Made by a program: the position numbers and the translations under genes
Notes under the pieces: model-generated
Database searches by the model: none
What the model saw: the letters and a program-made list of their open reading frames with translations, nothing else
What the model was told of the DNA's origin: nothing
From: Geotalea daltonii FRC-32
Lineage (GTDB): Bacteria > Desulfobacterota > Desulfuromonadia > Geobacterales > Geobacteraceae
Assembly (NCBI RefSeq): GCF_000022265.1
Contig: NC_011979.1
Coordinates: 720,001-752,000 of the forward strand
Reading direction: 5' to 3'
Length of the DNA: 32,000 nucleotides
Part shown: one piece after another, positions 1-32,000 of the stretch
Layout of the letters: each line of letters starts with the position of its first letter
Numbering within the stretch: the first letter of the stretch is position 1

Positions 1-735
1 GTCCATTTTGGTCATGTCCCATTTGCGGTCGAATACCTTGCGGTTAACGGCCATGGCTGCATTGAAGTCGATCCTGTTCCCCTCGAAAGTCCGGCTGCCG
101 TGGTGATGGATGAAGACGTCGCCGGCGATGACCGACTGCAGCCCGGCCAGGGAGGCGCGCAGGCAGAAATCGTCGTCCTCGAAGTTGCCCAGGGCAAAGG
201 CTTCATCCAGCATCCCCACCTGGTCCGCCAGGCTGCGGCGGAAGAGCATGCAGAAACCGACCACCAGCTTGACCGGGATGCGCCGGTGACGATGGGCGGA
301 GCGGAAACCGGCGGCGAAGGCTTGCATTTCGTCCATGTTTGCATAGGGGACCGACAGCAGTTGCTGGGGACCGGCTATGTTGTTGGTCATGGGAGCGACG
401 ATGCCGTCGGCGGAGGCTTCGAGACATTCCCGCATCCCGGTAAGCCATCCCTCCGTCACCACCACGTCGTTGTTGAGTAAAAGCAGGTATTCACCCTTGG
501 CGGCAGCCATGCCCTGGTTGCACCCCTTGGCGAAGCCCAGGTTCTTCTTGTTCTCGATAAGCCTGTAGTTTTTGTGGCTTTTCATTTCCTGGCGAAGCCA
601 TTTGACCGTGCCATCCTTGGAACCATTGTCGACGAAGATTATCTCGTGTTTTTCCGGCGTATGTTTCTGGATGCTTGACAGGCACTCACGGGTGTATTCC
701 AGCTGATTCAAGGTGAGGATGATGATGGAGGTTAA
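1..735 (-). other. Domain of the giant ORF: GT2 glycosyltransferase, copy C (truncated by the window edge)
   Basis: TSIIILTLNQLEYTRECLSSIQKHTPEKHEIIFVDNGSKDGTVKWL ... GEYLLLLNNDVVVTEGWL ... GFCMLFRRSL ... GNFEDDDFCLRA ... FIHHHGSRTF. Confidence 0.85.
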
Positions 736-3700
736 GTGATCCTCCTTGGCGGCCACCTTTGCCTGTGCCGTTTTTTTCTCTTTCGCCGGCGGGAAGGATA
801 CCGGTTTCGCCTGCCGGGCCTGTTGAGGCACGGCCCGCAGCAGGTACTGGAAATGCCTTCCTTCATCGGCCAGGGTGGAAACATCCAGCCCCGCCTCGGC
901 AAGGGCTTTGGGGATCTGGGGGGGGACCTGCACATCGTTGAGCACCGTTGCGCTCATGGTGGTAGGCGTAAAGCCTGCATTGCCGAAGAGTTCCATCACC
1001 CCCTGACGGGTAAAGAAGCGGAGATGGGTGCGGTCGAGGATGCCTTCATCGGCATAGTCCCATTTCCCTTCCAGGAGCCCCCTCACCACCGACCAGTGGC
1101 GGACGTTGGGGATACTGGCGACGATCTCACCCCCTGCTGCCAGTTTGCCTTTGGCGGCGACGAGAACGGCGGTGGGATCAACGAGGTGTTCCAACACATC
1201 GGCGAAAATGATGGTATCGAAATACCCATCGGGAAGGGTGGGTAAAATCTCCTCCACCGGTCCCGCGCAGACCTTGTCCAGCTTCTGTTCCGCCAGTTTC
1301 GCCGCCGCCGGCAGCATTTCGATTCCCCATACCTCCGCTTTCAGCTTTGCTTTCAGTTCGCCAGCCGTAGCGCCTGCGGCGCAGCCCACGTCAAGGATTC
1401 TCTTCGCCGCCGGATTCACCATTTCCTGCACTTCCGGTCGCGCAAAGCCATAGTAGGCAGCCGGCTTCTCCCCCATCCTGGCCAGGATCTCCTCACTGTC
1501 GGTATACATGCTGTATAGGTCCGAGCCGAACTTGTCCTTGAAGAGGTGATATTTTTCCACCAGGTGATCGGGATGGTCCCGCTCCTCGTCATAGCCCAGG
1601 TGGTAGGCGATGAACTCCCGGGCATAGCCCACCTTGCCGCCGTTTCTGCGCACCTGCTCGCACGCCTCCCAGTCGGTGGTGTATTTCCCGTCAAAGTATT
1701 TCCTTTTGATGCACTGCATCCAGGTGCCCACGTTGGCCAGGGTGATCTTGTCATTGTAAACGGTCTTCTCGCCGAGGATGACATCGGGCAGACTGGCCGG
1801 TTTGTTGACCGGATCGAGGGTCAGGCCGATGAGCCCCATCTCCGGGTACTCCCGGTGCAGGTCGAGCATCCGTTCCAGCCAGCATTTGCCCTGCAGGTCG
1901 GGGACGAGGATGTCCGGGTCGCTGACCACATACGGATCGGAGTTGGCCAGCTCGATGCCCCGCTGGAAGGCGACGGTGAAATAGTTGTCGTCGTTGAAAA
2001 CCAGGTGGTCGTAGAGGATGGCGGTCTTTTGCAGATAGCCCTGGAAGTCTTCCCGGCTGTGGTTGTCGACGACGATGATGCGGTAAGGATAGCGGGTGCG
2101 CTCGATGAGGGTCTTGATGGTCTGTTCGAAGTAGTCCCGGCGGTTGTAGGTGAGAAAGATGATGTCGATGGGCTGCTTTTCAGAGTTATTCAGCACCTGC
2201 TGCTTTTTCTCGTAAAGGGCGAGGATCTCCGCTGGAAGGTCGGAGGGTGCAGATGCTGTGCTACTCTCGATGGGCTCCGCTGCTGAAGCTGCAGGTGTCG
2301 CCTCCTGCCTGGCGAAATTTTGCAGCGCCTGCAGGCTCTGCCTGATCTCGGCGTTCCAGGGTTCCACCTCCAGCGCCCTCGTAAAGAAACAGGCGGCGTC
2401 ATCGAGCCGGTCCAGTGACAGGCACAGATTGCCCAGTGCTGTCAGTACCTCCAGGTCTTTCGGTTTTACGGCCAGGAGCTTGACGTATATCTGCAGCGCT
2501 TCTTCGGTCCTGCCGAGCACGATATGATAGAAGTCGGCCAGGTTCTTCTGGAAGACGGCATTGGTGGGCTCAAGGCGTGTTGCCTCTTCCTGGTGTTCCA
2601 GTGCCTTTTCCATCGCCCCCTGGTTTGTATAGAGGACCCCCAGGTCATTATGGGCAGTGGCGAAATTGGGGTGACGGCAGAGCAGCTTCTCAAGGGCGGC
2701 AATTTTCTGTTCGACCTGGTCCTCAGGCAGCGCCTGGATTTCTGCGTAGGCCGATTCAGCCACACCCATGTCGGCCTGAGCTGTTTCCCGGTACTCCTTC
2801 ACCGCTGCCAGCGATTCCCGGACCTCCCTGTTCCATGGTTCGATTTCCATGGCACGGGTGAAAAAGCATTCCCCATCATCGAGTTTTCCAATGGCAACAC
2901 AGAGGTTTCCCAGTGCCATCAGTACTTCAAGATCCTTTGGCTGCACCGCCAGAAGCTTCACGTAAATCTGCAGCGCCTGTTCCGTCCTCCCCATCACCAT
3001 GTGATAGAAATCGGCCAGATTTTTCAAGAAGGTACCATTGCCTGGTTCCAGGCGGGCAGCTTCTTCATGATGGGCAACCGCCTGGTCCTGCTGTCCCTGC
3101 TGCCCGTAGAGGACACCCAGATCGTTGTGGGCCAGGGCGAACTGGGGGAAATGTTGCAGCAGGTTCTCCAGGGCGGCTATGGCTTCGGCTGTCAGATTCC
3201 GGCCGGCCAGATCCACGGCTTTGCCGTACATTTCCTCGACAGTCGCTGCCGGCCCAATCTGTTCCGGTTGCCGTCGGAATTCTTCGAGGGCCTCCAGGCT
3301 CTTCCGGATTTCCAGGTTCCATGGCTCGATTTCCAAGGCGCGGGTGAAAAAGTGGCGGGCATCGTCATGCTTGCCTACGCTGACGCAAATTTTGCCCAGT
3401 CCGGCAAGAACTTCCAGATCTTTCGGGTGCATTGCCAGGAGTTTGACGTAAATCTGCAGAGCATCTTCAGTTCGACCGAGCACCACCTGGTAAAAATCGG
3501 CCAGGTTCTTCTGGAAGGTGGCATTGGTGGGTTCCAACTGCGTTGCCTGCTCAAAATGGGCAAGTGCTTTTTCAGTCTCGCCAAGGTTGCTGTAGAGCAC
3601 TCCCAGGTCGTTGTGGGCAAGGACGAATTTGGGATGGTGCCGGAGCAGGTGCTCCAATCGGTTCTGTGCTTCTGCAACATTCCCTTCGTTGGCAAGAGAA

Positions 3701-6700
3701 ACGGCTGCAGAGTATACCGCCTCCGGCGCTTCTACCGTATCCCCTTCTGCGGATGCCGATAGAGCGGGAGAAACAGCAGTGACGGAATCGCCGAAAAAGG
3801 CCCAGTACCAGCGGACTCCCTCTGTCACCTTCTGTTCTTCAATGGTTACCTTTTGGAGGCCGGCGGAGTGGATGAGGTCCTCAATTTCATCGATTGCCCA
3901 GCGCACGTTCGGTTCATACGTTGCCAAATGGGCATCTTCGGACCCCCCCTGGGCATCGCAGAACTGGCAGAGGAATCTCCCCCCCGGCGCCAGCTTTCCG
4001 GCCAGGCCGTTGACGTAGTTACGCACCAGGTCCTTGGTGAGATGCTGGAATACGACAATGGAGTAGACGAGATCGACACCGGGGGGAATGACCTTCTCCC
4101 ACTCCTCGGCCAGGACGGCGGTGAAATTGGCGATCCCCTGCTCCGCCATGAACCGTTCGGTCTTATCCAGCAGGGTCCGGCTGACGTCGATGCCGTAAAC
4201 CCGCTTCACGTGCCTGGCCAAAAGGGCTGATTCCCGGCCGTAGCCGCAGCCGATTACTACCACCGTCATTTCCGGGGTGAGGGGCAGGAAACGCCGCACG
4301 AAGTTGTCATCGTCGCCGAAAAGCTTGAGGCCATCGTGCTCCTTGCCGTAGAGGGGGTGGTTCTCGAAGTAGCCATCCTCCTGGAGTTTCTGCCAGAAGG
4401 GGACATTGCTGGCGACGGCGGTCTCTTTTCCCGTTGTCCTTGCCAGGTACTTGCGCAAGGCCGATGCCTCGGCGAACCTGTTTTCCCGGTCGAGACATTC
4501 GGCCTTCTTTTCCAGGTCGTCAACGGCATCGTGCTTCTGGTAAGGCACCGGCGCGGCAAGGGAGGCCGGCAGGGTGCGGAAGGCATTGCGGACCTCTTCG
4601 GGGTAAATTTCCTGCTGGAAACTCTGGATTATGTCGGGGAGATGGGCGGAAAGCTGTGTCTTGAGAAGGGCATCCGCCTGCCCGGTCAACCATTCGTGCA
4701 TTCGCTCCAGAAGGGCAGGGCCGTAACCGCAGAGGTTGACCAGCGACCCTGGGTTGGCCAGGATGTGCAAAACGAACTGCACCGCCTTCAGGGCCTGGCG
4801 CGTGTCGGCCAGGTCGGTCCTGGGGAAGAGGGCGGGGAAGCCGTTGGCATTAAGGAAGTCAAGGCAGCTCCTGCCGGAGTCGTAGATGCCCGCTTCCACG
4901 GAAAGGCTGGTACCCTGGGCCGGGTGGATACGGGTGACGACGGTCCTCTCATCCAGATAGAGGGGCTGATAGCGGGAAACAATGCGCAGCCACATGTCAA
5001 AGTCCTGACCGTTGCGCAGCTTTTCATCAAAATGACCCAACTGGTCAAATACCTGTCGGTGAATGGCGATGCTGATGCCGTTCACCTGATTTGCCTCAAA
5101 AAAGTTCACCAGTTGCCGGTTCGGATCATTCAACTCCTCCCCGTTACGCTCCACCGACACCTTTTCCCCTGTCTGATCGTAGAGGAGGAAGTAGTTGGTG
5201 TGCATGAAGCGCACTTCCGGGTGCTTCACGGCCGTTGCCGCATGGAGGGAGAGTTTGTCAGGCTCGAAAAGGTCATCGGAGGAAAGCCAGCAGATCCACT
5301 CTCCGCGGGCATGCTTGAGGCCCTCGTTCAAGGCCGACGAAACGCCACCGTTTTCCTTGTGGAAGGTGCGGATGCGCGGGTCCTTCTCTGCATAGCGGGC
5401 CATGACGGCCGCCGTTTCGTCGGTGGAGCCGTCATTGACAACGAGCGCTTCCCAGTGGGGGTAGTCCTGGGCAAGGATGCTGTCCAGGGTGGCAGGGAGA
5501 AAACCGGCCTGATTATAGCTGGGGACGAGGATGGAAAAGAGCAAGCCGCTGTCTTGCGCGGGTTCCTTGGGATTACGATCCATGGCAGCCTCAAGTTCCT
5601 TCATTTTTTTATTTGTCAGATGAGCATCTGGTTGTCGACCTGTTATCTCCTGGAACTCTGCAACTAGCATTCCGTATTGACGGGAGAGACCATATTGTGC
5701 TGCGGTGGCAATGCCGCCGGCAATAATCCGCTGTCGCAGGTCGTGGTCTGTCAGCAGCCGCTCCAGGGCTTCGGCAATGGGAGCAGCATCCTGTTCGGCC
5801 ACCAGCAAGCAGTTCCGGCCGTCCTCAATGATGCCCTCCAGGCCATGGTTCGCCACCTGCACCACCGGCGTCCCGCAGGCCATGGCCTCAAGGGAGGGAA
5901 GGCCGAAGCCTTCGTACCAGGAGGCATTGAGGTAAATATCGGCCTCATGGTACTGGCTGCTCATCTCTTCAGGTTGCAGCCCGGAGAGAACCTTCTCCCT
6001 GTAGCCGACCGGCTGGGTCTCAGGCTGCTTCACCTGCTGACCGCAGACGATGGAGAGAGTGAGGTCCCACTCGGGGCACTTTTTCGCCAGGATCGCGACC
6101 GCTTCTCGCGCCACGCCGATTCCTTTCAGGGGGTGTTGGGGATCTCCGCTGATGAGGATGGTGCGGCAATTTGCATTCGTTTCCTTCTCTGCCGGAGAAA
6201 AGATCCGCAGGTCGATGCCATTGAAGACGGGAAAGGTCTGTTGTTGATAATGGTCCTGGAAATAGTGGTGCAGATGGGGAGAGACGACGATCCGCCCCAC
6301 CGGCAGCGAGTTGAGTAGATGGAAAATGGGGGCCGCCTTCGGCAATGGCCCCTGGGGCGGTTTCGTCACGTGGAACTCCTCCAGCCCCTGGCAGAGATGG
6401 AAGATGCGTTTACCCCTGGTGTGGCAGTAGCGGAGCACCTGGGGAAGCTCCAGCAGGGAGTAGACGATGACGATAGGCTCGGTGATCGCCCCGTAACGGC
6501 CGTTGTCGTGGATGATCTTGTAAAAAGACGCTTTCAGCTCGACCCAGTCGGGGGGATCGTCGTCGGAATAGACGGAGACTTTGTAACCAAGTTCTGCCAG
6601 CCAGTTGATGTAGCGGTAAACGGTGATCGGGCCGCCCCCCTTGATGGAGGAGTGGCGCATGGTGAAGGCAATGGCCGGCTTGGCGGAGGTGGCGGCCAGG

Positions 6701-7032
6701 TTGCCGAAGTATTCCCTGGAGCTTTCGGCGAAGTCGTAACCGTTGGCAAAAAAGGAATAGAGGCTTTCCCTCGAAATGGTCAGGTCGTTGCCGTGCTGGT
6801 CGGTGATGTTCAGGCCTGTCAGCTGCTGCTCATAGGCAAGAGTGACCATGGACTGATGAATTTCGTTCTCGCTGTTTCGATAGTCGAAGCAGAGGTGATA
6901 GGTGCCCTTGTAGGTAGGGGAGACAAAGCAGTTGATGATTTCTGCATGGTCATCAATTAAGACGGGAACGCTGGTGCTGGAACCCCCCGATCGCTTTGGC
7001 ATGTAAATTTGGTAATTTTTATCCATGCACAT
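1..7032 (-). CDS. Giant multidomain glycosyltransferase / methyltransferase / TPR fusion protein. The start is in the window and the 3' end lies beyond the left edge (at least 2344 codons).
   Basis: Absent from the ORF track because this frame has no stop codon in the window. I hand-translated the minus strand in the frame whose codon-top coordinates are multiples of 3. It is open and protein-like at every stretch checked (7032-5100, 5100-4320, 4320-3780, 3660-3300, 2310-2040, 1560-721, 735-1). ATG at 7032 follows an in-frame TAA (7041-7039) and an AAGGA. None of the listed minus-strand ORFs between 1 and 7045 lies in this frame. Motifs: EGFGLPSLEAMACGTPVV (GT4); SILVPSYNQ...VVNDGSTDET and IIFVDNGSKDGT (GT2); VVVIGCGYGRES and ILDVGCAAGATAGEL (SAM motif I). 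Confidence 0.9.
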   Translation of the reverse strand, partial: MCMDKNYQIYMPKRSGGSSTSVPVLIDDHAEIINCFVSPTYKGTYHLCFDYRNSENEIHQSMVTLAYEQQLTGLNITDQHGNDLTISRESLYSFFANGYDFAESSREYFGNLAATSAKPAIAFTMRHSSIKGGGPITVYRYINWLAELGYKVSVYSDDDPPDWVELKASFYKIIHDNGRYGAITEPIVIVYSLLELPQVLRYCHTRGKRIFHLCQGLEEFHVTKPPQGPLPKAAPIFHLLNSLPVGRIVVSPHLHHYFQDHYQQQTFPVFNGIDLRIFSPAEKETNANCRTILISGDPQHPLKGIGVAREAVAILAKKCPEWDLTLSIVCGQQVKQPETQPVGYREKVLSGLQPEEMSSQYHEADIYLNASWYEGFGLPSLEAMACGTPVVQVANHGLEGIIEDGRNCLLVAEQDAAPIAEALERLLTDHDLRQRIIAGGIATAAQYGLSRQYGMLVAEFQEITGRQPDAHLTNKKMKELEAAMDRNPKEPAQDSGLLFSILVPSYNQAGFLPATLDSILAQDYPHWEALVVNDGSTDETAAVMARYAEKDPRIRTFHKENGGVSSALNEGLKHARGEWICWLSSDDLFEPDKLSLHAATAVKHPEVRFMHTNYFLLYDQTGEKVSVERNGEELNDPNRQLVNFFEANQVNGISIAIHRQVFDQLGHFDEKLRNGQDFDMWLRIVSRYQPLYLDERTVVTRIHPAQGTSLSVEAGIYDSGRSCLDFLNANGFPALFPRTDLADTRQALKAVQFVLHILANPGSLVNLCGYGPALLERMHEWLTGQADALLKTQLSAHLPDIIQSFQQEIYPEEVRNAFRTLPASLAAPVPYQKHDAVDDLEKKAECLDRENRFAEASALRKYLARTTGKETAVASNVPFWQKLQEDGYFENHPLYGKEHDGLKLFGDDDNFVRRFLPLTPEMTVVVIGCGYGRESALLARHVKRVYGIDVSRTLLDKTERFMAEQGIANFTAVLAEEWEKVIPPGVDLVYSIVVFQHLTKDLVRNYVNGLAGKLAPGGRFLCQFCDAQGGSEDAHLATYEPNVRWAIDEIEDLIHSAGLQKVTIEEQKVTEGVRWYWAFFGDSVTAVSPALSASAEGDTVEAPEAVYSAAVSLANEGNVAEAQNRLEHLLRHHPKFVLAHNDLGVLYSNLGETEKALAHFEQATQLEPTNATFQKNLADFYQVVLGRTEDALQIYVKLLAMHPKDLEVLAGLGKICVSVGKHDDARHFFTRALEIEPWNLEIRKSLEALEEFRRQPEQIGPAATVEEMYGKAVDLAGRNLTAEAIAALENLLQHFPQFALAHNDLGVLYGQQGQQDQAVAHHEEAARLEPGNGTFLKNLADFYHMVMGRTEQALQIYVKLLAVQPKDLEVLMALGNLCVAIGKLDDGECFFTRAMEIEPWNREVRESLAAVKEYRETAQADMGVAESAYAEIQALPEDQVEQKIAALEKLLCRHPNFATAHNDLGVLYTNQGAMEKALEHQEEATRLEPTNAVFQKNLADFYHIVLGRTEEALQIYVKLLAVKPKDLEVLTALGNLCLSLDRLDDAACFFTRALEVEPWNAEIRQSLQALQNFARQEATPAASAAEPIESSTASAPSDLPAEILALYEKKQQVLNNSEKQPIDIIFLTYNRRDYFEQTIKTLIERTRYPYRIIVVDNHSREDFQGYLQKTAILYDHLVFNDDNYFTVAFQRGIELANSDPYVVSDPDILVPDLQGKCWLERMLDLHREYPEMGLIGLTLDPVNKPASLPDVILGEKTVYNDKITLANVGTWMQCIKRKYFDGKYTTDWEACEQVRRNGGKVGYAREFIAYHLGYDEERDHPDHLVEKYHLFKDKFGSDLYSMYTDSEEILARMGEKPAAYYGFARPEVQEMVNPAAKRILDVGCAAGATAGELKAKLKAEVWGIEMLPAAAKLAEQKLDKVCAGPVEEILPTLPDGYFDTIIFADVLEHLVDPTAVLVAAKGKLAAGGEIVASIPNVRHWSVVRGLLEGKWDYADEGILDRTHLRFFTRQGVMELFGNAGFTPTTMSATVLNDVQVPPQIPKALAEAGLDVSTLADEGRHFQYLLRAVPQQARQAKPVSFPPAKEKKTAQAKVAAKEDHLTSIIILTLNQLEYTRECLSSIQKHTPEKHEIIFVDNGSKDGTVKWLRQEMKSHKNYRLIENKKNLGFAKGCNQGMAAAKGEYLLLLNNDVVVTEGWLTGMRECLEASADGIVAPMTNNIAGPQQLLSVPYANMDEMQAFAAGFRSAHRHRRIPVKLVVGFCMLFRRSLADQVGMLDEAFALGNFEDDDFCLRASLAGLQSVIAGDVFIHHHGSRTFEGNRIDFNAAMAVNRKVFDRKWDMTKMD
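960..1470 (-). other. Domain of the giant ORF: class I SAM-dependent methyltransferase, copy B
   Basis: AKRILDVGCAAGATAGELKAKLKAEVWGIEM ... YFDTIIFADVLEHLVDP ... LAAGGEIVASIPNVRHWSVVRGLLEGKWDYADEGILDRTHLRFFT. This pattern is typical of Methyltransf_11/23-type domains fused to glycosyltransferases. Confidence 0.8.
1560..2175 (-). other. Domain of the giant ORF: GT2-like (GT-A fold) domain, copy B
   Basis: IDIIFLTYNRRDYFEQTIKTLIERTRYPYRIIVVDNHSREDFQGYL ... VSDPDILVPD. It has a GT2-like N-terminal strand-helix and a DxD-like SDPD. It is more divergent than copies A and C. Confidence 0.55.
2320..3760 (-). repeat. TPR region of the giant ORF, built from three tandem super-repeats of about 160 aa
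   Basis: The block AHNDLGVLY..LEP.N..F.KNLADFY....GRTE.ALQIYVKLLA..PKDLEVL..LG..C......DD...FFTRA.E.EPWN recurs three times. Its Tyr codons top out at 3594, 3108 and 2631, giving periods of 486 and 477 nt, both in frame. Confidence 0.85.
3790..4380 (-). other. Domain of the giant ORF: class I SAM-dependent methyltransferase, copy A
   Basis: FLPLTPEMTVVVIGCGYGRESALLARHVKRVYGIDVS ... VDLVYSIVVFQHLTKD ... LAPGGRFLCQF. Motif I (GxGxG-like), the acidic residue after beta-2, and motif IV/V spacing are all present. Confidence 0.75.
4925..5545 (-). other. Domain of the giant ORF: GT2 (GT-A fold) glycosyltransferase, copy A
   Basis: LLFSILVPSYNQAGFLPATLDSILAQDYPHWEALVVNDGSTDETAAVMARYAEKDPRIRTFHKENGGVSSALNEGLKHARGEWICWLSSDDLF. 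This shows the typical GT2 N-terminal signature with a DD(D)-type motif. Boundaries are approximate. Confidence 0.8.
5645..6681 (-). other. Domain of the giant ORF: GT-B fold glycosyltransferase, group 1 (GT4-like)
   Basis: Translation reads AIAFTMRHSSIKGGGPITVYRYINWLAELGYKV ... YHEADIYLNASWYEGFGLPSLEAMACGTPVVQVANHGLEGIIEDGRNCLLV. This is the classic E-x7-E region of group 1 glycosyltransferases. Boundaries are approximate. Confidence 0.8.
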
Positions 7033-7045
7033 GGTCCTTTACATC

Positions 7046-8422
7046 TCAATGCAGCCTGAGGTCGGTGTCCTTATCGGAGAGTAACCGATCGATGTTTCTT
7101 TCGCCGTCTGAAGTTAGGTCTTTCAGCAGAATCCCCAATTCCCGCACCAGCAGCTCGCAGGTTTCGTTTCCGCTTGCAATAATCCGCTGGTTCTTTTTTG
7201 CATAGGTAAAGGAATAGCCCCAGGGTTCCTTTTTCAGGAGGGGCACCAGGCTCTGTTCCAGGTGCGCATTAACAATTGAATAGGGGCGGTTGCCGAAAAA
7301 GGCCACCGTGGCCGGGCCGGAAGAAATTCCCATGAAAGCGGCACATTCCTTTATTAGCGCCAGATCCTGATCTACGGTCGTTCTGCTGTTTTTTGCGATC
7401 ACCACGTTTTCATGTGCCCGAAGTTGCTCGTCCACTTCGCTTGCAGCGCAAATGACAAAGAATTTAACCGGCAGGTGGCTGTGGCAGTGGCTGAAGAATT
7501 CAGACCATGCCTCGATGTTGCTGTTCCTGCTGAGGTTGTAGCTTTTGGTCTTGCGCATTTGGACTGCAACTGGAATATATCCCCGTGCATTTTCTTCGAT
7601 AAAGTTCCTGGCCCACCTGGCAAGCGACCCCCTTATCCTGAATTCCGGCAACATTTTTTGTTGCTCGTAAAACATGTTCAATAGCCGGAAGGTGGGCAGA
7701 TTCAGATCGAGCATACTCTTCAGAAGGGGGACTGTGGGCCAGGCAACCGCGTCTGGGGCAGCCATGGATTGAAGAGCGGTATCTTCATCATGTTCCAGGG
7801 TCAGTGCCGGTGCTTCGTTACAGAGAAGAAAGACTGGTAGCAGTCTGATGATGTGATCGAGGTAATTTTCCCCGTTAACCCCAAGGGCGCGGAACGACGG
7901 CCGGGCAGGGTTTTCTCTGTCAGAAAGCAGGTACGTTCTGGCTTGGGTAATGCCATGGGCAAGGCAAATACAATTGGCTGCCTGTTGCAGCAGAATCAGG
8001 TCGCCAATGGAATAGGGCTGCGATCTGAAATCCCAGGTAACCACCAGTTTTGAGGTATCAGCGGAGCCCCTGACCGTTTGCTGCAACATATGGTCGATGA
8101 ACAGCTCGACCAGCCGGTTGTAGGTAGACTCATCCTCGGTCTTCAGTTTTTCTCCGGTTCGTATAAATTCAGCAATCCCGCAGTATGTGCCGGCATCCAC
8201 ATCGTCAAAGGATAGCACCTTGAGGTAAGCGGCCGCAGCTTCCTTAATACTGCCGATTAAGTGGTAGGCATGTCCAAGGCGGGCATAGGCATCCATCTGA
8301 TGGGGCGCCATGCCGATGATGCGAATGTAGAATTCTACTGCTTCCTCAACCAAGCCCTTGTTGAGCAGGAGGTCTGCCTGACGCAGCATGGGAAGCATGC
8401 TTGTAATTTCACTTTCTGCCAT
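7046..8422 (-). CDS. TPR-containing protein with a C-terminal domain of unknown function (possibly GT-B-like)
   Basis: Track ORF is 7046-8455. I prefer the internal ATG at 8422 (MAESEITS), which has AAGGA upstream and only a 14-nt overlap with the preceding gene. The N terminus has TPR-like helices (EEAVEFYIRIIGMAPHQMDAYARLGHAYHLIGSIKEAAAAY). The C-terminal FMGISSGPATVAFFGNRPYSIV resembles the nucleotide-sugar-binding loop of GT9-type enzymes, but only weakly. Confidence 0.6.
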   Translation of the reverse strand: MAESEITSMLPMLRQADLLLNKGLVEEAVEFYIRIIGMAPHQMDAYARLGHAYHLIGSIKEAAAAYLKVLSFDDVDAGTYCGIAEFIRTGEKLKTEDESTYNRLVELFIDHMLQQTVRGSADTSKLVVTWDFRSQPYSIGDLILLQQAANCICLAHGITQARTYLLSDRENPARPSFRALGVNGENYLDHIIRLLPVFLLCNEAPALTLEHDEDTALQSMAAPDAVAWPTVPLLKSMLDLNLPTFRLLNMFYEQQKMLPEFRIRGSLARWARNFIEENARGYIPVAVQMRKTKSYNLSRNSNIEAWSEFFSHCHSHLPVKFFVICAASEVDEQLRAHENVVIAKNSRTTVDQDLALIKECAAFMGISSGPATVAFFGNRPYSIVNAHLEQSLVPLLKKEPWGYSFTYAKKNQRIIASGNETCELLVRELGILLKDLTSDGERNIDRLLSDKDTDLRLH

Positions 8423-9524
8423 GGTGTCGATAATCCTTTTCCTCGGGCACCGCATACCAGACGGTATCCCAGAAGGTTGGGGAGTAGTGGCCGAGATAGT
8501 AGTGGTAGCCGTGGAGCATTGAATTCAGAAGAAGCGGAACCTGGAACAGGTGCTGCTTCTTGTGGTAGATGCACACCGCCAGTTGTGGACGGTGCCGCTT
8601 GAGCGTAGCAATGGCGCCCTGAAGGACTTCCGCTTCTGCCCCCTCCACATCGAGTTTGATCAGGTCCACCCTTTCCAGTGCCTGCTCTGTCGTAAATTCA
8701 TCGATGGAGATAGCCGGCACCTGCTGCACTTCGTCCTGCTCTGCCATGTCGGTCACAATCCGCGCGCCTGGGGGATTGTCCCGGTTGGAAAAAAAAGGCA
8801 GGAATGTCCGACTGCTCCAGAGGGCCATGGGGTAAAGGCTGATCTGAGAAGAACTTAAGGGCGAAGGGGTGGCGAGATTCGGGTCGAACCCATGCACGGT
8901 GCCGCCGGGACACAAGCAACGGGCGAATTCCCGGGTATCGGCGCCGTCAAAAACTCCCCCTTCGATGATGGTTTGAAGATCGCCGCTGTTGATGAACTCC
9001 AGGTACTCCCGCCCCATGCTGGAACGGTGGGCGTGAAAATAATCATGCAACCTTTGTTGGTATTCCGGTTGTCTAGTCCGGCTGGTCACCACCAGGTTGT
9101 ACAGGGCCTTCTGTTGAGCATCAGAGAGCAGTGCCGATGTCTGAGCAATCTGCCGGGCCCAGAGTTTCAACTCGCTGTCATCAAAAATAAGGTGCTCGAA
9201 GAGGAGGTCGGGTGCTGCCACCACGAATTCCGTACAGCCGGCTGTTTTGAGCTTTTGGCAGATATCGATCCAGTAGACCGAGGTGACGAGGATGAGGTCA
9301 CAGGAGAGACGATCGATTTCTTCCAGGGTGACCAACGGTATGGTAAGGGTCAAATTTTTTCGGGCATCATCAATCAGGGCGATGACGACTACATCGGGAC
9401 GAGTAGACTGCAGTTTTTGCAGGAGATGCAGGCATCCCTCCCCTACGCCATAGAGGCAGAGCCGCGCACCGGCGGGGATATCTTTCAGTGAGTTGAGAAA
9501 CGAGGGCATTGTTTTCCCAGTCAT
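8409..9524 (-). CDS. FkbM-family SAM-dependent methyltransferase with an N-terminal Rossmann-like extension
   Basis: IIEGGVFDGADTREFA ... HGFDPN ... VDLIKLDVEGAEAEVLQGA...RHRPQLAVCIYH is the FkbM/Methyltransf_21 signature. An ATGA overlap at 9521-9524 links it to the upstream gene. Confidence 0.8.
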   Translation of the reverse strand: MTGKTMPSFLNSLKDIPAGARLCLYGVGEGCLHLLQKLQSTRPDVVVIALIDDARKNLTLTIPLVTLEEIDRLSCDLILVTSVYWIDICQKLKTAGCTEFVVAAPDLLFEHLIFDDSELKLWARQIAQTSALLSDAQQKALYNLVVTSRTRQPEYQQRLHDYFHAHRSSMGREYLEFINSGDLQTIIEGGVFDGADTREFARCLCPGGTVHGFDPNLATPSPLSSSQISLYPMALWSSRTFLPFFSNRDNPPGARIVTDMAEQDEVQQVPAISIDEFTTEQALERVDLIKLDVEGAEAEVLQGAIATLKRHRPQLAVCIYHKKQHLFQVPLLLNSMLHGYHYYLGHYSPTFWDTVWYAVPEEKDYRHHGRK

Positions 9525-10519
9525 CGGCCGCTCCCGCTGCGCCCCAACCAGGCAGTGATGTAACTGACGAACATTTCAGAGGCTTCCTTCATCTTCAGCC
9601 ATTCGGGGGAATTGGTTTCGCCGCTGTGAAAACAGATTTTTCTGGTGAAGAAATGGCGATGATGCTGGTTGGCGTTGGTGGCCGCCCATTCAGTTATCTT
9701 GTCCAATTGGTAGGAACTGCTGGACGGAGAAGGACCATAGCTGTCGTCGCAGGGTTCCATAGCCATTACCAGATCCGAATCCGTAATTACTGCGATTTCA
9801 CTGCTGTCAGGGCATGAAGCGAGAAGGTAGTCGCCATCGATGGTCACATCAAAGGCCACTGAGTTGACCCTCGGGCGCACCAGGATTGGGTGCAGATGGA
9901 AACAGTGCGCGATCAAGCCCTGTTCCGGAACCTTGAAATAGATTTGCGAAGGCCAGATGCTGGCTTGCCTGGTATCGTAAAAGAGGGCGTTGGCAGTAGG
10001 ATGTAGGTGAGAAAGCATCATCTGCACCATATGGCGTGGTTGGATATTCAGTTCGACCGGAGTGTCCTTCGCTGCCAGGCACAAAGGAGTGACTGCATCC
10101 TTTACCACCCGTGGCACAGCGATCATGATGGCCATGGCTTCTTCAGCAACGGACAAAAGGTTGGCGAAGGCACCGGTGGCAAAAATGACGTCCGGCGGCA
10201 GGAAGAGCATGGTTGCACCGATTTCTTCCGCTTCCTTGATGGCGATTTTATGACACAGGGTCATCCGCTTGTATTTCTCGAAGGCGTCCAGAAAATCGAT
10301 TGGAAAAATCTCGGTGGTCATCATGCTCGAAAGGGCCTGATAAGGCGCTGCCCCCCTGATGATTTCGGCGTCCTTACTGGTGGTGAAGATCCGGTACCTG
10401 GAGTTCTTCCCACGAAAAGCCTCCAGGTTTCCCTTGGCGAGGTGGGAGGGGAGAACGATTTCCAGAAAATACCCGGTGTATCCGGGTCCCCAGAGAATTG
10501 TGATCAGATCATATCTCAT
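9521..10519 (-). CDS. Hypothetical protein, possibly a GT-A-like sugar transferase; no recognisable family
   Basis: Track ORF is 9521-10576. I prefer the ATG at 10519 (MRYDLITILWGPGY), which overlaps the stop of the radical SAM gene by 11 nt. An N-terminal beta-strand followed by ...MLFLPPDVIF hints at a DxD-less GT-A fold, but I cannot assign it. Confidence 0.55.
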   Translation of the reverse strand: MRYDLITILWGPGYTGYFLEIVLPSHLAKGNLEAFRGKNSRYRIFTTSKDAEIIRGAAPYQALSSMMTTEIFPIDFLDAFEKYKRMTLCHKIAIKEAEEIGATMLFLPPDVIFATGAFANLLSVAEEAMAIMIAVPRVVKDAVTPLCLAAKDTPVELNIQPRHMVQMMLSHLHPTANALFYDTRQASIWPSQIYFKVPEQGLIAHCFHLHPILVRPRVNSVAFDVTIDGDYLLASCPDSSEIAVITDSDLVMAMEPCDDSYGPSPSSSSYQLDKITEWAATNANQHHRHFFTRKICFHSGETNSPEWLKMKEASEMFVSYITAWLGRSGSGR

Positions 10520-11690
10520 CGACGTAGTTCCCGAGCAGGTTGTTAACCTGGTACAGCAGTTCCTCAGCCTGGACAATGGGTGTTACCGGGCAGGCAAGAC
10601 AGGCATTGTCGATAATGTTGCCGGTTAAAAGCCGCCAGCGGAACTCACGGTAGAGCTCCCCTTGCAGGACGGCGTCCAGATCGATATTTGCCGTGATTCG
10701 CCCCATGGACTTCCCTCTGACGCAGCAGGTGCAGACGGTGCCATCGGCAAGGATATAGGCGCTGGTCCAAGGGGCGAGGCAAAGCCTGGTGCGGCGCTGA
10801 TTCTCATCAGGGGCGATGGTGGTTGCGGCCAGCGACAGGTGGCTGGAGGTTCCTTGGATGCCCTTGACCGGCAGGCGGCACATCTTACTGCTGTCGTCGC
10901 CGTGCATTTGGACATGCTGGCTCAATTCCTGGGCCTTTCTTGCCTTCACCACATCAAGGAAGGAGTTGAAGGCATAAGTGATCTCCACTCCGTTTTTCTT
11001 GGCCAGGAGATCCATTCCCTCGATGGCATCGGCAGCAGCTACAAAATCGCTGCCTTGCAGATCGAAAATGCTCAACAGTTCCCGTGATGACTCCTTGTAA
11101 TACTCGATTTCATTGAAGCTGATCCTGTTGACTCCGTTGGAGACCGCCATGGCGATAAAGTTGCAAAGATGGGGAATGATGCGCTGGCTCAGTACGCTGC
11201 ACCACATAATGGTCGGCGCAGGGTTGTCGTTGACGATGGCCTGGCTGCGGATGAGGTGCATGTTGTAGATGATGGTCCTGGCGTCTGCAGGAGGACGAAG
11301 GGCGCGGAGCAGGTCCTGGTCGGTAGTATCGATACTGAACTGCAGTAAGCTGAACCTGCTCAACACTCTTGCTTCTTCAGCGGTCAGCTTATGGTTCCAG
11401 TTGGAACAGAGGGACATGCTGACGCCTGCATCCAGCAATGCCCGGATATACCCTTCCCATCCTTTAAAGCACAGGGTTTCGCCATAAAAACCAACACCTG
11501 CGGCAGGGATCCGATTCCTGACGATATAGTCGACGATTGTCCGGAGCAGTTCTGGTGGCGTGTCCATCATGGGGCGGTTCTCTGAAAATTGCGGGCAATA
11601 GACGCATTTCAGATTGCATTTTTCTGTGAACATGAAATTTAGCGACAACAGTCGCTGTGCCGGCGCCAGCACATCCGCACTGTCAAGCAT
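10509..11690 (-). CDS. Radical SAM protein with a C-terminal SPASM/twitch-like Cys-rich domain
   Basis: FTEKCNLKCVYCPQ contains the CxxxCxxC motif. The C terminus reads CLAPWTSAYILADGTVCTCCVRG ... NACLACP. GGAG lies 7 nt upstream of the ATG. Confidence 0.85.
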   Translation of the reverse strand: MLDSADVLAPAQRLLSLNFMFTEKCNLKCVYCPQFSENRPMMDTPPELLRTIVDYIVRNRIPAAGVGFYGETLCFKGWEGYIRALLDAGVSMSLCSNWNHKLTAEEARVLSRFSLLQFSIDTTDQDLLRALRPPADARTIIYNMHLIRSQAIVNDNPAPTIMWCSVLSQRIIPHLCNFIAMAVSNGVNRISFNEIEYYKESSRELLSIFDLQGSDFVAAADAIEGMDLLAKKNGVEITYAFNSFLDVVKARKAQELSQHVQMHGDDSSKMCRLPVKGIQGTSSHLSLAATTIAPDENQRRTRLCLAPWTSAYILADGTVCTCCVRGKSMGRITANIDLDAVLQGELYREFRWRLLTGNIIDNACLACPVTPIVQAEELLYQVNNLLGNYVDEI

Positions 11691-11726
11691 AAGGGCTCCA
11701 GTTCAAATACGGGGAAGGAAATGAGC

Positions 11727-11912
11727 TCATTGCATGGTGTAAACGAAGGGGTTGCGCTCTTCCCGGTCCGGGCACTGATCTTCCTTTGTCCCTATGAAGT
11801 AGGGCAGGCAAATCATAATGGTGACGGCGGATATGATCCGCTTGTCCCTGATTGCTCCCGTAAGCACCTGCAGCCAGTAGTGGAAAGAAAAATTAGAAAC
11901 TCGATAGGGCAT
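11727..11912 (-). CDS. Candidate small ORF (61 aa) immediately upstream of the SPASM radical SAM gene
   Basis: ATG at 11912 sits 7 nt after GAGG (catGAGGttttgccATG). It is on the same strand as the operon and fills most of the only sizeable intergenic gap (11691-11934). The protein has two Cys and a hydrophobic core (ISAVTIMICLPYFIG). I recognise no homology. Confidence 0.35.
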   Translation of the reverse strand: MPYRVSNFSFHYWLQVLTGAIRDKRIISAVTIMICLPYFIGTKEDQCPDREERNPFVYTMQ

Positions 11913-11934
11913 GGCAAAACCTCATGGCGGCAGT

Positions 11935-13323
11935 TTAGAGTAACCTGCTCAGATTTTCGGTAATGTAGGTGCAGTAGGTGCTAGCGATAAGCTCTTCTCC
12001 TTCGGGGGAGGTATGCATGATGTCGCCGAAAAGGGTGGCATCTTCACCAAGCTGGAAAAAGTGCTTGTCGAAATCGATGAAATGAGCAAGCTTGCCCGCT
12101 ATTTCCTGTTGGTACTTGTCATAGATAAAGGGCATGTTGTTGAACTGTTCTGACATGCCGCAGTTTTCCGGCTTGACGTACAGGTCTATGAACTTCCGCT
12201 CGACAGGAGAGGGGGTTTTCCTGCTATAGACAGTAGGTTGCAGGCCGGAAATAAACGTCGCTCCAGATGATTTCGCCAGACCCTCGAATTGCAGCAGACG
12301 GGAAAGATATGACTTTATCACCGCCCGCGGCGTGTTCTTTGCCAGAATGGCTCCTGGTGTCAACATCTGGGGAAGATCAAGGTCCTTGGTGTTGTGCAGT
12401 ATCTGTGACCATCGCTCCATGTTGAAATGGTAGGTGATGCACTGGGTGTTCAGCAGATACGGATCCGACATTTGGCCGTAGAAGAGGTCATTAAAGCCGT
12501 CATGGGCGATAACGATGTCCGGCCGTAATTTCTGGCAGTACAGCATATAGTTGAAAATTTCATCAAGAACCACATTGCTCAATTGGGAGAAGTTGACCAC
12601 GCTGAAATGGGTGTCCAGGCCATGTGCTGTGCAGTAGGCGTTTAACTTGTTTTCAAGCTGAACAGCGAATGTTTCTTCGAAAAGATTGTAATATGACCAG
12701 GCGGCGGAGCCGCCAAAAACAGCAATGACTTTGTGCTTAGGGTTTCTCCCAAGGTAGCGGTCGGTATCAAGGGGTATCCTGAAGCCGAACTCGTTGGTGG
12801 GTCCCATGCCGGTGCAGCGGTAGAGGTAGGTATACGGAAAGAAGTAGTAGCGGTTATCCAACCGCTCTCCAAGTGCATTATAAACATGAGTGTAAAGGTG
12901 TTTGTCCACCTGCTGGTTGATCACGGAAAAGGGGGGGTGGAAGAGCTTTCCTGAGGAAAGGGCATAATAGTAGATGAGCTTCGGCTTTTTGTCGTAGATC
13001 TTGTCGAGCATGATAACCAGTTCGTTGGGCACCCCCTCGAAGTATGGGTATGTTTCGTTCAAGGGCCCCTTGTTGACCCGGGTGTAGGCCACATACTCGT
13101 TGGAGCAATCACAGTAGGCAATCAGCCCGAACTTATCCAGTTCAAGAGTCTCCAGCGGTTGGATATTTTCCGCCAGTTCCCGTTGCCACGCTTCATGGCA
13201 ACGGTAGCTGGCGGCGATAATCAGCGTATCCTCAACCTTCAGCCTATATGCCAACGAAAGCCTGACCCGGTCGATTTGGGCTTTGTTTGTCACATCCTTT
13301 GGCAACAAGAGCAGCGCATCCAT
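11935..13323 (-). CDS. SGNH/GDSL-like hydrolase or acyltransferase family protein with an unassigned N-terminal domain of about 190 aa
   Basis: The SGNH blocks appear in the correct order: VIAVFGGSAAW (block I-like), IAHDGFNDL (block III, GxND), FGDIMHTSPEG (block V, DxxH). The start abuts the stop of the carbamoyltransferase gene (TAAATG at 13326-13321). Confidence 0.6.
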   Translation of the reverse strand: MDALLLLPKDVTNKAQIDRVRLSLAYRLKVEDTLIIAASYRCHEAWQRELAENIQPLETLELDKFGLIAYCDCSNEYVAYTRVNKGPLNETYPYFEGVPNELVIMLDKIYDKKPKLIYYYALSSGKLFHPPFSVINQQVDKHLYTHVYNALGERLDNRYYFFPYTYLYRCTGMGPTNEFGFRIPLDTDRYLGRNPKHKVIAVFGGSAAWSYYNLFEETFAVQLENKLNAYCTAHGLDTHFSVVNFSQLSNVVLDEIFNYMLYCQKLRPDIVIAHDGFNDLFYGQMSDPYLLNTQCITYHFNMERWSQILHNTKDLDLPQMLTPGAILAKNTPRAVIKSYLSRLLQFEGLAKSSGATFISGLQPTVYSRKTPSPVERKFIDLYVKPENCGMSEQFNNMPFIYDKYQQEIAGKLAHFIDFDKHFFQLGEDATLFGDIMHTSPEGEELIASTYCTYITENLSRLL

Positions 13324-15087
13324 TTATTTGTCCTTTATGATCAGGTAACTTCCAAGCACAGCGCAGTCCATGTCGCTCCACTCATAGGTTTTCAGCGCGT
13401 CGAAGGCGTTGTTGACGATGGGTTCCCCCCGGCGGTTGTATGAGGTATTCATAATGACTGGCACTCCTGTCAGTTTGTTGAACTCACTGATCAGGTCATA
13501 GTAGAGGGGATTGGTATGGCGGTTTACCAACTGTACCCGTGCAGTGCCGTCCACGTGGGTGACCGAGGGGATCTGCGCCCGTTTTTCCTCCCGCACCTTG
13601 CAGACCGAGAGCATGAAGTATTCGGGATCGCAGGGGGAGTGGATGGCGCCAATGTCGAAAAATTCATCGGCCCGTTCCTCCAGCACGGCGGGTGCAAACG
13701 GCCGGAACGGTTCCCGGAACTTGATCTTCTCGTTGACGATGGCCTGCATCTGCGGATTGGTCGGATCGGCCAGGATGCTGCGGCAACCAAGCGCCCGTGG
13801 CCCCCATTCAAAACGGGACTGCATCCAGCCAATCACCTTGCCAGCGGCAAGTAACCGTGCCACTTCCTGAATCAACTGCCGCTGGTCCGAATAGTAGGAA
13901 TAAGGGGTATAGGTGCTTTTCAAAGCAGCTTCTATCTCCTCGTTCCGGTGCGCTTTGCCCAGGTACATGGAGGTGAGCGGCAGGTGATTTCGGTTCTTCA
14001 GCACCGCAAAGTTGTAATAGAGAGCTGCGCCCAGTGCTCCTCCAGCGTCCCCGGCTGCAGGATGGATATAGAGCCTGCAGTTCAGTTCCCGTTTAAGCCT
14101 GCCGTTGGCCAACGAGTTGAGCGCCACCCCTCCAGCCATACAAACATTGCTACAGCCGGTGCGTCTGATGGCTGTCCCCACCACATGGAGCAGGACCTCT
14201 TCGGTACACTTCTGGATGCTGGCGGCAATGTCAGCATAGTACCGGCACTTCTCAACATGGGCAGCTTCTTCCGGGGAATCGTCTGCCGGTTTGATCCTGA
14301 AGGGGGTCTCCGGTTGCCTCGGCGGACCAAACAGCTGGACTAGCCGGTCTGTGTAAGGCACTGTCTCAGGACATTTGAAATTGAAGCATTCTTGATCCAG
14401 ACGGAAGGTTCCATCGTTCTCCAGGCTGAACCAGGGCATTATCTGGTCAAAAAAGCGCGGGGCTCCGAATCCGGCCATGCCCATTACCTTGTACTCGTCT
14501 TCGTCGACCTTGAAGCCTAACCATGCGGTAAAGGCGCTATAAAAGAGCCCCAGGGAATGGGGCAGGTCAAGGGAGGTCAGCCGCTCGATCATTCCCCCGT
14601 CGGCGTATGAGATAGACAAGGTTTCGAATTCACCCACGCCGTCGACGGTAACAATGGCGGCTTTATCAAATGGAGAGCAAAGAAAGGCAGCGCCGGCATG
14701 GGATTCATGATGTTTGACAAAACGCACTCGTTTGGGTGAGAAGCCCAACTCTGCCGCAATCCTGCTCTCCGGGGTGAACTTTCCTTTTTTGATCCAGGAT
14801 CTTATGGTGTTGGAGAAGTATGCCCTGCTTCCGGGCAAGCTGGGCATTGCCGATTTGACGATACGCTCGAATTTTAAAAAAGGTTTCTCATAGAAGATTA
14901 CGTGATCCACCTGATCAGCCGTGATGCCGGCCGTTTCCAGGCAGAATTTAACCGCCTGCACAGGCAGGCCTGGCTCATTCTTCAGCCGGGTGAAACGCTC
15001 TTCCTGGGCTGCGGCGATTACTTTGCCGTCCTTGAGCAGGGCGGCTGCCGAGTCGTGATAATCGAATGAGAGTCCGAGAATGTACAT
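13324..15087 (-). CDS. Carbamoyltransferase, NodU/CmcH/TobZ family
   Basis: MYILGLSFDYHDSAAALLKDGKVIAAAQEERFTRLKNE... is the conserved N terminus. It has the family's typical length (587 aa) and a C-terminal YrdC/Kae1-like part (HVDGTARVQ..., NTSYNRRGEPIV). Confidence 0.9.
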   Translation of the reverse strand: MYILGLSFDYHDSAAALLKDGKVIAAAQEERFTRLKNEPGLPVQAVKFCLETAGITADQVDHVIFYEKPFLKFERIVKSAMPSLPGSRAYFSNTIRSWIKKGKFTPESRIAAELGFSPKRVRFVKHHESHAGAAFLCSPFDKAAIVTVDGVGEFETLSISYADGGMIERLTSLDLPHSLGLFYSAFTAWLGFKVDEDEYKVMGMAGFGAPRFFDQIMPWFSLENDGTFRLDQECFNFKCPETVPYTDRLVQLFGPPRQPETPFRIKPADDSPEEAAHVEKCRYYADIAASIQKCTEEVLLHVVGTAIRRTGCSNVCMAGGVALNSLANGRLKRELNCRLYIHPAAGDAGGALGAALYYNFAVLKNRNHLPLTSMYLGKAHRNEEIEAALKSTYTPYSYYSDQRQLIQEVARLLAAGKVIGWMQSRFEWGPRALGCRSILADPTNPQMQAIVNEKIKFREPFRPFAPAVLEERADEFFDIGAIHSPCDPEYFMLSVCKVREEKRAQIPSVTHVDGTARVQLVNRHTNPLYYDLISEFNKLTGVPVIMNTSYNRRGEPIVNNAFDALKTYEWSDMDCAVLGSYLIIKDK

Positions 15088-15122
15088 GCCCTACCTCTAC
15101 AGTGGGTGGTTTCGTTTCGTCT

Positions 15123-16580
15123 TTACCAGACCAGATTGTCCCTGGTGTTTTTTCGCACTGTCTTCAGTTCATCTTCAGTTGCACCGGTAATTTCCAACAA
15201 CCGTTCAATCTTGTGAGGGGCGAAGTTGATGCGGTCCCATTCGTAGGCCCGCAGGATACTCACGTCTTTAGTTGTCCACTCCTTGGAGGTTATCTGGCCG
15301 TAACGCCAGTCCACCTTGGGAATGGCTTCATTGCAGACTAAAAGTCCTTGTTCCTTGGCCAAGTAGTACAGCTTCGTTTTATAGAGGGGGACGGCGGCAT
15401 AGATCTTCACATAATCGGCGCCGCACCGTTCGGCGAAGGCCACGGTCTCCCGGATTTCATCCCAGGTCTCGCCGGGAAAGCCGATGATGAAGTTGGCAAT
15501 GCAGTAAATACCTTTTGCCTGGACCTTGGCGATGATTTCTGGAATGGCCGCCAGGTTTTTGATCGGCTTATTGACGATCTCTTTCAGTACCCGCTCATTG
15601 CCCGATTCGATGGCCACGTTGATGCCGACGCAGCCAGACTCCTTCATCAGTTCCAGCAACTCATCTGTGATGAGGAAGAGGGCGAAGGCCGAGGCAATCC
15701 ACTTCAGTTCCAGCTTGCGGTCGATCATCTCCTGGAACAGGCGCCGGGCATAGTCGTTTTCTCCCAGCAGGATGTTATCTTCATCGAAAACGATGGAGCC
15801 GATGCCGTAGCGCTCCTTGAGAAAAAAAAGCTGATCGACCACATCCACCGGATCTCTGGTTCTCACCCGGCGCCCGGCGATGGTTTCCACCTGACAAAAC
15901 GTACAACCGAAGGGACAGCCGCGGGTGGTGACCATGCGCACGTATGGATAGGCAGGGGGCATGTTTGAGGTAAAACTGCGCTGGGGCTTCTCGATGTAGG
16001 CTGCGTAGTCCACCAGTTCATAATCGGGCCAGGGAAGCACTGACAGGTCGTCAACCATGGCCTGCTGCTGTACCACCAGTTTGTCATGTCCAAAGGCAAG
16101 GCCTTTTTCCGGCAGGGGACCCCGTCCTTGCAGGTGCAGCAGCAGCTCCCGCAGCACATGCTCTCCCTCTCCGACCACGCAGTAATCGATGCTGGGGCAA
16201 CATTCCAGTACATGCTCGGGCATGGTCGTGACATGGACCCCTCCAGCAATGACGGTAATGGCGTGATCCACCTCCTTGACCAGCCTGGCGGCTCGGTAGA
16301 GGGCTTGTTCGTATTCGCTGGTGAGGAGGGATAGGCCCACATAATCGGGGGCGAAAGCGGCGATTTCTGCCTTAAAAGCTTCCTGATCCATGTTGTGGAA
16401 CTGGGCGTCGAGGACTTTTACCTCCACCAGATCCTTAACGACGGCTGCCAACAGGCAGAGGGTGGTCGGATCAAGGTTCCAGAGGGTGACGCTGTCATCC
16501 TTGTGCCAGCGCATGTTGGGGTAAGCGAGCAGCAGTCGCTTGCGCCTGGTGTCACTACTATGTTGAGTCTCAATGATCAT
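15123..16580 (-). CDS. B12-binding-domain radical SAM protein (class B, methyltransferase-like)
   Basis: The N-terminal cobalamin-binding-like domain (LLLAYPNMRW..., VGLSLLTSEY...VIAGGVHVT) is followed by TTRGCPFGCTFCQ (CxxxCxxC). The track start at 16586 is a TTG, so I use the ATG at 16580 (MIIETQ). Confidence 0.85.
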   Translation of the reverse strand: MIIETQHSSDTRRKRLLLAYPNMRWHKDDSVTLWNLDPTTLCLLAAVVKDLVEVKVLDAQFHNMDQEAFKAEIAAFAPDYVGLSLLTSEYEQALYRAARLVKEVDHAITVIAGGVHVTTMPEHVLECCPSIDYCVVGEGEHVLRELLLHLQGRGPLPEKGLAFGHDKLVVQQQAMVDDLSVLPWPDYELVDYAAYIEKPQRSFTSNMPPAYPYVRMVTTRGCPFGCTFCQVETIAGRRVRTRDPVDVVDQLFFLKERYGIGSIVFDEDNILLGENDYARRLFQEMIDRKLELKWIASAFALFLITDELLELMKESGCVGINVAIESGNERVLKEIVNKPIKNLAAIPEIIAKVQAKGIYCIANFIIGFPGETWDEIRETVAFAERCGADYVKIYAAVPLYKTKLYYLAKEQGLLVCNEAIPKVDWRYGQITSKEWTTKDVSILRAYEWDRINFAPHKIERLLEITGATEDELKTVRKNTRDNLVW

Positions 16581-16992
16581 AATCAAGTTGTTCCTGAGCT
16601 ATCAGTTCACGTGCCGCTTGAAGTGCCCGCCGGTCATGTTCGGCCATGAGCAGGTCTTCCGTTTCCCCCGGTCCGAACCATCCCCAATTTTGCCCTTCAC
16701 AGAGTTGCAGGGCATTTTTGTCCCCCCGGTAGTGTTCCATGAACAGATACAGCCGGCATTGGAGTCCTTGTACGGAAAAGGGTTGTTCCAAAACGAATCG
16801 AGGGGCGGTTAGACGGTAGCAGAGTTCTTCCTCCGTTTCGCGGATTACCGTTGCAATTGGTGATTCATGCTCCTCACAACCGCCGCCGAAAAAAGCCCAG
16901 TATCCGGGAAAGAAGGGGGCGTCATCCGTTCGGTGCTGCAGCAGGACTTTCTGTTGCCGGTCGTAGAGGAGAATGACAGCTACCCGGTGCAT
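16570..16992 (-). CDS. NUDIX hydrolase
   Basis: The Nudix box is GGGCEEHESPIATVIRETEEELC (G-x5-E-x7-REUxEExGU). Confidence 0.85.
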   Translation of the reverse strand: MHRVAVILLYDRQQKVLLQHRTDDAPFFPGYWAFFGGGCEEHESPIATVIRETEEELCYRLTAPRFVLEQPFSVQGLQCRLYLFMEHYRGDKNALQLCEGQNWGWFGPGETEDLLMAEHDRRALQAARELIAQEQLDYDH

Positions 16993-16995
16993 GGG

Positions 16996-17652
16996 CTAGC
17001 GCACCCCGACGCAAAGACAGATCAGGTAATGAGCCATTTTGCTGAAGCCGGTATGCACTACCTCATCATTCATGCTGAAGAGGAAGACATTCTTGAAGTA
17101 CTTTTCCAGGGTCGCTTTCAGATCGTTGCCGCTTTTGCAGTTAACGTGGGTGGCTCGGCTCGGCTTGGAGGCGTATTCCTGACTTTCCAGGCTGGGGATG
17201 CCGACGATGCAGACGCCATCAGCCGTGATCGAGGCGGCGACGTTTTTCAGGAATGCATCCTCGTCCTCCTTTTCCAGGTGTTCCAGTACGTCCAGCAGAT
17301 AGACCGCATCCCGCGCCGGCGAAACCGGCCCCTTGCGCAAGTCGTGGAGGGCGAAGGTTATACGCTCATTGGTTCGCATCTCCTCGCATTCTTTGATCAG
17401 TACCGGGTCCATGTCGACACAATGGATGGAGCCCACTTCCCGGGCTACGATGTTGGTGCCCCAGCCATCACCGCAACCCACCTCCAGCAGGTCTTTCTTA
17501 CCGGCAAGCATTTTGGCGATGAACTTGTAACGGGCCATGGAGAAAAGCAGCACCTTGGGGTCCATGCGCCAGCGATGACTGGACATCATGCCCAGGCGTA
17601 TCCGCTCCTCGTCCTTATATTCAATGTGTTCGCTGATATATTTGTCTTCCAT
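16996..17652 (-). CDS. Class I SAM-dependent methyltransferase
   Basis: DLLEVGCGDGWGTNIVA (motif I) ... VDMD ... AVYLLDVLEHLEKED. Confidence 0.8.
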   Translation of the reverse strand: MEDKYISEHIEYKDEERIRLGMMSSHRWRMDPKVLLFSMARYKFIAKMLAGKKDLLEVGCGDGWGTNIVAREVGSIHCVDMDPVLIKECEEMRTNERITFALHDLRKGPVSPARDAVYLLDVLEHLEKEDEDAFLKNVAASITADGVCIVGIPSLESQEYASKPSRATHVNCKSGNDLKATLEKYFKNVFLFSMNDEVVHTGFSKMAHYLICLCVGVR

Positions 17653-17661
17653 GCTCCGCTC

Positions 17662-18753
17662 CTAAATGAAGTTGATGTGCTGCGGCGGGTTTTTCAGTGT
17701 ATAGAGAAATTCGTTGATAGCGTTGGTCTTGCAGCTGGCGTAGCATTCCTCATGGACCTTGATCTCCGTCTCGATCCGCTTCATGGTCTGCCAGTAGGCG
17801 TCACTCTCGATGATGGCCTTGAATGACTGTCTGGTCAGGTCACCGAGGCAGAATTCCGGTTCCCGGTAGGAGAAGAACATGCCGCAAGGGTAGAGCTTGC
17901 CGTCGCCGCTGGAGTAGAGGAGAAAAGGGGCGCCGAGGCAGCGGTTATAGCTGCGCTTTCCTTTCCGGTTGATGTTGCCCCACTTTATCACCACTTTGAA
18001 GGTGTCGGTGGAATGTTCCTCTGCCTGCAGGAGGATGTCCCGGAACTGATCGTACTGGTCCAGTTTGTTGAAGATGCCCAAGTCATTTTGCACAGTGTCG
18101 CCGCAGTGTTTGATTTCCAGGTAATCTACCCCCAGTTCCTTTGCCAGTGAGGTAAGCGGCATAACCTCGTCAATGTCCTGCGGAGTGAGCACCATTTGAA
18201 AACCGATGGTAACGGCGGAGTTGAGCGCTTTTTTCCTTGCAATGCAGAAACGTATCTTTTCCACCAACAGGTCAAAGTCCGGGCTGTTGTGCAGACGCTG
18301 GTATGAGCCGGCTGATGCTGCGCTGATATTGAAGCGCAGCCAGGTCAGGTGTTCCAGCGCCTCCTCTCCTTGGCGGCTCGTATCGAATAAGACGCCGTTG
18401 GTTCCCAGGGCCATGTCGACCCCCGCCCGCTTTCCCGCAACGATTGCCTCATAAACATGGGGGTTGAGCAACGGCTCCGCCTCCCCGATCATGGCCATGG
18501 ATCTGACACCCATTTCACCTGCCTCGCTAACGTAGCGGAGTAGTGGCTCCCTGGGGAAAAAGACTTCCTTCCCTTGCTCATAACGGTTGCCCTGAACGAC
18601 GCCGAAGCAATAGTGGCACTTGATGTTGCATCCCTTGCTCAACCCAACGTCGATGTGCAGCGGTGGAATCCTCTTGCCGCTCATCCAGTCGTTCACTCTG
18701 TCCAGATGCCAATAAAGCTTGTGTCCATCCATGCGATAGGTGGTATCAGCCAT
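17662..18753 (-). CDS. Radical SAM protein, paralog A of a three-member set
   Basis: GCNIKCHYCFG contains the CxxxCxxC motif. It shares the N-terminal GHKLYWHLDRVN and the C-terminal NAINEFLY...HINFI with 24022-25089. Confidence 0.85.
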   Translation of the reverse strand: MADTTYRMDGHKLYWHLDRVNDWMSGKRIPPLHIDVGLSKGCNIKCHYCFGVVQGNRYEQGKEVFFPREPLLRYVSEAGEMGVRSMAMIGEAEPLLNPHVYEAIVAGKRAGVDMALGTNGVLFDTSRQGEEALEHLTWLRFNISAASAGSYQRLHNSPDFDLLVEKIRFCIARKKALNSAVTIGFQMVLTPQDIDEVMPLTSLAKELGVDYLEIKHCGDTVQNDLGIFNKLDQYDQFRDILLQAEEHSTDTFKVVIKWGNINRKGKRSYNRCLGAPFLLYSSGDGKLYPCGMFFSYREPEFCLGDLTRQSFKAIIESDAYWQTMKRIETEIKVHEECYASCKTNAINEFLYTLKNPPQHINFI

Positions 18754-19621
18754 GTATCCTTCCTTTTTCCGGCTGTAATTCGGTGCAATAGGCGCGCAGT
18801 GCCTCCCGCCAGGGACGGAGCGGCGGTACCTTCTCCGACCGCAGTGGGGTATGGCGGTTTTTCAGCCCCAGAGAGGGAAAAACCTCATGGGAAACCGGCT
18901 TCACCGCCGCTTTCAGCCCCATGATCCTATCCAGTTCCTGGATCAGCTCCCAGAGCGATGCCTCCCCCTCGTTGACCAGATGATAAAGGCCGAAAGGACG
19001 CTTTTCCTCAACCAGCCCCCTGATTGCCGTCGCCACGTCTTGGCTGTAGCTGGGTGAGGCGACAATGTCATTGGAGATGCGGAGCGGCTCCGTGCTCCGC
19101 TGCATCCGCTCCAGCATCTTTTCTACGAACTGGGGGCTGCCTGTGGTGATGCCGAATTGCACCGAGATGCGCGCGATGTAATAACGGTGGGCAATGGCGG
19201 TGATGAAGCAGTCAGCCCCGTACTTGGTGAAACCATATAGGTTAATGGGGCTGGCGGCGCTGGATTCGGCATAGGTTTCCCGGCCGGTGCCGCTGAAAAC
19301 CGCATCACTGCTGATGTGAACCAGCAGAAAACCCTGACTTGCCGAAAGCTCGGCCAGCAGCCGGGGAAAGAGGGTGTTAACAAGCAAGGCTTGGTGCGGA
19401 TCCTTTTCGCAGGCATCAACGCCGTTGAAGGCGGCGGCATTTATTACCAGCTCCGGTTTGATTTGCTGCAGCCGGCGTCTTACCTGGTCGTGATCACGTA
19501 CGTCACAAGTGGCCCGTGTAATGGGAACCAAAGTGTATCGCCCCTTTGCGAATGCGGTTGACAGGGCCGACCCCACCTTTCCGGAACTGCCGAAGATGGC
19601 TATGGTACGAATCTCGGTCAT
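18746..19621 (-). CDS. RmlD-like NAD(P)-dependent sugar reductase (dTDP-4-dehydrorhamnose reductase family, SDR)
   Basis: IAIFGSSGKVGSAL is a glycine-rich NAD(P) loop, YGFTKYGAD is YxxxK, and the length is about 290 aa. The exact substrate is unknown. Confidence 0.75.
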   Translation of the reverse strand: MTEIRTIAIFGSSGKVGSALSTAFAKGRYTLVPITRATCDVRDHDQVRRRLQQIKPELVINAAAFNGVDACEKDPHQALLVNTLFPRLLAELSASQGFLLVHISSDAVFSGTGRETYAESSAASPINLYGFTKYGADCFITAIAHRYYIARISVQFGITTGSPQFVEKMLERMQRSTEPLRISNDIVASPSYSQDVATAIRGLVEEKRPFGLYHLVNEGEASLWELIQELDRIMGLKAAVKPVSHEVFPSLGLKNRHTPLRSEKVPPLRPWREALRAYCTELQPEKGRIHG

Positions 19622-20691
19622 TAGACGAAATCCTGGTGGTTTTTGTCCACGTCCAGGTATTCCAGGACCATGCGGTTATTGCTGTCGACCACACAGTGGT
19701 GGTTGCAGTCACGGCTCGGGTCGATGCGGAAGAAGCGTGACTTGTCGCTGGACCAGAAGTCTCTAAAGCAGGTTTTGGCTATGGAACCGAGCAATCCCTG
19801 CTGAAGATTATAGGCCTTGTCGTGGCACGAATAGACGTTGAGGTCGGCGCCGATGACCGGCACGATCTGTAGATATGGGCACCAGTGGTATTCCTTGTTG
19901 AAGGTGCCCAGCTGGTAGTGGTAGGCGTCGTAAAGCTCGAAGTCGTCCTTGACCAGTTCCTGGCGGGCCCGCTGGGTCTGCTCCTTGACCGCATGGAACA
20001 GGGGCTGATGATATTTATGGTTGTCGTCGCAGTTGTTGCTGACGATGCAGGGTGAAACTTTGACGCTGTTTACCCCTGTTTCGCGGAGCAGCTTGATCAG
20101 GTCGTAAATATGGTGATAATTCCTGTTGTCGACGACGATGCAGACTCCCAGATAGCAGGGTCCGCCTATTTTTTTGAAGGCCTCGATGTTGGCGATGATC
20201 CTGGTGAACTCCCCGTCGGCGCAGCCCCGGTATTCCCGGTAGCTGGCATCATCCCAGCCATCCATGGAGACACGCAGCCAGGTGGCATGACGGGCAAAAA
20301 CCTCTGCGACTTCCCCGGTGAGTCGCGAACCATTGGTCAGGGCGGCAAACTTGATCGGGCTTTCTGCCAGTTTGCGGGCAGCCTCCAGAAGGTGCGAATA
20401 GCAGAACGGATCGCCGCCGCCGCTGAAGGTGACCGCTTTAACCCCCATTGCTATCAGGTCGTCGATTATTTCCAGCATTTTCTCCCTGGGGATGGAATCC
20501 TGTAGGTTCATATCCTGGCCCAACTGGAGGTTTTCAGCGCGGTAGGCGCAGTACCAGCAGTTGTGGTTGCAGGCATTGGTCGGCTTGATGCGCACGTTCA
20601 CAGGGGGGAGGATATTTTCCGAGGAGGCGGGCAACGAGGCGAGCTTCTCCGGGAAGTGAAAGATTTTCATTCTGGTATAAAGTAAGCCCAT
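19621..20691 (-). CDS. Radical SAM protein, paralog B
   Basis: PTNACNHNCWYCAY contains the CxxxCxxC motif. Length and layout match paralogs A and C, and the C terminus is ...VLEYLDVDKNHQDFV. Its stop shares one nucleotide with the next start (TAATG at 19623-19619). Confidence 0.8.
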   Translation of the reverse strand: MGLLYTRMKIFHFPEKLASLPASSENILPPVNVRIKPTNACNHNCWYCAYRAENLQLGQDMNLQDSIPREKMLEIIDDLIAMGVKAVTFSGGGDPFCYSHLLEAARKLAESPIKFAALTNGSRLTGEVAEVFARHATWLRVSMDGWDDASYREYRGCADGEFTRIIANIEAFKKIGGPCYLGVCIVVDNRNYHHIYDLIKLLRETGVNSVKVSPCIVSNNCDDNHKYHQPLFHAVKEQTQRARQELVKDDFELYDAYHYQLGTFNKEYHWCPYLQIVPVIGADLNVYSCHDKAYNLQQGLLGSIAKTCFRDFWSSDKSRFFRIDPSRDCNHHCVVDSNNRMVLEYLDVDKNHQDFV

Positions 20692-20700
20692 TTACGCACC

Positions 20701-21363
20701 TTATTCGAAAAATACGAACTCGTAATCGCCGCTGTAGCCGAATTCGTTAAAGAGCCAGACCCATTCCCCCGGGGTGAAGAAGGCGGCGCAGGTCAAGGCC
20801 CAGCACTGCAGGTTGAAGAGCTCTTCTTCCGTGCGGTATCCCTCCACCACCATGTATTTGCTTTTGGCGACCCGTTCCATTTCGCCCAGTGCCTTCTTCA
20901 GGTCGGGCAGGTGCAGGTTGTGCAGCGTGGTAAGGGAGATGGCCAGGTCGAACTCCTTGTCGTCGAAGGGTAGGGGGTCCTGGGCGCGGTGGAGGAACAG
21001 GCTGGTACGGATTTCTTCCTTGGCATTGGCGATGGCATATGCGGAAATGTCGAGACCGGCGATACGTGCCTTCGGCAGCAGCTGTCGCAGTTCATAGAGC
21101 AGGAAACCTTTGCCGCAGCCGATGTCCAGAATGGAGGCGTCGGCGGCCAGGTGGTAATCGCGGACAAGTTTTTCCGCCACAGGCTTCCAGCGGCCGTCGT
21201 ATTTGAACCCGCCATAGCCGTAACGCCGCTCTCCATCCCAGAAATCGGCGCCGAATTTTCGTGCCACCTTCATGCACGCCACCTTGTCGTCGCACATGCG
21301 GGACAGGTAGTCCCTTTTGGTGCTGGTGTGGAGCGGCGTGAAATAATCTCTCAAGATTCCCAT
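20701..21363 (-). CDS. Class I SAM-dependent methyltransferase
   Basis: ASILDIGCGKGFLLYEL (motif I), AGLDIS, FDLAISLTTLHNL. Confidence 0.8.
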   Translation of the reverse strand: MGILRDYFTPLHTSTKRDYLSRMCDDKVACMKVARKFGADFWDGERRYGYGGFKYDGRWKPVAEKLVRDYHLAADASILDIGCGKGFLLYELRQLLPKARIAGLDISAYAIANAKEEIRTSLFLHRAQDPLPFDDKEFDLAISLTTLHNLHLPDLKKALGEMERVAKSKYMVVEGYRTEEELFNLQCWALTCAAFFTPGEWVWLFNEFGYSGDYEFVFFE

Positions 21364-21371
21364 ATCTCTCC

Positions 21372-22283
21372 TCAGAGCAATTGCTTCACTTTTGCGGCGA
21401 TGGAGACGGCGTCAATGCCGAAAAGCCTGCGCATGCCGGCAGTGTCGTGGATCTCGTGGATAAAGCGGGAAGGCACGCCCAGGGTGGTCAGGGAGCAGGT
21501 CAGGCCGCTCTCCCTGAGAAATTCACCCATGGCGGCCCCGAAACCGCAGGAGCGGTAATGTTCTTCGACGGTGAGCACCGCCCCGATTCCCTGCAGTGCC
21601 TCGGCGAGGGCCTGACGGTTCAAGGGCTGCACCATGGGCACGGAGAGGACACGGGGGCGGATGCCGGCGTCGTGGAGGATCTGCACGGCCCTCATGGCCT
21701 CTTCGCCGATGGAGCCGTGGCAGAGGAGGGCGACGGCCTCTCCTTCGGCCAGCACCTGAGGCTTGGTGATGTCCAGATCCTGCTGCCGGTGAATATCAGG
21801 CTCACCACGCTTGGCAAGGCGCACATAGACGGGTGCCCGGGCCGACAGGGCATATTTCGCGGCAAGCCGGGCCTCCACCGGGTCGATGGGGGAAAAAACC
21901 TCCAGGTTGGGCATGGTGCGGGCCAGGGCCAGATCCTCGATGGAATAGTGGGTCATGCCCTGGGGGGCGTAGGTGACCCCGCTGCCGATGCCTGCCAGAA
22001 TCACCGGCAGGTCCTGGTAACAGATGTCGTTGCGCACCTGCTCGTAGCAGCGGTAGAGGACGAAGGGGATGATGTTGTAGAGCACCACTTTATAGCCGGT
22101 TATGGCGAGCCCGGCGGCGAAGCCGATCATGTTCTGCTCTGCTGCCCCCAGGTTTAGGAAGCGGTCGGGGTGCCGGTCCTTGAATGTATCGAAAACACCC
22201 AGCCCGGCGTCGCCGCTGATGATGAAGATGTCGTCTCGTCCGGCACAAGCGTCCAGGATGGTGTTGATGAAGGCGTTTCTCAT
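21372..22283 (-). CDS. Transketolase-family protein, C-terminal (pyrimidine-binding plus C-terminal) subunit
   Basis: FLNLGAAEQNMIGFAAGLAITGYKV ... ILAGIGSGVTYAPQGMTHYSIEDLALARTMPNLEVFSPIDPVE. An ATGA overlap links it to the N-terminal subunit gene. Confidence 0.85.
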   Translation of the reverse strand: MRNAFINTILDACAGRDDIFIISGDAGLGVFDTFKDRHPDRFLNLGAAEQNMIGFAAGLAITGYKVVLYNIIPFVLYRCYEQVRNDICYQDLPVILAGIGSGVTYAPQGMTHYSIEDLALARTMPNLEVFSPIDPVEARLAAKYALSARAPVYVRLAKRGEPDIHRQQDLDITKPQVLAEGEAVALLCHGSIGEEAMRAVQILHDAGIRPRVLSVPMVQPLNRQALAEALQGIGAVLTVEEHYRSCGFGAAMGEFLRESGLTCSLTTLGVPSRFIHEIHDTAGMRRLFGIDAVSIAAKVKQLL

Positions 22284-23062
22284 GCCAGTTCCTTTAATGC
22301 TGCGGCTTTGTGCTCGTCGGTAACCACGTAGTAGTGCCAGATGAGCTGGTCCTCCATGAAGGAAACCCCCTTGCCCTTCGTCGTCCGGGCGATGACCACC
22401 TTCGGCTTGCCGTGGGCGTCCTCATCGAGGGCCGACGTGAGTTCCCGGTGGTCGTGGCCGTCCACTTCCAGCGCATGCCAGCCGAACGCCTCCCATTTTT
22501 CCTTCATTGGCTCGAAGGCGCAGATTTCCGTGGGGCGGCCATACCCCTGAAGGTTGTTATGGTCGATGATGGCGGTAAAGTTGCCGAGGCCAAGCTTCGG
22601 CGCGAAGAGCGCCCCTTCCCAGATGGAGCCTTCCTGGGTTTCGCCGTCGCCGATCAGGGCATAGACCTTGCGCCCGTTGCCCTGCTTATTGAAGCCGTAG
22701 GCAATTCCCATCCCCATGTTGAACCCGTGCCCCAGGGAACCTGCCGAGACTTCGATCCCCTTCTCGGGGGAGCGGTCCAGGTGGGCCGGCAGGGTGCCGT
22801 TATCTCGGTAGTAACCTTCAATATCCTGATCGCTGAGGATGCCGAAGGTATGGAGAGCAGAATAAAGGGCCATGGCAGCGTGTCCCTTGCTGAGGATGAA
22901 GATGTCCCGCTCGGGCCACGGGTCGAGACGCAAGGTCCGGCAATAGAGGGTGGCCAGGATGTCCGCACAGGAGAGACAGGAACCCACATGGGGGCTCTTG
23001 GATCGGTTGGCCATTTCGATGATGGTCCGTCTAATTTGCGATGCGGTAGCAGGTGTTTTCAT
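22280..23062 (-). CDS. Transketolase-family protein, N-terminal (thiamine-diphosphate-binding) subunit
   Basis: SPHVGSCLSCADILATLY ... ILSKGHAAMALYS ... GSLGHGFNMGMGIA ... VYALIGDGETQEGSIWEGA is the TPP motif GDG-x(25-30)-N. The start overlaps the end of the GT9 gene by 32 nt. Confidence 0.85.
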   Translation of the reverse strand: MKTPATASQIRRTIIEMANRSKSPHVGSCLSCADILATLYCRTLRLDPWPERDIFILSKGHAAMALYSALHTFGILSDQDIEGYYRDNGTLPAHLDRSPEKGIEVSAGSLGHGFNMGMGIAYGFNKQGNGRKVYALIGDGETQEGSIWEGALFAPKLGLGNFTAIIDHNNLQGYGRPTEICAFEPMKEKWEAFGWHALEVDGHDHRELTSALDEDAHGKPKVVIARTTKGKGVSFMEDQLIWHYYVVTDEHKAAALKELA

Positions 23063-24011
23063 GGGCTAAGGGGGCTCCTAATATTTCGGCGGCAGCTGCC
23101 GCTATATTTCTGGTCTGGAAATGGGCCATGCACTCTTTGCCGCTTCGGCATCGAACGTCGAAGCAGGGCATGGCGGAACACCGACAGGATGAGCGGAGCA
23201 GCTTACCTCCCGTGTAGAAATAGACCTCGCTGGGATCGGTGGGGCCGAAAAGGCCGATGACCTTCTTGTGGAAGCCGAAGGCCAGGTGCATCCCCAGGCT
23301 GTCGTTGGAGATGATCAGCCGGCAGGAATTGATCCAGTTCATGTATTCGAAGAGGTTCTTGCGTCCCTCCTGCCAGGAGACGGTGTATCCATGGCGGACC
23401 AGGAGCTTTTCCAGTTGCTGCCATTTTGCCATGGGCATGCCCTTGACAGGCCACTTTGCCCCCACCTCGAAGTTGAGGCCCACATCGAAGGTTTCCTCCG
23501 TGTTCGGAACATAACCGATGACGTACTCCTGTCCTTTCCATTGGACGCCAAGCATTTCGATCAGCACTTGCTGCCAGAATCTCTTGTCATTTCCCGAATG
23601 CTTGCCCTCGATGTAGCTGATGAAGTCGAGCCCCTTTTCATAGGCATGGTAGCTGCCGCTGATGGTCTCGAAACGGAAGCCGTACTTGACCCAGGCGTCG
23701 ATCATGTCGGTAAGGGCGCAGACGCCGGGTATTTTTTCCAGGTTGATCAGCACGTCGAACTTTTCCTTCATCAACTGGAAGGGAACGAAATTGTCCCAGA
23801 TGAGGAGCCGGTCGATGTAGGGATTGCGGTAGAGAAGCGGTTCGGCGTGTTCCGAGACGAGCCAGGTAATCTGGGAATCCGGGTATCTCTCTTTCAGTGC
23901 CGAGAGGATCGGTGTGGTCCGCAGGACGTCCCCCAGGCTTGGGACCTTGCCGATCTCCGGGTCCAGGGTTTCCGAATAGCCGAGCTTGATGACGAGTATC
24001 TTAGTGCACAT
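23031..24011 (-). CDS. Glycosyltransferase family 9 (heptosyltransferase-like)
   Basis: ILVIKLGYSETLDPEIGKVPSLGDVLRTTPILSALKERYPDSQITWLV ... LIISNDSLGMHLAFGFHKKVIGLFGPTDP is the GT9 signature. It carries an unusual Cys-rich C-terminal tail, SSCRCSAMPCFDVRCRSGKEC. Confidence 0.8.
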   Translation of the reverse strand: MCTKILVIKLGYSETLDPEIGKVPSLGDVLRTTPILSALKERYPDSQITWLVSEHAEPLLYRNPYIDRLLIWDNFVPFQLMKEKFDVLINLEKIPGVCALTDMIDAWVKYGFRFETISGSYHAYEKGLDFISYIEGKHSGNDKRFWQQVLIEMLGVQWKGQEYVIGYVPNTEETFDVGLNFEVGAKWPVKGMPMAKWQQLEKLLVRHGYTVSWQEGRKNLFEYMNWINSCRLIISNDSLGMHLAFGFHKKVIGLFGPTDPSEVYFYTGGKLLRSSCRCSAMPCFDVRCRSGKECMAHFQTRNIAAAAAEILGAPLAHENTCYRIAN

Positions 24012-24021
24012 GGCGCCTCTG

Positions 24022-25089
24022 TCAGATGAAGTTCACATGCTCTACGGACGGGTACCTGATGTCGTAGAGGAAGTCGTTGATTGCATTGGGACGGCAGTTG
24101 GGGGGGCAGGTAGCCACATCCAGCCGCTGCTCCAGGTGCTCCTTTATCCGTTGCCGTTTTTTCCCCTGCCAGATCTCCCGGAATGGCCGCTCGTAGATGG
24201 AGCCGAAGACGTATTCCTTACGGTCCCAGTAGGGGAGGCAGGAAGCGATTTCGCCGGCCGAATTGACGACTGAGATGAATGAGGTGCCGAAACAACGGCG
24301 ATAGCGGCGCTGACCATATCCGGAGAAACTATCTCTCCTGGCGATGACACGGAAATTATCCGTTGACAGGGCTTCCGCCGCTGTCAGACTGTCTTCCAAA
24401 AGAGCAGCCTCAATCTGCTGCTGCATCTGGTATCCCTGTCGGCTGCTCTGCTGGACAAAGGGCTTGATGGCCAGGTAATCGGCTCCGGCATCCTTGATGA
24501 TCGCGGCTGCTTCCTTGAGAGAGGCCAGGTTTTCCGGGAGGAGGACGAATTGGGCGCCGATAGTGGTGGCGAGAGAATTCGATTTTTTGATTGCCGCCGC
24601 ATGCTTTAAAGCCTCGACCACGGTGGCAAAAACCTCGGGTTTTACCTGGTGGATGCGGGCATAGGTCTCAGGGGTCCCGCCGTTGAAGCTGAACCTGACA
24701 AAGGTGAGATGGGGAAGGATTTCCTCCGCCAGTTGCGGTGTCAGCAGTTGTCCATTGGTGAAGAGTCCCACGTCTATGCCGTTGCTCCTGGCGCGCCGGA
24801 TCATGGCGCCACAGTCGGGATGGAGGAGCGGCTCACCTTCCCCGGCGAAGAGCAGACTTTTGAGACCTGCTTCGGCAAGTTCGTCGATGAAGGTCAAGGT
24901 CCGACCGGTTTCAAGCCTGCGGTTGGGGTAGCCGATGAAGTCATAGGCGCAGAAGATGCAGCGGTGGTTGCAACTGCCCACCGGGCTGATCTCCATATAG
25001 ATGGGAAAACAGTCTCCGGTGGTCAGGTACTGGTTGACCCGGTCCAGGTGATAGGCCAGTTTATGTCCCTCGAAGTTATAGTTCCTCAT
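24022..25089 (-). CDS. Radical SAM protein, paralog C
   Basis: VGSCNHRCIFCAY contains the CxxxCxxC motif. The N-terminal GHKLAYHLDRVN and the C-terminal NAINDFLY...HVNFI match paralog A. An ATGA overlap links it to the upstream gene. Confidence 0.85.
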   Translation of the reverse strand: MRNYNFEGHKLAYHLDRVNQYLTTGDCFPIYMEISPVGSCNHRCIFCAYDFIGYPNRRLETGRTLTFIDELAEAGLKSLLFAGEGEPLLHPDCGAMIRRARSNGIDVGLFTNGQLLTPQLAEEILPHLTFVRFSFNGGTPETYARIHQVKPEVFATVVEALKHAAAIKKSNSLATTIGAQFVLLPENLASLKEAAAIIKDAGADYLAIKPFVQQSSRQGYQMQQQIEAALLEDSLTAAEALSTDNFRVIARRDSFSGYGQRRYRRCFGTSFISVVNSAGEIASCLPYWDRKEYVFGSIYERPFREIWQGKKRQRIKEHLEQRLDVATCPPNCRPNAINDFLYDIRYPSVEHVNFI

Positions 25090-26036
25090 GGAGTCGGGTG
25101 CCTTTCCGTTGGGACCGAAAAATTGTCTTGGATATTGCGGATGTTAACGCTGGTGTGGCCGAAGACCTGAAAGCGATTGGTTTTGACCTTAACGTCGCAG
25201 GGGTTGCAGTCGCCGTAATAGCGGCAAGGCCGGTACTCTTCGATGGTTTCCTGGGAAAAACCGGCATCGAGTATGTGGGCGATGGGTGACCTGTCTTTGT
25301 ACAGGTCGGAATGGCATTTGTAGACGTGGCCTGCGGGATCGACCAGTATTTCGCTGGTTCTGCACTCGCAATGCTTTGTTTTTTCGCCATCCACGCAGTC
25401 CGGGAATTTGAAGGTGCCGTAAAGTTTCCCCTTATAGTTGCCGAGAAATTCCTTTGTCCGGAAATCCAGTTCCAGCTTGCGGCACTTCTCCTGTATCTCA
25501 AGGATGTGCTTCCTGATCTCCGGGTCGGGGTGCTCGATCCCATAGAGCCCGACCCGGAAGCCGGCATCCTGCATCTTCAGGGTCTTGCGGATCAAGTCAT
25601 CGATGTCGTTCTGGCCCGGATGGTAACTGACCCGAATGGCGGCATAGGGGGCATTTCTTGTAAAACGTTCGACCGGTACTTTTTTTATGAACGCATCCAC
25701 GTCGAACATCATGTTGGTCATGAGGTCCATTTTGATTTCTTCATTGGCCTCGTTGACTAACCGATAAAACCCCTGGTGAAGGGTGGGCTCGCCCCCTTGC
25801 AGGGTGAGTGGCAGATCGTTTCGCAGCACCAGTCGATTTGCTGCAGTGATCCAGTCTTCGGCCGAGAGCATCCGCTTTGCCCGTTGGTCCGACCGTTTGG
25901 CGTTTTGATGGAGGTTAAGGCAGTAGTCGCAATGAAGGTTGCAGGCAAGAGTGAGGAAAAAGGCCACATAATTATGATGCTCCTTGGGTGTTATGGGAGG
26001 CAACTCATCAGCAAAAGCTGTAGCGGATTTCGTCAT
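25086..26036 (-). CDS. Radical SAM protein (distinct type with a Cys-rich C terminus); first gene after the sigma-54 promoter
   Basis: LTLACNLHCDYCLN contains the CxxxCxxC motif. The C-terminal cysteines are CECRTSEILVDPAGHVYKCH ... PCRYYGDCNPCD. The track start at 26042 is a TTG, so I use the ATG at 26036 (MTKSATAF), which has AAGGA 10 nt upstream. Confidence 0.8.
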   Translation of the reverse strand: MTKSATAFADELPPITPKEHHNYVAFFLTLACNLHCDYCLNLHQNAKRSDQRAKRMLSAEDWITAANRLVLRNDLPLTLQGGEPTLHQGFYRLVNEANEEIKMDLMTNMMFDVDAFIKKVPVERFTRNAPYAAIRVSYHPGQNDIDDLIRKTLKMQDAGFRVGLYGIEHPDPEIRKHILEIQEKCRKLELDFRTKEFLGNYKGKLYGTFKFPDCVDGEKTKHCECRTSEILVDPAGHVYKCHSDLYKDRSPIAHILDAGFSQETIEEYRPCRYYGDCNPCDVKVKTNRFQVFGHTSVNIRNIQDNFSVPTERHPTP

Positions 26037-26073
26037 GTACAATTGATCCTTTACCTATAGTCTGAGGATAAAA

Positions 26074-26089
26074 AGCAACTGTCGTGCCA
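26074..26089 (-). promoter_or_regulatory. Sigma-54 (RpoN) -24/-12 promoter
   Basis: The minus strand reads cTGGCACGacagTTGCTt, an exact match to TGGCAC-N5-TTGC(A/T). The GC of the -12 element lies about 35 nt upstream of the ATG at 26036. A perfect 10-bp palindrome, TCAAATTTGA (26184-26193), lies about 100 bp upstream, at a plausible distance for an enhancer-binding protein. Confidence 0.7.
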
Positions 26090-26221
26090 CAGGTATAAGG
26101 GGTGAATTTACAAAGATTTTCTATGGGGCTTCTTTTGTGTCAAATAATTGAAAAGAGATGGGTGAGATTATTCAGGGAGGAGGTCAAATTTGATGTATCT
26201 GTATTTGAGGGTCATCTACTC

Positions 26222-27397
26222 CTAGAACGGTACCAGGGCGAATCCGTCAAATTCATCGGCATTGGGATCCATGGTCTTGCCGTTTATGTCGGTGCCTGTG
26301 AACTTGAAGACCAGGTGACTTGGGTCGAAGACCCCGTCGCCGGTCTCGTTTTGGGAGAGGGTGAAGGTTACGGTGGCCTGCATCTTGGTGGCGTCGTAGG
26401 TAACCATCAGCGGGGTGGGAGGGATGGCGATTTCCGCATCGGGATCTAGGGTGATGCCGTTGTTGTAGGTTCCGCCGGTTCCACCGGCCGCCTTGGAGAT
26501 GCTCCAGTTGGCCAGGTTCTGCACCGAGACTCCATCCATCTCCGCGTTGAACTGCAGCACCATGGTGAAGTCTTTAGAAGCCGAAGGGGTTGCCAGGGAC
26601 GGATCCAGGTCGGCGACCCTGGTGCCCGGACCGAGGATGGTGTTGAAGGAGTTTTTCTGATAAATGTTTATGATGAAGGCGGGAGAGAAGAGAATACCTC
26701 CCAGTTCATCGGCCAGGGCAGGGTCCAGGGTGCTCAGGGTCTCCACCTCTTCCTGGGCCTTGTCCTTCTGGGTGGTAGCCGCATATGCCTTGCCAAGTTC
26801 CGAATGGGCAAGGGCGAAGTCCTTGTCGATTTTGACCGCCATCTGCAGCTGCTCTATGGCCTCATCATATTTGCCCATCTTGCTGTAGGCCATGCCGAGG
26901 CCATAGTATCCATGGGCATCCCTGCGGTCTATGGCGATGACTTTCTTGAACTGGGCTTCCGCTTCCTGCTCCCGACCGGTGTTCAGATAGAGAAATCCAA
27001 GGGTGTAGGGGGCATAGGTGGAAGTGGAATCAATGCGGGCAGTGGCCTGGAATTCCTTCTCCGCTTCTGGGTAGCGTTTAGCTTCAAGATAGGCATTTCC
27101 CAAGTCTTTGTGGGCCGAGGAAGAACCGGGCTCCAGCCTGACAGCATTCTTGTAGGCTGCAATGGCGTCGTTCGATTTTCCCATACCGGAATAGGCCATG
27201 CCCAGATATTTATAGGCATTGGTGGAGTCAGGGGTGAGAGCAAGGACCCTTTTCAGCTGTGAGGCCGCTCTGTCGTACTTGCCATCCTGCAAAGCCTGCA
27301 GCGCGCCGTTCATGGCGTAGTTGGCAGTCAACTGCCGTTGCGACTGAATGTCGCCAAAAGCTGCGAAAAGCTTGTCTGCATTTGACATGGAATCCAT
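26222..27397 (-). CDS. TPR-repeat protein with a C-terminal beta-rich (Ig-like?) domain
   Basis: About six TPR motifs are present (AYKYLGMAYSGMGKSNDAIAAYKNAVRLEP, AHKDLGNAYLEAKRYPEAEKEF, YGLGMAYSKMGKYDEAIEQLQMAVKID, and others). They are followed by about 170 aa rich in T/G/D/N beta-strand pattern. No signal peptide is seen. GAAGGGG lies 7 nt before the ATG. Confidence 0.8.
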   Translation of the reverse strand: MDSMSNADKLFAAFGDIQSQRQLTANYAMNGALQALQDGKYDRAASQLKRVLALTPDSTNAYKYLGMAYSGMGKSNDAIAAYKNAVRLEPGSSSAHKDLGNAYLEAKRYPEAEKEFQATARIDSTSTYAPYTLGFLYLNTGREQEAEAQFKKVIAIDRRDAHGYYGLGMAYSKMGKYDEAIEQLQMAVKIDKDFALAHSELGKAYAATTQKDKAQEEVETLSTLDPALADELGGILFSPAFIINIYQKNSFNTILGPGTRVADLDPSLATPSASKDFTMVLQFNAEMDGVSVQNLANWSISKAAGGTGGTYNNGITLDPDAEIAIPPTPLMVTYDATKMQATVTFTLSQNETGDGVFDPSHLVFKFTGTDINGKTMDPNADEFDGFALVPF

Positions 27398-27433
27398 ACA
27401 TACACCCCTTCACTGTACAGCGATCTTTTCTTC

Positions 27434-27461
27434 TTATCGTCACCCGGCATCGTTAACTTGA
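27434..27461 (-). promoter_or_regulatory. Possible sigma-28 (FliA)-like promoter upstream of the TPR gene
   Basis: The minus strand reads TCAAGTTA-N12-GACGATAA, compared with the enterobacterial consensus TAAAGTTT-N11-GCCGATAA. That is 6/8 and 7/8 matches with a spacer one nucleotide longer. It lies about 45 nt upstream of the ATG at 27397. Confidence 0.25.
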
Positions 27462-27516
27462 GCAAAAAGTGCGTCCGAATCGGTTTGTCAATTTTTTGAT
27501 TCTTGCTGCAGGCAGA

Positions 27517-28146
27517 TCAGGAAAGGCGGTATGCGATCAGCACGCCGTCACCTACCGGCACTATGGTGGTGAAAAAACTATCGTGGCGCGACATGATCTC
27601 GTTGAACTTTTTCACCGGTTCATTATTCTTGGTGTCCAGGGTTTCGACCACGCGGCCGCGCCAGAGGGCGTTATCGGCGATCAGCAGAGCTTTGGGTGCC
27701 AGGTGCGGCAGCATGGCTTCCAGAGCCGCTGGATAGAGGTACTTGTCCATGTCAATAAAGAGGATGTCGATATCGTCATATTCCTGACCGAGCTCCAGTG
27801 CATTGCCGGTGCGGAATTCCGCCTTCTCCGCCAGACCCTCCTCGGTAAAGATTCCTCTGGCATATGCCAGGTTCTTTTCCGCATATTCGGTCAGCACTAT
27901 CCGAGCCCCATCTTCCAGGGCGCGGGCAATCCACAGTGCCGAGTAGCCGAAGCCCGAGCCAAGCTCCACCACCAGCTTTGGCCGCTTGAGGAGGGTTAAA
28001 AGGTGGAGGAATCTTCCCACCTGCCGGTCGATGATGGGGAAATTCATGGCTTTCGCCTTCTCTTCCATGGCGAGAAGGCGCGGGTCTTCCTCCGGCTGGA
28101 GAGTCATCAGGTAGGTTGCAATAAGGGGATCGGTGATGTGGATCAT
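27517..28146 (-). CDS. O-methyltransferase family 3 (caffeoyl-CoA O-methyltransferase / YrrM-like)
   Basis: QVGRFLHLLTLLKRPKLVVELGSGFGYSALWIA ... ILFIDMDKYLYP ... LLIADNALWRGRV. The track ORF extends to 28212, but GGAG lies 6 nt before the ATG at 28146 (MIHITDP), and that start matches the usual family N terminus. Confidence 0.8.
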   Translation of the reverse strand: MIHITDPLIATYLMTLQPEEDPRLLAMEEKAKAMNFPIIDRQVGRFLHLLTLLKRPKLVVELGSGFGYSALWIARALEDGARIVLTEYAEKNLAYARGIFTEEGLAEKAEFRTGNALELGQEYDDIDILFIDMDKYLYPAALEAMLPHLAPKALLIADNALWRGRVVETLDTKNNEPVKKFNEIMSRHDSFFTTIVPVGDGVLIAYRLS

Positions 28147-28269
28147 GTCTTCTCCATTGTCTTTTGCATACTTATGCCACAGCCTTGGGTGGAGAGAAAG
28201 GGAAAGTTGCATCGCCAGTGGCCGTTGCTAAAGGGGGGGGCAGGGGGTAAAATTGAAACGCCGGCTTAG

Positions 28270-28384
28270 CAGGTTGTTGAAAAACTATTGCGGACCCGCG
28301 GGGCCTAAAGGGTCGCTCTGCTACGTTGCCGCTCGCTTGAGACCCTTGCATAGCGACCTTCCCATGATGTTTTTCAACAACCTG
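28270..28384. repeat. 115-nt intergenic element bounded by a perfect 16-bp inverted repeat (structured RNA or MITE/REP-like)
   Basis: CAGGTTGTTGAAAAAC (28270-28285) and GTTTTTCAACAACCTG (28369-28384) are exact reverse complements. The interior has further complementary pairs: AAGGGTC 28308-28314 with GACCCTT 28341-28347, and GGTCGCT 28311-28317 with AGCGACC 28352-28358. Confidence 0.7.
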
Positions 28385-28404
28385 TTAGTGACCAAGGAGG
28401 TATC

Positions 28405-28902
28405 GTGAAATTCCATCTAATCCTGATTAGTCTGGTCTTCACGGTGGCTTTTGCTGCGCCATCGCCGCAAATAAAAGTTTACTCGGTGGAAAGAAAAGGA
28501 TATGTCATGATCGGAAAAGTTGAGAAGACAGATGCCGAATGGCGCAAGCAGTTGACTCCGGAACAGTTTCGGGTAACCCGGAAAAAGGGGACGGAGAAGC
28601 CATTTGCCAACGAGTACAACGCTAACCATCGCCAGGGGATATACCAATGCGTCTGCTGCGGTCTGGACCTTTTCAGTTCCCAGACGAAGTATGAGTCGGG
28701 AACAGGCTGGCCCAGCTTCTGGCAGCCCATTGCCAGGGAGAATATCAGGACCGGGGAAGATAGATCATTCTTTTCCCGCAGAACAGAAGTCCTCTGTGCC
28801 AGATGCGATGCCCACCTCGGCCATGTGTTTGAGGACGGACCGCAGCCGACCGGGTTGCGCTACTGCCTGAATTCGGCAGCATTGAAATTCAAGCCGCTCT
28901 AG
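28405..28902 (+). CDS. msrB: Peptide-methionine (R)-S-oxide reductase MsrB with an N-terminal signal peptide
   Basis: GTG start lies 4 nt after AAGGAGG. The signal-like N terminus is [17 protein letters not shown]. Two zinc CxxC pairs are present (CVCC, CARC), along with GTGWPSF, HLGHVF and the catalytic RYCLNS. Confidence 0.9.
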
Positions 28903-28987
28903 CTGGTGGCCATCCGGAAACTCCGATGAGGCACTAACAGTTTCCGATTTGGAAACTAGCTATCCATGCCATGCGGGAAAGGTTGCC

Positions 28988-29212
28988 ATGACCGCCAGGG
29001 AGAAACTGCTGTTGTTAGCGCTCTGCGCTTTCTTTTTTGCCGGCTGTGCGCAAATCCAGGACATGGTCATCAGGAGCATGCATATGGATCACGGTTACCG
29101 GGGCCACGTGCTGCCGCTGCTGATTGAACGGTATCGGCTGAAAATGGAACGCTCCAACTCCCTCCGCCAGGAGCCGGTGTTCATAGTGCCTGATTTTGCA
29201 GATCAGGCCTGA
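28988..29212 (+). CDS. Small putative lipoprotein
   Basis: MTAREKLLLLALCAFFFAGCAQ has a signal peptide with an F-A-G-C lipobox. The track ORF begins at a TTG (28949); I prefer the ATG at 28988, which has GAAAGG upstream. Confidence 0.55.
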   Translation: MTAREKLLLLALCAFFFAGCAQIQDMVIRSMHMDHGYRGHVLPLLIERYRLKMERSNSLRQEPVFIVPDFADQA

Positions 29213-29291
29213 TGCCTTCATGTCATATCCCTGCTGCATTCCCTCAGGCACCCGCTCTTTTCCCCCACTCCCGAAACCCTTCAGAATCGGC

Positions 29292-29320
29292 TTGTCACTT
29301 ATTGGTTAATGCTCTAAATT
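29292..29320 (+). promoter_or_regulatory. Candidate sigma-70 promoter for the DUF3108 gene
   Basis: TTGTCA (29292-29297), a 17-nt spacer, then TAAATT (29315-29320), about 48 nt upstream of the ATG at 29369. Confidence 0.35.
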
Positions 29321-29368
29321 GATGGCGAATTTTTTTACTGATAACCTGAGCGCCCCCCGAGAGGACTT

Positions 29369-30127
29369 ATGAAGAAATCCCTGCATCCCATTGTCTGCTC
29401 ATGCATCGTAACCCTGCTGCTTTTTTTCTCCTCAGTGGCCGGTGCCTTTACCATCCCGGAACGGCTGGTTTTCAACATTAGCTGGAGCGGCATCAAGGCC
29501 GGAACTGCCACTCAGGAGATCAGCAGTGACGGCGAGAATCTTCGCATGGTTTCCACTGCCCGTTCGGCGGCCTGGCTTTCTGCGTTCTTTACGGTTGATG
29601 ACCGGATCGAGTCATTAATGGGCAAGGGAAGCCCGGGGCTTCCCCTGGGATTGCCTGCCAGCTATACGGAAAAAGTCCACGAAGGGCCTACCCGCCGCCA
29701 TAAGGTGGTAAATTTCAACCACCGTCAACAGCAGGCGGTTATCGAAGACCTGCTCGGCAAAACCAGGACAACCCTCCCCGTTACCCCCATCACCTATGAT
29801 TCCCTGTCCTGTTTCTACTATGCCCGCATGCAAAAAATGGAGCCCGGTACCTCTTTTTACGTTGATGTTTTCGACGGCAAGAGGCTGCACAATACCCAGG
29901 TCAAGGTGGTCAGGCGCGAAACTTTAGATACGGACCTAGGAGAATTCAGGACTGTCCTCATCATGCCGATTTTGAAGACCGAAGGAATTTTCAGCAAGAC
30001 GGGAGATATCCACATCTGGCTCACTGATGACGAGCGGCGCATTCCGGTGAAAATGCGGTCCAAGGTCAAGATCGGCAGCATAACCGCCACATTGGCCGGG
30101 GGGAGTTACTGGCCGGAGAAAAAGTAA
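29369..30127 (+). CDS. DUF3108-like exported protein
   Basis: Signal peptide MKKSLHPIVCSCIVTLLLFFSSVAGA, then FNISWSGIKAGTATQEI ... IHIWLTDDERRIPVKMRSKVKIGSITATL. This matches my memory of the DUF3108 beta-barrel family. GAGAGGA is the RBS. Confidence 0.7.
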   Translation: MKKSLHPIVCSCIVTLLLFFSSVAGAFTIPERLVFNISWSGIKAGTATQEISSDGENLRMVSTARSAAWLSAFFTVDDRIESLMGKGSPGLPLGLPASYTEKVHEGPTRRHKVVNFNHRQQQAVIEDLLGKTRTTLPVTPITYDSLSCFYYARMQKMEPGTSFYVDVFDGKRLHNTQVKVVRRETLDTDLGEFRTVLIMPILKTEGIFSKTGDIHIWLTDDERRIPVKMRSKVKIGSITATLAGGSYWPEKK

Positions 30128-30138
30128 CATCGGGATTA

Positions 30139-30167
30139 TTGCCTTCCCGCTGTTTTTGCAGCATAAT
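30139..30167 (+). promoter_or_regulatory. Candidate sigma-70 promoter for the proline-rich protein gene
   Basis: TTGCCT (30139-30144), a 17-nt spacer, then CATAAT (30162-30167), about 28 nt upstream of the ATG at 30196. Confidence 0.3.
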
Positions 30168-30195
30168 TGCCGGACTTTTGTGATGAGGAGGAGCA

Positions 30196-30900
30196 ATGAA
30201 AAAGTATTTGTCGTTTTTGCTTGTCGTGCTCTGTTTCACAGTAATTACAGCAGGAGTGGCATCGGCAGCTTCTGCCAGGAAGGTTTATCTCAAGGATGGC
30301 GCCGTCATAGAATGCCAGAAGGTGTGGCGTTCCGGCGGCAAGATTATGGTGCTGGTCAACAGGGATGTCCTTCTGGATTTTTCCACCGCCGAAGTGGACC
30401 TGAAGAAGACTTTTACCAAAAAGGGAGTCGGGGCGAAAGGGAAGAAAAAGCACCTGAAAAAGCCTTTGATGCAAGGAAGTACAAGCAAAAAAGCCGCTAT
30501 GCCGGTCCAGAAGCCGGTTTCATCGGTAAAGAAAGTTGCAGCACCTGCCAAGCCTGTCCCGGCAAAACCTGCGCCCCCCACACCTCCGGTTAAGCCTGCG
30601 ACAGTACCTCCAACCACTCCGGCAGTTGCACAGAAAACAATTCTCCCTGTTCCTGGGGCTTCTCGGCCGGCAACCACACCCATATCTGGCACCCAGGCTG
30701 CCCTGTCTTCGGCGAAAATAGCTGTAGCTGTACCCCAACCGCCCAAACCTGCGCCGCGGCCTGCCATAAAATTTGTTCCTCCCCCACCTCCGCCACCGGA
30801 ACCTTTCTACAAGGACCCGCTGGTCCTTCAACTGGGAGGAGGAGGGCTGCTGATCGTATTGCTTCTGGTTCTACTGGTGATGAGGAAGAAGAAAGCTTGA
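30196..30900 (+). CDS. Secreted proline/lysine-rich protein with a C-terminal hydrophobic anchor and basic tail
   Basis: GAGGAGGAG is the RBS. The signal peptide is MKKYLSFLLVVLCFTVITAGVASA. It is followed by a small folded segment, a low-complexity K/P/A/V linker, and the C terminus PPPPPPPEPFYKDPLVLQLGGGGLLIVLLLVLLVMRKKKA. Confidence 0.8.
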   Translation: MKKYLSFLLVVLCFTVITAGVASAASARKVYLKDGAVIECQKVWRSGGKIMVLVNRDVLLDFSTAEVDLKKTFTKKGVGAKGKKKHLKKPLMQGSTSKKAAMPVQKPVSSVKKVAAPAKPVPAKPAPPTPPVKPATVPPTTPAVAQKTILPVPGASRPATTPISGTQAALSSAKIAVAVPQPPKPAPRPAIKFVPPPPPPPEPFYKDPLVLQLGGGGLLIVLLLVLLVMRKKKA

Positions 30901-30909
30901 ATTGTTTCG

Positions 30910-30943
30910 AAAAGCCGTTTCCCCTGAACAGGAAACGGCTTTT
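30910..30943 (+). terminator. Rho-independent terminator
   Basis: AAAAGCCGTTTCC (30910-30922), loop CCTGAACA, then GGAAACGGCTTTT (30931-30943). This is a perfect 13-bp stem ending in a T-run, 10 nt after the TGA of the proline-rich gene. Confidence 0.85.
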
Positions 30944-30946
30944 ACG

Positions 30947-31170
30947 TTCGCTATTGAAGCGGTCGATACAACCGGCGCCGGCGATGTTTTCATGGAGGCT
31001 ATATCTATGGTCTTCTGCAGGACTGGAGGCTTGAGGATGTACTTGCTTTTGCCTCGGTAGCCGCTGCCCTCAAATGCAAAACAATAGTGGGACGAAAGGG
31101 GATTCCTCTTCTGGCGGAGGTGTTTTCTTTTCTTAAGGAACGGACAGGAAAGGGTTTTCAGGAACAATGA
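30947..31170 (+). pseudogene. 3' remnant (about 74 codons) of a PfkB-family carbohydrate kinase gene, with a frameshift
   Basis: One frame reads FAIEAVDTTGAGDV. After the T4 run at 30987-30990 the sequence continues in another frame as FHGGYIYGLLQDWRLEDVLAFASVAAALKCKTIVGRKGIPLLAEVFSFLKE...Q*. Joined, DTTGAGDVFHGGYI fits the PfkB signature-2 pattern. No N-terminal roughly 250 codons are present. The TGA (31168-31170) overlaps the ATG of the next gene. Confidence 0.75.
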
Positions 31171-31604
31171 ACAATATTCTTCTTTTTTTTCTCATGTTTT
31201 GCGGCGGCCTCGCCGTAGCTATGCAACCTTCCATCAACAGCCGTCTGGCACAGAAAATCGGCTTTCTTGAAAGTTCCTGCATCTCATTCGCCGTGGGCAC
31301 TCTGGCACTTTATATCGTTGCCCTTGTGGCGGGCCGCGGCAGCTTCAGAAGCTTGTCGGAGGCCGCCTGGTGGGAGCTGTCCGGGGGATTGCTCGGGGCT
31401 TATTTTGTCTCCATGACCATTCTTGCCGTGCCGCGTATCGGCACCACTGCAGCCCTGGCTGCGACCATCGCAGCCCAGCTTTTGACCGGACTTGTTCTCG
31501 ATACCTTCGGGCTCTTCGGTTTCCGCCAGATCCCCTTCGATTTCAAACGCGCCGTTGGCGTGGGGCTTCTCATCGTTGGGGCCAGCCTGATTTTCCGCAG
31601 ATGA
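31167..31604 (+). CDS. DMT-superfamily membrane protein, DUF606 (YdcZ-like)
   Basis: 145 aa with five predicted TM helices. MQPSINSRLAQKIG ... LLGAYFVSMTILAVPRIGTTAAL...AAQLLTGLVLDTFGLFG is typical of DUF606. Confidence 0.8.
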   Translation: MNNILLFFLMFCGGLAVAMQPSINSRLAQKIGFLESSCISFAVGTLALYIVALVAGRGSFRSLSEAAWWELSGGLLGAYFVSMTILAVPRIGTTAALAATIAAQLLTGLVLDTFGLFGFRQIPFDFKRAVGVGLLIVGASLIFRR

Positions 31605-31620
31605 GGGAGAATGAAAGCCC

Positions 31621-32000
31621 ATGACCACCTTTGCCGTAAGTGAAGAAAAAAACCGCTGGCTGCGCCAGAAGATGGATCTTCTCGGGGTCAGGGAGGAGGA
31701 TCTGGATGAGCAGTTTATCCGTTCTTCTGGCAAAGGAGGGCAGCATGTGAACAAGACTTCCACCTGTGTCTATCTGAGGCATAGACCGACCGGCATCGAG
31801 GTCAAATGCATGGCCGAACGGAGCCAGTCCCTGAACCGGTTCCTGGCCCGGCGCCAGTTGCTGGAGAAGATCGAAAGTGCGACGGGCAAGCCTACATCTG
31901 CGGATCTGAAGCGTGACAGGGCGCGGAAGCAGAAGGCGAGAAGGAAAAAGAGGGCCATGGACAAGTATGCTGCAAGGTCAGACAGCCCAGGTGAGGAGCA
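31621..32000 (+). CDS. Class I release factor-like GGQ protein (RF-1 domain; ArfB/YaeJ-like or small RF-like protein), 3' end beyond the window
   Basis: Not in the track because it has no stop in the window. The ATG at 31621 gives MTTFAVSEEKNRWLRQKMDLLGVREEDLDEQFIRSSGKGGQHVNKTSTCVYLRHRPTGIEVKCMAERSQSLNR..., followed by a basic tail (RKQKARRKKR). SGKGGQHVNKT is the GGQ motif. Confidence 0.75.
   Translation, partial: MTTFAVSEEKNRWLRQKMDLLGVREEDLDEQFIRSSGKGGQHVNKTSTCVYLRHRPTGIEVKCMAERSQSLNRFLARRQLLEKIESATGKPTSADLKRDRARKQKARRKKRAMDKYAARSDSPGEE

Follow-up and report, generated by a model that had tools for sequence, protein, structure and literature searches.

Gene content and organization of the locus

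The stretch of DNA analysed here (the window) comprises 32,000 nucleotides of the Geotalea daltonii FRC-32 chromosome (NC_011979.1:720001-752000), and by exact protein look-up it spans the locus tags Geob_0651 to Geob_0673; a literature search with these tags gave no report on the Geob genes. An ORF listing and a frame check showed minus-strand genes unbroken from 26036 to base 1 (Table 1). The window holds the right-hand portion, and the larger part, of a tightly spaced run of about 20 sugar-building genes covering about 29 kb. Within 1-7000 the listing, which leaves out frames that run off an end, gave plus-strand ORFs alone; they are antisense shadows of the minus-strand frame -2, which has no stop over 1-7038 (2,346 codons).

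Table 1. Features of the window, with coordinates counted from its first base; minus-strand features of known direction are given from start to end.
Feature	Coordinates	Strand	Assignment and remarks
O-methyltransferase gene	28212-27517	-	Methyltransf_3; right end of the minus-strand block
sigma-28 (FliA)-like element	27461-27434	-	TCAAG-N15-GACGATAA; TPR start codon 36 nt downstream
TPR gene (Geob_0671)	27397-26222	-	Pfam; upstream of the sigma-54 promoter
Upstream box	26139-26152	-	TTCAATTATTTGAC; conserved; 50 nt separate it from the -24 element downstream
sigma-54 (-24/-12) element	26089-26074	-	TGGCACGACAGTTGCT; TGGCACG-N4-TTGCW, 0 mismatches (12/12 specified bases)
Leader	26037-26073	-	Short; Shine-Dalgarno AAGGA (26049-26045) before ATG 26036
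g1 (Geob_0670)	26036-25086	-	Radical SAM, C-terminal Cys-rich auxiliary-cluster region; Pfam Radical_SAM; ACM19035
g2	25089-24022	-	Radical SAM/SPASM; Pfam; ATGA overlap with g1
g3	24011-23031	-	GT9 (heptosyltransferase-family) glycosyltransferase; Pfam Glyco_transf_9 1e-13; PDB 3tov, 1psw
g4	23062-22280	-	Split transketolase, thiamine-diphosphate-binding half; Pfam Transketolase_N 1.5e-35
g5	22283-21372	-	Split transketolase, pyrimidine-binding and C-terminal half; Transket_pyr, Transketolase_C; ATGA overlap with g4
g6	21363-20701	-	Class I SAM methyltransferase
g7	20691-19621	-	Radical SAM enzyme; Pfam
g8 (Geob_0663)	19621-18746	-	RmlD-like NDP-hexose 4-ketoreductase; RmlD_sub_bind 2e-58; 1-nt overlap with g7
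g9	18753-17662	-	Radical SAM/SPASM enzyme
g10	17652-16996	-	Class I SAM methyltransferase
g11	16992-16570	-	NUDIX hydrolase
g12	16580-15123	-	B12-binding radical SAM; Pfam B12-binding and Radical_SAM; last gene of the 12-gene cassette
g13 (Geob_0658)	15087-13324	-	NodU/CmcH-type O-carbamoyltransferase; Pfam Carbam_trans_N, Carbam_trans_C
g14 (Geob_0657)	13323-11935	-	No Pfam family; UniRef: SGNH/GDSL hydrolase family protein
Spacer	11691-11934	-	Only long spacer, 244 nt; holds 61-aa ORF 11912-11727 (Geob_0656)
g15 (Geob_0655)	11690-10509	-	Radical SAM/SPASM enzyme
g16 (Geob_0654)	10519-9521	-	No family match
g17	9524-8409	-	FkbM-family methyltransferase; Methyltransf_21; TIGR01444 above cut-off
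g18	8422-7046	-	TPR protein, weak TIGR04372-like glycosyltransferase C-terminal region (24 bits, cut-off 45)
g19 (by count Geob_0651)	7032-<1	-	Giant gene, first 2,343 codons in the window; one stop-free frame
g19 domains (Pfam)		-	GT4 5722-6168; GT2 4966-5544; methyltransferase 3946-4308; TPR 2365-3720; GT2 1846-2169; methyltransferase 970-1449; GT2 91-738

With the small ORF counted, the 19 inter-gene distances are, in order, -4, 10, -32, -4, 8, 9, -1, -8, 9, 3, -11, 35, 0, 22, 36, -11, -4, -14 and 13 nt, that is nine overlaps, one abutment and nine gaps of 3-36 nt. No intergenic G+C-rich hairpin with a T-run was found by a consensus scan or by an energy-based scan, the 14 minus-strand matches being all imperfect hairpins within coding sequence (the plus strand gave 23). 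The order g1-g12 is identical at a second locus (L046, 61-88% amino-acid identity), and that of g1-g7 is the same in Citrifermentans bremense and T. lovleyi. Co-directional genes, very short or overlapping junctions, conserved gene order and the absence of internal terminators, as far as the intrinsic type covered by the scans is concerned, are together what is expected of an operon. The first-pass annotation had described the junctions, the single strand from 26036 to the left edge, the lack of internal terminator-like hairpins and 11691-11934 as the sole larger gap with a small ORF, and all of this agrees with the recomputed distances, the gene coordinates and the stop-free frame. It had also set the head of the block at 26089; the block actually begins at 28212, because the TPR gene and the O-methyltransferase gene lie upstream on the same strand, and msrB diverges at 28405, beyond its right end.

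The first twelve genes form a cassette of four radical SAM enzymes, a B12 radical SAM enzyme, a split transketolase, a GT9 glycosyltransferase, two methyltransferases, an RmlD-like reductase and a NUDIX hydrolase. Its signature gene is g1, for which 1,804 homologues were found at E <= 1e-20 and identity between phyla (Desulfuromonadota, Planctomycetota, Nitrospirota) is about 70%; the predicted model of g1 (pLDDT 79.7) has SuiB, anSME, DesII and BtrN as nearest folds, at TM about 0.5. Among solved structures, g2 is best matched by DesII (9e-10) and by BlsE, a cytosylglucuronate decarboxylase; the best match of g7 is BlsE (5e-8), its match to DesII being weak. The g8 product scores 196 bits against TIGR01214 (cut-off 224). 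For g12, probably a C-methyltransferase, the NCBIfam matches are all below cut-off.

No counterpart of the g13-g18 cluster was found in the other genomes compared. In the translation of g14, GGS, GFND and DxxH motifs were spotted by eye. The ORF in the spacer before g15 has a GAGG Shine-Dalgarno sequence 7 nt before its ATG and no real homologue among 1.84 billion representative proteins, the other matches being tandem-repeat artefacts; the RNA fold of the 244-nt spacer is no better than that of shuffles (z +1.11).

The giant gene g19 runs out of the window on the left. An overlapping sequence (L001), 100% identical to window positions 1-9641, carries the frame on to 2,935 aa or more, and the alignment with L047 places the end at an estimated full length of about 3,011 aa. 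Left of the window follow a TPR block, a fourth GT2 domain and another TPR block, giving five glycosyltransferase domains (GT4 and four GT2), two methyltransferase domains and three TPR blocks in total. Orthologues in sister genomes are 74-90% identical.

The predicted sigma-54 promoter and the extent of the transcription unit

The element before g1 has GG (26088-26087) at -24 and GC (26076-26075) at -12 in canonical spacing. Its distance from the same-strand ATG at 26036 is 38 nt, with a Shine-Dalgarno sequence between. No other window sequence matches TGGCACG-N4-TTGCW with fewer than three mismatches, the remaining matches all having three; by our own arithmetic, about 0.008 exact matches are expected in the 64 kb of the two strands. 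The footprint comprised four taxa, which have either a g1 that is 78-94% identical or the giant gene as downstream neighbour. In the four orthologous intergenic regions the core TGGCA..ACAGTTGC is invariant, against a mean column identity of 69%, and the leader motif GTAAAGGAT is kept in L050.

Part of the upstream box, TTCAATnnTTTGAC, is invariant in the alignment (A2) and IHF-like, agreeing with WATCAANNNNTTR with one mismatch, and a TTGACA-16-GAAAAT match at 26143-26116 overlaps the invariant TTGAC. The box may act as an IHF-like site, or may supply the -35 hexamer for a tandem promoter of the sigma-70 type. No recognisable site for an activator (enhancer-binding protein) was found upstream of the sigma-54 element.

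On these sequence features, transcription of the block is predicted to depend on RpoN. Sigma-54 governs many non-flagellar functions in Geobacter, which counts against the flagellar reading. The element fits the G. sulfurreducens RpoN consensus, TTGGCACGGTTTTTGCT, and the best RpoN targets predicted in that species include flagellar operons (PMC2725144). It should be noted that this regulon shares the consensus but belongs to another species, and that its description names no glycosylation operon, the term 'glycosyl' occurring 0 times (PMC2725144). In C. bremense, sigma-54-like sites likewise precede glycosylation genes, in four intergenic regions.

It is conceivable, and a possibility to be taken seriously even if we rather doubt it, that the block is not one unit served by one promoter, but receives read-through from the TPR gene, perhaps has internal starts, and is composed of modules expressed at different stages. 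Read-through is possible because the TPR gene is co-directional with the block, as is the O-methyltransferase gene, because no terminator or stable structure was found in the 185-nt spacer between the TPR stop codon and the sigma-54 element (fold z +1.27), and because a sigma-28-like site precedes the TPR gene. The TPR orthologue of C. bremense (44% identical; 89% in SG265) has a perfect sigma-28 site, TAAAGTTT...GCCGATAA, in the same relative place. The TTGAC box, if part of a tandem promoter, points the same way. Internal starts may lie in the 244-nt spacer, which may be non-coding because its ORF has no homologues, or just before the giant gene, where there is a weak sigma-28-like site (7098-7071). 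Furthermore, other genomes have the modules apart from each other: in Geotalea sp. SG265 the giant gene stands directly behind this promoter, without g1-g12, and therefore the operon is modular. Against several promoters, however, the window holds no second sigma-54-like site with fewer than three mismatches, sigma-70-like matches number six as against 12.0 +/- 2.7 expected from shuffles, the internal sigma-28-like sites carry three mismatches, which is chance level, and 17 of the 19 junctions overlap or measure no more than 22 nt. Thus, of the single consensus sigma-54 promoter claimed by the first-pass annotation, the genuine-looking and conserved element stands, whereas the word 'single' is not secure.

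If the block is one unit, sigma-54 RNA polymerase would bind the -24/-12 element with the help of an enhancer-binding activator, presumably the Geobacter flagellar regulator FgrM or a relative. A single polycistronic message of about 29 kb would carry g1-g18, the giant gene and, by synteny, a 207-aa methyltransferase gene left of the window, and the overlapping or abutting stop and start codons would favour coupled translation. With such a sigma-54-driven message, synthesis of the enzymes would therefore fall in the sigma-54 tier of the flagellar gene hierarchy, earlier than that of the sigma-28-dependent flagellin.

The proposed glycosylation system and its probable acceptor

The most likely role of the cluster is to attach an unusual sugar to the protein of the flagellar filament, and it would be a system of a known rather than an unprecedented kind. 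In SG265, the giant gene and the methyltransferase gene are followed by a convergent flagellin gene (Flagellin_N and Flagellin_C), while in G. toluenoxydans the giant gene, the 207-aa methyltransferase, a TPR-methyltransferase and a TPR-GT41 gene are followed by convergent FlaF, FlbT and flagellin genes. From this adjacency in two sister genomes we infer that flagellin is the acceptor in G. daltonii too, and that it is probably encoded just left of the window. Enzymes that are encoded among the flagellar genes, and differ from one Geobacter genome to the next, have been considered to probably glycosylate flagellin (PMC3543383). As a whole, the explanation that the window is the right-hand part of a sigma-54-driven flagellin glycosylation island, which places a modified sugar onto flagellin, appears to us reasonably probable.

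Pfam, NCBIfam and membrane-helix scans found no nucleotidyltransferase, 4,6-dehydratase, flippase or exporter in the window, as the first-pass annotation had observed. Its conclusion that the system is incomplete was nevertheless a misreading. None of the 20 products has a predicted transmembrane helix, and all are predicted to be soluble, so that no flippase is needed; in the sister genomes the clusters converge on flagellin, FlbT and FlaF. Glycosylation of flagellin takes place in the cytoplasm, and the protein is secreted by the flagellar export apparatus (PMC7591256); for this reason a flippase is not to be expected. Soluble glycosyltransferases without lipid-carrier machinery, flippase or oligosaccharyltransferase, as found among the 20 products by Pfam and NCBIfam, are the pattern of a flagellin glycosylation island. 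The island would not be of the Maf type, as no NeuB/PseI-type synthase, CMP-sugar synthetase or Maf transferase is present among the window proteins; this lack of nonulosonic-acid genes and Maf counts against the flagellin reading.

In the pathway that we propose, every chemical step of which is conjectural, g1-g12 would start from a nucleotide sugar whose synthesis is encoded in another part of the genome, and would modify it heavily. The four radical SAM enzymes, which resemble the nucleotide-sugar enzymes DesII, BlsE and BtrN, would act along with the split transketolase, which might add or extend a two-carbon unit, and the RmlD-like reductase, two methyltransferases, B12 radical SAM C-methylase, NUDIX and GT9 proteins would complete the set; g13-g18 would decorate it with carbamoyl, methyl and perhaps acyl groups. 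The giant protein, predicted to be soluble, would bind flagellin through its TPR repeats and build the glycan on Ser/Thr in the cytoplasm, and the modified flagellin would then exit by the flagellar export apparatus, so that neither a flippase nor an ABC exporter would be needed.

That the radical SAM/transketolase sugar-tailoring genes and the glycosyltransferase genes serve one product, as first proposed, is plausible, but less firmly so than was stated, considering that g1-g12 occur elsewhere with other partners and the giant gene occurs without g1-g12. Three loci (L043, L045, L046) have the cassette without a flagellar gene within 10 kb, and therefore g1-g12 are not specific to flagellin. 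A further point against flagellin is that the classical GT9 enzymes are heptosyltransferases of LPS. Both observations would suit a cluster modifying an envelope glycan (LPS core, O-antigen or capsule), in which the GT9 enzyme g3 adds a modified heptose to lipid A-core. This is unlikely in view of the flagellar-type promoter elements, of the TPR-glycosyltransferase fusions and flagellin/FlbT/FlaF synteny in the sister genomes, and of the absence, among the 20 products, of an initiating phosphoglycosyltransferase, Wzx/Wzy, Wzm/Wzt, a ligase or any membrane protein; an O-antigen or capsule locus should have the first of these together with Wzx/Wzy or an ABC exporter, and no such domains were found in the window. 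A slightly fainter prospect is that another cytoplasmically accessible protein, such as a pilin or a surface protein, is glycosylated instead of or besides flagellin: TPR domains are generic protein-binding modules, no acceptor is seen in the window and the cassette is sometimes away from flagellar genes, but the operon converges on the flagellin operon in both sister genomes and the nearby genes encode no alternative candidate. Finally, it is highly improbable that the radical SAM/SPASM enzymes are RiPP maturases in a natural-product locus with the 61-aa ORF as precursor, as the position of this ORF directly upstream of g15 and the many RiPP maturases in the NCBIfam lists might suggest, since the ORF is an orphan, the RiPP equivalog models score far below their cut-offs, family scans found neither a protease or transporter nor an RRE-type domain for leader binding, g2 and g7 have the sugar-nucleotide enzymes DesII and BlsE as their nearest solved relatives, and the neighbours are sugar enzymes and glycosyltransferases.

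Comparison with known systems

Flagellin glycosylation islands are known from P. aeruginosa PAK (orfA-N), C. jejuni and Helicobacter (pse/maf) and Caulobacter (flm). As in these, sugar-tailoring and soluble glycosyltransferase genes adjoin the flagellin gene (here in the sister genomes), gene content varies from strain to strain, and glycosylation is cytoplasmic, without flippase or oligosaccharyltransferase (here as a prediction). Expression of such islands is also tied to flagellar sigma factors, as predicted here. In H. pylori, a glycosylation-related gene is controlled by RpoN (PMC5368276). Unlike the known islands, the Geotalea cluster lacks a nonulosonic-acid synthase and Maf, has six radical SAM enzymes, a split transketolase and a GT9 enzyme, seemingly unites about 20 genes in one sigma-54 unit, and has a single protein chain of about 3,000 aa in which TPR blocks are fused with five glycosyltransferase and two methyltransferase domains.

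A further parallel is FlmG of Caulobacter crescentus, a flagellin O-glycosyltransferase in which a TPR domain binds flagellin (PMC7591256). Like FlmG, the soluble g19 product joins TPR repeats to glycosyltransferase domains, and, as in Caulobacter, FlaF and FlbT are encoded beside flagellin in the sister genomes. However, FlmG has 596 aa and one GT-B domain and uses pseudaminic acid, whereas the g19 protein, of about 3,000 aa, contains a GT4 domain besides four GT2 and two methyltransferase domains. In the cassette, DesII, BlsE and BtrN are the sequence-nearest solved relatives of g2 and g7 (E 1e-9 to 5e-8) and lie near the folds of g1, but identity over the Foldseek alignments is 11-15% at TM about 0.5, and no equivalog model is reached.

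We tentatively suggest, as a rather speculative possibility, that g1-g12 specify a route, based on radical SAM enzymes and so far undescribed, to a new kind of sugar, the cassette having been captured in Geotalea behind a flagellar sigma-54 promoter for use on flagellin. Such a sugar may be a higher-carbon one, or branched and C-methylated.

Architecture and gene content of the block

The minus-strand genes run unbroken from position 26036 to the left edge of the window. They comprise g1 to g18, numbered leftward from the promoter, and a giant multi-glycosyltransferase gene (g19) that runs off the edge (see table). For the giant gene, the six-frame stop map revealed a stop-free minus-strand frame over positions 1..7038 (2,346 codons); it is missing from the ORF listing of 1-7000 because edge-running ORFs are omitted there, and the plus-strand ORFs of that region (up to 443 aa) were rejected as its antisense shadows.

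With the start codons of the first-pass annotation, neighbouring genes are spaced, in order from g1, by -4, 10, -32, -4, 8, 9, -1, -8, 9, 3, -11, 35, 0, 22, 36, -11, -4, -14 and 13 nt; every junction listed in that annotation was exact. Its remark that no internal terminator-like hairpin is visible was also borne out: neither of two terminator scans detected, between genes, a G+C-rich hairpin with a T-run behind it, and the matches on the minus strand were imperfect hairpins within coding sequence (14 vs 23 on the antisense strand). The block had, however, been taken to start at 26089, thereby overlooking two more minus-strand genes upstream of the promoter, i.e. the TPR gene and an O-methyltransferase gene. 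The divergence point at about 28.3 kb, where msrB begins on the plus strand, is the island boundary. The right flank beyond it is ordinary; its proline-rich protein has N-terminal and C-terminal hydrophobic segments and no Pfam family. Scanning the window for Rfam families and tRNAs gave no matches.

Features of the window, with assignments and their basis
Feature	Locus tag	Position	Strand	Assignment	Basis
msrB and right flank	Geob_0673 (msrB)	28405-31604	+	msrB, DUF3108 protein, proline-rich protein, YdcZ-type membrane protein	exact look-up (msrB)
O-methyltransferase gene		28212-27517	-	O-methyltransferase	
sigma-28 (FliA)-like site		27461-27434	-	TCAAG-N15-GACGATAA, 36 nt before Geob_0671 ATG	
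TPR gene	Geob_0671	27397-26222	-	TPR protein	exact look-up
upstream box		26139-26152	-	TTCAATTATTTGAC, invariant in four taxa, 50 nt upstream of -24 element	
sigma-54 promoter		26089-26074	-	TGGCACGACAGTTGCT	
g1	Geob_0670		-	radical SAM	Pfam, exact look-up
antisense sigma-28-like site		25420-25447	+	TAAAGTTTCCCCTTATAGTTGCCGAGAA, 1 mismatch, within g1	
g2			-	radical SAM/SPASM	Pfam
g3			-	GT9 glycosyltransferase	Pfam
g4, g5			-	two halves of split transketolase	Pfam
g6			-	methyltransferase	Pfam
g7			-	radical SAM	Pfam
g8	Geob_0663		-	RmlD-like reductase	Pfam, exact look-up
g9			-	radical SAM/SPASM	Pfam
g10			-	methyltransferase	Pfam
g11			-	NUDIX hydrolase	Pfam
g12			-	B12-binding radical SAM	Pfam
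g13	Geob_0658		-	NodU-type carbamoyltransferase	Pfam, exact look-up
g14	Geob_0657		-	no Pfam family; SGNH/GDSL hydrolase family protein	UniRef name
small ORF	Geob_0656	11912-11727	-	61 aa, GAGG ribosome-binding site, in spacer 11691-11934	
g15			-	radical SAM/SPASM	Pfam
g16	Geob_0654		-	no family assigned	exact look-up
g17			-	FkbM methyltransferase	Pfam
g18			-	TPR protein, weak TIGR04372-like region	
weak sigma-28-like site		7071-7098	-	GAAAC-N15-TCCGATAA, 3 mismatches, in last codons of g18, before giant gene	
g19 (giant gene)	Geob_0651	1-7032	-	multi-glycosyltransferase	counting of locus tags

Exact-sequence look-up of eight window proteins gave Geotalea (formerly Geobacter) daltonii FRC-32 as the source and supplied their locus tags. 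NCBIfam gave no equivalog-level assignment, FkbM alone scoring above the cut-off, and PDB sequence searches with g14 and g16 returned no meaningful match. None of the 20 products has credible transmembrane helices. The nucleotidyltransferase, 4,6-dehydratase, flippase and ABC exporter reported as missing were confirmed to be absent from the window, as were an initiating transferase and a polymerase.

The small ORF lies in the only sizeable spacer (244 nt, between g14 and g15). A search of 1.84 billion representative proteins yielded no true homolog of it, its phmmer matches to long proteins being rejected as tandem-repeat artefacts, and the spacer RNA folds no more stably than shuffled sequences. 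Because of the lack of a true homolog, Geob_0656, although annotated, is possibly not a genuine gene; g14 and g15 would then be separated by a non-coding seam.

The sigma-54 promoter and other promoter-like sites

The element at the head of the operon fits the sigma-54 consensus TGGCACG-N4-TTGCW perfectly, while the other 35 matches in the window all have 3 mismatches, and the total is below shuffle expectation. Its end is separated from the ATG at 26036 by 38 nt, an interval containing AAGGA. The element also fits the RpoN consensus of G. sulfurreducens, TTGGCACGGTTTTTGCT; in that species, rpoN is essential and the best predicted RpoN targets include flagellar operons (PMC2725144). An alignment was made of the region between the TPR gene and its downstream neighbour in four orthologous cases, namely the window, Geotalea sp. 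SG265 and two run-assembly contigs (g1 94% and 78% identical). TGGCA..ACAGTTGC was invariant in all four, whereas the surrounding columns average 69% identity. The observation made at first inspection is confirmed, and its interpretation is supported in part: the consensus sigma-54 promoter and the architecture of the block are real and conserved.

The same alignment revealed a second invariant box, TTCAATnnTTTGAC, 50 nt upstream of the promoter core. This box could be an IHF site, which it resembles; alternatively, since it overlaps a TTGACA-16-GAAAAT match (TTGACG-16-GATAAT in the comparison sequence L050), it could be a tandem sigma-70-type -35 element.

That this promoter is the only one serving the block, as first claimed, holds less well. 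No terminator was found in the 185 nt that separate the TPR stop codon from g1, and this spacer folds no better than shuffled sequences (z +1.27), so that read-through from the TPR gene into the operon is possible. The TPR gene is itself preceded by a sigma-28-like site, and its ortholog in Citrifermentans bremense (44% identity) has a perfect sigma-28 consensus, TAAAGTTTTCCCCCTGGGATGCCGATAA, upstream in the same relative position (TAAAGTTT...GCCGATAA, L044 5226-5253, plus strand). These sites suggest that the stand-alone TPR protein Geob_0671 is a late flagellar gene product.

Sigma-70-like matches are fewer than expected by chance (6 vs 12.0 +/- 2.7 from shuffled sequences), and the number of internal matches to sigma-28 sites is what chance would give. 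The weak match at the end of g18 is one of these, yet it is placed where an internal promoter could act. The antisense sigma-28-like site within g1 is directed at the sigma-54 promoter. The expectation for matches with 1 mismatch is about 0.04 per window; g1 orthologs do not conserve the site, and it is therefore probably due to chance, an antisense regulatory transcript from it being a possibility.

Sigma-54-like sites were also found at related loci. Of six plus-strand matches at the locus of C. bremense (no more than 2 mismatches, with GG and GC retained), four are intergenic, intergenic sequence being about 5.6% of the total, and each of the four lies ahead of a glycosylation gene or of the cassette (binomial estimate ~1e-4). 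A similar element heads the co-directional run of L046, a 50.8-kb metagenome contig. On these grounds, control by sigma-54 seems to recur among these glycosylation genes in the group. It is not universal, because no such site was seen ahead of the cassette in two other comparison sequences, L043 and L045 (Trichlorobacter lovleyi), the latter having no clear -24/-12 element there.

An exchangeable cassette and a giant gene

The first gene of the 12-gene cassette (g1-g12) has 1,804 homologs at E<=1e-20, with about 70% identity even in Planctomycetota and Nitrospirota. L046 keeps the g1-g12 order at 61-88% identity, with the same overlapping junctions, and g1-g7 occur in C. bremense and T. lovleyi. 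In T. lovleyi, genes for a histidine kinase and for a response regulator of the sigma-54 type (NtrC family) are located upstream of the cassette (L045 2254-5048).

As for the chemistry, g2 and g7 have their nearest solved relatives in DesII and BlsE, enzymes whose substrates are nucleotide or nucleoside sugars. The g1 model (pLDDT 79.7) is nearest to SuiB, anSME, DesII and BtrN, with TM only about 0.5; the fold search returned generic SPASM/twitch radical SAM neighbours and no specific function. The chemistry of the cassette is therefore putative. PseB-like, DegT-like and CapE/F/G-like nucleotide-sugar genes and a UDP-GlcNAc 2-epimerase-like gene directly precede the cassette in L046 (3438-10001), which hints at a 6-deoxy- or amino-hexosamine nucleotide sugar as its substrate; in G. 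daltonii, such a substrate would have to be supplied from elsewhere in the genome.

The giant protein contains, in order, GT4, GT2, methyltransferase, a TPR block (~450 aa), GT2, methyltransferase, GT2, TPR, GT2 and TPR domains. L001, a run-assembly contig 100% identical to window 1-9641, adds 1.8 kb leftward and extends the frame to at least 2,935 aa; alignment with L047 (another species, 84% DNA identity, found by a search with a 207-aa methyltransferase) places the stop ~232 nt beyond L001, giving a protein of ~3,011 aa. Orthologs are 74-90% identical. Scans for the left flank retrieved only sister species from genomes (81-85% identity) and only distant relatives from metagenomes, and a protein search with the giant gene gave no match above 47% identity. 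Among close relatives, the product differs greatly in length, measuring 4,032 aa in SG265 (L002 1145-13243) and 2,852 aa in G. toluenoxydans (L048 1442-10000); its C-terminal half shows conservation, its N-terminal part rearrangement.

In SG265, g1-g18 are all absent, and the giant gene follows the promoter (TGGCATTACAGTTGCA) directly. The operon head of G. toluenoxydans matches that of the window, with the TPR gene followed by g1 (>90% identity), but other genes adjoin the giant gene on its upstream side, encoding a short-chain dehydrogenase, a sugar C-methyltransferase-like protein and another B12-binding radical SAM protein. From these arrangements, the promoter and the giant gene are fixed ends, and the intervening tailoring genes exchangeable. 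The initial proposal of one unit serving one product is plausible, though less strong than first put; the block is a modular mosaic, not one indivisible pathway.

A putative flagellin glycosylation island

The first-pass annotation regarded the system as incomplete, and directed attention to the left of the window. There, the L001 extension covers only 1.8 kb, all within the giant gene, but two sister genomes provide an acceptor candidate. In SG265, a 207-aa methyltransferase gene abuts the stop codon of the giant gene and is followed by a convergent flagellin gene (Flagellin_N and Flagellin_C domains). In G. toluenoxydans, the giant gene, the 207-aa methyltransferase, a TPR-methyltransferase and a TPR-GT41 gene follow in order, and the convergent side carries a 261-aa gene, FlaF, FlbT, a 225-aa gene, flagellin and a TPR-GT47 gene. 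This is, as judged from gene order, the layout of a flagellin glycosylation island, and a flagellin gene next to the G. daltonii operon is inferred from it.

Flagellin glycosylation is cytoplasmic and performed by soluble enzymes, the product being exported by the flagellar apparatus, and FlmG-type TPR-glycosyltransferase proteins bind flagellin via their TPR domain (PMC7591256). Such a layout would explain the parts missing from the window. A genome paper had already noted that enzymes encoded among flagellar genes, which differ in each Geobacter genome, probably glycosylate flagellin (PMC3543383). The favoured reading of the block is that of a sigma-54-driven arm of such an island, and not that of an incomplete export-type glycan system. 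The cassette itself is not flagellin-specific, because no flagellin gene is present within 10 kb of it in L046, C. bremense or T. lovleyi. Literature searches for the locus tags, and for radical SAM together with a flagellin glycosylation island, yielded nothing.

The operon and its promoter are by themselves not surprising, long operons for glycans and flagellar genes under sigma-54 control both being known. Most interesting is the combination of a widespread radical SAM/transketolase/GT9 cassette with a ~3,000-aa fusion enzyme. With five glycosyltransferase and two methyltransferase domains and its TPR blocks, the latter would, if the assignment is true, be a protein-glycosylating enzyme of unusual size, organised like an assembly line. 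The analysis also flags a widespread, uncharacterised radical-SAM-rich cassette, whose first gene has >1,800 homologs. If our reading is right, such islands can evolve with a fixed sigma-54 promoter and a fixed giant transferase gene flanking a slot in which whole cassettes are swapped between species, and Geobacter-type metal reducers, for which flagellin glycosylation was previously only a passing genomic remark (PMC3543383), would possess a concrete, testable flagellin glycosylation system.

Follow-up and report, generated by a model that had tools for sequence, protein, structure and literature searches.

A widespread radical-SAM and thiamine-enzyme cassette of anaerobic bacteria and archaea for the probable synthesis of an unusual, branched and methylated surface sugar

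The window, the whole 32,000-nucleotide stretch of Geotalea daltonii DNA analysed here, carries the gene set in a near-gapless operon on its minus strand, to which all the features described below belong. According to the ORF calls, neighbouring genes overlap or are separated by gaps of at most about 35 nucleotides, and are translationally coupled. All the genes listed by a first-pass annotation were recovered at their positions, with Pfam families in agreement, including six radical-SAM genes. The six proteins match Radical_SAM (PF04055) above the gathering score, the weakest being the product of 25086-26036 (33.0 bits for a cut-off of 29.5), and all of them contain the canonical CX3CX2C motif; a SPASM domain (PF13186) was recognized in the products of 24022-25089, 17662-18753 and 10509-11690. 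The 11 kb is a composite of a conserved cassette at 19.6-26.0 kb, encoding rSAM_A, rSAM_B, a GT9 protein, a split transketolase, MT1 and rSAM_C, and of part of a strain-variable tailoring block at 15.1-19.6 kb. The sigma-54-type promoter consensus TGGCACGACAGTTGCT is located at 26074-26089, 32-47 nucleotides 5' of the first radical-SAM gene. It is the sole zero-mismatch match to this consensus in the window and is identical in the Geotalea toluenoxydans locus L008, the strict motif occurring seven times in 3.1 Mb of related-locus sequence; judged from these matches, the surface-glycan operon is probably driven by sigma-54. Upstream of the cassette lies a gene for a TPR-repeat protein (26222-27397, Pfam), and homologous loci are likewise flanked by TPR genes.

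Conservation was studied in 59 related loci, each 15 kb or longer, from the 80 that resemble rSAM_C most; their genes were called crudely as stop-to-stop ORFs with 10-kb flanks. Within the cassette, conservation is highest for the gene of rSAM_C (19621-20691, 356 amino acids), found in all 59 loci, with identities of 58-82% across phyla and domains and with invariant CX3CX2C, C179, C215, C271, C289, C329 and C333. Its constant partner is MT1 (20701-21363), a class I SAM methyltransferase of 220 amino acids by Pfam, with a median identity of 65% among related loci. rSAM_B (24022-25089) has a twitch/SPASM-type C-terminal cysteine cluster, and its gene usually lies directly 5' of the transketolase. 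The closest PDB sequences are DesII (9e-10) and BlsE for rSAM_B and BlsE (5e-8) for rSAM_C, both of them enzymes that act on nucleotide-linked sugars. The likeness is remote (E about 1e-8 to 1e-10), and in Foldseek the RiPP maturase SkfB is about level with DesII and BlsE (TM scores 0.44-0.54); both points weigh against the interpretation proposed below. The divergent radical-SAM protein rSAM_A (25086-26036, 316 amino acids, CX3CX2C at residues 32-39) starts with ATG, with a TTG start at 26042, and Foldseek retrieved no PDB structure for it at E<1e-3. Its gene is paired with that of the GT9-family glycosyltransferase-like protein (23031-24011; PF01075, 51.3 bits for a cut-off of 22) in 19 of 19 loci. 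The latter has an N-terminal LGDvlxTTP and a C-terminal NDSlgMH motif that align with the GT9 structure 3TOV, and it reaches none of the NCBIfam heptosyltransferase equivalog cut-offs.

The strain-variable genes begin with an RmlD-like NAD(P)-dependent reductase (18746-19621). It matches PF04321 over its full length (198 bits), retains the SDR motifs GxxGxxG and YxxxK and scores 196 with TIGR01214, under the cut-off of 224; like the GT9 protein, it misses every NCBIfam equivalog cut-off. Close orthologues occur in six loci and a looser cluster in 22 of the 59. It is accompanied by rSAM_D (17662-18753), a paralogue of rSAM_B (32% identity) present in three loci. MT2 (16996-17652), another class I SAM methyltransferase, was detected in eight loci, and the NUDIX hydrolase (16570-16992; PF00293, 60 bits), with an intact GX5EX7REX2EE box at residues 37-57, in a single one. 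A class B, B12-binding radical-SAM enzyme (15123-16580, alternative TTG start at 16586; PF02310 and PF04055) is a presumed methylase with relatives in 30 loci, and its top NCBIfam score is 178 bits for a cut-off of 575. The same operon continues with a NodU/CmcH-type carbamoyltransferase (13324-15087; Carbam_trans_N and Carbam_trans_C) and a conserved 462-residue protein (11935-13323) for which the Pfam search gave no significant match, the nearest being GDSL-like at E 0.12; in locus L005 a 461-residue gene without assigned family occupies the equivalent position before a giant glycosyltransferase. A 61-codon ORF without supporting features (11727-11912) lies 5' of the gene of rSAM_E (10509-11690), a SPASM/twitch-type enzyme with CX3CX2C at residues 25-32 that is found in one of the 59 loci. 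Next come a 351-residue protein (9521-10576) with no match in Pfam or NCBIfam, an FkbM-family methyltransferase (8409-9524; PF05050 and TIGR01444) and a TPR protein with a weak TIGR04372-type glycosyltransferase domain (7046-8455; 23.8 bits for a cut-off of 45). The giant glycosyltransferase announced by the first-pass annotation proved real: the ORF 1-7026 encodes at least 2341 amino acids, continues past the window start and contains GT4, three GT2 and two methyltransferase domains together with TPR repeats, its region 4307-6941 being 78% identical in nucleotides to G. toluenoxydans.

Relatives of rSAM_C, confirmed by tblastn, were found in at least 544 stretches of species-representative genomes from Geobacterales, anammox and other Planctomycetota, Omnitrophota, Nitrospirota and archaea, always amid nucleotide-sugar or glycan genes. 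The gene block is no rarity of this genome; it represents a cassette of very wide occurrence. Its core consists of rSAM_B (46 of the 59 loci), the alpha and beta transketolase subunits TKN (45) and TKC (44), MT1 (55) and rSAM_C, accompanied here by rSAM_A and the GT9-like protein. The proposed survey of gene neighbourhoods bore this out, with MT1 adjoining rSAM_C in 47 loci and TKN-TKC-MT1-rSAM_C contiguous in 33. Since core order and adjacency are kept across phyla and domains, the four to five genes can be regarded as one functional unit. The genes had been assigned together to a candidate pathway and to what looked like one glycan building block; the latter is not supported. By locus counts the RmlD-like, NUDIX, rSAM_D and B12 enzymes are accessory, and the 11 kb joins the conserved cassette to part of a second one that is replaced in the closest genome. 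This genome is 92.6% identical to the window over 19652-30887 and has no counterpart of 6941-19652.

The carbohydrate context asserted from the outset is strong. Among the 59 loci, neighbours include a Gmd equivalog (28), a TylC3-type C-methyltransferase (17), a WbuC cupin (16), DegT (14), HldE-like (18) and GmhA-like (14) proteins and a TIGR04372 glycosyltransferase (14), besides Glf, nucleotidyltransferase, GT2, ABC exporter and Pse/Neu genes; in Solidesulfovibrio pDCAR1 they also include pseB, pseC, pseF and genes resembling NeuB and Maf. The GT9/rSAM_A pair almost never co-occurs with the HldE-like, GmhA-like and GSU2086 genes, a pattern that the interpretation given below does not explain. 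Nucleotidyltransferase, 4,6-dehydratase and aminotransferase genes were not seen in the window, so that it leaves the starting sugar undefined, and this too weighs against the interpretation given below.

The split transketolase consists of two subunits. TKN (22280-23062; Transketolase_N 1.5e-35; an alternative start gives 244 amino acids), the thiamine diphosphate-binding subunit, matches 6YAK at 9e-61 and retains the GDG..NN motif and the catalytic histidines. TKC (21372-22283; Transket_pyr and Transketolase_C, 6YAJ 1e-44), the pyrimidine-binding subunit, retains the equivalents of Glu366 and His473, in human transketolase numbering. The residues that bind the sugar-phosphate acceptor are gone: here His416 is replaced by Gly, Ser345 by Gly, Asp424 by Gln and Arg474 by Lys. 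These changes are conserved among 57 cassette-linked orthologues, of which 56 have Gly at position 416, 53 have Gly or Ile at 345, and 54 have Gln, Leu, Ala or Met at 424. Moreover, 9 of the 13 loci without transketolase encode an ALS-like thiamine enzyme, and of the 10 loci with this enzyme, 7 have its gene between rSAM_B and MT1-like/rSAM_C; locus L047 has both enzymes. The ALS-like protein matches JanthE (8RPH) from end to end at E 1e-144, the next match being at 3e-87. JanthE has been described as a YerE-like enzyme that joins aldehydes to ketones (PMC12188165), and YerE-like enzymes branch CDP-keto-sugars in LPS (PMC12247030). The remodelled acceptor pocket and the presence of such a carboligase in the same slot lend support to the earlier idea of a thiamine-dependent two-carbon addition to a keto-sugar, the slot replacement being circumstantial evidence. 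The split-gene transketolases of miharamycin and amipurimycin biosynthesis have been proposed as keto-sugar branching enzymes (PMC12247030), although the literature contains no in vitro demonstration of such branching by a transketolase, which counts against the proposal.

With a probability of about 0.55, we propose that the cassette tailors a nucleotide-activated sugar, which undergoes thiamine-dependent branching or extension and is then installed on a surface glycoconjugate. In this model, whose chemical steps, step order and acceptor are all inferred, the twitch-type rSAM_B would create or unmask a sugar carbonyl independently of O2. The transketolase-like enzyme would add to it a two-carbon (hydroxyacetyl or acetyl) unit, and the resulting C-branched or chain-extended sugar would be methylated by MT1. 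rSAM_C would contribute an additional radical step, for example deoxygenation, epimerisation or rearrangement. The RmlD-like ketoreductase, rSAM_D, MT2, the B12 radical-SAM C-methylase, the carbamoyltransferase, the FkbM methyltransferase and rSAM_E would provide strain-variable tailoring, and the GT9, TPR-glycosyltransferase and giant multidomain proteins would install the product. A higher-carbon or heptose origin of the sugar can be put forward as a hypothesis.

An unlikely alternative is that the chain is built at the level of sugar phosphates or free sugars: the transketolase would convert an unusual aldose, maybe unphosphorylated such as 5-deoxyribose (possibly derived from the radical-SAM by-product 5'-deoxyadenosine), into a non-canonical ketose, followed by GmhA-like/HldE-like isomerisation and nucleotide activation, with radical-SAM tailoring last. 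This route resembles that of the lincomycin octose. It agrees with the loss of the phosphate-binding His and Ser from the transketolase and with the HldE-like and GmhA-like genes directly 5' of rSAM_B/transketolase in L004, L059 and L032, whose products are divergent (163 bits for a cut-off of 521 and 75 for 209); the genes with Pfam labels in L004 include no GmhB-type phosphatase. A study on Synechococcus describes a transketolase converting 5-deoxyribose into 7-deoxysedoheptulose (PMC8102628; 10.1101/2020.12.30.424818). However, HldE-like genes are missing from the 10-kb surroundings in 41 of the 59 loci, this window included. The loci showed no nucleosidase or phosphorylase that could salvage 5'-deoxyadenosine, and the YerE/JanthE-like substitute suggests that the acceptor is a ketone and the donor a 2-oxoacid, not that a ketol is passed to an aldose. 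It is improbable, too, that the cassette produces a small substituent of non-sugar nature, for instance a methylated acyl or alkyl group of two to four carbons, which would be attached to an ordinary sugar or a nonulosonic acid in the manner of flagellin glycosylation islands. Solidesulfovibrio carbinolicus pDCAR1, where TKC-MT1-rSAM_C lies amid pseB, pseC, pseF, a Maf-like gene and a second split transketolase accompanied by FabG and an ATP-grasp gene, speaks for it, as do NeuB, NeuC and NeuA genes downstream in L003 and a conservation of MT1 and rSAM_C far above that of the surrounding sugar genes. Yet no more than about 7 of the 59 loci contain genes of NeuB type, the cassette is not accompanied by an acyl carrier protein, ligase or acyltransferase, DesII and BlsE act on nucleotide-linked sugars, and branching of the sugar ring is known for YerE-like enzymes.

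About equally improbable is that no single pathway exists, the 11 kb being a mosaic of independent tailoring enzymes for several sugars of one polysaccharide, with a radical-SAM density reflecting anaerobe sugar chemistry. The interrupted similarity to the closest genome, the rarity of the RmlD-like, rSAM_D, MT2, NUDIX and rSAM_E genes, and the varied sets of radical-SAM genes, reaching seven or more, of related loci would fit a mosaic; the constancy of the core across phyla and domains and the translational coupling here argue against it. Finally, the SPASM/twitch enzymes could act in the maturation of a RiPP peptide or a cofactor, with the sugar genes as bystanders. The SPASM domain is a typical feature of peptide-maturing enzymes, SkfB is the top Foldseek match of rSAM_C, and the 61-codon ORF precedes rSAM_E. 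Nonetheless, this reading is very doubtful, since precursor-like peptide, leader peptidase and dedicated exporter are absent, NCBIfam RiPP-maturase models all score far under cut-off, and the genes conserved alongside encode a thiamine enzyme and a methyltransferase and lie amid glycan genes.

NCBIfam profile searches and the literature yielded no characterised pathway or cluster with this gene set, in line with the first-pass annotation, whose sugar context and thiamine-branching idea gained support and whose single building block did not. In some loci, those within pseudaminic-acid/flagellin-type islands, the cassette product might be a substituent instead of the sugar skeleton. The window is best explained as one surface-glycan operon of a Geotalea/Geobacter-group bacterium, and its five-gene core, present in hundreds of anaerobes among both bacteria and archaea, is most likely responsible for an unusual surface sugar, branched and methylated, that is made by an uncharacterised route.

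The genes analysed here belong to a single long minus-strand operon, which by ORF calling runs leftward from about 27.4 kb in the window to beyond position 1, its neighbouring genes overlapping by 1-32 nt or being separated by gaps of at most about 35 nt. All the ORFs listed in the first-pass annotation were recovered at their coordinates, and their families were assigned by Pfam. Read from the right, and all on the minus strand, the operon encodes the radical-SAM protein rSAM_A (25086-26036), rSAM_B (radical SAM plus SPASM, 24022-25089), a GT9 protein (Glyco_transf_9, 23031-24011), the N-terminal (TKN; Transketolase_N, 22280-23062) and C-terminal (TKC; Transket_pyr and Transketolase_C, 21372-22283) subunits of a split transketolase, the class I methyltransferase MT1 (20701-21363) and the radical-SAM protein rSAM_C (19621-20691). 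Then follow an RmlD-like protein (RmlD_sub_bind, 18746-19621), rSAM_D (radical SAM plus SPASM, 17662-18753), a second class I methyltransferase, MT2 (16996-17652), a NUDIX protein (16570-16992), an enzyme with B12-binding and radical-SAM domains (15123-16580), a NodU-type carbamoyltransferase (13324-15087), a 462-aa protein without family assignment (11935-13323), rSAM_E (radical SAM plus SPASM, 10509-11690), another protein without family assignment (9521-10576), an FkbM methyltransferase (8409-9524), a protein combining TPR repeats with a weakly matched glycosyltransferase domain (7046-8455) and a giant ORF (1-7026; 2341 aa or more) containing GT4, three GT2, two methyltransferase and TPR domains. 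The giant glycosyltransferase is a real ORF that starts at 7026 and continues beyond the window edge; it is absent from the ORF list because it is open at the window end, and, as it lies on the minus strand, the ORFs called on the opposite strand in 1-7000 are antisense artefacts. The 462-aa protein gives a weak GDSL-like match (E 0.12), and in the related locus L005 a 461-aa gene of no assigned family (18856-20241) lies directly upstream of that locus's giant glycosyltransferase/methyltransferase gene. To the right, a catechol-type O-methyltransferase gene (PF01596, 27517-28212, minus strand) sits immediately upstream of a TPR gene, and the housekeeping genes past it (MsrB, DUF3108 and YdcZ exporter, 28405-31604, plus strand) mark the right edge of the glycan locus.

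A perfect predicted match to the sigma-54 promoter consensus, TGGCACGACAGTTGCT, is located at 26074-26089 (minus strand), preceding rSAM_A by 32-47 nt. The window contains no other exact match, and the sequence is identical in Geotalea toluenoxydans; the strict motif before rSAM_A was not found in loci more distant than this closest genome. Response regulators of the sigma-54 type flank the homologous loci L005 and L006 and that of Trichlorobacter lovleyi. An Rfam scan found no riboswitches or other RNA elements.

Among the matches listed, the closest genome is that of G. toluenoxydans JCM 15764, and its alignment divides the operon. Positions 19652-30887 are 92.6% identical at the nucleotide level and positions 4307-6941 are 78% identical, while 6941-19652 has no counterpart in the nucleotide alignment; in the same slot G. 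toluenoxydans carries C-methyltransferase, WbuC-cupin and B12 genes. The segment 6941-19652 is thus a glycan-locus replacement between both genomes. Its left breakpoint lies inside or adjoining rSAM_C, whose protein identity falls to 79%, and the exact RmlD-like protein was met in a few Logan metagenome contigs only. The 11 kb from 15123 to 26036, taken in the first-pass annotation as one pathway to an unusual branched, methylated or extended sugar, therefore join two blocks: the part from 19.6 to 26.0 kb holds as a conserved unit, and the remainder is instead the opening third of a tailoring block that varies between strains. A conserved block next to a strain-variable one is a pattern typical of surface-glycan loci.

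The conserved block contains what we call the core cassette, rSAM_B, TKN, TKC, MT1 and rSAM_C. The last of these represents a highly conserved family of 356 aa, matched by 2360 database clusters at E<=1e-10, with named members in Geobacter, Desulfuromonadaceae, Sedimentisphaerales, Sulfuricella and Omnitrophota. When a single genome of each species was scanned, at least 544 confirmed stretches with rSAM_C relatives were obtained, the best 80 of which are 58-82% identical and include Brocadia and other Planctomycetota, Nitrospirota, Myxococcota, Arcobacter, Methanoperedens and other archaea. Gene content was surveyed in 59 loci of at least 15 kb, with ORFs called and then matched to the window proteins; the counts derive from crude ORF calling over 10-kb flanks and describe the loci most similar to rSAM_C. 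Besides rSAM_C (59/59), MT1 was present in 55, rSAM_B in 46, TKN in 45 and TKC in 44 loci, followed by B12 radical-SAM relatives (30), GT9 (22), rSAM_A (19), MT2 (8), close orthologues of the RmlD-like protein (6; 22 for a looser SDR cluster), rSAM_D (3), NUDIX (1) and rSAM_E (1). MT1 stands beside rSAM_C in 47 of the 59 loci; the order TKN-TKC-MT1-rSAM_C is unbroken in 33 and is preceded by contiguous rSAM_B in 17. Median identity is 62-65% for rSAM_C and MT1, and 38-44% for the transketolase subunits and rSAM_B. Cultured carriers are T. lovleyi, Citrifermentans bremense, G. toluenoxydans, Geobacter sp. OR-1, which has seven radical-SAM genes within 20 kb, and Solidesulfovibrio carbinolicus. 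T. lovleyi has the gene order of the window, with genes for two NDP-sugar dehydrogenases, a histidine kinase and a sigma-54 response regulator before the cassette. In a T. lovleyi-type locus (L092, 6155-10004) two UDP-glucose/GDP-mannose dehydrogenase genes flank an extra 414-aa radical-SAM gene directly upstream of rSAM_A, and TKC was called at a mere 161 aa.

The best sequence match of both transketolase subunits is the split transketolase of Carboxydothermus hydrogenoformans (6YAK, 9e-61; 6YAJ, 1e-44), which shares their two-chain architecture and thiamine motifs. Alignment to 6YAK and to human transketolase indicates that the GDG..NN thiamine diphosphate motif, the catalytic His and the cofactor-activating Glu are all kept. 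The TKC pocket was further compared, in human numbering, across 57 cassette-linked proteins and the human and Carboxydothermus enzymes. The equivalent of Glu366 (E49), which presumably activates the cofactor, is conserved in 57/57, and that of E. coli His473 (H112), which we take to be catalytic, in 55/57. By contrast, the residues that we assume to bind the substrate phosphate in the human enzyme have been replaced: His416 by Gly in 56 proteins, Ser345 by Gly or Ile in 53 and Arg474 by Lys or Thr in 54. Asp424, presumably the ligand of the acceptor C2-OH, has become Gln, Leu, Ala or Met in 54. The window protein has Gly, Gly, Gln and Lys at 345, 416, 424 and 474, whereas the Carboxydothermus enzyme keeps the His416 and Asp424 equivalents and has Arg in the place of that Lys. 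Retention of the cofactor and catalytic residues together with loss of the phosphate and C2-OH ligands indicates a split transketolase that is predicted to be catalytically competent and not built for ordinary sugar phosphates.

The occupant of the same slot in other loci points to the kind of chemistry involved. Nine of the 13 loci without the split transketolase carry a thiamine enzyme of the acetolactate-synthase fold, which in 7 of 10 carrier loci lies exactly between rSAM_B and MT1-like/rSAM_C, and which matches the YerE-like enzyme JanthE (PDB 8RPH) end to end (E 1e-144; next match 3e-87). The window enzyme itself is of the transketolase fold by Pfam, not of the acetolactate-synthase type (TPP_enzyme_N/M/C). 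At its N terminus the JanthE-like enzyme is extended by a conserved stretch of about 230 aa (L071, 6611-9310, and seven other loci); this stretch gives sub-threshold cupin/mannose-6-P-isomerase matches alone (E 0.07) and has no similarity to the WbuC cupin. JanthE is described as coupling aldehydes to ketones (PMC12188165), and in LPS the sugars yersiniose, erwiniose and caryophyllose arise through YerE-like enzymes, which branch CDP-keto-sugars (PMC12247030). For miharamycin and amipurimycin biosynthesis, hydroxyacetyl branching of a keto-sugar by split-gene transketolases has been proposed, an activity never shown in vitro (PMC12247030), and the set of 13 predicted enzymes of this type cited there comes entirely from nucleoside-antibiotic clusters of Streptomycetes. 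The altered pocket, the JanthE-like occupant and these literature parallels constitute the strongest support for YerE-type branching or ketol transfer, as first suggested from the gene content. The likeness has bounds. Known YerE-like enzymes, among them YpYerE (yersiniose), ErwE (erwiniose), MMAR_2332 (caryophyllose) and JanthE, depend on thiamine to form a C-C bond on a keto-sugar in LPS or glycan loci, as a JanthE homologue may do in the cassette variants; the window enzyme is a split transketolase instead, and its radical-SAM partners are absent from described YerE pathways. The miharamycin/amipurimycin transketolases, likened by description, are also two-subunit enzymes that would act on a sugar after a keto-forming step, but the present pair belongs to a surface-glycan operon in a relative of Geobacter, where a radical-SAM protein is the presumed keto-former.

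The canonical CX3CX2C motif is present in all six radical-SAM proteins (rSAM_A to rSAM_E and the B12 enzyme), and all score above the 29.5-bit gathering threshold of PF04055 (33.0-87.5 bits, rSAM_A being borderline at 33.0). The SPASM domain PF13186 matches rSAM_B, rSAM_D and rSAM_E; Pfam gave no such match for rSAM_C, whose invariant cysteines (271, 289, 329 and 333, plus 179 and 215) would fit a predicted auxiliary cluster of the SPASM/twitch subgroup. rSAM_B is paralogous to both rSAM_D (32% identity) and rSAM_C (23%). For rSAM_B and rSAM_C the nearest solved structures by sequence are remote, DesII and BlsE for the former and BlsE for the latter. DesII (on a TDP-sugar) and BlsE (on cytosylglucuronate) act on nucleotide-linked sugars, as rSAM_B and rSAM_C presumably do; identity is about 20%, the NCBIfam models score far too low for DesII (57 bits, cut-off 450) and for BlsE (45 bits, cut-off 400), and rSAM_B, C and D differ from both in having four conserved C-terminal cysteines. 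The AF2 model of rSAM_C (pLDDT 70.8) retrieved SkfB, BlsE, DesII, viperins and SuiB from the PDB with Foldseek, all at TM 0.44-0.54; that of rSAM_A (pLDDT 68.6) had no PDB match with E<1e-3. Both models are of moderate confidence, and the structural matches do not discriminate among these enzyme types. None of the six reached a named radical-SAM equivalog (DesII, BlsE, viperin, MoaA, anSME, RiPP maturases and others), best scores being 40-88 bits against cut-offs of 180-650. The B12 enzyme has class B architecture (PF02310, 69.8 bits; PF04055, 87.5 bits) and fell into no named subfamily, its best NCBIfam model being the Sden_1168 P-methyltransferase family (178 against 575 bits). Comparison with radical-SAM subfamilies, called for in the first-pass annotation, thus returned no curated NCBIfam model that names members of the cassette. 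Sugar dehydratase/dehydrogenase systems of the AprD4/AprD3 and BtrN type combine a radical-SAM enzyme with an NAD(P)H reductase. The overlap of the rSAM_C, RmlD-like and rSAM_D genes recalls such systems solely in the way the genes are paired; the B12 enzyme alone matches the AprD4 model of NCBIfam, weakly (62 against 500 bits).

The RmlD-like protein aligns to PF04321 over positions 2-285 of 287 (198 bits) and has the GxxGxxG and YxxxK motifs, its 196.0 bits staying below the 224.05 of equivalog TIGR01214. The NUDIX protein (PF00293, 60 bits) carries the box GGCEEHESPIATVIRETEEEL at residues 37-57, in which only the terminal GU of GX5EX7REUXEEXGU is missing. The GT9-like protein scores 51.3 bits against 22 for PF01075, and two of its motifs, GD towards the N terminus and DSGxMH towards the C terminus, line up with those of 3TOV and 1PSW; against the heptosyltransferase I, II and III equivalogs it obtained 51-54 bits, below cut-offs of 135-185. 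Its C-terminal tail, past the region alignable to solved GT9 structures, is Cys-rich (CRCSAMPCFDVRCRSGKEC).

In the 59 loci the cassette is surrounded by carbohydrate genes. GDP-mannose 4,6-dehydratase, a true equivalog (473 bits, cut-off 415), occurs in 28, HldE-like proteins (163 against 521 bits) in 18, TylC3-type C-methyltransferases in 17, WbuC-family cupins in 16, GmhA-like SIS proteins (75 against 209 bits), DegT aminotransferases and TIGR04372 glycosyltransferases in 14 each, and GSU2086-family proteins in 11; further recurrent neighbours are Glf, a nucleotidyltransferase, GT2 proteins, FabG-like SDRs and an ABC exporter. GT9, HldE-like or GmhA-like genes are found in 40 loci. GT9 accompanies rSAM_A in 19 of 19 loci and never occurs together with HldE-like genes (0/59; hypergeometric P 2.7e-5, uncorrected), and members of both the rSAM_A/GT9 and the HldE-like/GmhA-like/GSU2086-family sets meet in one locus only. 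The two sets look like alternative front ends to the same cassette. The sugar may possibly be of heptose origin, an idea suggested by the GT9 family motifs, shared with the heptosyltransferases of the ADP-heptose pathway, and by the HldE-like and GmhA-like genes that abut the cassette in other loci. None of the GT9, HldE-like and GmhA-like proteins reached an equivalog cut-off, and the window itself has no HldE or GmhA gene.

Taking these data together, we propose a model in which rSAM_B would create or unmask a carbonyl on a nucleotide-activated sugar, to which the transketolase-like pair would add a two-carbon unit; MT1 would then methylate the product and rSAM_C would carry out a further radical step. 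The RmlD-like reductase, rSAM_D, MT2, the B12 methylase, the carbamoyltransferase, the FkbM methyltransferase and rSAM_E would provide strain-specific diversification, and GT9, the TPR-glycosyltransferase protein and the giant glycosyltransferase/methyltransferase protein would install the sugar. To this general reading of branching or extension, methylation, radical steps and installation, whose mechanism is deduced from gene content and residue patterns, we assign a probability of roughly 0.55, and much less to any one specific sugar as product.

Several rival readings were considered. Chain building could occur at the level of sugar phosphates and be followed by GmhA/HldE-like activation; the genes for this are those that accompany the cassette in other loci, and the pocket of TKC has lost the presumed phosphate ligands. 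Alternatively, as Pse-type islands suggest, the cassette's product might be a substituent that is not itself a sugar and that decorates a nonulosonic acid. The one close match in a plasmid collection, the complete S. carbinolicus plasmid pDCAR1 with generic annotation only, has TKC-MT1-rSAM_C (56% identity) inside an island of about 60 kb that also holds pseB, pseC, pseF, NeuB-like and Maf-like genes and an HldE-like/SIS/radical-SAM operon. The genes might also be a mosaic of unrelated tailoring steps, a reading that suits the rarity of rSAM_D, NUDIX and rSAM_E better than the unbroken TKN-TKC-MT1-rSAM_C order. Peptide maturation has very little support. Only an unsupported 61-aa ORF (11727-11912) could be considered as a RiPP precursor beside a maturase in the window, and none was credible; the neighbours being of glycan type and a precursor-like peptide gene lacking, the non-carbohydrate substrate that by the first-pass annotation would have refuted its reading is not indicated.

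Further comparisons concern the final product and its attachment. The TPR plus glycosyltransferase architecture of the 7046-8455 and giant proteins resembles, as a domain likeness only, that of FlmG-type O-glycosyltransferases, in which the TPR part binds flagellin (PMC7591256); no flagellin gene lies within the window. An analogy with TunB/TunM, where a radical-SAM enzyme and a methyltransferase-like partner were to yield a high-carbon sugar, was dropped because deletion analysis excludes a biosynthetic role of TunM (PMC6105854). The S-layer O-glycan of Kuenenia contains an unidentified 174-Da residue (PMC5088730), by our own calculation the mass expected for a C8 branched dideoxyhexose residue of the yersiniose type; none of the best 120 matches of a Brocadia rSAM_C search was a homologue named as Kuenenia, and the link to the cassette is not established. 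A full-text literature search found no description of the cassette, in agreement with the initial impression that no characterised pathway maps onto it.

The system is best called a combination of two known kinds, thiamine-dependent sugar branching and radical-SAM sugar tailoring, and stands out by its breadth over anaerobic bacteria and archaea and by how well MT1 and rSAM_C are conserved, the latter being about 60% identical from Geobacter to archaea. More tentatively, and with the odds against it, the cassette might be a route, so far overlooked and independent of oxygen, by which hundreds of anaerobic bacterial and archaeal species make a methylated surface sugar that is C-branched or extended by two carbons, and possibly heptose-derived and of higher carbon number, with a ketone-accepting split transketolase and with radical-SAM enzymes in place of NAD- or PMP-dependent steps. 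If so, it would be the first physiological role for a ketone-accepting split transketolase outside Streptomyces antibiotics, and radical-SAM chemistry would replace the keto-forming and deoxygenating NAD-/PMP-dependent steps of classical deoxysugar pathways. Ketone-accepting activity of split transketolases, sought as a way to tertiary alcohols, still awaits demonstration in vitro (PMC12247030); should the model hold, the cassette would offer natural enzymes of this kind from outside Streptomyces, a new and very widespread O2-independent way to branched or extended sugars, and a function for three large radical-SAM families that lack a curated name. As cultured carriers are available, the question is directly testable. 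To our knowledge, the glycans of metal reducers, anammox bacteria, Omnitrophota, magnetotactic Nitrospirota and Methanoperedens are almost unstudied, and in these environmentally important anaerobes the cassette marks a surface-sugar chemistry not previously described.
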